From Reclinomonas americana ATCC 50394 (taxonomy: Eukaryota), in the NCBI GenBank assembly GCA_048213135.1, contig PS015292.1, positions 1 through 52,243 of the forward strand: DNA of 52,243 nucleotides. Direction: 5' to 3'. Under the pieces are notes generated by a model. It worked only from the letters and a program-made list of their open reading frames with translations, did not search any database and was not told the origin of the DNA. This document shows positions 1 through 52,243 of the stretch, piece after piece. Within the stretch, counting starts at the first letter, position 1; each line of letters opens with the position of its first letter. Both the position numbers and the translations under genes were made by a program.

Positions 1-11
1 CCAAAGTTAGA

Positions 12-1851
12 TTATTTCAGCTTGCCACCCGGAAGGCCACCCGACTGCTCCGCGAGCGCGTCGTGCTTGGCCTTGGCGTCGTACTGCGGCGCGAGGCGGC
101 CGTACTGCACAATGACGTCCTCCGGCTTGAGGTCGCGCTTCTCGAACGTGCGGGTGAGGATGTCACGCACGCCGTCCGAGTAGCGGCGCTGGGCGTCGAG
201 GGTGGTGCCAGAATAGTGCGGCGTCAGGGCGTGGTTCGGGGCATTGCGCCACGGGTGGTCAGCCGGAGCCGGCTGCGGCCACCACACGTCACCAGCGTAG
301 CCGGCCAGGTGACCAGACTGAGAGTGCCAGAGTGCGTCAGCACGCGGAGCAAGTGATCATGAGAACACACAAACACTCACAACACCGACCTTCAGAGCCT
401 CCACCAGGGCGTCGCGCTCCACAATCTTGCCACGGGCAGTGTTGACGAGGTACGAGCCGCGCTTCATCTTGCCGATCAGAGTGCGGTTGAACAGGTGCTC
501 AGTGGCGTCGTGCAGCGGGCAGTTGATGGTCACCACATCGCAACTGTATTAATGGTGAGCGCACAATCGACAACATCTTGATATAGGGACGCACGCGACG
601 CAACGTCGACACGAGCTCATCCAGGCTGACGTAGCGGGCGCCAAGTTGCTTCTCCGTCTGTGCATCCAGACGGGCGTAGTCGGAGTACAGCAGCTCCTTG
701 CAGTCGAACGGCTTCAGGCGCTCCAGCACACGGCGGCCAATGCGACCGGCACCGACGGTGCCGACCACCTTGCCCTCCAGATCATAAGCGCACGGGTACA
801 CACCGACAATCGACGCCACGTGCCACTGGCCAGAGACGATCTGCTTGTAGGCGGGGATGTAGTTGCGGACGAGAGCGAGAATCTGCATGACGACGTGCTC
901 GGCCACCGAGACGACATTGCAGCCGGTGACCTCGGCCACTGCACACGAAAGACAACAACCGTCAGGCTCGTGCATGCATGTACAAAAGACACGTGCGTGC
1001 ACACGCGTACCGGTGATGCCGTACTCGCGGCAAGCGTGCAGGTCGACGTGATCCGACCCAATGCCGGCCGTGATCGACATCTTCAGCTTCGGCGACGCCT
1101 CAATGCGTGCCCGGGTAATGTACGCCGGGTGGAAGGGAGTCGAGATGACGACATCCGCGTCCTTCAGCTCCTTGTCGAACTCAGAGTTGGCGCGGTCCTT
1201 GTCGGAGACCACCACGAAGCTAACCCGCCGCAGAAGTCAGCAGCGATCGACGCAATGCAGAGAATGACACGACGACGTACCGGTGGCCACGGCTCTCCAG
1301 GAACTCACGGATGCCGAGCGCATTTTCGCGGCAACCCAGCAGACGCGGGTTCTTGGCAGCCTCAGCGCCGGCCTCGTAGAAGCTGTGTGCCAATAAGCAG
1401 TGAGCGTCATGACGCGGAGATGATGGACAGAGAGAGGGGCTCACCAGCCGACAATCTTCAGCGGCTGTCCCGACGACAGCGCCGCCAGATCGCGGTGCTT
1501 CGACGAGAAGTTGCGCACAGAGCTGTGGCGAGAGAGTGAGTGAGTGTTTGCCATGCGCGTGTGTTCATTTCCACCGACCGCGCTCACGCGACCCCACGCG
1601 CTTGTGCATGAGCGCTCACTACCACTCCCTGTATGCCAGCTGTGTGCTCATGCTCTCTGTGATGTGTGTGCAGCGTGGCGATGCGTGCCGAGATTCTCGT
1701 GTGACATGCGGAGAAAATCACTTGTCTCGGCATTCTTCGTGTTGCGCACGTGCTTCCCTCCCCTTCCGTTCTCTTTTCTGTACAAGAGATACTCTGCGTG
1801 TGCAACAGAGAAGAAGGCCGAGACAACTCACCGGCTCAGTCGCGCCAGCAT
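12..1851 (-). CDS. FDH: NAD-dependent formate dehydrogenase with predicted mitochondrial presequence (7 exons)
   Basis: The spliced product begins MLARLSRSVRNFSS...LKIVGCFYEAG. It contains [34 protein letters not shown], Rossmann [22 protein letters not shown] and PHYSGTT. Six GT-AG introns restore the frame. The stop is TAA at 12-14. Confidence 0.95.
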
Positions 1852-2380
1852 GACGGGAAACGAGTGAAAAACTTCGATGTTACGTGGCAGCCTGTGATTG
1901 TCTCTCATTGGCCATGATCACCCTCTGCACGACTACCCGAGTCTCGTGGCCAGCCTCCACAGCTGCGGCATGAATGCACACCTTCGATTCGCTGATTGCG
2001 CGCACCACACACTCTCTTTCTCGTCCACATAGAGCCTGACGACCTACGCCAAATTGCTTGTTTTGTGTTTTGTACTTCACGTCACACACACCGACACATA
2101 CCGCAGACACCACACATGCACGCACAGCAGAGAGAAGCAAGCAAGACGCATCCACAAGCGACAGACGTGGCGAGCAACAACAACGAGAAGAAAAAACACA
2201 GCCTCTCAGAAAAAGAGCTGCATTCCACTCCCCCTCCCCGTCACTCCCCACGCCCTCCACTGACAAGTCTCCGCATCTCACACACACACGCGCACACACA
2301 CAGCGCCTGCCAGCACGCAGGCAATCCTCCTTATCGTTCCACCCAAAGCAACATGCTGCGGACGGGCAACGTCGATGTCC

Positions 2381-2925
2381 TTATCGGAACTGATGATTGA
2401 TCACACACAAACGCACACACACAGAGGCAGAGAGAGAGACACACACACACAGGGGAGAGCGTCAGTGTGCTGCCTTGTTCAGTCACTCTCCCACAAACGT
2501 CGCGAAGAATTACCTTCTGGAAGCCAATGTCGTTGGCGTTCTCCTTGAAGCACTGGCGGCAAATGCTCAGGCCGTACTTGCGGATCATACCGTGGCCGTT
2601 CGAGCAGATGCGGCTGCGAGAGAGGGCGCGGGCATGTCAGGAGACATGCATGGCCGACCATCAACACCAGACTCTAGTTGTGCGTGCGCGTGCGCGTGTG
2701 TGTGGACGGTGACGACAGAAACACACTCACCAGCAGCGCGAGCCCTCGCCGTACTTGCGGGGATGAGTGTTCCAGATCTTGCTGTGGCCCTGTGTGAACG
2801 GCCACAGTGAGCGACATGCACATGGCACTCTTACACACGCACACACACAGACACACGCGCGCACAGCCAACCACACGCGCTACACGAACTCACTCCACCC
2901 AACACCTACACACCGCACTCACCAT
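2381..2925 (-). CDS. RPS29: 40S ribosomal protein S29 (uS14), 4 coding exons, the first being only ATG
   Basis: ATG|GTGAG at 2925-2923, then [55 protein letters not shown]. The C4 zinc-finger motif is present. Confidence 0.95.
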
Positions 2926-3062
2926 TGTGCGATACGCGACGAGTGCGCAGTGAGACGAGTGATGTAAGGTAAGGGACAGACGACGACAATTGCTCGCCAG
3001 CGACTGTCCCACTCTCTCACGCACACACACAGACAGAGCGACACACACACACACAAGCGCGT

Positions 3063-5462
3063 ATGTCGAGCNNNNNNNNNNNNNNNNNNNNTCTCCTCCT
3101 TCTCCTCCTCGTGCTCCTTCTCCTTCCCCACCTCGCCTCTGTGCGCTCACACACGCACACATACAGAGACATCAAGGCCAGCAACCTGCTGGTGTCCAAG
3201 GAGGGCGTGGTGAAGCTGTCGGACTTTGGTGTCAGTGCGTGGTTGGTGGACTCGGGCGATCGGCGGAAGCAGCGACAGACGTTTGTGGGCACGCCGTGCT
3301 GGATGGCGCCAGGTGTGCATGCTTGCGCACTCCTCTGCTGGACACGGGCTCTTGAGCTGACGTTTTGCACAGAGGTAATGGAGCAAACGCGAGGGTACGA
3401 TTTCAAGGCCGATATCTGGTCGCTGGGCATCACGGCGCTCGAGTTGATCAATGGACGAGCGCCGATGCAGGATCAGGCGCCTATGAAGGTGCTGATTACG
3501 GTGCTCCAGGGGCCACCGCCGACGGTTGAGTCAACGGCCACGCCCGAGGTGGCGGCGGGCGTGTCCAAGTATTTGAGAGATTTTGTGGCTCAGTGCCTGC
3601 AAAAGGACCCGGCAGCGAGGTGCGTGTTGGTGTGCTGCGGGGAGAGAGAGAGAGAGAGTGAGAGAGGAACACGAGACTGATACTTGGCGTGTTGGCGGGG
3701 CAGACCAACGGCGGCGCAGTTGCTGGGACACAAGTTTGTGGCGTCAGTCAAAAAGCCTGAGGCCGTTTTGAGGGAAATTCTCGCGCACTCGGCGTCCTAC
3801 GCGGAGCGCGTGCAGGTAGGACTCAGTTACTGTTCCTACGCCTCGTTTCCATGCATCTCACTTCTTCTTAACAGCGCATGGTACGAGAACGGGAGGAGCT
3901 CATTGCACGGCAAGCAGAAATGGTGCCGTACGGAGCGCCGCCCGTGTCGGCCGAGCTGCTGACCGCGTTGCCGACTGTGCCTGATGGTGAACTCGCCGCC
4001 CCTCTCGCATATTGGCTCCCTGTCGTGTTATTCATCGAGCTTGTGTGTGTGCGTGTGGCAGAGTCGTCGCTGGTCACCATTGGTCGCAATTCGTTGAGAA
4101 AACCGGAGAGCATCGAGTGGGATTTTGATGACGAACCGCTGCCGACCGCAACTGCTGCGGCGGCTGCTGCTGCTCCAGCAGAGGGCGGAGCTAGCGGGTC
4201 GGGTTCTGCTGGTGCGCCAGCAGCGATTGCGGTGCCGCCGATTGTTCTCGGTTCAGCCGTCGACGACCGGTCACCCGCGGTGGAGGCGTCGTCAGCAGCC
4301 ATGGCTGCGGCCCCGGCTGCGCCAGCACATCCGCCAGCATCGGACGACGATGGGACGGAGGCTTCTCGGGTGCGTGAACATATGCACATGTGTTTGTGCA
4401 TGGAAGAAGAAAACTGTGCTCACACGTACTCGTTTTTTTAGGCGGAGCGTGTGGTCGAACAGCGCGGTCGGTTTACGGTGGAGACCATCGAGCACCCTGC
4501 AGGGGGACGTGACGGCGAAGGGGGAAGTGCTGCACGAGATGCACCTCCAGAAGCAGACGCACCACTGGAGAGACCTCACAGTTGTGTGGCATTTGCGTGC
4601 CCTCTTCACTCTCTTTCACAGCTTGCTGATCCCCTTCTCTCTCTCTCTCGCTGTACAGTCAGCAACACCCCTCCCAGCAGTCCGTACGTGACGCCTGGAG
4701 GTGGCGGCGATGGACCACACCAACCATTCGCACTGGCACCATCAACAGCAAGTGCGACGGCTGCCGCCGGCGGAGCTTCTGGTGCGGCCGCGAAGCCGCC
4801 CAAGGCCAAGCCGTCGCCACTGCCCGCCGATATTGCACCNNNNNNNNNNNNNNNNNNNNNNNNNNNNNNNNNNNNNNNNNNNNNNNNNNNNNNNNNNNNN
4901 NNNNNNNNNNNNNNNNNNNNNNNNNNNNNNNNNNNNNNNNNNNNNNNNNNNNNNNNNNNNAATGAGGCGTACGAGCGGTGGAGGCGGTGCGGGCTCTGGG
5001 TCGTCGGCTGCCCACGGTCTCGATCTCACGTTTTCCGACTCGGCCGCGGCGTCGGCGACCGTGCCGAGTAATGCGGCGGGACACGGGGCTCCCACCAATC
5101 TGCACGTGGTCGCTCCACCACACTCGGCGCCCAGCAGCGGCGCACCGAGTGGCAGCTCGTCACCCGAGTATCACGGCCACATTGCCGCATCGCCACCACG
5201 TGGTACATTACTCGGCACTGGTGTACTTGGCGAGCTCGGCTCCCCGCCCTTTGTGCAGCCAACGGTGCGCGATTGATGCAGCGTGTTTATATTGTGGGGA
5301 GTAGGTTTGACGGTATCCGCTGACACGATTTTATTGCGTGCGCTGTAGAATCGAGTCACGCTGCTGGAGGAGGAGGTGGCGACTCTGAAAGCGAACCTGG
5401 AGACGCTCACGGCGGAGAACCAGCGACTGAAGCGTGAGTTGGAGCGAAGGGGTGAAGAATGA
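3063..5462 (+). CDS. STE20-family (OSR1/SPAK/plant MAP4K-like) Ser/Thr kinase; N-lobe lost in a gap
   Basis: Motifs RDIKASNLL, DFGVSA, TFVGTPCWMAPEV, GYDFKADIWSLGITALEL and PMKVL are present. The tail has EWDF and RGRFTV and ends in a coiled coil with TGA at 5460-5462. The start at 3063 is inferred, since it abuts the gap at 3072-3091. Confidence 0.88.
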
Positions 5463-5701
5463 TCACGAGAGAGGGGACTTGCAGTTTTGTCGGCAATCAG
5501 CAGGAAACGGGTGGGAGATGAGTGTACTTTTTTCTTCGTTTTACTGGCGCTGTTTGTATGGAAAGGGTGATCCAATCAACAACGGAGTTGTACAATCGAT
5601 GATCGATTGCGTCCGTTTGCAAAACTTCTCATTGGAGTGCGAGAGAAGGCAAAAAGACATCGTGCACACACTCTCTCGCACGCGCGCGGGAGAGAGAGAA
5701 G

Positions 5702-6837
5702 ATGGGCGGCACATGCTCCTCAGCTCCCGCCCAGTTGTCGACCATGATGGCACGCGGTGCGTCGAGTGAATCATACAGAAAAACAGGATTCAGTGTTTAT
5801 GTCTCCTCACCAGCTCACACTCGTCAACACAGAGGCATCTCGCACCAACTCCGCTGAGCAACTGGCCAGCGTCAAGGCCAACAGCGCGCCAGCATCTGCG
5901 CGGGCCGGCACACCGCCTGTTGGAGGCGATCGAACGGGCTCAGGCATGTGGTTTATTGACAATCGACCGGCCTCACAAGGCGGCACAGCAGCAGCGAGCA
6001 AGTCACACAGTCGTCCCTATCTCGTACAAAAGAGCGCCTCACACTCACGAGCGATGCGCACCAACTCACTGACGACGACGACGGCGAAACGCGTGCAATC
6101 AATCGATCGCACTCGTGCGGGTGGCAGTGACTCGTCCTCTGTGCGCATGTCGACGCCACCACCTGCGGCGCCAACGTCGACATCGACATCGTCGGCGTTG
6201 CCTGCGCGGAAGCCTGCGCTGCGGACGGGCATCTTCCCGCGCATGACTCGACACAGTTACAGTGTCGAGGACTTTGAGAAGCTGGACTTGGAGGAGGAGG
6301 TGGTGGTGGCGGAACAGGCGCCAGCACGAGACAAGGTACGCCATACACACACACACACACGCAGAGCGAGGGAGAGAGAGAGGGGGGGGGGGACATGATC
6401 AATCAGCCGTTTCAATCATGATCGGCATTTGCCCGTTTTGGAGGGTGTCTTTTCTTCTTCTCACATTCACTCGAACATGGGCGGGTGTGCAGACACCTCC
6501 ACGACACGTGGTGTTTACCGAATCAGTGGCGGTCAGCACCTTCTGTTTGCCGTCCAGCGACAGCGACATGTCGGCATCGGCATCGTCGCCATTAGGTGAC
6601 TTGTCGCAGGGCAGCTCGGGGACTGGCGCACTCGGCAGCACCATCATGGAGCCGCTGGCCAGCGGCCTCAGTCCGCGCACCAAGTGCAGGAGGCGCAAGG
6701 ACGGCAGCAAGTTGACCGAGGGCGACAAATTCGTGCCCACTTCCTGGTCGGCCTCGCGGAAAGTCGGATACGGGGCCGGTGACTCGTCGGGCGATTTGCT
6801 GGCGTCTGCGGAGGCCACTGAGTCGTCGAGGCGGTAG
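5702..6837 (+). CDS. Disordered Ser/Ala-rich protein with predicted N-myristoylation and an RVxF motif (3 exons)
   Basis: ATG GGC GGC ACA TGC TCC (MGGTCSS) joins in frame through introns 5757-5832 and 6336-6492. RHVVF lies at 6502-6516. The stop is TAG at 6835-6837. I recognise no homology. Confidence 0.6.
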
Positions 6838-6941
6838 CAGGACTTCCATCATGTTGAATCGCCATCATCATTGTAATCACAACAACAATCATGTACATTC
6901 GTCGTCGTCAACAAAAAACCACCACTCACTCACTCACTCAC

Positions 6942-8960
6942 TCACTTGTCTCCGTCGCCATCCGATAACGATGCAGGCGAGGCGGAGCCACTCATCGCCT
7001 CCTCCTCGTCGCTGCTCTCATCCAGCGCCGTCAGCGGCACCCAGAACGCGACACGCAGCAGCGCAAAAGTGCCGGGGTAGTCGGTGCTGTGCACGTTGCA
7101 GATGAGCGCGTGCTGGCCACTCAGAGGCGGCAGCGCGTTCGATCCACTGGCGCCCTCCGCTGCCACGGCGACCGCGTCTGGCGATGCCGACAGCAGAGTG
7201 GCCAGCGTCAGCGAGCCCTCGTCCTGGTTGGTGAGGCGGTATGTCGTCGGCGCACAGTGAATCACCGCCGGCCCGCCGTGCGACCGCACACTCAGATCGA
7301 CCCCCAGCTCGCCACTGGCCGGCATGTAGGCGATGGGGTGTTGCATGGAGCCGTACAGACCCACAACGAGACCGTCGTACGTCTCTCCATCGCAAGTCTG
7401 GCGTGTGGCATACTGCACGGCCAGCTGTTGCGAGGCGTACAAGTCGACATACACCTGTCGGTGTGCGATTGGCAGTGGAGGCAGCGAGACGCGCGTGGAG
7501 CCTCCGGCGGAACCACCATTGCTGCGTGAGCTGATATCGGTGTCCATGGACTCCACCGCCAACGACATGCCGCCGTCGGCGGACTCACGAATGACCAGCT
7601 GCGGTCGCGCCTTGGCGGCGACCGCCTCGGCCGTCTCTCGCACCACCACACGCATCTCGGCGCCCGACGGACCCCACATCATGCTGGCGGTGCCGCCGCA
7701 CGTGCCGTCAATCGTGATGACGCTGTCGTCGCGGAGGCGAATGACGCCATGATGCAGCGGACCGGCATTCTGGCGACGGAGCAGATCCTGGCCCTGCGCG
7801 TAGAACATGTCGAGCGGCATCACCACTGCGCTTGTACGGTTGCCAAACGCGCCCGAACCGCTGGCGCCCCCGCGTGCACCATTCCGGAAGGGTGCCAGGG
7901 CGCCCTTTTGCGCCGACGACGGTGCGCTCGCGGAACGCGATGGTGTGGTCGACACGCGATCACGCCGCCACCGCCGCTGCAACGACGCCTGCTGCTCCTC
8001 CCCACGATCCACATTGGCATCGTCGACATCCATATCATCGACCTCGTCGTTCTCCCCCTCCTCATCATCCTCATCCTCGTCGTCCTCATCGTCGTCCTCG
8101 TCATCACTGCTGTGCAGCGACTCGCCAATCTGCGATCCGCCGCTCTCGGCACTTGTCCGACCGCGTCCGCGCTGTGCCAAGATGATCCACGGTCAGTGAT
8201 TATGTCGTGGCTCNNNNNNNNNNNNNNNNNNNNNNNNNNNNNNNNNNNNNNNNNNNNNNNNNNNNNNNNNNNNNNNNNNNNNNNNNNNNNNNNNNNNNNN
8301 NNNNNNNNNNNNNNNNNNNNNNNNNNNNNNNNNNNNNNNNNNNNNNNNNNNNNNNNNNNNNNNNNNNNNNNNNNNNNNNNNNNNNNNNNNNNNNNNNNNN
8401 NNNNNNNNNNNNNNNNNNNNNNNNNNNNNNNNNNNNNNNNNNNNNNNNNNNNNNNNNNNNNNNNNNNNNNNNNNNNNNNNNNNNNNNNNNNNNNNNNNNN
8501 NNNNNNNNNNNNNNNNNNNNNNNNNNNNNNNNNNNNNNNNNNNNNNNNNNNNNNNNNNNNNNNNNNNNNNNNNNNNNNNNNNNNNNNNNNNNNNNNNNNN
8601 NNNAACGACGTACGAACGAAAGGAGGAGAGAGAGAGAGAGGGAGAGGGAGAGAGAGGCACACATGCACACACACTTGCACACAGAGACGGAAAGAGAGAG
8701 AGACACGACACACTCACCGCCGAATTCCTCTGCAATCTCAGTCCATCGCTGACCGCGTGTGTCGACGAGCTCCACCAGTCGCTTGTCCTCCTGCAAACAC
8801 ACACATACACACACACACGCACACAGTGTGAGCAACACACAACTTGTCACTCTTCTCTTCTCTCTCTCACCTCCACTCCCCATCGCTTGCGCCGCTTATT
8901 GCGACTCTCGCTGCCATTGGCGTTGACGGGTGCACCGTTCTTGCTGCCACCACCACTCAT
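6942..8960 (-). CDS. Myb/SANT-domain protein (interrupted by a gap)
   Basis: The spliced N-terminus is MSGGGSK...RNKRRKRWGVE|EDKRLVELVDTRGQRWTEIAEEFG, i.e. a basic NLS plus a Myb repeat. After the gap is a 400+ aa same-strand ORF with a D/E tract. Linkage across the gap is assumed. Confidence 0.7.
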
Positions 8961-9510
8961 GTCACGCGCGCACACACAGAGTCACAGTCACGACATGATG
9001 TGATGGGTGTCACCGCTGCACATCATCCGTCGCGTGTGTTCTTCCGTCGCGCGTGCGCATACCGGGCAAGCTCACGTGATCATGGTAATGGTGACGGAGA
9101 CGGATTGTGATGTGCAGGGAGGTTGTTGGCGCGCATGAAACGCAGCGACGGACGGAAGACAAGTGAGACGGCGGACACGACGTTGCAATGGATCGACGCC
9201 GACACAGCGACGATTGCTGCGTTGCTACTGCTGACAGTACGTGACACTGTGCAACCTCCAAGCAGTCGTGTTGCAACGAGACAGCTTGCACAGCGATGAT
9301 CCGCGCGCGTCCGAGCTTGTCCGGACCGATCGCGGACCAGCAGCAGATCCACACACACACACACACGCGCGCGCGTTCTCCGTAACCAGCAGTCTTCCTC
9401 TTTGCCATACTACACAGCTTGCCTCCGCCTTGCAAGAGCAATCGTGTTCGAATTCGCGATCAGACCGGTCCTGCGAGCACCACAACTTCGAAGCGACTCT
9501 CCCGAGAGCA

Positions 9511-12500
9511 ATGGACGAGTACCTGTCGCAGCTCGATGCGCGACTGCAGTACCAGTCATCGCTGTCACCACGTGTGCCTGGTGGTGCACAGCAGCAGCAA
9601 CAGCAGCAGCAGCAGTCGCCACCTGACTATCTCACGGTGTGTGCTCACTCTGACTGGTGCTCTCCTCTCGTGTGTGCGTGCGTGTTGGTCTCACATCGCA
9701 CTCGTACAGAGCACACACGCCAAGAACGTGATCGCCTCACTCGAGTCGAAACTGCGTATTTCGGCCGAGGAGAAGGACGCCATCTTTGCAGAGGTGCAAC
9801 GCCTGCGCGTGCAGCTGGATGAGCGTGCGCAGTCGAACCTGCGCGAGCGGCGCCTGTTGGAGGAAGAGTGCGCCACGTTGCGGCGGCAGCTGCTGGGCAT
9901 GGAGCAGAGTTGGCAGGAGGAGCGTGCCGTGCTGGTCGACATGGCCGAGGAGAACTCGCGCACCATCGCCGAGCTGCAGAGGGCGCTCTCTGTCGCCACC
10001 ACCTATGCGCAGTTGCAGGCGACTGGTGCGCCCAGCTCGCCTGCGCCACCGGGGAGCGCGACGCTCAATGTCGTGCAGTCGCCAGCCGCGCAAATGAGGT
10101 TCCGCTCTTGCTCTTGCCACTCACTCTCATCTCCAGCTGTGTCTCACACGCGCGTGGTGTGGTGCAGGGAAGCGGAGCTGTTGCGATCGCAGCGTGATGA
10201 GCTGGAGCGCACAGTCAACTCACTGCATCAGCGATTGGAGGAGTCGCGCGATGAGGCGCGGCGATCGCAGGAGGAGACGGTGCGCGAGTTGGACGCGTTG
10301 CGAGCGGTGATGGAGGAGCGTGATCAGATTGCGGCGGCGGAGCGAGCGGAGTTGAGCGATGAGGTGATGACGCTGCGTGCGCAGTTGGCGGAGCGCGATC
10401 GTCTGCTGTTGGGCGAGCGCAAGATTGCCGCGGCCGATATCGATGTGTTGCAGCGGACGAGCACGGAGAAGGAGCGATTGTTGGAGCAGCGCTTGCGCGA
10501 CATGCAGGGCCAGTTGAAGCGTGCACAGGCGGCGGCTGCAGCTGCGCAACCGTCTGGTCCTGATCCTGCCATGGTGGCGGCGGAGATGCAGCGCTTGCGG
10601 GACGAGGTGGCCAAGATGGAGGCGCACTCGGCGCTGCTGATGGAGGAGAAGGCGAGTCTCGAGCGGGAACACCGGCAGACGCTGCGGTTGAGCGCCGAGC
10701 GACAGACCTCGTGGGAGCGTGAGTGGCGAGAGCAGACGCAGGCGTTGCGTGAGGAGGTGGCCGAGTTGCGACGACGTGAATCGTCCACGACGCAGGAGTA
10801 CGGAAAAACGCTGCAGATGGTGGTGCGTTCATCATTATTGTTTCATCCGGCGACAACCACAGTCACTCACTCTGTGAGTGCAGGAGGAGCAACGGTCCAC
10901 GGAAATCAGTCGCATGCGCATGCTGGAGGAGGAGGTGACGACGCTGAAGCAGGTGAATGCGCAGCTGCTGACGATGGGTGAGGAGCGGGAGCGCACACTG
11001 GCCGAGGTGGCGGAGCGCTGTGAGAGTGAGAACTACCGACTGTCATCCGCGTTGCGTCGGGAGCAGCAGCAGGTGCTACAGCTGCAAGGTGGGCGGTACA
11101 CGAGTGCGAACTGTGCTGCCATTCTTTCGCTCAATCTGTGACGATTGCAGAGAACTGCTCGGCGCTGCTGTCGCAACTGTCACGTGCCAGCAACGGTCAG
11201 ACACCGTCGGAGGAGTTGGAGCGTGCACGTGCTGATGCAGCTTCGTTGCGCGAGGCCATGGTGGTGATGCAGCGCACCAATGCCGAGCGCGCCACCGAAA
11301 TCACGCGCCTCTCGCAGCTGGTACAAAAGGCGCGTACCGATGCCGACATGGGTGTGCGCAAGGCGGAGCAGCGAGCGTCGGAGCTTGAGGAGCAGCTGAA
11401 GCAGGCGCGTGTCGAGTACCGTGAGGTGCTGGCACGTGGCGGGCAGAATGTGGTGACGGAGATGCGCACGGAGCGCGACTTGACGCACTGGAGGTCGCTG
11501 ATTGAGCAGCTGCAGTCGCAGTTGAAGTTGTCGCAGGACGATGCCGCGCGTCGGTGCGTGTTGCATCTCTCTTTTCTTTCAGGGTCGTGCGTACTCACGC
11601 CACACCAACACCCACCGCAGGCAACAAGAGTTTGGCAACGAGCTGCAGCGTCGTGCGGCGACAGAGGAGGCACTGCGCAGCCACGCAGCGCGACTTGAAC
11701 ACGAGTTGGCACTCTCCAAATCGGAGGCGGAGAGCATTGAAAAGTCGCTGGCGACGGAGCTGTCGTCGCTGCGTGAGGAGTCGTCGATGTTGCGGCGGTC
11801 GCTGGAGGCGGAGCGTGAGCAGTGCGCGGCGTTGCGGGTGACGGCCGAGCGTGCGCGAAGTGAGCGAGTGGAGGCCGCAGACGACCTGTTGCGTGTGGTG
11901 CAACAGGAGCGTGGCCGTGTGGCCGAGGCGCGTGAGCAAATGTCGCAGATGCAGGCGCAACTGGATGCGGAACGGTGTGGCCACTATGTTGTGTTTTTTT
12001 TGTTCTGTCGTGGAAGGACACTCACTCAATCACATACACACACACACAGTCAACAATACACTGCTGGCCTGCTGCGCACATCGCAGGCGTTCTCGGTGCG
12101 CATTGAGGAGTTGTCGAAGCAGCTGGAGACCTTTGCCGGCCCGCCGTCATCACGCGACTCGCGTCACGAGCACGATGGTGAGATTGGATTGCGTGTTATG
12201 CTGCCCTTCCGCTCTGCTGACATGCGTTGATGTGCAGTGGAGGACGACAGCCAGCTGCGCGCTCTGGAGGTGCACTACCGACAGATGGAGGAGCACAGTC
12301 GGTCCACCGTTCGTGCACTCCAGCAAGAGGTCGCCCGGCTCACCGACGAGTTGGCGACTCTGCGACAGGTGGGCTTTGTATGTGCTGAGTGGACGACTGC
12401 GCGTCGATCTGACATGTGTTGTGCGCTTGCTAGGTTGTGGTGCCGTTGCGGGATGGACTGGCCGCAGATCGCGATCAGCTCAGCCGATATCAGCAGCAGA

Positions 12501-14204
12501 TGCACGAGTTCGCGCAGAGCCTGGAGCAATCCATTCAGGCGTCGCAGGAGGCGGGTGCCAATGGCGACGAACGGTACTACCGCCTCTCAATCGTCCCCNN
12601 NNNNNNNNNNNNNNNNNNNNNNNNNNNNNNNNNNNNNNNNNNNNNNNNNNNNNNNNNNNNNNNNNNNNNNNNNNNNNNNNNNNNNNNNNNNNNNNNNNNN
12701 NNNNNNNNNNNNNNNNNNNNNNNNNNNNNNNNNNNNNNNNNNNNNNNNNNNNNNNNNNNNNNNNNNNNNNNNNNNNNNNNNNNNNNNNNNNNNNNNNNNN
12801 NNNNNNNNNNNNNNNNNNNNNNNNNNNNNNNNNNNNNNNNNNNNNNNNNNNNNNNNNNNNNNNNNNNNNNNNNNNNNNNNNNNNNNNNNNNNNNNNNNNN
12901 NNNNNNNNNNNNNNNNNNNNNNNNNNNNNNNNNNNNNNNNNNNNNNNNNNNNNNNNNNNNNNNNNNNNNNNNNNNNNNNNNNNNNNNNNNNNGGCTGCAC
13001 GAACGCAACCGAGCGGCGGCCTCGGAGGAGGAGGTGCGTCGTCTGACGGATCAGACGCGCTTGTTGAAGGAGATGGAGGAGGAACGTGAACGGTGAGTGC
13101 ACATCCTGGCCTTGTCTATGAACGAAGAGGAAGAAGAGTGATTGACCTTATTGTTGTGTGTGTGTGTATGTGCAGACAAGCAGCCGCTGAGAAGCAAGCC
13201 ACTGCTGCGCTGCTGGAGCAGCTGTATCGGCAATTGGAGGGCGAGAGGCAGTCGGCACGGACACAGTTGGAGGAGATGCGTGGGGAGATTGAGCGTCGAC
13301 AGCGGGCACTGAACGACACGGAGCAGCAGCTGCGCGAGGAGCGCGACCTGTTTGCCGAACAGCGCACACAGTACGAGGAGCGGCTGTCTGTGTTGCAGAG
13401 GTCGCTGTCGGAGGGAGGGCGACACTTGACGGAGAATCTGTCGCGTCTCAAGCACGACGAAACGGAGCGCCTGAACGAGCTCATCAAGGAGAACAGCCGT
13501 CTGCATCAGCAGATTGAGCGCATGCGACAGGAGATGGCCGAGAAGGAGCTGTCGACGTATCGCGAGTTCAAGGACATTCAGCAGTCGTTTGATCGCTTCC
13601 AGCAGCTGAGTCGAGATCGTGAGCGCATGCTGCAAGGCACCGCCTCCGCCAACGAGCCACCATACATTCCGCGGCTTTCCTCTGCCGCCAATGGCGGCTT
13701 GGGTATGGCGGCGGCGGCCGGCGGCAAGGCGTCTGTATTGCAGGACAATGCACTGTCACTGCCGGCATGTTGCGTCTCTATTCTGCGCCACACTGTCATC
13801 TTTTCTTGTCATCGTGCTGACTGCTCGTTTCTCCGCCAGCTTCGGGTGCCAGCAGCAGCACCATTCGCACACCCATGTCGCAGACGCCACCAGTCGCATC
13901 GGTACCGACTGCTGCAAGCAGTGGTGGCTACGGCGGCAGCAACGACACCGACACTCCCTTGTCGCTCTCGGAGCTGGTGGCTCGTCGTCTTCAGGCGCCG
14001 ACACCCTCCGCCGACACTGCAGCCTCCACCGTGTCACCCATCCGCGCACCAGGAGCCGCCGTGGCCGGAGTCGCCGCGCTCTCCTCCTCGGCTGCATCGG
14101 CTCTACGCCCCGCATCGGTGGGATCGGTCGGACTGCGCGAGGGCTCACCAATCTCCACAGCCACACTCTCCGAGTCCAGTCCACCACCGAGCAGCGAGCG
14201 ATAG
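9511..14204 (+). CDS. Large coiled-coil protein (E/R/Q/L-rich, at least 11 exons) of unknown function
   Basis: Starts MDEYLSQLDARLQYQ with a poly-Q tract. Heptad-rich exons are joined by phase-compatible GT-AG introns. A Ser/Ala-rich tail ends at TAG 14202-14204. It spans the gap at 12599-12992. Confidence 0.8.
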
Positions 14205-14322
14205 ACTTTAGCACACAACTGTTGTACATTGTTTTTTGAGGGAGAGACGGATGTAATGCATGTACTTGATGAACGAGAAGAGCCCTGATGAATTTTCTCT
14301 CTGACAACACATACAAGAAACG

Positions 14323-15657
14323 ATGTCTGCGCGCAGGAAAAAGGTGCCTCTCATTCACTCACTCACTCTGTGTGTTGCCTCACTCACTCACGTTTCTCTC
14401 TGTCTCAGGTGTTGCTGATGGGCCGAGCAGGTGCCGGAAAGACCGCAATGCTCAGTCTCATGTTTGCACCAGACTCGATCCGCGCAGGTCTCTCCACTTA
14501 CACACACACACTCTCTCTCTGACTGAACTCACACACACGCGTGCGCACACACAGAGAACATGGACATTAGCACCACACTCGGCCACATGGGCGTTGATCT
14601 GTGGGACAGTGATGGGTGAGACAGAGAGAGAGAGAGCGCGCGCGAATGTTTTGCCTGTATGTGTGTCACACTCACACACATTGTGTGGCAAACAGCGAGG
14701 ATGCCTTTGTGGAGAACTTTCTGGAGACAAAGCGCGACGCCGTCTTTAGCGATGTGGCTGCGTTGGTCTATGTGTTTGCAGTGGACGCGCAAGACGTGCA
14801 GGTCTCTCACAGTCTCACTGTCTTCTCTCCTGCTTGTGTTGCTCACTCGTCGCGTTGTTGTGACCACAGAACGAGATGCACTACTTCCAAATGGCACTGC
14901 AGTTCACCATGCAGTTCTCTCACGCCGCGCACATCTTTTGTCTCGTGCACAAGATGGACTTGGTCGAGGACGAGTACTATGAGCTTGTTGAGTGACTGCC
15001 AGCAAAAGAAAGTGAGCGAGGCAGCTTACTGTGGCTTGTGTAGGTGATTGCGGATCGTCGGCAGGAGATTGAGCGGCTGAGTGACCCGATCCGCGTGCGC
15101 TTCTTTGGCACCAGCATCTGGGATGACTCGTTGTATGCGGCGTGGAGTGAGATTGCACGGGCGCTGATCTTTCCGGGTGCGAGTGCCGAGCCGGCGCAGA
15201 GGTTACTGCAGCACATGCGGGAGGTGTGCTGTGCCGACGAGATCATTCTGTTTGATCGCAACACGTTGTTGGAGATTGCGCGGTGTGTGCCGCCGGCGGC
15301 CATGACGGCGGCGTCGGCGGCGGCTGGAGCGGATCGTGATCGCTCGGAGAAGGTCTCGCAGGTGGTGAAGCGATTCAAGATGGCGTGCAGGTGCGTCTTT
15401 CCCGCCTCTCGCCGAGACTGTTAACTCACTCACTCCTCTGCCACAGCAAGAGCGGCAGTCGATGTCAGTCCATTGACATTCGTCACGGAGGCGCCAATGT
15501 CACCATTCGCCGTTTCACCAGCACCACGTTTCTGCTCGTGGCAGTGTCGGATCCGGAGATTCGGCCGGCCACCACGCAGCTCAACATTGATGTGATGGCG
15601 CCGGTGTTTGAGAAGATGTTGATTGAGGCCGCGAAAGAACTCGACCCGGAGAGCTGA
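14323..15657 (+). CDS. Divergent RagA/B (Gtr1)-family GTPase, 6 exons
   Basis: MSARRKKVLLMGRAGAGKT, LWDSDGEDAFVENF, LVYVF, IFCLVHKMDLV, FFGTSIWDDSLYAAWS, then a roadblock region ADEIILFDRNTLLEI...RSEKVSQVVKRFKMAC. Confidence 0.88.
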
Positions 15658-15961
15658 GGCGCGCCGAATGACGACGGTGTGGAGCGAGTCTCGATCGTCT
15701 CCCATTCTTCGCCACGGCAGCGACAACTGCGCTGGCCTTGTGCTATGTGTTGTCAGGCGATCAACAATCAGCTGCGTGCTACTTGCCAACAGCGAGAAGC
15801 GACTGAAGTGGCCCCGGAGGGCGCTTACTGACGGCGTGGAACACACGCCGTGCACATTCAAACAATGAAACAAGGATAATGTACCCATTTCAACACTGGT
15901 TATTTCTTGTTCTACTCATATTTTCCATGTCGGTGTCGTATCACGCATTTTTTCAGCACCC

Positions 15962-17736
15962 TCACACCTGGTAGGCCTTGCGCAACGCCGGTGAGGCGGC
16001 CGCGCTGAGTTCGCGGAAAATGTCGCTGACCACTGCACACGCACGTTCACAAATCAGTCGACAAATAACAGGAGCCACGAGAGCACGCATGCCACTCGNN
16101 NNNNNNNNNNNNNNNNNNNNNNNNNNNNNNNNNNNNNNNNNNNNNNNNNNNNNNNNNNNNNNNNNNNNNNNNNNNNNNNNNNNNNNNNNNNNNNNNNNNN
16201 NNNNNNNNNNNNNNNNNNNNNNNNNNNNNNNNNNNNNNNNNNNNNNNNNNNNNNNNNNNNNNNNNNNNNNNNNNNNNNNNNNNNNNNGCGGCGCACGAGC
16301 GCCTTGACGTAGCCGGCGTCGTAGCCGAGCGACGCATTGCAGTCCTCCACCGTCTGCGTGTGTACGCAACGAGGTGGTGAGCAGTGAAAGACACCTTGGT
16401 CAATGTGCAGCAGAAGGAGAAGCGAACCTCGGCAAAGCGATCCATCTTCAGGTATGCCGCCGCGCGATTGCCGTGCAGCACTGCGAGTGTTTTCATCGGC
16501 TACAAGAATAGTCAGTCACTCCGGTCGCATTCACCAATCCGCACTCTCCACACACACACCTTGTTGATCACCGACGTGGCCTCCAGAATGGCATCGCTGT
16601 ACAGCTCCGCAGCCAGCCGCGAGTCGCCCTCCTTGAATGCCGTGTTGCCCTGCTCCTTCAGGCGCTCCACTGAATCCAGGCGCTCCCGATCCCGCCGCTC
16701 TTGCTCCTGCACCTGCCGTGTGAGAGACCGTGCATTACCCCACAACCCAAGTTCAACACCCACGCACCTCTTGCTTCTTCCTGCGCGACTCCAGCTTGGC
16801 ACGATGCCGCTGCGCATCCTCTCGCTCCTCCTCGGCCTCCACCTGCTCCAGCATCTTGTCCACATCGACCTTGTCCCACTCACGGTACTCGGTGTACGTC
16901 TTGGGCTTCTTGAACTCGCTCTTGGGCTTCTCGGCCTCCACTGCAAGGGGTGCGGGTGCGGGTGCGGCGGCCGGTGCGCCGTCGCTGACTGTGGGTGGGG
17001 GAGAGGGGAAGGGTGAGAACGCGAGAAGAGAGGGGGAGACTGTGATTAGCGAAGCAGAGAGTGAAGAGAAAGAGAGTGGGGAAGAGAAGGGAGGGCAAGA
17101 GCTGGAGAGACAGACTGAAGAGCTCAGTGAACCGAGCACAGACTGACAGCGTGCAGGAAGATGAGTAGAGTGTGTGGGCGGGAGAGTAATGGGGATGAGC
17201 TTGAGGTGAGATTGAAGACAAGTACAGAGTGACAGCTTGCTGGTCCAGTGCGAGAGAGAGACAGTCAGGGGAGAGGCAGAGTAGAGTGTGAGTGTGTGAG
17301 GGCGGGAGAGACTCAACATCCAGGCAAGCGGCCGGCCAAGTCCGCCAGCTGCTGCACAAAGGCCTCTCCAGTGGCCTCAGTCTCCGGTTGCATGGCCTGC
17401 TGTGGCTGCACCTGATGCCGACTATCACCAACATGCACAGTGCGACTGCCACGCACAGGCGGTGGCGCTGCACCAGCCTGCACACACACAATCACACGTC
17501 ATCATCATCATTCATCAGTCATGTGTGTTGTCTCTCTCTCTGTGTGTGCTCACCAGAGACGCAGAGGTGGCAGGCACTGTGCGTGAGGCGCCTGCTGATC
17601 CACTGGAAGCGCCCTTCTTCTTGGCGGCTTGTCGTCGTTTCATCTCGTCTTCCCACTGGAAGAGATCCTCAAACTGTGAGCGACGCAGCTCGGCGTTTTG
17701 CCGCACGTTGGCTTGAATGCGCATAAACTCGTCCAT
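15962..17736 (-). CDS. RPAP3: RPAP3-like TPR co-chaperone (R2TP component); middle lost in a gap
   Basis: N-terminal IQANVRQNAE...FEDLFQWEDEMK and YREWDKVDVDKML match the RPAP3 N-region. TPR motifs LKEQGNTAFKEG, GNRAAAYLKM and YVKALVRR are present. It ends LRKAYQV*. Confidence 0.85.
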
Positions 17737-18290
17737 TTGTGTGTGAGTGTGAGTTAGTGCTTCTCTCTCTCGCGCGCGTTGTTGATCGTTTGTTGCAAGA
17801 GGGCAGTTTTGTCTGGTGATTTTTCGCGGCAGTTTTCTCGACGTTGTTGTTTTTTTCCTCGAGGTCGTTGTGTTGGAAGGTAAGTGTTGTGCTGTGTGCT
17901 TTGTATGCAGACCGCATCCAGTGCTGCAGCTTCGTGAGTGCAAGCGCGAGGAAATCGAATTGACTCAACTGCAACTTCGACGTCGACGACAATATTTCCA
18001 AGCTGGAAGTGCGTGCTGGCTTCCAGCGTGCCAGCAGGAGCATGGAAACCCCTCTCACCGCTGCACTGTAGTCAAATCCATCATCCCGCTGCGTGCAGTT
18101 TTCGAGACAACTCGAATTCGACTGCCGCTGCGCTGTGTGAACTTGCTGAGCAAGCACACCAACCAAGCTTGCCGATAACGCGGTTGGTGAGTGGGTGACC
18201 GCTGTCGTCTGCGCGTTGTCAAATCTTCCTCGATATCGCCCCCCAGTGCTGCCACAGAACAAGCGACCTTGAAACAGCATGCAGCGTTCA

Positions 18291-19379
18291 TCATCTTGGC
18301 GTCGCGTGCGCCACAAACAGCGACAACACTTGTTCTACGGCGGTCCAGGTGAGAGCGGCGGCGGCCGAGCGTTTGAGCATGCGCGGCACGAGGCCGGCAA
18401 AGAGGCCGGCGAGCATGCCGCGATCGCGAATCAATTGCTGCGCACAGTCCCAGTACAGCTGCGGGGTGACGCGCGTGCCCAGCAGCTGCACGCGCGTGCG
18501 TAATGCATCAAACGGCTGCGTGACACACGAGGCCACGGCACCCGACGCAAAGCCCGCGACAGTCGGCGCCAATCGCCGTCGCCATCTATCGCCTCCTTCC
18601 ACCGCGTTCGTCGTTCGATGATTGTGACTGCTGGCGAGCGCCAGTGACGAGTAGCTGCCGCCGCTCAAGTGCCGCAGCAGCACCGAGTACGACGCCAGCG
18701 TGATGGCCGAGTACGGAGCATCGCGCAACTGTGTTGTCAGTGAGAGACGCGCGCGGCAAGGAGTGAAGACAACAAGAGCGCGCAGTGACGCAACGACCGT
18801 CGGCACCAAGCCAGCGACCATTCCCCGCCACCCACGCTCTCTCAGCACCTGTCGCGCCACCTCGCGCATGCTGGAACCCTCGGTGCCTCGTCGCGACTCG
18901 TTCTCCAGTCGCGTTTTGATGACGATCAGCGGCATGGTCAACGCCGCCGCAATCGTGCGACTGGCAAAGCCCGTGACAGCAGTGACGCTCACCGGCAGTG
19001 GCGACGAAGGCGCAATCGACAGAAGCGATCGAGAGGCGTCGGAGAACACGCGCACACTGCCAAAGTAGAGACCGGATCCGGGCACAATCCGCAGCAACGT
19101 CGGCACAGTGCCTCGCCTGACGCACACACAGAGTCAGTTGACGTCATGTACACCAACGCTTAGTGTGTGTGTGTGTGCGTTTTACCAGAGAGCGCGGGTG
19201 CCGCCTTCCCTGTACACCGCCTTGGCCACGTCCCACAGACGCACTCGCTGCTGCTGTTGTGCAGGCGAGGTATTGTGCGCGGCAATTACGCGTGTCTTGA
19301 GCACGTCGAAGGGTTGCAGAAGCACGCTGGTCACAGTGGCGGCGGCGGAGCCCGAGAGCACCTGCTGCACGAGCGTCAT
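18291..19379 (-). CDS. SLC25A38: Mitochondrial carrier, SLC25A38/Hem25-like (putative glycine carrier), 3 exons
   Basis: Three carrier signatures (QPFDVLKTR, MPLIVIKTRLE, QPFDALRTR) plus subfamily-like LWRGTVPTLLRIVPGSGLYF, LRDAPYS and GLVPRMLKRSAAAALTW. Confidence 0.8.
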
Positions 19380-19446
19380 TGCAGAGAAAGAAAAGTCCCA
19401 CACGACGCTGTTGTCCCACGACAACTTCATTGAGCTTCTTGTTAAA

Positions 19447-20080
19447 ATGGACGACGACGACGTGCATGTGGAGTTGGCTGATCTGCAGTACTATGAGGTG
19501 CGTGCGACTGCGCGCAGTGAGCTCACCTCGTTGTGCGCACGCGCGCGCGAGGTGCATGCCATGTCGCTCACTCTCACTCCCTCTTATTGTTATTGCGCAG
19601 CGTGCTGTGACACATGGAGCAGCTGCTGCTGACTCTGACGACGAGGGCAGTGTGGATGGACGCGCGCCTGTGTCAAGCGCGGGTCCGTCGACCCCAGTTC
19701 GGTCCTCTTCGCAGCCTGGTCACGTGACCTCGCCCATCCTGGCGCACCCGACCACGCCCTCTCGTCGTGGTGGTGCGCCGCAGCAGCCGGGCTCTCCCAT
19801 GTCGCCTGGGGGCGGCGCAGGCATGGACATGTCGCATGTCGTGCCCACCTCGGCACTGGAGATTGCCGTGGATCGCTTCCTGCGCTCACTGCAGGAGGCC
19901 ATTGCACGGGGAGACACGCATGAGTGTGCATTGTTGTACGAGCATGAGTTCCAGATGCTGACGGAGAAGCATTTTGCGTCGACTGAGTGGCCGCACCCCG
20001 ATTGCGCCCTCGTGCGCTCGATTGCGCGTGACGATGCCATTTTCGAGATGTGCTATCAGATCCTCTACTACCGCCACCTG
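19447..20080 (+). CDS. EIF3L: Translation initiation factor eIF3 subunit L, 5' part (truncated by a gap)
   Basis: LLYEHEFQMLTEKHFASTEWP and DDAIFEMCYQILYYRHL match the eIF3L N-terminal conserved block. The ORF runs into Ns at 20081. Confidence 0.8.
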
Positions 20081-20233
20081 NNNNNNNNNNNNNNNNNNNN
20101 NNNNNNNNNNNNNNNNNNNNNNNNNNNNNNNNNNNNNNNNNNNNNNNNNNNNNNNNNNNNNNNNNNNNNNNNNNNNNNNNNNNNNNNNNNNNNNNNNNNN
20201 NNNNNNNNNNNNNNNNNNNNNNNNNNNACGCCG

Positions 20234-22850
20234 CTATACCACAAGATCTTGGTCCATTCTGAGGAGACGTTGCACGCATTCACGAAACACGGGTCGTGCC
20301 TGCGGCTGCGAGCTGAGACAGTGACGACATAGTTGATTAAAGTCGGGATGGATGTGGTCGCCGGCGTGCGCCGGCAGCTGCAGCATGCCCTCGCCTCGAG
20401 ATTTGAGGGCTACTAGTCGCAGGCCGTTGTGCGCAAAAGCACCGTCGTAGGGTACACGCAACGTCGCCAGCTCGTAAAGAATCACACTGAGAGGATGTTG
20501 TCAGTGCACTGAGAAGAGAGAGAAGAGAGAGAGTGGGCTGCGAACCCAAAAGAATAAACATCACACTTGGCCGTGTAGTCCATGTCACCGCTCGGGTCGA
20601 ACAGCTCCGGAGCCATCCACTGCACAGCAGTGAGCAAGAACAATGGATGACCGTGGCAGGCATGTGTGAGGACTGACCTCAGGTGTGCCGGCCACACTGG
20701 TCAGGCGAGAGTTGGAGCAGCGCGAGAGACCAAAGTCGGCGATCTTGGGGTTAAAGTTGCTGTCCAGAAGAATGTTTGGACTCTTCAGGTCGCTGTGGAA
20801 ACCGTGTTAGTGATTCGGAGGAGAGATGGTGGCGCTCACGTACTTTCCACAAACCGATGATAAATGGGCGGTGACAATGAATGCAACTGTGTGGGGAGTG
20901 ACAAAGCAAGCGCACAAGTCAGACCAGACTCGCAGGCAAGCTGTCTTCAAGCGACACCAAACAATACACGCACATGCAGCATTCCACGTGCCACGCCCAA
21001 TGCTATCCGCAAGGCGATTTCCGGCCTCCGCAGCTCGTCGCGTCGTGCATTCAGGCTGTCGCACAGACTGCCACCCGGCAAGTACTCCATCACAATGGCT
21101 CGCCGTAGTGAGCCTGCACACGGCTCAGCACGCTACTCACAGTCTGTTGTGAAGAATATTCCAGTCAAACGCACCATTGCTCTTGTCCACGCAGATGCCG
21201 AGCAGCTGGAGAATGTGCGGATGCCGCAGCGTGGTCAAGATGCGAAGCTCGGCAAGGAACGCCTTGAATGCCTCGCCGTCGACACTGTGTACTTGCTTGA
21301 TGGCCACTGCATGCACATCGTGTCAATGAAACCACCAGCAGACGAAGAGGCACAAAGCACCGCAGACTGCATCCAAACCGTCGGTCGAGTGCCACGTGCC
21401 GAGATACACTTCGCCGTGCGCGCCTTCGCCGATACGCCGCTCAAACTGCAACTCGTTGAACGGAATGCGCATCGGACCGGGATTGAGCCGTGGTGATACT
21501 TGCTGCGCGGCGTTCACCAGCAGCCCAAGGTGAGAACTGAGCGACGAACGACGGCGAGGCGAACACTACCGCGCACCGGTGACACTTCATTGGATCCCGA
21601 CTGGTACACGTCCAACAGCGCCTGATTGATCTGGTCGTCGTTGTTGACGGCATGCTCGTGTGCAAAACCACGCTCACGCGCCAGCCACTCCGCCTCTGCC
21701 TTGAAGTACCATCCGACGACAATCGCGAACAGCAGCATCTCGAACACCTGGCCCGTAAAGTACACACAATAGCCGGGACAGCTGCGCAACGTCAGCCACG
21801 AGAACACGGCCGCGAACGCCATATCCACGGCGACAAAGCCCACAGTTATCAGCTCCACCGGGCGCACACGGGAGAGTGGCGGATGATTCGGTGACATGCC
21901 CCACAGCAGCATGACCAGGAACTCGATCAGACCAAACCCGGCAATCACCGACACGTAAATACCATAGGCGTAGCGTGCCGAGCTGCCATCCACCGCCCGC
22001 CGTCAGCCACACGCACCAGGCACAGAGCACACACATATGCATACTGACCTGTCGATGTACGCATCGGGATGCATCTCCACATCGTCCTCGTCGGGAAACG
22101 GGAGCAGGAAGATCATGGTGACGCTGACCGTCAGCGACAACGTCGTGGCCACAAACAGCGCGTACGTGAACGGTCGTGGCTTCGTGTACAACACACGCTG
22201 CAACGATGAATCGCCACATCAGTTGGCCGCGACAGTGTAACACGGCAAATCGCACGACACATGTGGCAGCACCTTGAAGATCGGGCGCAGCAGCAGTGAA
22301 GTCAACAGACTGACTTGCCCCGAGAACACCACAAAGAGATGCACGTAGAGCGGAAACGAGGGTGCTGCAAACGCCGCACTCGTAGTGATCCACACCAGCA
22401 GTGCAGCCCCGAGGAACCTGTCCACGAAGAGAATGTGAGCAATAACACCTTCTTTTGCGTGCGTGCGAGAGAGAGACGCAACGAGAACTGACTACGTCGG
22501 AACCAGCTCTTTCGCATGCCCGCAAACATGACGAGGATAATAGACACACCAATGACACAGGCAGTGGCAAAGGGGAACACAAAGAAGTCTACAATAAGAG
22601 AATGAATGAGTCGAAGAGAATGAGTGAGCATGACGAGCAGTTGCGCCCAACTGTTTCCGTCGTTGGGTGAGTACGATGCCCACTTGTGGCATTGCAGAGT
22701 GCTTGTGTTGTTGATACACTGCTGCACCCCTGTGTGTGCGTGAGAGAGAGAGAGCGAGTCAGTCTGTGAGTCAATGCGTGTTCTTGTTCTGTGTGGTGAA
22801 TGTGAGTCGCAACATAGTTGAGGTACGAGTGGAAGCTCAGGAGCCACCAT
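20234..22850 (-). CDS. Seven-transmembrane domain fused to a TKL-group protein kinase (about 13 exons)
   Basis: The spliced model gives seven hydrophobic segments, then IGEGAHGEVY, VAIK, HRDLKSPNILL, DFGLSR, AGTPEWMAPE, DVYSFGVILYEL and ARP. The stop is TAG at 20234-20236. The start codon is less certain. Confidence 0.8.
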
Positions 22851-23040
22851 GCTCCGCAGAGAGCGTGAGCACACACGCGGGTGAGAGGATCGGATGCGAT
22901 TGTCAATTTCGGACATTCTTGTCTGCATGACGACGGGACGACATGAGCCGTGCATCGTCGTTCTGATCGAGCTTCTTTCATTGTCGAAGCAACTGGACAA
23001 CCGACACACACACACACGTACAGGCAAAAAATATCCGATG

Positions 23041-25335
<2,295 letters not shown>

Positions 25336-25370
25336 TCTCTCACACACACTCTCGATTTGATGGACGACTG

Positions 25371-25380
25371 CGCGGGAAAA
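25371..25380 (-). promoter_or_regulatory. E2F-like element TTTTCCCGCG upstream of kinesin-13
   Basis: Matches the TTTSSCGC consensus, about 35 nt upstream of the ATG at 25335. Confidence 0.4.
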
Positions 25381-25490
25381 ACGATTTTGATCTTGGGGAC
25401 GACACACTGTGACTTCGCATGCAGTTATATACACTCGCCAGCCTCTCTGCTGTGCAACTCTCTCTAATATCGCCGGTGGATTGTGGTCAA

Positions 25491-25779
25491 TTACTGTGCA
25501 TCGGTCGACGCGGTGGCTCTTGGGTGGAAGGCTTCGGGAAGCACGTCGGGCAGGTCTCGTACGCGGTGAATGACTGACACGCGCACGCGCGGCAAGGGTT
25601 AGTGTAGCTAGTCAACTGACGCGAAGTGGGTGGTGCACTGACGCAACTGTGATCGGCCGAGGGGCAGTCGGTGATCTCGTCGGAGACGAGCACGGTGATG
25701 AAACCGTGTTCCTTGGCGCACTTGATATTCGGCACTGCACACGTGAGGGAGAGGTCAACGATGCGACACGTAGAGCAGA

Positions 25780-25816
<37 letters not shown>

Positions 25817-26930
25817 GCCAACTCACCCGAGTCGTCGACCAGCACGCATTTGGTGGGATCCGTCACGCCGGCAATCTGCATGGCGATATCGTAGGCATCG
25901 CGCTCTCGTCTGCACGCGCAGCACACACAGAGAGAGGTCAGCAGTCACATTGTCGCATGCAGATATGCGAGCCACGGCAGAACTTGGTCTTGAACTGCGA
26001 CACAAGGCACAGTGAATGGCAAGAAAAAAACACGGAAGATTGGTCACGATGGAGGCGTACTCACGTCGGTGGCCTTGATGTCCACAATCCCGTGAAACAC
26101 GTCGGCCACTGCTCACACACACAGTGAGGCTCACTTCACTGCCAACAGTCCACGCCAAACGACGCAACAGCCAATGATCTCCAGACACCTTTCGGCATGA
26201 TGCCGACTGTACAGCTCGTCGTGAGAACGAAGGAGGAAAGACGCCACTGTTGACGGCCTCACGCAACATCGACACTGTGTAGACGTACAGCGGAACAGTG
26301 GCCTTGCACAGAGTGTCGCGCAACTCACGATCCTCGCCAAAATGCTTTTCCAACTCCACTACGCAATCATCAGCGCAGAGGATCACAACTACGCAGTCAG
26401 CATGTGCGATACACACCATCGTGAACATGTGAAAAGTCTGCTCACAAGCACAGCATGAGCGATCAAGACACACAAAGTGCGAAGAATGGAACCCACTCAC
26501 ACTCATCCACGTGCTCCGGATCAATGAGCTCGTCATGAAGCAGTGCCTTGATGGTCAACCCGTGCTTGACAAACGCCTCACGATGCCACTCTTGCACATC
26601 CTCCTGTGCTCGTGCGCGCGCGTGAGAGAGAAAAGAGCGCGCGCGAGAAGAGCGGACGACGACGACGACGCACTGGATCAAAATGCAGCTTGTCGACGAG
26701 AAACGAGTTGACTATCTGCAGATGAGTGACGGTTGTGGTGTGACAAGGGCAAGCAAGCAACAACGAGACGCACTGTTCTCGTGCAGAACGCGTTGAGTCT
26801 GTCGTCCGTCTTGATACAGCTAAATCGATCATGAGACTCACAGAGATCAACAGTTGTGTGAGACACTGACAAGACGCACTGTGTCATCGCAGTCGATGAA
26901 CAGACAGTCGATCACGCGGCCTTCTGCCAT
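25491..26930 (-). CDS. HAD-superfamily phosphatase, pyrimidine 5'-nucleotidase (SDT1-like), about 10 exons
   Basis: Motif I LFIDCDDTLY, then KHGLTIKAL, YFSHVHD, HAERCLEIIGLADVFHGIVD, the motif III Lys in KTK, and motif IV LVDDSVPNIKCAKEHG. The stop is TAA at 25491-25493. Confidence 0.85.
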
Positions 26931-27081
26931 GCTTTCTTTTTGAGTGATTGGTGTTGTGTTCGGGATTTAGGACAGAGGCCAAAGCGAGCGGCATTGTCTG
27001 GACGGTTGAAATCACACGGTGCACGCAGCGGCCTCAGGTCTCCTTCAAGGCTCCTGACATTTGCGACTCACGCCAACGAAG

Positions 27082-27534
27082 ATGTACTTTGGTCGCGAGG
27101 CCGATGAGGCCGCGCGTCGTCGCGAGAAGATGTCTGACGAGTACAAACGCGGTTTGTCAATCTCTCTTGTCTCTCTCACTCTTCAATGGTTGTCTTATTC
27201 GACATCGCAGAGCTTCAACGTGAGCTGCGTGATCGTGGATACTTTGACGGTGGTGGTGGTGGTGGTGAGAAGGGCGCTGGTGGGATGCCTCCGACGCAAG
27301 CAAATGGGCAGGGGAGTGGCAATGGAGGATCGGGATCAGGCAGTGCGATGAGTGGCGGCAATGGAGCGCCGATGCCACCGCCGCTGGCACCACCGCGAGG
27401 GTCTGTTGGCCTCTCACTCACTGAGTCATACATAGTGTCGACAAGCCTGCCTCTCTCTTCCGATCATGACTGTTTCTCACTTCAACTGCGATGACTACTC
27501 CACGATCTCTCCCTCTCTATCCGTCTGTCTCTCC

Positions 27535-27575
<41 letters not shown>

Positions 27576-30500
27576 TCCGATCATGACTGTTTCTCACTTC
27601 ATCCTCAGTGCAAACAGCGATGACTCCTCCACGATTTCTCTCTCCCTCTCTCTCTCTGTCTGTCTGTCTGTCTGTCTGTCTCTTCTGATCTCTCTCTCTC
27701 TCTCCCTTCCGATCACGACCGTTTCCTCACGATCAGCATCAGTGCAAACAGCGACATGAGTCCTCCACGATTGTCGGCCAGGCGACACGAAATGAGTTTA
27801 GTGTTGAACGGGAGTGTTGCTCGTGAGATCGTCGCTCTCGTCTGACTTGTGTTGCGTCGCAGTGCATCATCCGGCGCACATGTATCAATCGCCGGGCACG
27901 CGATACGAGGTGAACATTCAGTGAGATAATGAGTGTCTTGCGTACGCGTGCGTGCGATGGGGATTGTTGACTGCGAGAGTAGGGATCGCCACCGACGACG
28001 ACAACGGGTCACTATCGGCGGGATGAGCAGTCGCGACGTAGCAATCGGGATAAGGGAGCAGCGGATCAGGATTTGTACTTGTGGTGTGCCGAGTTGCAGT
28101 CGCGAGTGGCCGAGGTGGAGCGCGACATGGGTCGTCGATTGCAGCGCACGGAGATGACGTCCAGTTCGGCTGAGGAGCGCCTCAAGGAGGTGGAGATGAA
28201 GCTGATGACGCAGTCGCGACAGGTGCACTGCGCTCTTCACGCCACTTGTTCTTCATTCCGTCGTGTGCTCATTCATGCGGTGCGAGAGCAGACGGGCTCG
28301 ACGGACGTGTTTCGCTCCATGATTGGCGATCTGCGGCGTGATTTCGATCAGCGACTCCAGCAAATGGCAGCGCAGGCGTACCAGTGGAAGGAGGAGGCGG
28401 TGAGCAGTGCAGACGCACTCAGGAGTATGGTGGAGCAGCAGCGGTTCGAGGCCCTGGAGCGATCGCGCAGGGAGGACGAGTGGAGGTCGGCGATTGCCAT
28501 GAAACAAAAGGAGCTCGACAATGTGCGCCCTCGTGCGATCCTATTTATGTTGTGGTGTGATCGCCCCCTCATGTCCGTGATGCGCAGGAAATCATGCAAC
28601 TCGACGTGCGCTCCTCGGTGGACAAGCTGAGCAGATTATCGCAGTCGCAGGAGAAGCAAGTCGAGGACCTTGCTCGGCAGACGGAAATGGTGCAGCAAGA
28701 CATGAGGAAAAAGTTCGCTCCCCCCTTCTTGCGGCATCGATGTGGTCAGTGTGCTTACGGTATGCACTGGCAGGTTTGCACACATGGCTTCGACGCTAGA
28801 GAGCCTTGAGCAATTGGTGGCGCAGGAGGTCAACTCGCGCGTCAAGTCAGAGGAGGCGCAGCAGCAGTTTGTGGCCAGTGTCACGCAGCAGATGGAGCAG
28901 CGCATCAAGGGCGTGCAAAAGTTGCGCACCTGTCAGCAGCACTCTCCTTCCATCGCATTCTGTCGACTCATCTTCACGCGCCATGCGCAGTCTGGCCGTG
29001 GATGGCATGAAGATGGAAGCGAAGCGCATGCTGACCGAGGCAGCGTATGCACGGGAGGAGATGGAGAAGCACATCTTGTCGTTGCAGTCGGCGCTGCGAG
29101 GACTGCAGGAGAACCAGATGCAGCTGGCGGCAGAGATCAAGGATACGGCACGTGCGCTGGGTCGCTCCATCGCCGACACGCGACAGATGCGCGAGGAGGA
29201 CACGAGAGCGATTGCAGACATGGCTCCGCGTGTCGACAAGCTCGAGTGGCACGTCTCCAATGTCCGCGTCAAGGTCGACGCGCACACCGAGGAGCTCAAG
29301 TCGCAGCGTGCCGACTTGACAGTGGCCGAGGCCGCGGCCGACTCGGTGCGCTCCCTCGCAGCACAGGTATCCATGGCCTCTTGACATGTATTATTGGCAG
29401 ACGAGTTGCCAACACCTTCTCCCGCAGATGATGGAGTTGGAGCAGGCACTGGAGGATCACATTCGCAATGGTGCCGCCGCAGTCAGTGCCGATGCAGTTG
29501 CGTGTTGTGGTTTCAGTAATCTGTGACTGTCTCTCTCCACTCATGCCGATAGCAGGTGTCGGGTGTGAATGCTCGCATGGACAAGCTGCGCGCAACGATG
29601 AACGTGATGACAGAGAACCTGGGCTTGCTGATGGTGAAGGCCGAGTCGCTGACGACACGGGTGATCGATGCCGAAAATACGCTTGCGCGACACCAGCAGG
29701 CCCTTGGCGCGGTGCAGGTGAGGGGTTGGAGTTGCATATGTGTGTTGTTTTTCTCTTGCTCGTTGCTGACTCTGTTGTTGTGCGCAGGCCATTGATGAGC
29801 CAGCAGTGCATCCGCGCATTGCACAAGCGGAATCGATGCAAAAACTCGGTGCCTCGTATGTGGCGCTGGAGGAGCGCGTGCTCGAGCGACTGTCGGGAGC
29901 GCCAGCAGCTGGCGGAGCAGCAGCAGTCGCCAAGCCGCTGCCATTACCGGAAATGGTCGCTGCCGAGTCACCCTCCAACAGCAGGCCAGCCACTGGCGGT
30001 CGCACTGCTCGCAAGGTATGTCTCCCATACACTGGCGAGCGCAGAAGGAGATACTCACTCACTTGTCCTCGATGCAGGCACCACCGAAAGACCCATCGGA
30101 GGTCGCCGAGTGGCAGCGCGGCTCGGGTGTTCTCGGTCGCGGATCGATGCATGTCAAACGCTCCAAGGCGACGTCGAAGCCCGGTGCCGCCACCACGCCC
30201 ACCAACGGCGCAGGAGAGGCGTCGTCCGCCGCTGCGCCACCTCCGTCGATCGATGCAGCGCCACCAGCGTCGAGCGAGCAGGAGACGGGGGATAACAAGC
30301 CGCCAGCAGAAGGCCCACTCACCGACATGAGCACCACGGAGGAGAACGAGGAGGCGGAAGCAGCCGAAGAGGAGGCAGTAGCAGAGCCGCCACCAGCGCC
30401 ACCAAGTCCCCCGCCGCCGCCTGCGGAACCTCCAGCAGAAGAGACGCACAGTGACGGTGGAGAGCAGTCTGAATCGCCGCCACCACCACCACCGCACGAC

Positions 30501-30902
30501 GGGGGCGTGGAGGAGGACATTGAGACTGAGGAGGCGCTGGCAGCTCGCCGGCGGCGAGAAGCAGAGGAAGCGGAGGAGAGAAGACGACATGAAGAAGAGG
30601 AGGAGGCTCGGGCGCCGACGGTGGAGGTCCCACTGGACCTGTCCGCCTTGGCCAGACCAGAGACCGAAAAGACCGACATGCTGCTGCCCGAATCCGGGAG
30701 CATATCGAATCGCGGCCCATCGGCCGGCAAGCGCGGTCGTGGAGCAGGGCGAGGCGAGTCACGCAGACCGCCACCGGGCCAAGCGGCCAACAATCCGACT
30801 TCCGCTGCTCCTCCTGGCGCATCGTCTTCATCGGGCGCAGCGGCCACACCAAGCCGCGGTGGCGGAGGAAAGCGCGGTGGCAAGAGTGGACACGCCAAGT
30901 AA
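27082..30902 (+). CDS. Coiled-coil protein with an acidic/Pro-rich C-terminal tail, unknown function
   Basis: Starts MYFGREADEAARRREKMSDEYKR. About 14 exons are joined in phase by GT-AG introns. It has long heptad regions and an E/P/A-rich last exon ending TAA 30900-30902. Confidence 0.75.
27455..27772 (+). repeat. Degenerate tandem triplication (unit about 115-130 bp) at an intron/exon boundary
   Basis: TTCCGATCAYGACYGTTTC...CTCCACGAT recurs at about 27458, 27575 and 27707, separated by (TC)n tracts. Confidence 0.8.
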
Positions 30903-31020
30903 TTGTGTCGGTGGCACTCTCCTTTAACCTTTCATTAACAACTTGTCTAAACTGTGTATGTGCTGTTTTGTGCGAATGAATGAATTCTAGTGTGACTAAC
31001 AACAACAACAACAACCACTG

Positions 31021-34000
31021 CTACTTCTTGCGTCCAAGTGTCCGCTGCTTCTCGCCGGCTGCCACCAGCTTCTCGTCTACTTGCAAGCCCTTGCGCTTGC
31101 GCACCGTGTTCATGTACGTGCGCGCAATGTTGGGAATGACTTCCTTGTCGCCCCACTCCTCCAGCTCCTCCTCGGTGGGTTCCCAGAACGGCGACACCTC
31201 AATCGTCTCCCAGTGCGACAGTTTCAACTGTGGACTGGCAGCACCAGAGGCCTTGGTGCGCAACTCATTGGCAAAATTGAAGGACTCGGCCACCTGAGCA
31301 GCGAGGACAGACGTTGAGCAAACAATGATCACACGTACACGCAGCATGATGAACGCACCGGCAACAGGCTTTCCACTGTAAATGTGTTGGTACCCTCGCG
31401 GAATCGCTCATTCACCACTCGCGCACGCCGTCGGTTCAGCACATCGTACACGCGACCGATGAACTCGACTGCGTGACGATAATGGCGAGTGAGCGACTGA
31501 GGTGGTGCAACGATTGACAGCAACAAAAACGGTAATGACCTGGTGCATCAATAACACACTCGTACATGGCCTCCACCAGCCGAGGGGAGGCCTCGAGGAA
31601 CGCATCGCGACATGTGGTCTTGACGGCGGCCATGATCTGCACGAAATGCACGAAAGGTGAGGAACTATTTCACACGCACACGTGTAAACAACACTTCTGT
31701 GCCGCACCTGCCCCGTCAGCGGTCCATACGGATCGGCAGCACTGAGCTGGAAGGCACTGGAGCCGTCGACAAACTCCACTTGCATGACATGGTAGGCGAC
31801 GCCTGTCAGCGGCTCGTCGCACAGTGGGCCATGAGCGGCGGCCAGCTGGAAACCCGACACGACGCTGCCGTCAATCGACACCATCGACGCCCATTCTGCA
31901 CATTGTGAAGCGTGTGAGCAGCACGCAATGCACAACTGCAGCAGAGGTTGTGTAACAAACCGTCGGAGGACTCCACCGGGTGTACGCGGAAACCCAATTG
32001 TGCGCGATCAGCCAATGTGCCCCACGCACTGCGACGACTCACGTAAGCATTCCTTTGAGCGACGAAGTGCCGAGAAACGTACGCAACGCGGATGTGCAGT
32101 AGCCGGGGACATCGTTGAAAAGAATGTTGGAGCCGCAGCGTCGCGGTCCAAAGGCCCACACGTGATCCACTCGCGACGCCCATTCCTCGCCAGCAGCTGT
32201 AAACTCGGCACGCAGACCCTCAAAGAGCGTGTGATACTCTGCGTGAATGGCGAATGAGATGCACCGAAATGAGATCTTACACAGAGTGCGCAGATACACA
32301 CCCGCCGACGCCATGCGCGAGGAGATGCTCTTGATGCTCTCACGATGCGCCTCCAGGAACGAAGTGATGTTCGCCGGCAACGGCGTGCATCGCACAGTGA
32401 ACTTGACACGCTGATTCGCAGTGAGACCCTCGGCTTCGCCACTGGCCTCGTCGCTCGGCACCACCGTCTCGCGGAACGTCACCAACGGCTCCGACGCATG
32501 CACCTTGACCTTGGCAAAGCTCTCCTCCAAGTCGCGAAGACATCGCTGCGACCACTGTTAACACACAGGCACACACCACGACACCACCCATCAATCTCAA
32601 GCTCACCTCGGCGTGCACCTCGCCAGCACACACAATCACATGCTCGCCATTCTCCTGCACAAACACCTCCACCGACGGATCCGAGCTGTTCAACATGCGC
32701 AGACCCTCCATCAATCGTCTCATGTCGCCCACATTCTCCGGCTCCACCGCGATGCGTACAATTGGCGCCGCCTGTGGCGAGGTCAGTATGAGCGTGCTGA
32801 TGGAAGAGGGTCACAGGAGGAGGCAAGACGGAACCTGGAACTGCATCAACGAGAACGCAGGCAGGCGCTGGTCGGACGACACGGTGGCGTACTTGAGAAT
32901 CTGGCGAGACATGCCGCCAATGCCGAAAATGTTGCCGGCGGGCACCTCATCCACTGGCTCCACACTGCGACCCATGAGGATATACAGATCCTCGACGACC
33001 ACCGTGTGTCGGTGCTTCTCCGGATGCGAGGGCTTGTAGCGAGCGCCCAGGATGTGAATCCGCTGTCCGCGACGCAACGTGCCCGAGAAAATGCGACCAA
33101 AGCCCACAAACGGATCAAACGACTCGCCATCATCCGCTGAATCCGCACGTTCCGCGGCGGCATCTTGTTGCGCCGCCATTTGCCGCTCCACTTGCTTCAG
33201 CACCACGGCTGTGCGAACACGTGCGCGCGAAGAGAGTGAGGAGACGACATGGAGCGACGCAGTGAGCAGCAAAATACATACCACCCGCATGACCGCTCAG
33301 CAGCGGATCGTCCTCGCGCCACGGCTCCTCCGGCACTCCACTCGCTCGTGCGGCAGCCGAGGCCTCACCATCACCTCGCGATGATGCACCAGCGCCGGCG
33401 GCGGCAGTGCCCTCCTGTGGAATCGATGGTCTCGGTCGCGGGCGCGACACGTGCGCACTGGCAGCGCCAGCAAAGTCCATTTCTGCGCAACATGTTCAGT
33501 TCGCATGACACAGGGAAAGGGAAGGTCATGAAACTACGCACCCAAAAGCTTCGACACAAAGGCATACACCGGCGCCGAATCACTTGAATCGCATGTGCGG
33601 AAGGCCTGCGCCGCTTGCCGGCAGAATTCCACCGACTCGGCAGCTGGCGATGGCGACGCGCCACTCGACGGTACGACGAGATCCGCCGAGGCCAGGAGTT
33701 CGGGCACGAGGTGTGCGGCACGTATGTCCTGCGCCACCACCGGCGACGGCACGTGCTCCACCACCATTTCTGCGCCACGCCACATAAGTAAAAAAAGACA
33801 CTACGCAGCTCCTGGCCGCAAGCAACACAGACGCAACGAAGAATGCAATCGGAGAGAGGCAGCCAGCGGCTGAGAACCGACTGGAGTGCCACCTTGCGAT
33901 CGCGGTGCGCCAACTCACGCGGCGGCACCGTCAGCGACAGAGCTCGCAAGATCTTTACGAGTTTCTCCTCATCGCTGCAATAAACGCAGCAGAGTCAGAC

Positions 34001-35221
34001 TCACCGCCACTCCCTCTCCGTCACACATACACTCATGTGTGGGCGCAACTTGCTGAGCACCGCATTGTAGACGGCGTACATGTTTTCGAGAATGAACTGC
34101 ACAAACATGGGAGCCGACGACTTGGTGGGCGGCTTGCGCAGAATGCGCTTGGTCTTCGGGTCCAGATAGAAGAGCCCGCCCAGCGCCTTGACCAGCACCT
34201 CGTACTTCATGCCAAGCTTCTGCGCATACAGCCGCGCAAAATCTGACACGCGAAACGCCCACCCGTCCACCGCCGACGCGAACGCCACATTTCCCCTCTC
34301 CAACGAGAAGAACGCAGTGCTGTCGACTGCATCGGTGATATCCTCGCCATCTTCACCAAGCGCGCCACCCACCTCCAGCACTCCCTCGTCGACACGCGCC
34401 ATAATGTCGGCATTCTGCGCGCAAGTGTATGTGTGAGAGAGAGAGGCAGCGCGATGCTGCGGAGGATGAACGCAACGTAGAAACTCGACTGAATGACATT
34501 GGTGGCCTCGAGAATGGTGCGCACTTGATGAAAGGCCTCCAGTGGCGACAGCCGCAGCTCGGTGATGAGCTTGTCGAACTTGTTCAGCACCAGACACGGA
34601 GCAAGGTTCTCACGCCACGCCTGCCAATCGCCCCCCTCAGTCTCCTCTCGTGCATGCTATAGCTCACAAAGGAGACGTACCTGTTCCAGCACCGCACGCG
34701 TCTGCACACACACGCCCTCCACACAGTCGACCAACACCACCGCTCCGTCGCACAGACGCACCGCCGTCGACACCTCACTGGAGAAATCCACATGCCCCGG
34801 CGAGTCAATCAAATGCACCAAGTACCTCTCACTCGACGCAGGCACAGGCGCGCTATCACTGCTCCCACTGCTGCTCCCAGGCGCCTGCTCAGCAGGCGCC
34901 GGCACTTGCTGCTGATGAATGAGTGCAATGGAGCTTGATTTCATCGTGATTCCGCGCAGCTGCTCGTCTGGGCGCGAGTCCATAAAGCGCACTTTGCCGG
35001 CGATCTTGGGCGAGATGATGCCATTGGAGGAGATCAAGTGGTCACTGAGCGTCGTCTTGCCTGCAGGCACGTCAAAGTGCGTCAGTGTGACTGAATTTAG
35101 TCTCTCTTTCTCAGCGTGGCAAACCGTGGTCCACATGCGCCAACACGCAAATGTTGCGCACGTGCGTGGCGTCGCCGAGAACATCGCGCAGATCGCCTGG
35201 TTGCACAGCGATGCGATGCAT
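31021..35221 (-). CDS. EFL1: Elongation factor-like GTPase EFL1/RIA1 (60S maturation)
   Basis: [106 protein letters not shown] and C-terminal [10 protein letters not shown]. Confidence 0.95.
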
Positions 35222-35287
35222 CTCTGTCGGTCGCTGATGTTACGAGGGCGTGACAGTGCGAGACAGTGCGAGTCGTGCACAGGAAAA

Positions 35288-35297
35288 CGCGGGAAAA
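35288..35297 (-). promoter_or_regulatory. E2F-like element TTTTCCCGCG in the EFL1 / DUF4614 divergent spacer
   Basis: The same decamer as at 25371-25380, within a 93-bp head-to-head interval. Confidence 0.4.
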
Positions 35298-35314
35298 GTG
35301 ATCGTTGGTCATAC

Positions 35315-38300
35315 ATGTCGAGCAGCGATGAGGAGATCGATCTCGACGCCTCTGGCAGCGAGGACGACTATCAACCGCCGCCGCAACGGCCGATTACGCG
35401 ACATGGAGCACCGCCAATGCCGGGTCCGACTCGCCAGGCGTCGTTTGCTCAGCGTGATCCTTATGCCTCGCGACTGAGGTCTGTGTGCTGTTCTCCTCTT
35501 GTGTGCGTGTCTGTGCTCATGTGTGTTGTGTAGTGAGTCGCCGGCGTGGGCGGGTGGTGGAGGAGGTGCTGGACGGCCGGGAGATGCACTGGCGCAGGCG
35601 TTGGCCAATGCGCAGCGACGAAAGGCCTTGGAGGCGCAGCAGCAGCAGCAACAGCAGCAGCAGGCGATGGCCAGGCAGCAGCAGCAGGTGAGGCGCGGTG
35701 GTCCACTGGCCTCGGATCAGTTGGCTGCCAAGGTATGTGAGCAAAGTGTGTGGGACTCTGGTGGCGATCCTCACGCGTTGTCGCTTGCAGTTTCAGGCCC
35801 GTGATCGACTTGCCGGTGCGTTCATGTGTCTGTGTCTGTGTGGCAAAGCGTGTAGCGGCGACTGAGACGATTCGTGTGCAGTTGACTCGGACAGCGACTT
35901 GTCGGACATGTCGCCGCCGATGTCGCGGTCGAGCCGGCCGACGTTGTCTGTGTCTGCGCCACCGCCGCCTGGTCGATCGGCGGCCGCGGCTGAGCGGTTG
36001 TTGGCGGAGAGCGACTCGGACAGCAGTATTGAACGAGTTGCGTGCTCTCTGCTCTCTCACCTCACATCACATCACGCACCTTTGTTAACCTGGTCCGCGC
36101 ACGCCAGATCATGCGCGATCACTTGCCGGCGAGGGCCAGTGCACAGACGGTGACGAGGCAGGCATCAGAGCCGACTCTGCGCTCGGCACTGCGCACCGAT
36201 GCTGGTGGCGTGATCCGATCGGACGAGTTTATGCGCTCGAGCCGCGAGGACCGGCGACGACTGGTCAAGTTCAAGGAGCCGTCACCGAGTCCCACTCGAC
36301 CGCTCGGGTCCACCACAGTGAAGACACCGGCGGGCCAGTCGGCCGCGGTTGCGGCGCCGGCGCCCACAAACTTTTCCGCGCTGAGTTTCAAGGCGTTCAC
36401 CGCCACTGCAGAACCCGCGGCGCCGGTGCCCGCTGCTGCAGCTACGGCCTCGCAACCACCTCGTGTCGCCAAGAGCAACTCTGCGCCGCAGTTGAATGCA
36501 GCCGCGGCCACGCCGGCTGCTTCAGTACCGCCAGCGCCGGCAGCGCTCGCCGCCAGCAGTGCGCCAACAAAGCGCATGCAACTGCCGGCCTCTGCACTTC
36601 AACTGCAGGGCAACAAGCCACTCGGCTCCACCGCTGCGCGTGTGAGTGCTTCTTTCGCTTGCCATGGCGACGTGAATCGTTCTGCATTCTGATTATTTTT
36701 TGTGTGTGTGTGTGTGCAGTCAACGAGTGCAGGACCGGCAGCCACGACACCGACAGCGTCTCGCTTCCTCACCGCCCCTGCCTCACCGGGTCTCGGGGAC
36801 TCGCTGTCGGACGAAAGCCTCTCCATCGGCTCACCTTCGGTGCTCGAGTCGACTGACGACGAAATAGGATCACCAGTGGCTGCACGAGCGACACTCCAGT
36901 CGCGACTGACTACTGCACCGACCACTGCTGCTACTGCTGGTAGTCGTGTGGGAGTTGCTGCGCGTGCTCCAGTCGTCGAATCGGACGAGGAAATCGAGGT
37001 GGAGTCGGAGGAGGAGTTGAAACCGATTCGCAGAGGTGGTGGTCCACCAGCAGCTGCGCTGGCACAGGGAGTCGCCCTGGCGCGTGCGGCTGCTGGTGCA
37101 GGTGGACCACCGATTGCAGCAGACAAGGGAGGACCGAGTATTGGAAGGGGAGCTGGTGTTGCTGCTGCAGCTGGACGTGGCGGTGCTGCTGTTGTTGGTG
37201 GAGGCCCTATGATTGGTGCTGGCAGAGGAACAACTACTGCTGCTGCTGGCAGCGTTGGTGGTGGTCGTGGTGGTGGTGGTCCACTGTTGCGTGCAGGACA
37301 GGCAGCAATTGGTTCACCTCCCACGCCGCCATCGTCGCCTTCAGAGGTCGAAGAGGACACACCACCAAAGATAAGTGCGGTTGCTGGCCGTGGTGGTGGT
37401 GGAAGAGGTGGAGGTGGCGGTCCGCTACTTCGTTCCACTTCACTGACTACGGGAATCGGAGGAGGAGGAGGAGGAGGAGGAGGGAAAAGTGCACCGGCCG
37501 CAGTGCGATCGCCGCCGAGTCCGCCAAGTCCATCATCGGAAGACATTGATGTGGACAGTGATGAGGCACCACGAAAACCATTCCGAGGCGGTGGTGGACC
37601 ACCACTGGCTCGGCCTCCGCAGGCGGCAGTCTCGGCGTCGCCAGCGAGGAAGCCAGACGTGCCCGGCAAGGCTGCGAGTGGTGGTGGTGGACCTCTGCTT
37701 GCGCGCTCTGTGGACACTGCGTCGTCCAAGGGTGGTCCGCTGATGACGCCCGCTGCTGTGTCGAGGTCGACAGAGCAGTCGCCTCTCGCGGCGCAGTCGC
37801 AGCAGCAGCGAAGGAGTCTGGACGGACCCGCCTCCATCAGTGGCCTCTCCTCCATTTCTCAGGCGTCACAGAACGACTCGGCGAGCGACATTTCCGTGTC
37901 GATCTCGTTCGAGGGGAGCTCCATTGCGTCAGAGGACGGCATTAGCAACAAGCCGAAACCCGCAGCGAAGCCTGCCGCTGCGCCGTCACGTGCTTCAGGT
38001 GCTGCCGGCTTGCAGTCGGGTGCGGCTCTCGCTGCTCTCGGTAAGAAGGCCGGATTCATGACGGTGGCCGACTTGAAACCGGCGGGAGACTCGGCCGACG
38101 AGGTCGAATCGCTGCCACCCACCGAGTCGGAAGTAGTTGCGTTTTGTCGACACGCGCAAGTGAGGTGAAGGAGGTTGGCTGACATTGTCGCAGAGCGAGG
38201 TGGAGAGCGCAGTGCAGAGTGAGTCCGACATGTCACATCGTGGCAGTCCGCCGCAGCGAAGCACCGGCGGTCGTCCCACGGCGCAACGCAGACGATCACC

Positions 38301-40229
38301 CGTGGCCGTTGATAGCTCGGTGCGTTGGTTGTGCGTTTGGTTATCACGATGCCAGTTACTCAATTGCTGTTCGCGCAGATCGAGGAGTCCCTCAACCAGT
38401 CTCGTTCTCGGTGCGTTGCATTTGACGTGATGAACATTACTTGACTCCTTCGACTGGGAACATCTCACATGCGTTATTGTTGCTGACAATGGTGCAGATT
38501 GGACTCAAGCGCCATCTCTGAGGATATCAGTGTAGATCGCTCGCGAAACCAGCGGTACGTGCAGTCACAGCGTTCGAAGACCCTGCTCGTGACTCATAAC
38601 TCTCATGTCCATACAGTCGACCAGCGCCAGCACCCGTGTCATCGACAAACAACAAGGCAAGCCGGCAGGATGGTACGTGCAAGTTAGCACATGCAGCTGC
38701 TCGATTCAGCTGACACACACGGCTCGTAACAGTGAGTTCGCCGGCCTCGGTTGCCTCCTCGTCGGTGGTGGAGAGTTATGACGACGACGATTTCGAGGAG
38801 GCCAGTGAAATGTCGAGCGCCGAGCAGCCGCAGCGAGGACCGGCGCGGCTTCTGTTTGCAGGACCCAAGTCCACCATGCGCAAGTCGCCGGTGCATAGCA
38901 AGTTGCGAGTGGATCATGTGTGTCATTGTTTTCCAGTAATCAGGACACCTCACACTGAAAACCGTCGACAGTTCGGGTGAATCGTTCGACGAGGAGACAG
39001 TGTCGGAGGAGAACGCTGCCGACGAGAAGCCTGTGCCAGCCAAGAAAGCGGTTCAACAGCAACAACAACAAAAGGCAGCACCAGTGGCGGCAGCCAAGAC
39101 GCAGCCGGCGGCGACACGCAAAGTCGTGGCCAGCCCGAGCGTGGAATCGTACGCCGAAGACTTTGACTCGGAAGATGCCGAGTCGGTTGTTGAGCCACCG
39201 GCGTCGGCCAAGTCCACGCCTACAACAGCAGCCAAACCCGCAATCAGCAATGTTGTCGCGCCACCACAGCCTCCACCAGCGCCGCCAGAGGTGAGTGCCT
39301 CTCTGCACGTGTTTCACGTGCATGCATCTGACTTTTACTATACACAGCCACCGGCTCCCGTCGTCGCTGCTGCGCAGCCACCACCAACCGCATCACCATC
39401 CAAGCCGACTCCACAACAGGCGTGGCCGGAGAACCCCGACGGTACGACGATGATGAGCGAGTGCTGTTTCTTTCTTCCCATCCATCTTAGCTCTCTGTGT
39501 TGTGTGTTGTGTGCAGTGGTTCGCTTCGCGCAGTCCGACGACCGATTCCAGCGGCGCAAGAAGATGCGTCGGCGGCGCTCAGAAGTGTTCTCCGGCGACT
39601 CGTCGCCCTCGGAGACACTGCTCGGATCGCGCCGCGAGTCTGCGACGGGTAGCAGCAGTGGACGGCGCGCATCCACCGCACGCTCCGACGATCGCGAGTC
39701 ACTGCAAGCGGTGCCCGACCGACTGTTTCACCGCGTGGGCCGACTGCCACCGTCGGTCGTGGATGCAGTGCTGGACAAGAGAGACATTGAGGGTGAGTGT
39801 TGTGGAGTTCAAAGGAGACAACAAGACGACGACTCACGTTGGTGTGGCACCAGAGCTGGCAAAGAGGGATCCCACGCGACTCTTGGCCGACGAGCTGGTC
39901 CTGCAGCACGTGGTGGTTTGTGTGAATGTGATACTGTATGCGAGATTGAAGCCGTTCTCACTCCTCCCTTCACAGTTGATGCAGTCGTACGTGACCATGG
40001 CAAGCAATTTGACGCGCGGCTTTGCCGCCACCACACGCCTGTCGACATTCCAGTACACCACACTGGAGGATACAAAACGAGTGCGTTCTATAGGAGGGAA
40101 AAGATGAGGCAAAGGAGTGCTCACTCTTAGTCGCGCGCACAGTACATTGCGGAGAACCGACCGCCACCGCTAACGATGGAAGAGGCCATGCGATTGGTGG
40201 AAGAGGAGGAGTCACGGGAAAGCCGGTAA
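35315..40229 (+). CDS. Long low-complexity protein with a C-terminal DUF4614 (C19orf44-like) domain
   Basis: The spliced C-terminus [33 protein letters not shown] resembles the C19orf44/DUF4614 terminal motif as I recall it. Upstream exons are Ser/Ala/Gly/Pro-rich and joined in phase. The stop is TAA at 40227-40229. Confidence 0.7.
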
Positions 40230-40412
40230 TCGTATAAAGTCGAGGAGGATTGTTTATTGTTGCTGAGCAGCGAAGAACAAAGAACGCAAACTCCAACTTT
40301 GCAACTTCCGGATGACGTGACCTCGAAGTCGATGTGATCGTCCCACGCCAGATGCATCTCCGTCCCCGCCGTCACCTCTACATTAGCAAAAGCATCCAGA
40401 GCACAGACAAGC

Positions 40413-41816
40413 ATGGCTGACGCAGGAGTACCGGAGCTCGATCTGGGCGGCAAGAAGAAGAAGAAGACTACTTCGGGCGACAAGGCCGACAAGCCCGTCA
40501 AGGCCAAGAAGACCTCGTCAGAGACACCCACACCCACACCAGATGGTAAGTGATGCGCCCTCACACCTCACATACACACGCGCGCGTGTGTGCGCGTGTG
40601 CCACGAAAGTGTCGATGTCTTGATGTACCCTTTCGTTCTCGCACACTCACACACACGCACACACTCTCATCCCACACTGGTGCCCACACACAGCCTCTGC
40701 TCTCTCTCTCTCTCTCACATACACACACACATACACGCACACTCTTGCGCCTTGTGTATGTGTTGTCCTTGTGCAAGTGGTGATGTCCATGCTCATCACT
40801 CTCTCTCTCTCACACACGCAGACGCCCCCGCACTGGAGCTCGGCGAGAAGAAGAAGAAGAAGAAGGTGGTGAAGAAGTCAGCAGACAGCGAAGGCGGCGA
40901 CACCACACCCGCAGCTGAGGGTGGCGAGGAGCCCGAGTTGGTCCTGGAAAAGGCACGCTCTCTCTCCCCCTCTTTCTGCCCTCCTCCGCACTCACGCGCG
41001 TTGTGACACGGTGTGCAGAAGAAGAAGAAGAAGAAGACGGTCAAGTCGGAGGGCGAGTCGGCCGAGTCGACACCGACAGCAGCAGCAGCGACGGAGAAGC
41101 CGAAGAAGAAGAAGCCTGCGCCTGCGCCAGTGAGCAACGATGCAGAGGGAGGTGCGAGTGATGATGACGTGGAGGCAGCGGCAGGCGATGATGCAGGTGG
41201 TGACGACGATGATGATGGAGAGGACGATGGAACGGGCTTGTCGCTGACGGAGCAGGTGGAGGGCGAGGAGGAGACCATGGGCGGACTCTACTCGTACTCG
41301 TTCCTGCTGGGCCGCGTGCTCGACATTATGTCGTCGCGCAACTTGGGAGGCGTGCGGAAGCGCACGCTCAAGCCGCCGCAGGTCGTCAAGGATGGCGCGC
41401 GAAAGACCGCCTTTACGAACTTTATCGAAATGTGCAAGTCGATGAATCGTGAGCCCGACCACGTGCAGGCCTTCTTGCTGGGTGAACTCGGTACCACTGG
41501 CAACCTCGACGGCAACGATGCGCTCATTATGCGCGGTCGTTTCCAACCCAAGGGCATCACCGCCATTCTTCGTCGTTACATTAGTTGCGTGCGCCCGACT
41601 GCGGTTGTCTCTCTTCATCTCTTTCCCCCGGCCTGTCGCTGACAGCTTGTGTTAGACGAGTACGTGGTGTGCCACATGTGCCGAAGTCTGGAGACGGTAC
41701 TAACAAAGGACCCGGCGACAAGGCTGATCCGATCACAATGCGAGAACTGCGGTGCCAGTCGCTCTGTGCAGTCGATCCACAAGGGCTACACGGCCGTCAT
41801 TCGTCGTCGCAAGTGA
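40413..41816 (+). CDS. EIF2S2: Translation initiation factor eIF2 beta subunit, 4 exons
   Basis: Poly-Lys K-boxes, YSYSFLLGRV, KPPQVVKDGARKTAFTNF, GELGTTGNLDG, GRFQPK, LRRYINEYVVCHMCRS and the CENCGASRSV zinc finger. Confidence 0.96.
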
Positions 41817-42024
41817 GCGGGATTGTTGTTGTTGTTGGTGGTGGTGGATTGGAAGCTGGGAAAGTACCCGCGAGTTCGTTGACGGAGTGAAAGGCGGATT
41901 GGAAGCAAGAATCGAAGTGATCAGCACGCGCACAGGCAGAGTGTGTGCTTTGTGTGTGTGCGTGTGTGTGTGTCACTGGGGAGGAGAGTGTGTGTCTGAG
42001 TGGACTCGCTGCGCACGATCAAAG

Positions 42025-45000
42025 ATGAACGACGAGCTCATGTCGTTGCTCCAAAGCCTCCAAGCCGGCATCATGGGCGGTGAGTGTCTCTCTGTGCTTA
42101 CACACACACTGTCTCTGTCTGTCTGTCTGTGGTGCGACACGAGCGCGTGAGCATCAGCTGTCAGAGAGAGAGAGAGAGATTGAGTGAGACTGTTTGAGGA
42201 CCTCACTCCGAGAAACACACACAACTTGCGCGCTGAGTGTGTGTGTGCTGTCGATGAGCGCATGTGACTGTGTGAAGAGAGAGAGAGAGAGAGAGCACGC
42301 GCGTGTGTGTGAACATCACTCACACGCCAATCATCATCATCATCGGTTGAAGAGGAGTGAGCAAGAGAATCCCTTTTTTGCCCACACTCGACACCAATTC
42401 TCTTCTCTCAATGAAGGTGGCGGCGGTGGAGGCGGCGGAGGCGGAGTCTTTGGTGGTCTCCTGCGCGGCTTGCAAGCCGACGAGGAGGCCGTGCAAATGG
42501 AGAGTCTGAACGAGCTCTGCAACGTGCTCAGCATGTCCACCGAGGAGAGTCTGGGTGGTGCGTGGAGCTTGCCAGTGTGTCGGCTTGCTTGCGTGCTTGC
42601 TGGCGAGGAGTTGACCATCTTGTCTATGTGAGTAGGAAGCGGCTTCTCGGTGGACAACTATGTGCCGACTCTGGTGCACTTGCTGGAGATGGAACACAAT
42701 CCCGACATTATGCTGCTGTCTGCGCGTGCGCTCACCTATCTGGTGCGTGTGTATGCGTATGTGCGACCGCACCCATAGCAGTGTTGTTTTTCTACTCACG
42801 CGATGGGCCTGCAGGTGGAAGCGCTGCCGCAGTCGGCCACGTCGATTGCGGCGCGTGGTGGTGTCAAGGCGTTGTGCGAGAAGCTGTTGGTGATCGAGTA
42901 CATTGACTTGGCGGAGCAGGCGCTGTTGGCGGTGGAGAAGATGTCGGTGGAGAGTGGCGACGCTGTCCTCAAGGTTTCGGCACTTGTGTTGCACTCTGCA
43001 CGCTCTTCTTTTCCTGCTCACACTTGCGCAGGAGGGCGGTCTGATGGCCGTGCTGTCGTTTGTCGACTTTTTCCCCATGCACTTGCAACGCACGGCGGTG
43101 ACGGCGGCGGCCAACATGCTGCGTGCACGCATTCCGCGTGACTCGTTGCACTTTGTGCGCGACGCGGTGCCGCTGCTGGAGAACCTTCTCGTGTACAGCG
43201 ATGGCAAGAGTTGCGTGTGATGTTTTCCCTCTGCCTTTGCTTGTGCAAGCGGGCGTGCTGACGGGATTGCAGTTGTGGAGAACGCCTGTATGGCGCTGAC
43301 CCGTGTCGGCGACGCACTCGCCCGGGACACCAGCAACATTGCGCCGGGTCAGTCGCTGTCGGCTCTGATGCGCACACGCTCGTCACAGGCGGCAGCGGCG
43401 GCGGCAGAGGAAGAGGTTTCGCCGGAGGAGCGTCGAGCTGGACTGCAGTGCATGGCCACCGAGTCGCTGGTGCTTCGTCTCTTCAATGTGGTCTCGATGG
43501 GAGCCGAGTCGCAGCTGCTGAGGTGCGGGAGTGTGAACTTCTTGTGTGTGTCCGTGTGTTTGTCGAACTGACTTGTTGTTTCTCGATTGCAGTGAAACCA
43601 CTCGTTCCTCTGTGCTTCGGTTGATTGTGCGTCTGGTGTCGACGCATCGGCGTCTCACACTCGGCCTGCTGCACGGCAATGCCGCGCAAGTGCTCGCCTC
43701 CGCACTCGCTGCCGGTGCGGTGTCCCGTCCAGCTTTCTAAGCGCGTCGAAGAGAGCACTCACATTTGGTTGATTGCAGGGGCAGGAAGCAGCGGTGCGGC
43801 CATGGGTGGACAGGAGGTGTCGTCCGACTTTGTCGACGGATGCATGCGCCTGTTGTGTCAGATGCTGCCGGATCTGGAACAAGGTGTGTGTCTCCTCGTA
43901 TGCCATTGCTGCTGCAGCAAAATTCGTGCTCACGTGCTTGAGGAGCAGACACTTTCGAGGCACTGGCCGAAGCGTCGTCGCAGATTGGAGCCGGTGCCAC
44001 AGGGAGGGAGTTGCAGGATGCGTGGTCAGAAGAGTTTGCGTTGTACACGGACTTTTGCACGGTGCGTGGTCGTCTATCTTAATCAATGCTTCTTCCGTGA
44101 CTCGTCACCCATTTATGTGTCTCCCCTAATTCCAGCGCATCTTGGCGCCCGTGATGCACGTGTTCGCCTCGGCTGTGTTCCCCTCGGTGCGCCACTCGTC
44201 GCTCATTGTGTGCGCACGAGTCGTCCAGTCGGCGCCTGCCGAGGCGCTGCGTGATGTGCTGCGAGTTGCGACGTGCCACACTCGCGAATGCACTCACAAG
44301 TTGACAACAAGCACTGAACTCTTGCTTTGTCGCGCACAGGACGTGCCGTTCTCGTCGTTTATTGCCAGTCTCATGGGAAGCAGCGATCTCGGCATTGTGG
44401 CCACCGCCATGGAACTGGCGGAGGTGCTCGTAGATAAGCTGCCCGACATTTATCGTGCACTCTTTATCCGCGAGGGAGTGACCACGCAAGTCCGTCGCCT
44501 GGTGCAAGGGTTTGTTGTGAGCCCACTTTAATCATTACAACCCCGGTGTTCTCATACAGCTGGTGCAGGCGCTCGGGTCGTACGGTACCTGCAGTCGTCA
44601 AGACAACTTCGTTTTCCCCGGGAATGCCGCACGTCAGCCGAAGCTTTGACGCGGCACAGTCGCCGTCGTTCTTGCACACGCTGTCGGACACCAATCTCAC
44701 GCATCTCGGTGAGAAAAGCGCACACGGAGCGTTTCTCGCCTCTCATCTTGTGCACTCATCATCGGTGCAGATTTGGAGGGTGTGGTGGTGCAGCAGGCGC
44801 GACGACTGGAGCGCAAGTATCTGGAAACTGGCGCGGATGAGGATGCGATTCTGGAGAGCGAGCAGCTAACGCGGCTGCGCGAGGTTTGTGCGATCAGCAG
44901 CTCTCGATAAAGGGCATCATCGTCTCACCTACCGTGCTGTTAGTTGGCGGACCAATTGCTCCAGTGCATGATGGACCACCAGCGACAGTTCGAGCGCCTC

Positions 45001-48000
45001 AATCACCCAGAGGTGATGCCGTCGGTCGAGGAGGAGGAGGAGATGCTTGTCGGTCATGTCGGTGACGAAGGTGTGCAAGGGGTGGAGAAGTACAGTTGTC
45101 ATCGCTCGTGCTGAACGCCATTTTCACAGGAATGGACGACGATGGTGCACAGGCCGCCATGTCCATGTCGCTGTGCTCGGAGGACAAGATCGGTGGCGCG
45201 CCAGCGTGCGCCGGTGGCGATGAGTTCTTCAGCAGCCCGCCGGCATCACCGGGCATGCCGGGCGATGAGCGTCGCTCGCAAGGATGGCCTCGCTCCACTN
45301 NNNNNNNNNNNNNNNNNNNNNNNTCAGCCCTTCAAAGTCCGCCTCCAGCGGCGTTGCGTCGTTGAACGTCGTCTTGTGAGCTACGTGGCTCGTCTCACTC
45401 TTCGTCTGCGCAGAGGGGACGCAGCAAGCATCACCATCGCACAGCAGCTCATCGCGCGGCCGTCTGGAGGCTGCCCTCAGCAGCGCCCTGAATTCTCAGT
45501 CGCAAACAGTGCTCATTGAGCCGCTGGCCACGGTCGGCGCCATTGAGGATTACGTGACACAGCGCATCGAGAAGGTTGGCGGACGCGCATCTTCGGCCGA
45601 CGACGACGGTGGTGACAGGTGCGATGCTGGGCACGCCTGTATTTTCTACCGCATTCCATCCACTGCTAACCTTCTCTTTGTCGTCTCCCCAGTCGCAGCA
45701 GCTCCGACGAACGCACCCGCGTCAATGTGATGATCAATGGTGTGGTGTTGAGCCGCGCACTGACGGTGCTGCAGGCGATTCACCAGTTCGAGGAGCACAG
45801 TTGCGATGGCTGTGTGACTCACTTCTTCATTTTTTGTAATGCTCACTTTGATGGGCGCGCAGGTGGCGCTGAGTCTACTGCGTCCCCCAAGAACGGCATT
45901 CGCCACTTGTGGGATCGAGGTGTGTGCATGGGTGCTGTTTTGTTGGTGTCCTTCTCCTTCAACGGGTCTCTCACTCTGCCTGCAAACACACAGTGCACAC
46001 CATCGAGTACACGGTTGGCGCTCGTACCTCCCGCCGCATCAGCACCTCCATGGGACCGCCGCTGGCCGCGGCCGCAGCACATCGTCGACGCCGCGCAGCG
46101 CCGCACAAGAGTCCAGCGTCTTTTGTGTCGGTGTGTATCTGTCTGTACTTTGTTGACCATTGTCAAGTCGTGCTGTGCTGATCGCCGCTGTGCGCGCGCG
46201 CGTACGTAGGATGCTTCGGAGTGTCCAATTCAGATGGGCGTGGGCCCATTGGGTGCCCTCGAGCGTTTCATGAGTGAGCTGGCGCTGCGACAGCAGAGCG
46301 CCGACACCGATCCGCTGTCGACAGAAGCGACGCGTGCCTACGGCCACTACGACAGTGGTGATGCCGACTGCGATGCAGCGCTCGCCTTGCTGTCGACCAT
46401 CACTGCTCTCAGCCAGTACGCGCCTCTTCTCCTGCAGTATTCGCATCCGCTGGTGGACGACTTGTTCGATGGTTCGTTCCACCCAGGCAGCCACGCGTTA
46501 TGACACCTGTGCTCACTCCTCGCTTTGTTGTCGCAGAGGAAGACGACGATTCGGTTCCCACGCAAATGGATGCCGATGATGCACCGGCCGCGGCTAGCGG
46601 TAGTACGGTGTGTCTCTCTAATTGTGTTGGAAGAGAGAGGAGAGGAGACGAGGCTGGAGACTCACAACTGTCGTACAGTCTCTGTCGATTGTCACTCCGA
46701 CATCTGGCGAACCGGCGGCTGCCAGTGGAGATTCCGCGACCAAGGGGCTCTCGGCTGCGCGTGCCAAGGCCATTGCCGCCGCTCATGTGCCACACAATCT
46801 GTTGTACAGCCCGCAACTGACGGCCAAGTTGAGCCGACAGCTGCAGGATCCCATCTTGATTGGCTCCGGAACGGTGCCGGAGTGGTGCCTCGCGATTCCG
46901 CTGCACTATCCGTACCTCTTCACGCTGGAGGCCAGGTTTGTGCGCGCACACACACAAGTATGTGACGTGCACTGTCCGCCTATTCATCCTCTGTGTGTGT
47001 GCAGGCGTCTGTTTGTCAGCATGACGTGGACAGACTCGAACCGTGCGCTGTCCAAGCTGCAGGACATGTTGGGTGATCGTTCTCCGTCGTCGGACGCACC
47101 ACGACCTGCACGGGCAAGGAAACACAAGATCCGCTTGTCACGCCATCGCATGCTCGAGTCGGCGATGAAGGTGATGGAGGTGTATGGCCAGCAGCGCGGT
47201 ATTCTCGAATTCGAGTACTTCCACGAAGTGGGCACTGGACTGGTGAGCAGCGAGAAGGGCGGTTTCCACTGGCTGCTGGTACTCATCTCTTTGTTGGCAG
47301 GGCCCAACCATGGAGTTCTACGCGCTGGTCTCGCTGGCGCTCCTCCACCGTCGGCTACGCTTGTGGTGGGACATGGGCGACTCGCGTGATCCGCGCAGCC
47401 CGCAACGTACCAACAGCGGCAACTTGCTCAGTGCGACCGGTTCACTGCTGTACACGCCAGGGTCGCCACCACCGTTGGCTCCTTTCGAGGAGAGTGATGG
47501 TGGTCGTCGTGACAGCGGCATCTTCATGGCGGAGGACGAAGAGGAAGGCGGTGATGGTGCGCATCACATGTTGGCGGATGGCGAAGACGAGGAGTTTGGT
47601 GGTGGCGATGGTGGCGACGACGAGGATGCTGGAAGCCCGCGTTTGTCTGCCGACTCGTCGCGTCGTTGCGTACGCAATTGTGTTCTCGCATGTCTGTTTT
47701 TTGCTAAACTTGCACATTGCCTCTTGTCTTCATTTCACGCGCCTGCAGGAGAGGTTTGGTCTTTGTCATGTCCCTCCCAGCAGAGGTTCTCTTGAAGCTT
47801 ACTCTTTGTTTTCCTCTCTCAACGCAGGAGCCTGTGCCGACACCGTTGAGTCGCGATGCGCTGGATGGCGACCGCTACGTGCAGTCGCCATTTGGCGTGT
47901 TCCCGCGGCCCATCGATCCGTCCAAGCCGCCACCCATCGTCATGTATGTGAGTGTGGCGGTGACGAATCACTCAGCCGACGATCCCGATCCCGAACCAGA

Positions 48001-50204
48001 AGACCCGGATGCGGAGGGTGATGGTGAGGATCTCATGCGGTTTCCAATCTTCGCTTTGCGCCGTTGTGTTGAGTTGTGCTCGTCTCTTGCCGCAGATCCG
48101 ATGGGCGGCAGCGGCAGTGGAGGTGCACGAGGCGACAGTGGACGGCCTGATGCCGAGGTCAGTGCTCCCGGCGAACACGACGACGACGGCGATGACGACG
48201 GTGGTGCGGAGAGCACGCCGGCTGCCGGACCATCAACAGCGGCCGCAGGTGGCAGCAGCGGCAGCAGCAGCAGTGGGCGGCCACGCCAGTCGGTCGACTT
48301 GGTGCAAGTGTTCTACTTCCTCGGTGAGGATGCACAGAAGAAGAACAGTGTGTATGAGAGGGGCAGGTGCTCACCCTTCTTGAACCTTGTACAGGCCGCT
48401 TCTGTGCGCGCTCACTACTGGACGAGCGCCTGCTCGACATTCAGTTCTCGCCCATCTTCCTGAAGGCGGTGTCTCGGCGCGACCAGCCGCTGTGCTTTGA
48501 CGATTTGCACTTTGTCGACCCGGCCCTTCACTCGCAGCTGCTTATGTTCAACGAGTTGTGCGCGGAGAAGCAGCGCATCCTCAACGATCAGTCGCTGGTG
48601 AGTGGATATAACAACCTGTCTTTTACCTTGTCTCTGCCACTCACTCACACAGGCTGGGAGACAGTCGGCGGAGGAGCGGAGAGCACGTGTCAATGCACTG
48701 GGACCGAGTGGATGCCCGGTGGAGGACCTGTGCCTGTACTTTACACTGCCGGGCCCCGACAGCTTTGAGTTGAAGCCACGAGGTGCCGACACGCCGGTCA
48801 CCATCTGGAATCTTGAGGTGTGTGTCGCAGAGCGTAAGTGTGCGTGTGTGTCGTGACGCTCAATGTTTCCCCACCACGCAGGAGTACCTCGAGTTGCTGG
48901 TCAGTGTGATCCTCCACTCGGGTGTGGAGCGTCAGCTGGCGTCCTTCTGCAGCGGTTTCAATGAGATCCTGCCAATCGAGAAGCTGCGCGTGTTTGCCAC
49001 TGCCGAACTCGATCAGCTGCTGTGTGGCGAGCGGCTGATGTGGACTCGACGAGGTCAGTGTGGGAGACTCTCTGTTTTCTGTCCCTGTCTCTCTCTCTCT
49101 CTGCCTCTCTCACTTTATCTGGCTATCTTTCTGTCACAAATGCCTGTCTCCCTCCCTCTGTTATTCGTCCCTCCTCTCTCCCTCTTGCACTCTCTCCCCC
49201 TCACTCGCCCTCTCTCTTCCTCTCTTTCTTGTGAGGCCTCTCTCCGTACTCCCCACCTGCTACTCCTGTTCTCTTTACCTCTCTCCCTTCTCCCTCTCTC
49301 CCTCTCTCCCTCTCTATCTTTCTTCCTAACTCTCCCACACTCTCCCTTGCTCGCTCCTCTCCCTCTCCTCTCCCTCTTCTCCCAGCTCTCTTACTCTCTG
49401 CATCTCTTCCCTGTCGGGCCTCTCTCCCACTCTCTCTCTCTCTTTATCTCGTTCCATGCACTCTCTCTTTCTTTCTCGCTGTCTGTCTGCCTCTCTATTA
49501 CTCGGTCTCTCTTTCCATCTATGTCTCTCCCCTTGCTGTATTCACTCCCTCACCCTCTGTCTCTCTCCATTCTCTCTCACGCTCTTTCTCTCGCATTCTC
49601 TCTCTCTCATCTTGGTAATCTTTACACTTACTCTGTTCTCTCTCTCTCTCTCTCTCTCTGTGAGACTGTCTTTGTCTCTGTCTCGTATTTCTCTCTGTCT
49701 CCCTCACTCATTCCCTCTCTGTCTCGTTTCTCGCTCTGTGCAATAATCTTGGTTCTTCACCTGACACCATCATCGCACACAGATCTGGAGGAGTACACCG
49801 TGTGCGACCACGGCTTCACGCACCAGAATCCCACCATTCAAATGCTCTTCGACATCATGTGCGAAATGTCGCCGGCCGAGCAGCGCCAGTTTGTGCAGTT
49901 TGTGACGGGCACACCCAATCTGCCGGTCGGAGGTGTGTGTGTGTGTGGTGCTGAGCGGAGATGGAGACTGTGAGTTGCTGACCGCGCGTGTGCATGCACA
50001 AACACAGGGTTGAGAAGTCTGCGGCCACCGCTGACAATTGTGCGCAAGACGGGCGAGACCATGGCGCAAGAGGAGGAGTACCTGCCTTCGGTGATGACGT
50101 GCACGAATTACCTCAAGCTGCCGCAGTACACCAGTCGCGACGTGATGCGGGAGAAGCTCACGTTTAGCATCAGCAACGGGCAGGGATCGTTCTACTTGTC
50201 GTAG
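42025..50204 (+). CDS. ARM-repeat HECT E3 ubiquitin ligase, UPL3/TRIP12/Ufd4 type (about 30 exons)
   Basis: [79 protein letters not shown] and catalytic [17 protein letters not shown]...GQGSFYLS*. Confidence 0.94.
49054..49782 (+). repeat. 729-nt CT-rich low-complexity intron of the HECT gene
   Basis: G|GTCAGT...CACAG|AT joins LMWTRR to [12 protein letters not shown]. The interior is degenerate (CT)n. Confidence 0.85.
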
Positions 50205-50773
50205 AGGTAGGAGGCTGAGTGGAATGGTGGTGTTGTTGTTGTGACAGTGATTGTGAATGGCGTGTATGAGAGAGATGGAGATGGGGCGGTGGATTGTGGA
50301 TGCTGTGAGTTCATTTGGGCCCGGTTATGAACAGCAACACTGCAGCTCACAAAGAGGCAAGCTGGCCTGACAGCAGCGGTTGGTTTCTTGTGCATCTGTT
50401 CGCTCACGGAGCTTCGGGCAAGTCGAGAATTGAGTTCTGAGTTCATAGCATCACAACGCAGTTTTCTTTGATCGCATGCGAGAGCCAAAACAGGAAACGG
50501 CCAGAGTAAGGCAAACAAATCACACCCTGGAGCACATCGTGATCATCATTAACATGAACCCGTCCAGTCCGGGCTGTTGTTCGTGGAGAGTTCCTGCATG
50601 GAAGCAGCGTCGTCGTCTAGATCTGATGCATGCATCACATATATGCATTGCTTCTCGCACACCTTCTCGCACAAACTCCGATTTGCACTCACTTGGTGAG
50701 AGGAGGTTTGCACCACTGTACATGTTCCACATCGACTTGTGCTGACTGTGACATTTCTCAGTTTGAAAAACTT

Positions 50774-50986
50774 ATGGGAAGTGCGGGAAGTGCTTTGTCT
50801 GATGCCTCTGGAGCTGCGTCGTGGCTCACCGCCCCCACCAACGCCTTCGTTGGTGGTGCTGATCTTGGCAATGCCTGGAATGATTCCCAGCAAGGAAACT
50901 TTGGTGGTGCGGCCCTGAACGGCTTTGGCGCTGTTACTCACCTGGGTGCTGCCTTTGGTGAGGGATCCGTCGGCGACGACGTGTAA
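50774..50986 (+). CDS. Candidate small Gly/Ala-rich protein (70 aa)
   Basis: An open frame MGSAGSALSDASGAASW...FGEGSVGDDV* with coding-like composition. It is preceded by an acceptor-like CTGAC...TTTCTCAG at 50746-50761, so it may be a last exon. Confidence 0.4.
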   Translation: MGSAGSALSDASGAASWLTAPTNAFVGGADLGNAWNDSQQGNFGGAALNGFGAVTHLGAAFGEGSVGDDV

Positions 50987-51071
50987 ATCGCTGCGCTCGC
51001 CGACTCCCGATCGACCTCGCATGTGCCCGCTTTTCTGCTTAAACACACTCAAATGTCGGCTCCTGTCGCAG

Positions 51072-51073
<2 letters not shown>

Positions 51074-51131
<58 letters not shown>

Positions 51132-51436
51132 AGAGAGAGAGACGNNNNNNNNNNNNNNNNNNNNNNNNNNNNNNNNNNNNNNNNNNNNNNNNNNNNNNNN
51201 NNNNNNNNNNNNNNNNNNNNNNNNNNNNNNNNNNNNNNNNNNNNNNNNNNNNNNNNNNNNNNNNNNNNNNNNNNNNNNNNNNNNNNNNNNNNNNNNNNNN
51301 NNNNNNNNNNNNNNNNNNNNNNNNNNNNNNNNNNNNNNNNNNNNNNNNNNNNNNNNNNNNNNNNNNNNNNNNNNNNNNNNNNNNNNNNNNNNNNNNNNNN
51401 NNNNNNNNNNNNNNNAGAGAGAGAGAGAGAGAGAGA
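51074..51436. repeat. (GA)n microsatellite flanking an assembly gap
   Basis: GA repeats lie on both sides of the Ns at 51145-51415. Confidence 0.95.
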
Positions 51437-52158
51437 TTAGAGAGCAAGAGCGAAGATACGAGTGATCATGAAGCAGCGGTCGAATTGGTACATTGCTCGC
51501 TGCGTGTCTTCGCTGCGTTCGTGAGCAAAGGAGGATCCAGCAAACCCATCAGCATTGCGAATCGTGATTACCCGCGCTATGTGGGAAGTGGCGAATAGAC
51601 TTGCAGAAAACATTGGAACTGAACTCAAATTTGAGAGGTGTTTTCGAAGTCATCATGCACTCGCACGGCAAGAGTGGGCGAGAAGGGTCCTCACAGTTTT
51701 GTTCACTGGTGTGTACGGGTATACTTGAACGCGAGTGCTGTTCTACAATCGCGATGCACCACAGTTTACAAGTGGGGATCAACGGAGTGCGTGTGTGTGT
51801 GAAATATGTGTGTGCGTGACAGAGAGGAGAGTGCGCCTGCTTGTGTTGTTTATCGCTTACGCTCGTCATCTGTAGCCTTCCGGGCCGAACCAGAACTTCT
51901 GCATCGCCCACGTTGTGATCATGGCAGCGTGTTGCATGGCAATACTCGTTTCGATTGTGTACCATTTTGTGTGCTGGTGGCCTCATCGCCGTGTGCAATG
52001 CCGTGTGCTTTTGACGCCTCGCGATTACGGACGTGAAGGAGCTTATAATTATGTGGTTGGAGACAGACGCCATGTTCGCACGTCAGTGTTCTTTGGAGGT
52101 GACACTCCACGTGCACCCCGAAACCGGTTTGTTTTGTTGTGTTGCATGCACTCACTGA

Positions 52159-52159
52159 T

Positions 52160-52226
<67 letters not shown>
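52159..52226. repeat. (CA)n microsatellite
   Basis: A near-perfect CA run with one interruption. Confidence 0.95.
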
Positions 52227-52229
<3 letters not shown>

Positions 52230-52243
52230 GGCTCCGCTACCTT

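Follow-up and report, generated by a model that had tools for sequence, protein, structure and literature searches.

The 52,243 nucleotides of Reclinomonas americana ATCC 50394 analysed here (contig PS015292.1, hereafter the window) are a single sample from an intron-rich organism and raise the question of whether introns that begin with GTTGCG form a second class of 5' splice site and, if so, how such a donor is read. The initial annotation had listed 23 donors of this kind in 11 genes, put their share at roughly 15% of introns and described their signal as the usual donor with a one-nucleotide offset, which would be read by U1 in a displaced register or by a variant U1 or U6 snRNA. The analysis placed the lineage outside the fungi, the green algae and the red algae.

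All 23 hexamers are present in the window sequence at the positions and on the strands assigned to them, but the genes number 12, since the donors at 25647, 26168 and 26267 sit in a separate HAD-like gene and not in the kinesin gene. GTTGCG occurs 70 times in the window compared with 51.6 ± 6.6 times in shuffled sequence (70 was reached in none of 100 shuffles), so that the 47 non-donor sites represent the background level. Cut sites were placed by the GT–AG rule and codon-level homology; the homology is also compatible with a cut one base away, because the frame would be kept. An ab initio gene model was given only GT and AG at intron ends and nothing else on donors (the GT/AG-only model). 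The claimed donors, followed by three related ones, are as follows; scores are local frame/coding scores.

544–604, minus strand: GTTGCG intron, formate dehydrogenase (FDH) gene; 61 nt, phase 2; homology-pinned.
13769–13839, plus strand: GTTGCG intron, coiled-coil protein gene; 71 nt, phase 1; GT/AG-only model, score 19.6, without a homology pin.
18729–18794, minus strand: GTTGCG intron, mitochondrial carrier gene; 66 nt, phase 0; GT/AG-only model, score 19.8.
22418–22482, minus strand: GTTGCG intron, membrane protein plus kinase gene; 65 nt, phase 2; GT/AG-only model, score 18.1, without a homology pin.
22808–22813, minus strand: GTTGCG hexamer, claimed donor; motif present; best acceptor score −1.1; the GT/AG-only model takes donor 22826 instead.
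24973–25036, minus strand: GTTGCG intron, kinesin-13 gene; 64 nt, phase 2; homology-pinned.
25574–25647, minus strand: GTTGCG intron, HAD-like hydrolase gene; 74 nt, phase 1; open-frame continuity, not pinned.
26109–26168, minus strand: GTTGCG intron, HAD-like hydrolase gene; 60 nt, phase 1; open-frame continuity only, the flanking exons (12 and 14 codons) being too short for searching.
26207–26267, minus strand: GTTGCG intron, HAD-like hydrolase gene; 61 nt, phase 2; open-frame continuity only.
28921–28990, plus strand: GTTGCG intron, coiled-coil protein gene; 70 nt, phase 2; GT/AG-only model, score 26.4.
29497–29555, plus strand: GTTGCG intron, same coiled-coil gene as 28921; 59 nt, phase 0; GT/AG-only model, score 19.9.
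32082–32087, minus strand: GTTGCG hexamer, claimed donor in EFL1; used in 7 of 36 homologue alignments, with introns of 35 or 50 nt.
33770–33837, minus strand: GTTGCG intron, EFL1 (ribosome assembly GTPase); 68 nt, phase 1; exact in 35 of 36 spliced alignments.
33975–34049, minus strand: GTTGCG intron, EFL1; 75 nt, phase 2; exact in 31 of 36 spliced alignments.
34415–34476, minus strand: GTTGCG intron, EFL1; 62 nt, phase 0; exact in 25 of 36, same donor with another acceptor in 7 more.
36037–36107, plus strand: GTTGCG intron, low-complexity protein gene; 71 nt, phase 0; GT/AG-only model; weak, score 6.7, near tie with a 110-nt alternative.
38136–38193, plus strand: GTTGCG intron, same low-complexity gene as 36037; 58 nt, phase 0; score 19.9; predicted after a learned donor table was added.
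38902–38971, plus strand: GTTGCG intron, gene without assigned function; 70 nt, phase 2; score 18.4; not chosen by the full models.
41584–41655, plus strand: GTTGCG intron, eIF2-beta gene; 72 nt, phase 1; homology-pinned.
43210–43272, plus strand: GTTGCG intron, HECT (TRIP12/UFD4-like) ligase gene; 63 nt, phase 1; exact in 41 of 42 spliced alignments.
44265–44339, plus strand: GTTGCG intron, HECT ligase gene; 75 nt, phase 0; exact in 35 of 42 spliced alignments.
45353–45413, plus strand: GTTGCG intron, HECT ligase gene; 61 nt; weak, score 4.5; adjoins the N run 45300–45323; homologue alignments scatter.
45800–45862, plus strand: GTTGCG intron, HECT ligase gene; 63 nt, phase 1; score 14.0; conservation too low for a pin.
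14987–15043, plus strand: related donor GTTGAGT, Rag/Gtr GTPase gene; 57 nt, phase 0; GT/AG-only model and Pfam profile continuity.
17240–17317, minus strand: related donor GTTGAGT, TPR protein gene; 78 nt; GT/AG-only model; local score ambiguous.
22589–22651, minus strand: related donor GTTGGG; 63 nt; GT/AG-only model, score 9.9.

An AG-ending intron of 58–75 nt could be fixed for 21 of the 23 claimed donors, with those at 45353 and 36037 weak. The two exceptions are 22813, for which a search by local frame/coding score found no positive-scoring acceptor, and 32087, which lies in a poorly conserved part of EFL1 where 15 of the 36 alignments skip 32110–31936 instead. Eight junctions are pinned without gaps by protein homology; EFL1 contributes three, the HECT ligase two, and FDH, kinesin-13 and eIF2-beta one each. 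The FDH exons, whose intron was also called by the GT/AG-only model, align to PDB chain 6t8y on either side of residue 256, whose codon is split, one ending at 255 and the other starting at 257. In kinesin-13 the alignment to KIF2C chain 1v8j stops at 108 and resumes at 110 (split codon 109), and chain 3edl_D agrees. The eIF2-beta exons end at 275 and resume at 277 of the human chain 28zu_F; against yeast 3j81_l they end at 230 and resume at 232 (reading 230/231/232). The carrier junction, which had been named alongside these three as fixed by conserved protein, is pinned on one side only; the upstream exon matches positions 3–71 of the 96 in the Mito_carr profile, the Pfam match stops at its final residue and the downstream half is unpinned. 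Among the related donors, 14987 is pinned by profile continuity, its flanking exons matching Gtr1_RagA 94–128 (residues 2–36 of 39) and 137–230 (from residue 6) and placing the junction, by extrapolation, between profile positions 131 and 132; 17317 and 22651 are model predictions.

The 13 further GTTGCG junctions are placed by frame and coding evidence only. Ten of them fit open frames under GT..AG-only modelling and three fit a hand-built open frame, that of the HAD-like gene, in which removal of eight GT..AG introns leaves a single frame reaching a stop codon. The exons of this gene are very small; a weak HAD match is confined to the exon neighbouring intron 25647, and a PDB search with the exon upstream of 26267 returned no match.

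The GT/AG-only model recovers 13 of the 23 claimed GTTGCG donors (16 of 26 with the related donors included), and GTTGC ranks in its top three donor pentamers, with 14 of 114 introns. Its counts are approximate, because it was exact at only 14 of 24 homology-pinned junctions. In this model GTTGCG starts 13 of 114 introns, whereas independent donor positions would yield 0.39 (p = 3 × 10^−16), and the hexamer thus stands apart from a single position-independent donor signal, as had been proposed. It also accounts for 5 of the 20 pinned junctions in EFL1 and HECT. Across 63 loci from other eukaryotes, the same aligner placed 251 introns, none of which began with GTTGCG. Depending on the set, the share is ∼11–25% of introns, or about one in six. 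The sequence evidence therefore supports the view that GTTGCG(T) donors are genuine and common, and that they form a statistically distinct class which independent positions would not yield by chance.

In other respects these introns resemble their neighbours. All 21 fixed introns start with GT and end with AG (CAG in 20, TAG in one), and their median length is 65 nt compared with 66 nt for normal introns. A branch-like CT[GCA]A[CT] is present in 18 of 21, compared with 41 of 53 normal introns; its median distance from the 3' end is 16 nt and 17 nt, respectively. The GTTGCG sites thus appear to be genuine 5' ends of ordinary short GT–AG introns handled by the major spliceosome.

T at +3 is common in the organism generally (13 of 24 pinned donors), and the window also contains GTTTG and GTTCG donors, which keep G at +5 and −1. 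Among pinned donors, G at −1 is found in none of the eight GTTGCG cases compared with 14 of the 15 others (p = 1.8 × 10^−5); in the wider sets it is found in 0 of 23 claimed GTTGCG donors, 43 of 53 GT[AG]NG donors and 7 of 11 GTTNG donors of the model. Since G is rare before GTTGCG in the window anyway (4 of 47 non-donor sites), what these counts establish is a loss of the usual enrichment, which need not mean active avoidance of G. On the intron side, T follows the hexamer at +7 in 16 of 23 donors compared with 11 of 47 non-donor sites (p = 5 × 10^−4), mirroring the normal donors, 34 of 53 of which have T at +6. This composition supports the description given in the initial annotation, since it fits a normal G|GTGCGT displaced by one base and not an inserted or bulged base. 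Shifted donors nearly always carry the tail GCG (23 GTTGCG, two GTTGAG and at most one GTTGTG), whereas GCG, GAG and GTG are about equally used by normal donors, and a plain shift on its own does not explain this near-exclusivity.

The explanation that we favour, with somewhat better than even confidence, is that these are real major-spliceosome GT–AG introns whose donor is the normal G|GTGCGT shifted one nucleotide inward, with a U1-type snRNA docking out of register. The first G of the intron would take the place of the usual last exon G, the next U would face the U1 base to which G+1 is usually matched and UGCGU would fill the places of +2 to +6. Once U1 had docked with this one-nucleotide offset, the catalytic core (U6, U5 and Prp8) would later set the cut at the only available GU, one base upstream; both the docking register and this later choice are inferred. 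Such a scheme would need a special property of the snRNAs or proteins of the organism. It might be a single U1 complementary at positions 5–6 to the C and G of GCG, or a second U1 variant.

Predicted pairing bears on this need. The mean duplex energy with the standard U1 5' end is −7.0 kcal/mol for normal donors, −2.7 kcal/mol for random GT sites and −1.07 kcal/mol for GTTGCG donors, so that textbook U1 pairs with the latter worse than with random GT sites, whatever the register; the shifted register is adopted in only 4 of 23 folds. A human-type shift with ordinary U1 is therefore not supported as an explanation, and of the two options offered by the initial annotation a variant U1 or U6 is the more likely, because the standard duplex is weaker than that of random sites. 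When the 256 variants of U1 positions 5–8 are ranked, the standard sequence is fourth for normal donors and 240th for GTTGCG; variants with G at position 5 have predicted energies of −5.3 to −7.2 kcal/mol. A search for snRNA genes within the 52-kb window found none. Because the textbook 5' end barely pairs with GTTGCG, the snRNA that reads it, whether the U1 of the organism or a second U1, is predicted probably to differ from the textbook sequence. We tentatively extend this to a two-code major spliceosome, possible though less likely than not to exist, with either a single U1 of altered 5' end or a second U1 (perhaps U6) variant dedicated to GUUGCGU. In the single-U1 form, the almost universally fixed U1 5' end would have changed, for example to G-C at positions 5–6, giving a perfect match to G|GUGCGU while retaining pairing with GUUGCGU one base out of step. 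In either form, roughly one in six introns would rely on the two-code arrangement.

The same energies could instead mean that U1 has no part in the matter and that the hexamer is read by U6, U5, Prp8 or a protein. The ACAGAGA box of U6 pairs with the donor and, displaced by one base, would need G+6 and U+7. GTTGCGT has both, and its shifted likeness would then reflect U6 pairing GCGU one base further in. However, in these same genes a standard-like U1 suits the normal donors well, both in energy and in rank, and U1-based recognition therefore operates in the organism; we regard U1-free reading as unlikely.

Somewhat less probable again is a bulge, in which U1 and U6 keep their normal pairing to G+1 and U+2, a single U at +2/+3 loops out and the following GCGU pairs as though it were +3 to +6. 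GT-T-GCGT can indeed be read as a normal GTGCGT with one extra T, and Tan et al. (2016; PMC4856993) accept a one-nucleotide +2/+3 bulge for a few human donors (68 predicted; curated human total 4270 sites, 2.1% of all). A bulge would leave the last exon base facing U1 C9, and G at −1 should therefore stay enriched; its absence from every pinned and claimed GTTGCG donor contradicts this, and the bulged register was chosen in 0 of 23 folds with standard U1.

We consider it very improbable that the junctions are mis-modelled or that a loose donor signal happens to produce the hexamer by chance. Placement by frame, coding or open-frame logic for 13 of 23 junctions, two donors without a fixed intron, the moderate accuracy of the ab initio model and the general frequency of T at +3 would allow it, but eight gap-free junctions are pinned by unrelated protein families, the excess over independent positions is large and the aligner produced no such donors elsewhere. 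Still less credible is that the introns are introners, copies of a mobile family carrying a fixed 5' end. The hexamer is repeated over the 3' junction (CAG|TTGCG) in two of 21 introns (604 and 18794), like a target-site duplication, but boundary repeats of at least six bases are expected ∼0.5 times per 114 introns compared with these two, no common sequence extends past +7 (9-mers are shared by 10 of 253 pairs, 4.0%, and by 52 of 1378 normal pairs, 3.8%) and lengths and 3' ends are those of other introns. Minor-spliceosome introns would supply a second sharply defined donor class without G at +5, but we give this reading almost no credence, as GTTGCG is unlike the U12 donor RTATCCTT, the U12 branch site TCCTTRAY occurs in 0 of 21 GTTGCG introns while 18 carry the motif of normal introns, and to our knowledge no U12 share approaches 15%.

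The favoured reading, a normal donor displaced by one base, has partial counterparts elsewhere. U12-type introns, served by a U11 snRNA of their own, likewise add a discrete second donor code to genes that also use the main one; their motifs differ from those seen here, and in their 3' halves GTTGCG introns are identical to the major class. Entamoeba donors read GUUUGU and similarly tolerate or prefer U at +3, but keep the normal register, whereas GTTGCG lacks G at both +5 and −1. For human 5' splice sites, bulged and asymmetric-loop registers were reportedly described by Roca and colleagues in 2012. Such sites share a non-canonical alignment of donor and U1 and, in PMC4856993, include GUU-type donors (bulge +2/+3); in the window the −1 composition of GTTGCG donors speaks against a bulge. 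The closest likeness is to human sites in the shifted (+1) register (Roca & Krainer, 2009), which PMC4856993 describes as rare and atypical: the consensus lies one nucleotide deeper than the cut, U follows GU and the last exon base loses its role. The human sites have an AAGU-type tail and pair well with standard U1 (the test oligonucleotide of PMC4856993 measured −6.5 to −6.8 kcal/mol), whereas the GTTGCG class makes up ∼11–25% of introns, carries a GCGU tail and has negligible predicted pairing with standard U1. A one-base donor shift, otherwise known only as a human rarity, thus appears here in about one intron in six.

The window is nuclear DNA of a eukaryote dense in genes and introns, with a G+C content of ~58% over its 52,243 bases. 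Our own gene models place ~24 genes on both strands with 114-132 short introns; the recognizable genes encode formate dehydrogenase (FDH), a Rag/Gtr GTPase, a mitochondrial carrier, kinesin-13, a putative HAD-like hydrolase, EFL1, eIF2-beta and a TRIP12/UFD4-like HECT ligase. No snRNA gene was detected in the window with Rfam (0 matches at the gathering score), and at E <= 1 only MIR2646 (25 bits) and sno_ZL1 (21 bits) were matched, both weakly. Several genes are interrupted by eight runs of N (1,556 bases together), across which the reading frames seem to run on:

3072-3091, run of N
4840-4960, run of N
8214-8603, run of N
12599-12992, run of N
16099-16287, run of N
20081-20227, run of N
45300-45323, run of N
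51145-51415, run of N

The initial annotation had claimed GTTGCG as an intron 5' end at 23 positions, and the hexamer is present at all 23 on the strand claimed. It occurs 70 times in the window compared with 51.6 +/- 6.6 times in dinucleotide-preserving shuffles, none of 100 of which reached 70; subtraction of the 23 claimed donors leaves 47, equal to background, so that the excess of the motif equals the claimed donors. Introns were then modeled with any GT as the start and any AG as the end, using no donor model. The model learned its terms for coding potential, intron composition, acceptor, branch and length over successive iterations, and only introns with G at +5 were used to train the intron terms so that the GTT class could not teach itself. 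At convergence, the 114 model introns most often began with GTGCG (16), GTGAG (14), GTTGC (14) and GTGTG (12), followed by GTTTG (5), GTACG (4), GTATG (4) and GTTCG (4). Sixteen of the 26 claimed donors (GTTGCG and related) were recovered exactly, including 13 of the 23 GTTGCG donors, by a model of moderate accuracy that matched 14 of 24 homology-pinned junctions exactly and whose counts are approximate. From the frequencies of T at +3 (31), G at +4 (23), C at +5 (27) and G at +6 (30) among the 114 introns, independent positions would predict 0.39 GTTGCG donors where 13 were seen (binomial p = 3e-16), in agreement with the claim that they form a distinct class.

Junctions were pinned by searching exon translations one by one against PDB sequences, with the following results:

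FDH upstream exon: residue 108 of the 110 in the exon is aligned to 253 of chain 6t8y, which by extrapolation places the exon end at 255
FDH junction: the split codon is 6t8y residue 256 and the downstream exon runs from 257
Kinesin-13 junction: the upstream exon reaches residue 108 of KIF2C chain 1v8j and the split codon is 109
Kinesin-13 downstream exon: the second residue is aligned to 1v8j residue 111, making the first 110
eIF2-beta junction, human chain 28zu_F: ends at 275 and restarts at 277, with an intron of 72 nt
eIF2-beta junction, yeast chain 3j81_l: the exon ends at 230 and the next starts at 232

The eIF2-beta donor at 41584-41595 (+) reads GTTGCGTGCGCC, with a normal-looking GTGCGC donor five bases into the intron that a donor-matrix gene finder would favor; this inner donor is excluded by homology, as its use would spoil the RRYI-N-EYV spacing. 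For the two long genes, we wrote a spliced protein-to-DNA aligner based on BLOSUM62, GT...AG boundaries and a flat intron penalty, with nothing else. Three GTTGCG junctions of EFL1 were exact in 25, 31 and 35 of the alignments of 36 homologues, and two of the HECT ligase in 41 and 35 of 42. The GTTGAGT donor at 14987 is pinned by the continuity of the Gtr1_RagA profile and the mitochondrial carrier junction is half pinned. We regard it as highly probable that the GTTGCG introns are real.

Some individual assignments fared less well. No intron was fixed at the claimed donors 32087 and 22813, and 45353 and 36037 are weakly supported. Donors 25647, 26168 and 26267, originally placed in the kinesin gene, belong to a separate gene at 25490-26603 (-), in which a single open frame remains once eight GT...AG introns are taken out; three of these introns start with GTTGCG and one with GTTCTG, and some exons are very small [e.g. 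21 nt (26417-26437) and 11 nt (25984-25994)]. Its tentative assignment as a HAD/SDT1-like hydrolase draws on one poor match in the PDB (E = 0.56) and on what we take to be motifs of the family. Searches of the very short exons of this and the kinesin gene against PDB and Pfam gave either no match or E = 0.56, and a protein search with the ORF 24925-25611 (-), which is largely non-coding, gave no match. In the HECT gene, 34 of 42 homologue alignments skip 729 nt at 49054-49782 (+); this is far above every other intron length and the segment therefore probably comprises several introns and unaligned exons.

As a control, the same aligner with four of its queries was applied to 63 metagenomic EFL1 loci of other eukaryotes. 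Junctions on which at least three of the four queries agreed were retained, yielding 251 introns, of which none began with GTTGCG and 14 had T at +3; the commonest donors were the usual GTGAGT, GTATGT and GTAAGT. Among the well-supported junctions of EFL1 and HECT in the window, the corresponding figures are 5/20 (p = 1.3e-6) and 9/20 (p = 4e-6). The GTTGCG class is therefore a property of the organism and not a product of the method. Its share comes to 13/114 in the GT/AG-only model, 5/20 in these two genes, the best verified, and ~23/150 in the count of the initial annotation.

T at +3 is common throughout the window, being found in 13 of 24 homology-pinned donors compared with 14 of 251 in other eukaryotes in the same analysis. 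Pinned examples are

35124 (-), donor with T at +3
42974 (+), donor with T at +3
46936 (+), donor with T at +3

Donors with T at +3 fall into two kinds, GTTNG and GTTGCG. The former (GTTTG and GTTCG) retain G at +5 and at -1 (7 of 11) and are therefore read in the normal register, whereas GTTGCG donors have neither. Among homology-pinned donors, G is found at -1 in 14 of 15 of other types and in none of eight GTTGCG donors (Fisher p = 1.8e-5); the larger sets give 43/53 and 0/23 (p = 5e-12). Since G precedes only 4 of the 47 non-donor GTTGCG sites, the donors simply miss the usual enrichment at this position. A is found at -1 in 12/23 GTTGCG donors and 13/47 background sites (p = 0.06). T at +7 is present in 16/23 donors versus 11/47 non-donor sites (p = 5e-4), comparable to normal donors, 34 of 53 of which have T at +6. 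The evidence at -1 and +7 thus bears out the proposed shift by one nucleotide, in which x/GTTGCGT (the solidus marks the cut) is equivalent to xG/GTGCGT with the first intron G changed to T and the cut placed one base upstream.

To describe pairing, each donor (-4 to +9) was folded against the textbook U1 5' end, with pseudouridines and proteins ignored. The mean duplex energy is -7.0 kcal/mol for normal donors, -2.7 kcal/mol for random GT sites and -1.07 kcal/mol for GTTGCG donors, only four of 23 of which adopt the shifted register with this U1. When U1 positions 5-8 were varied in all 256 combinations, the textbook sequence came 4th in the ranking for normal donors and 240th in that for GTTGCG donors. 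Predicted pairing of both classes is stronger when position 5 is G (GTTGCG, -5.3 to -7.2 kcal/mol), and GTTGCG donors fit best when, in addition, position 8 is A or G (-9.4 to -11.4 kcal/mol). Human shifted sites, as described in PMC4856993, carry an AAGU-type tail and pair well with ordinary U1. The suggestion that a shift of this type with ordinary U1 explains the class does not carry over unchanged, the duplex here being weaker than at random GT sites. The near-exclusive use of GCG likewise points away from the unchanged human precedent: the shifted class comprises 23 GTTGCG, two GTTGAG and at most one GTTGTG donor, whereas GCG, GAG and GTG are about equally frequent in the normal class, and the C and G of GCG seem to add binding energy that the textbook U1 cannot give. 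Weak pairing and the GCG bias together therefore favor a non-textbook U1-type snRNA. We lean, with moderate confidence, towards a mechanism in which such an snRNA, either one altered U1 or an additional U1 variant, would dock through its non-textbook 5' end in the shifted register, and the catalytic core would then set the cut at the only GU.

In a bulged register, the U would be looped out and the last exon base would still lie opposite C9 of U1. This arrangement predicts that G is kept at -1, but it is not, and none of the 23 GTTGCG donors adopts it in the folds with textbook U1. Donors relying on the exon side alone seem to exist too: the EFL1 intron at 31469-31539 (-), found in 35 of 36 homologue alignments, has the donor CAG/GTCATT with no G at +5 or +6, and CAG/GTCTCT donors are predicted by the model at 14488 and 14802 in the Rag GTPase gene.

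The bodies of GTTGCG and normal introns were also compared. Median lengths are 65 and 66 nt, a CAG 3' end is found in 20/21 and 47/53 and a branch-like motif in 18/21 and 41/53, respectively. A 9-mer is shared by 10 of 253 pairs of GTTGCG introns and by 52 of 1378 normal pairs; GTTGCG introns have no sequence in common beyond +7 and hence do not form a mobile family of introns. Two of them repeat the hexamer over the 3' junction (CAG/TTGCG), at 539-544 (-) and 18724-18729 (-), so that the same 6 bases stand as a direct repeat at either end of the intron; with ~0.5 expected per 114, such repeats are not clearly above chance as a sign of intron gain. A U12-type reading finds its branch motif in none of the 21 GTTGCG introns.

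Conservation in eukaryotic gene expression is among the strongest at the 5' end of U1 and at the G in intron position +5, and to our knowledge out-of-register donors are known solely as rare exceptions that came to light through genetic work on human cells. A species that uses them as a mainstream class would be suited to studying where U1 binds as distinct from where the cut is made, and would show the limits within which U1 and U6 can drift and how donor codes evolve. Many of the genes in this genome will be wrongly annotated by gene finders trained on just one donor matrix, because 12 of the ~24 in the window have at least one GTTGCG intron.

In a collection of 5.8 billion proteins, no identical or close proteins were found (best identity of a conserved exon, 60%) and the intron-less 363-codon ORF 6945-8033 (-) had no match; the collection apparently lacks the proteins of this organism. 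A metagenome scan with an EFL1 exon retained 80 loci, none a close relative (best identity 56%); these loci supplied the aligner control. In a quick EFL1 tree, the window protein groups neither with the fungi, which form a fully supported clade, nor with green or red algae; its place is beside a protein with 46% identity, on a long branch. No report of GTTGCG or GUUGCG as a donor class was found in a literature search that left supplementary splice-site tables aside, where a mention may be missed, and the work on U1 registers, among the matches listed, concerns human sites or therapy only.

Mastigamoeba balamuthi is unlike the window: its introns measure 137 nt and number 3.4 per gene, and its spacers are 1.3 kb long (PMC8136499). 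Plasmodiophora brassicae, with introns of ~56-68 nt, a ctgac branch motif and 276-bp spacers (PMC2483917, PMC13746701), is similar in intron length, CTGAC motif and spacer size, which is a resemblance only; the accessible portions of its intron literature yielded nothing on 5' sites. In human, all non-canonical registers together make up 2.1% of donors, with 68 predicted sites for the +2/+3 bulge (Tan et al., 2016; PMC4856993), whereas here one hexamer alone accounts for 13 of the 114 model introns.

Follow-up and report, generated by a model that had tools for sequence, protein, structure and literature searches.

The minus strand of the window, by which we mean the whole 52,243-nucleotide stretch analysed, probably carries a single, intron-rich gene of eukaryotic protist type, whose product would be a polytopic receptor-like kinase made up of seven transmembrane (TM) helices, a linker and a TKL kinase. 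The spliced model rebuilt from the window (model B) has 13 exons separated by 12 GT-AG introns of 58-87 nt, and joining and translating these exons gives a coding sequence of 1791 nt and a protein of 596 aa that contains no internal stops. With the splicing predicted in this way, it was confirmed that one open frame unites the seven-helix N-terminal part with the kinase. The two parts also share a coding pattern by codon-position GC, with values at positions 1/2/3 of 0.55/0.42/0.73 in the TM part and 0.64/0.42/0.67 in the kinase part, and 0.54 in the introns. A tblastn comparison of the model with the window found its own locus only, plus a weak match to another kinase at 3129-3464, and an Rfam search of the window gave 0 matches.

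Table 1. Positions in the window of the predicted gene, its exons, the junction intron and the neighboring assembly gap
Feature	Position	Strand	Content
Whole gene	22850-20234	-	ATG at 22850, TAG at 20236-20234
Exon 1	22814..22850	-	start codon, aa 1-12; least certain exon
Exon 2	22652..22729	-	outer N-terminal segment: NNTS sequon, Cys17, Cys26
Exon 3	22483..22588	-	TM1 (aa 39-61) and inner loop 1 (4 K/R); end in model A, 22496
Exon 4	22273..22417	-	TM2 (75-95), TM3 (100-120); start in model A, 22448
Exon 5	22049..22197	-	inner loop 2 (4 K/R), TM4 (136-157), acidic outer loop 2
Exon 6	21577..21982	-	TM5 (179-201), TM6 (214-234), CPGYC, TM7 (243-266), first 41 aa of cytosolic linker
Intron 6	21503..21576	-	74 nt, GTGCGC...CAG; predicted junction of 7TM half and kinase half
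Exons 7-13 together	20234..21502	-	linker end and TKL kinase domain (Pfam and PDB matches, motifs)
Exons 7, 8, 9	21502-21379, 21306-21175, 21113-20974	-	
Exons 10, 11, 12, 13	20886-20855, 20792-20678, 20619-20546, 20486-20234	-	
Assembly gap	20081..20227		147 N, starting 6 nt past the stop codon

Some junctions in the N-terminal half allow more than one solution. The doubt about exon 1 arises because intron 1 (22730-22813, 84 nt, donor GTTGCG, acceptor CAG) is in frame and stop-free, so that it could be read through; like other introns of the gene, it contains (CT)n/(CA)n low-complexity sequence. Alternatives exist for the exon 1/2 junction and for intron 3, all of them frame-preserving. In model B, intron 3 is 65 nt long (GTTGCG...CAG) with a branch-like CTCAC motif 22 nt from its 3' end, and in model A it is 47 nt long with an AAG acceptor. 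Judged by these signals model B is preferred, with neither proven.

The seven hydrophobic segments that had been picked out in a reading of the sequence alone were all found in the spliced product, where seven Kyte-Doolittle 19-mer peaks (≥1.6) fall within ∼230 aa. Given that the whole window, translated in six frames, has a background of 1.49 peaks per 1000 aa, this cluster exceeds chance, and in the unspliced DNA one reading frame still holds six of the seven peaks. The short N-terminus with an NNTS sequon and two cysteines, described in the same reading, is also there, at 38 aa and with the sequon at aa 19-22. Inner loops 1, 2 and 3 contain 4, 4 and 2 K/R residues, 10 in total, compared with 1, 0, 1 and 1 in the four outer segments, which total 3 and also hold nine D/E. 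On the basis of this positive-inside count the kinase is placed in the cytosol and the N-terminus is predicted to lie outside; the opposite orientation, with the kinase outside the cytosol, is not the one that the count gives. Three acidic residues read from the sequence, E192, D225 and E253, lie at mid-membrane, and a CPGYC(V) string (aa 240-245) precedes TM7, the end of which falls at ∼21700 in the DNA, within exon 6. Cysteines occur in the seven-helix part only at positions 17, 26, 49, 240 and 244 of the spliced model, and by these positions the TM3-outer loop 2 cysteine pair is absent from it. A single-sequence AF2 model was obtained for a TM2-TM7 read-through of 280 aa, in which two in-frame introns are left unspliced with X at their TGA codons, and had a mean pLDDT of 41.8 and a pTM of 0.26.

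From intron 6 we infer that the 7TM part and the TKL kinase share one polypeptide. If this intron is left unspliced, the 7TM frame runs into a stop codon at 21516-21514, and the kinase frame has its first Met at ∼21471. Both of these alternative frames are open in the DNA, and the genome is compact, with only ∼190 nt between the ATG and the stop at ∼23039 that ends the kinesin gene upstream, as might be expected if two adjacent genes or cistrons, a 7TM protein ending at that stop and a kinase starting from that Met, had been fused by an artefact of the gene model. We consider this improbable, however, since the ∼43 nt from the 7TM stop (21514) to the kinase-frame ATG are far below the room needed for a 3' end and a promoter, and a kinase that begins 7 residues ahead of its fold would be unusual. 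Moreover, the candidate intron matches in size and splice-site style (a GTGCG-type donor and a CAG acceptor) the six kinase-domain introns, the positions of which are set by homology through colinear Pfam matches.

Within the single-gene model, the catalytic motif set of the kinase is complete, and the domain is predicted to be competent. VAIK (349-352), HRD (449-451) and DFG (469-471) are intact, as the sequence-only reading had reported, and are accompanied by GEGAHG (332-337), AELRIL with the αC Glu, HRDLKSPN (449-456) and GTPEWMAPE (485-493). Because TM7 ends at about aa 266 and the glycine loop begins at aa 332, the linker spans about 55-65 aa of the spliced model, in agreement with the ∼60 aa given before. 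Positions 1-21, 32-73, 77-116, 127-153, 170-190 and 225-258 of PF07714 (PK_Tyr_Ser-Thr) were matched in order on successive exons; the PF07714/PF00069 matches are colinear on all six kinase exons scanned, and PF07714 outscores PF00069 (Pkinase) on four of them. Among PDB sequences, the exon with the catalytic loop and activation segment was closest to CTR1 (E 1.1e-6), followed by Pto, IRAK4 and RIPK2, and the β3-αC exon was closest to tyrosine kinases (EGFR, CSK), followed by the TKLs CERK1, TAK1 and LIMK2. With CTR1, IRAK4, RIPK2 and TAK1 as solved relatives, the domain is by sequence a TKL kinase, Raf/CTR1-like and of Ser/Thr type, so that the family first assigned to it holds. A Thr occupies the position equivalent to PKA T201, a feature that is tied to Ser/Thr activity in the account of the Dictyostelium kinases (PMC1420674). 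Word-index protein searches, in which the index is weak for short exons, scored 0 of 93 candidates for the C-terminal kinase exon and 0 of 86 for a 46-aa kinase exon (E≤10).

The assembly gap limits what can be said of the 3' end of the gene. The contig sequence stops 6 nt past the TAG, and a convergent plus-strand gene (∼19.7-20.08 kb) enters the same gap with no continuation beyond it, so that the gap must exceed 147 N or mark a misjoin. The locus might then be incomplete or misassembled at this end and the true protein might carry additional C-terminal domains, such as the DEP domain recorded in 8 of the 17 Phytophthora infestans GPCR-TKLs covered by PMC5784254. We regard this as very improbable, because the stop lies ∼12 residues after the last kinase subdomain, which is a normal end, and the GTs before the stop (GTGGTA, GTATAG) are without the +5 G present in 9 of the 12 donors of the gene.

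The domain ahead of the kinase appears, in exon-level searches, to be an orphan that resembles no known family. The four TM exons matched 0 Pfam families at E≤1 and the TM2-TM7 read-through 0 at E≤10, with no match for either to the classical GPCR profiles (rhodopsin-like, secretin-like, class C, cAMP-receptor-like and Frizzled), and the TM-exon queries found 0 matches among PDB sequences at E≤10. These searches took TM1-TM4 to Pfam, and to PDB sequences for TM2-TM3 only; each exon and the read-through served as a separate query, so the sensitivity of the searches is limited. For the TM5-TM7 exon, phmmer found no true relative in 1.84 billion (1.84e9) protein representatives at E≤0.001, a threshold that on a library of this size would miss remote similarity; its sole match, to a protein that has no TM segments, was spurious, being the sum of 12 tandem repeats that score ∼5-6 bits apiece. 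A word-index protein search with the same exon against longer proteins scored 0 of 431 candidates, the index again being weak for short exons, and the best ESM Atlas scores, 0.88 and 0.87, included no receptor families. A metagenome scan with this exon yielded 97 pattern matches, one of which passed tblastn, and no true relative; the surviving match is ascribed to chance because it lies on a bacterial contig and in a non-coding frame.

Three specific resemblances were also considered. The likeness to TPRA1/GPR175 put forward in the sequence-only reading was not supported, since neither the TM exons nor the read-through matched any Pfam family at the thresholds given above, and the proteins share no more than a brief C-x-G-Y-C-like string ahead of TM7. 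Type I rhodopsins carry their Schiff-base Lys halfway along TM7, and an enzyme-linked microbial rhodopsin of this type was rejected because the sole Lys of TM7 here, K266, is at the cytosolic end and not mid-helix. SWEET/PQ-loop seven-helix transporters have an internal repeat in which TM1-3 resemble TM5-7, and this 3+1+3 arrangement was likewise rejected, the local score of 34 between the two halves being equalled by 94 of 500 shuffles.

On the favored reading of the protein as a receptor-like kinase, the short N-terminus would lie outside the membrane, where it is probably glycosylated, and the helical bundle would sense a signal at the membrane, possibly a cation, amine or pH-type cue, which is proposed because of the three mid-membrane acids and because outer loop 2 is acidic. 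TM7 and the linker would relay the resulting change, by conformational change or dimerisation, and the kinase would in turn act on cytosolic targets or on loops of the receptor itself by phosphorylating them, with a heterotrimeric G protein not needed for signaling. We tentatively suggest in addition, as a possible rather than a likely reading, that the 7TM domain represents a previously unseen receptor fold-family, one that either arose in a sparsely sampled lineage of protists or changed there until it was no longer recognizable, and that was fused independently to a Raf-like kinase, with E192, D225 and E253 forming a cation, amine or proton pocket that switches the kinase directly. If true, such a fold-family would mark another independent origin of single-chain 7TM-kinase signaling.

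The three acids would, though, also suit ion binding or transport, and it is conceivable, if rather unlikely, that the seven-helix part instead serves as an anchor, or as a module akin to a transporter or channel, by which a TKL kinase that is constitutive or regulated in some other way is held at a particular membrane, perhaps one inside the cell. Such a role would fit the lack of a match to Pfam GPCR families for the TM exons and the TM2-TM7 read-through and the missing TM3-outer loop 2 cysteine pair, and the 'GPCR-TKL' class itself is set out in PMC5784254 as operational and not based on shown receptor function. Pfam transporter and channel families are just as unmatched, however, the SWEET/PQ-loop-like repeat fares no better than shuffled sequence, and seven helices in an N-out/C-in arrangement with a short, glycosylatable N-terminus make up the classical receptor layout.

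Every independent case of a receptor-like 7TM-kinase protein bears on the question of whether a bundle of this type can drive an attached enzyme without G proteins. The predicted protein, being compact (∼596 aa), with its kinase fully intact and very little of it exposed on the outer side, would offer a tractable construct for work on topology, on autophosphorylation and in ligand screens.

Fusions of this kind were called rare in the sequence-only reading, which overstates the case. P. infestans alone has 17 GPCR-TKLs by the count in PMC5784254 (van den Hoogen et al. 2018), 92 kinase-bearing members are reported from acanthoecid choanoflagellates and GPCR-TK fusions from choanoflagellates and sponges (PMC12716839), ciliates and amoebae are also credited with 7TM-kinase fusions (PMC10463195), and Dictyostelium 7TMK1/2 are described as 7TM plus TKL fusions (PMC1420674, Goldberg et al. 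2006). The 2025 survey (PMC12716839) concludes that fusion to a kinase happened repeatedly and involved 7TM domains unrelated to one another, and that no such protein has been functionally characterised. The 'GPCR-TKL' criteria, as worded in PMC5784254, ask for 5-9 TM helices and an accessory domain and leave out proteins that resemble known transporters or channels. The protein here has seven N-terminal helices, counted as Kyte-Doolittle peaks; its lack of transporter or channel likeness is an absence of matches in Pfam and in PDB sequences (E≤10); and a C-terminal TKL kinase is present, on the same polypeptide to the extent that the predicted intron 6 holds.

By its predicted architecture, the protein falls among the GPCR-TKL bigrams known from oomycetes and Amoebozoa. 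As described in PMC5784254 and, for Dictyostelium 7TMK1/7TMK2, in PMC1420674, these also join an N-terminal 7TM domain to a cytosolic TKL kinase; N-out/C-in is predicted for both them and the protein here, and neither has a known ligand. They differ in that the TM5-TM7 exon showed no homology to their 7TM domains by phmmer at E≤0.001 in the 1.84e9 representatives, a collection presumed to include them, and in that some oomycete members are listed with a DEP domain, whereas none lies within the contig for this protein. The acanthoecid GPCR-TKL/K and the choanoflagellate and sponge GPCR-TK proteins, as portrayed in PMC12716839, follow the same fusion logic and are likened to it by architecture alone; in contrast to the GPCR-TKs, the kinase here has a Ser/Thr-type HRDLKSPN loop and not a tyrosine-kinase loop. 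The kinase shares its GTPEWMAPE-type activation segment with CTR1, a plant Raf-like MAPKKK (PDB 3ppz, 3p86), and with the TKL kinases IRAK4, RIPK2 and TAK1, although these four are soluble or single-pass and, unlike the protein here, have no seven-helix N-terminal domain. Hence, the layout is one already known from several microbial eukaryotes, and it is the orphan 7TM domain that appears to set this further instance apart.

The window is eukaryotic, GC-rich (about 0.55-0.63 per kb), scaffolded across eight N gaps and gene-dense, and its genes carry short introns. In the stop-to-stop ORFs of the minus strand, the hydrophobic segments and kinase subdomains of the 7TM-kinase gene are spread across three frames, a pattern that marks a spliced gene. 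Joining the exons and placing the splice sites from the minus-strand sequence gave a predicted model of 13 exons (model B), with a frame of 596 codons and no internal stops. All 12 introns are GT-AG and 58-87 nt long, their acceptors are CAG (11 of 12) or TAG (one), and 10 contain a CTNAY motif, in most cases 15-36 nt short of the 3' end. The TM half has a GC content of 0.55/0.42/0.73 at the first, second and third codon positions and the kinase half one of 0.64/0.42/0.67, compared with 0.54 in the introns, so that both halves look coding and of the same genome. Because intron 1 is stop-free and in frame, residues 1-12 to 1-40 are uncertain. For intron 3 there are two frame-keeping solutions, the preferred 65 nt with a CAG acceptor (model B) and 47 nt with AAG (model A). 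Donor sites are unusually loose (GTTGCG, GTTGGG, GTGCGT, GTTTGG, GTCAGT and GTTCGC), with a +5 G in nine of the 12, and (CT)n or (CA)n runs are frequent in the introns (e.g. 22730-22813, 22418-22482 and 20487-20545).

Predicted exons of the 7TM-kinase gene, and housekeeping genes in the window
Feature	Position	Strand	Remark
Exon 1	22850-22814	minus	model B
Exon 2	22729-22652	minus	model B
Exon 3	22588-22483	minus	model B
Exon 4	22417-22273	minus	model B
Exon 5	22197-22049	minus	model B
Exon 6	21982-21577	minus	model B
Exon 7	21502-21379	minus	model B
Exon 8	21306-21175	minus	model B
Exon 9	21113-20974	minus	model B
Exon 10	20886-20855	minus	model B
Exon 11	20792-20678	minus	model B
Exon 12	20619-20546	minus	model B
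Exon 13	20486-20234	minus	model B
Mitochondrial carrier	18294-19133	minus	Pfam, E 4.8e-36; housekeeping
EF-Tu-type GTPase domain	34660-35367	minus	Pfam, E 1.1e-30; housekeeping
D-2-hydroxyacid/formate-dehydrogenase-like enzyme	502-1236	minus	Pfam; housekeeping

The spliced product confirms the 7TM segments and kinase described in the sequence-only reading. It contains the N-terminal NNTS sequon (residues 19-22) with Cys17 and Cys26, all seven hydrophobic segments (39-61, 75-95, 100-120, 136-157, 179-201, 214-234 and 243-266), the cysteine pattern before TM7 (CPGYC, 240-244), a linker of about 55 residues where some 60 had been claimed, and the intact kinase motifs VAIK (349-352), HRDLKSPN (449-456) and DFG (469-471), to which GEGAHG (332-337) and GTPEWMAPE (485-493) can be added. 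Seven Kyte-Doolittle peaks fall within about 230 residues, against 1.49 per 1000 residues in a six-frame translation of the whole window. The positive-inside rule is an established guide to membrane topology; here the three putative cytosolic loops hold four, four and two Lys/Arg, and the N terminus and three outer loops hold one, none, one and one, together with nine Asp/Glu. These charges predict an N-out/C-in topology with the kinase in the cytosol; a kinase outside it would have counted against the original proposal.

Whether the two halves belong to one gene turns on intron 6 (21503-21576), a predicted 74-nt GTGCGC...CAG intron that matches in style the kinase introns fixed by homology. 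Exon 6, ahead of it, holds TM5-TM7 and a 41-residue cytosolic tail in one piece. Were intron 6 left unspliced, the 7TM frame would stop at 21516-21514, and the first Met in the kinase frame would lie near 21471, about 43 nt beyond that stop and only seven residues ahead of the kinase fold; by comparison, about 190 nt separate this gene from the kinesin gene upstream of it. We infer a fusion of the 7TM and kinase halves as the economical reading.

The six kinase exons scanned match PF07714 in order (1-21, 32-73, 77-116, 127-153, 170-190 and 225-258), which fixes six introns within the kinase domain. Among PDB sequences, the catalytic-loop exon best matches Arabidopsis CTR1 (E 1.1e-6), followed by Pto, IRAK4 and RIPK2; the beta3-alphaC exon matches EGFR, CSK, CERK1, TAK1 and LIMK2, and matches to the C-terminal exon are weak. 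The HRDLKSPN motif, which is not a tyrosine-kinase loop, marks this as a TKL kinase of the Ser/Thr type, and with the nearest catalytic-loop matches it bears out the TKL assignment first proposed. The Thr that Goldberg et al. (PMC1420674) tie to Ser/Thr activity is also found here. An unrelated second protein kinase gene (3102-3677, plus strand; Pkinase, E 1.4e-25), broken upstream by a 20-N gap at 3072-3091, shows weak similarity to this kinase (26% over 114 residues).

The seven-helix domain, searched as single exons or as a read-through with two in-frame introns retained, appears to be an orphan by sequence. The suggested likeness to TPRA1/GPR175 went unsupported, with no Pfam family matching the four TM exons (E<=1) or the 280-residue TM2-TM7 read-through (E<=10). 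PDB sequences gave no match to the TM5-7 and TM2-3 exons (E<=10), nor did word-index protein searches with the TM5-7 exon, and ESM Atlas scores were <=0.88 with no receptor family. The sole phmmer match to the TM5-7 exon among 1.84e9 representatives was an artefact of 12 tandem repeats, each scoring about 5-6 bits, in a protein that has no TM segments, and the one metagenome match, out of frame on a bacterial contig, was due to chance. Neither a TM1-3/TM5-7 internal repeat nor a lysine at mid-TM7 was found. The sole fold model, built from one sequence that retained intron inserts, had a pLDDT of 41.8, too low to be of use.

Contig sequence ends 6 nt past the TAG, at an N gap (20081-20227, 147 N); a longer C terminus of the protein is unlikely. 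A convergent plus-strand coding region (19301-20080) enters this gap, its last stretch reading ...FEMCYQILYYRHL, and does not continue on the far side, so the missing stretch is probably far longer than drawn, or the gap marks a misjoin. Pfam gave no match to this region, whose product appears similar to the N terminus of eIF3 subunit L. Upstream lies a kinesin gene (23041-25611, minus strand; Kinesin motor at 23542-24105, E 1.4e-22), and its coiled C-terminal exon ends about 190 nt ahead of the ATG at 22850, which indicates a compact genome. Elsewhere, a HECT ubiquitin-ligase gene (46600-50000, plus strand; PF00632 at 49701-49970, E 1.6e-13) includes a (CT)n-rich, low-complexity stretch of about 700 nt (49000-49700) with strong strand skews (GC skew -0.40, AT skew -0.51), open in one frame and probably a long microsatellite-rich intron. 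At 36600-38170, two long opposite-strand ORFs overlap (minus, 419 residues, proline-rich; plus, 491 residues, glycine-rich), both without Pfam matches; at most one of them can be a real gene, and the runs of proline may represent a region of formin or WASP type.

The gene is real and probably an intact 7TM-TKL fusion. Its predicted architecture is that of fusions reported from several lineages: in Dictyostelium, each of two kinases, 7TMK1 (a TKL) and 7TMK2, is joined to seven TM domains (PMC1420674); Phytophthora infestans has 17 GPCR-TKLs, eight with a DEP domain, with homologues in Amoebozoa (PMC5784254); GPCR-type kinases of the TKL clade are described from ciliates and amoebae (PMC10463195); and GPCR-TKs occur in sponges and choanoflagellates, where an acanthoecid cluster of 176 receptors includes 92 with kinase domains (PMC12716839). 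The authors of the last study describe repeated origins of such fusions, none functionally characterized. Possible modes of action discussed in PMC6033456 include a catalytic domain that is activated directly, activation through G proteins, and receptor phosphorylation leading to arrestin recruitment. The layout is therefore already known and would not surprise a specialist; what appears new, because the membrane domain lacks detectable relatives, is the variant, which by its predicted architecture belongs with these fusions but carries an orphan 7TM sequence.
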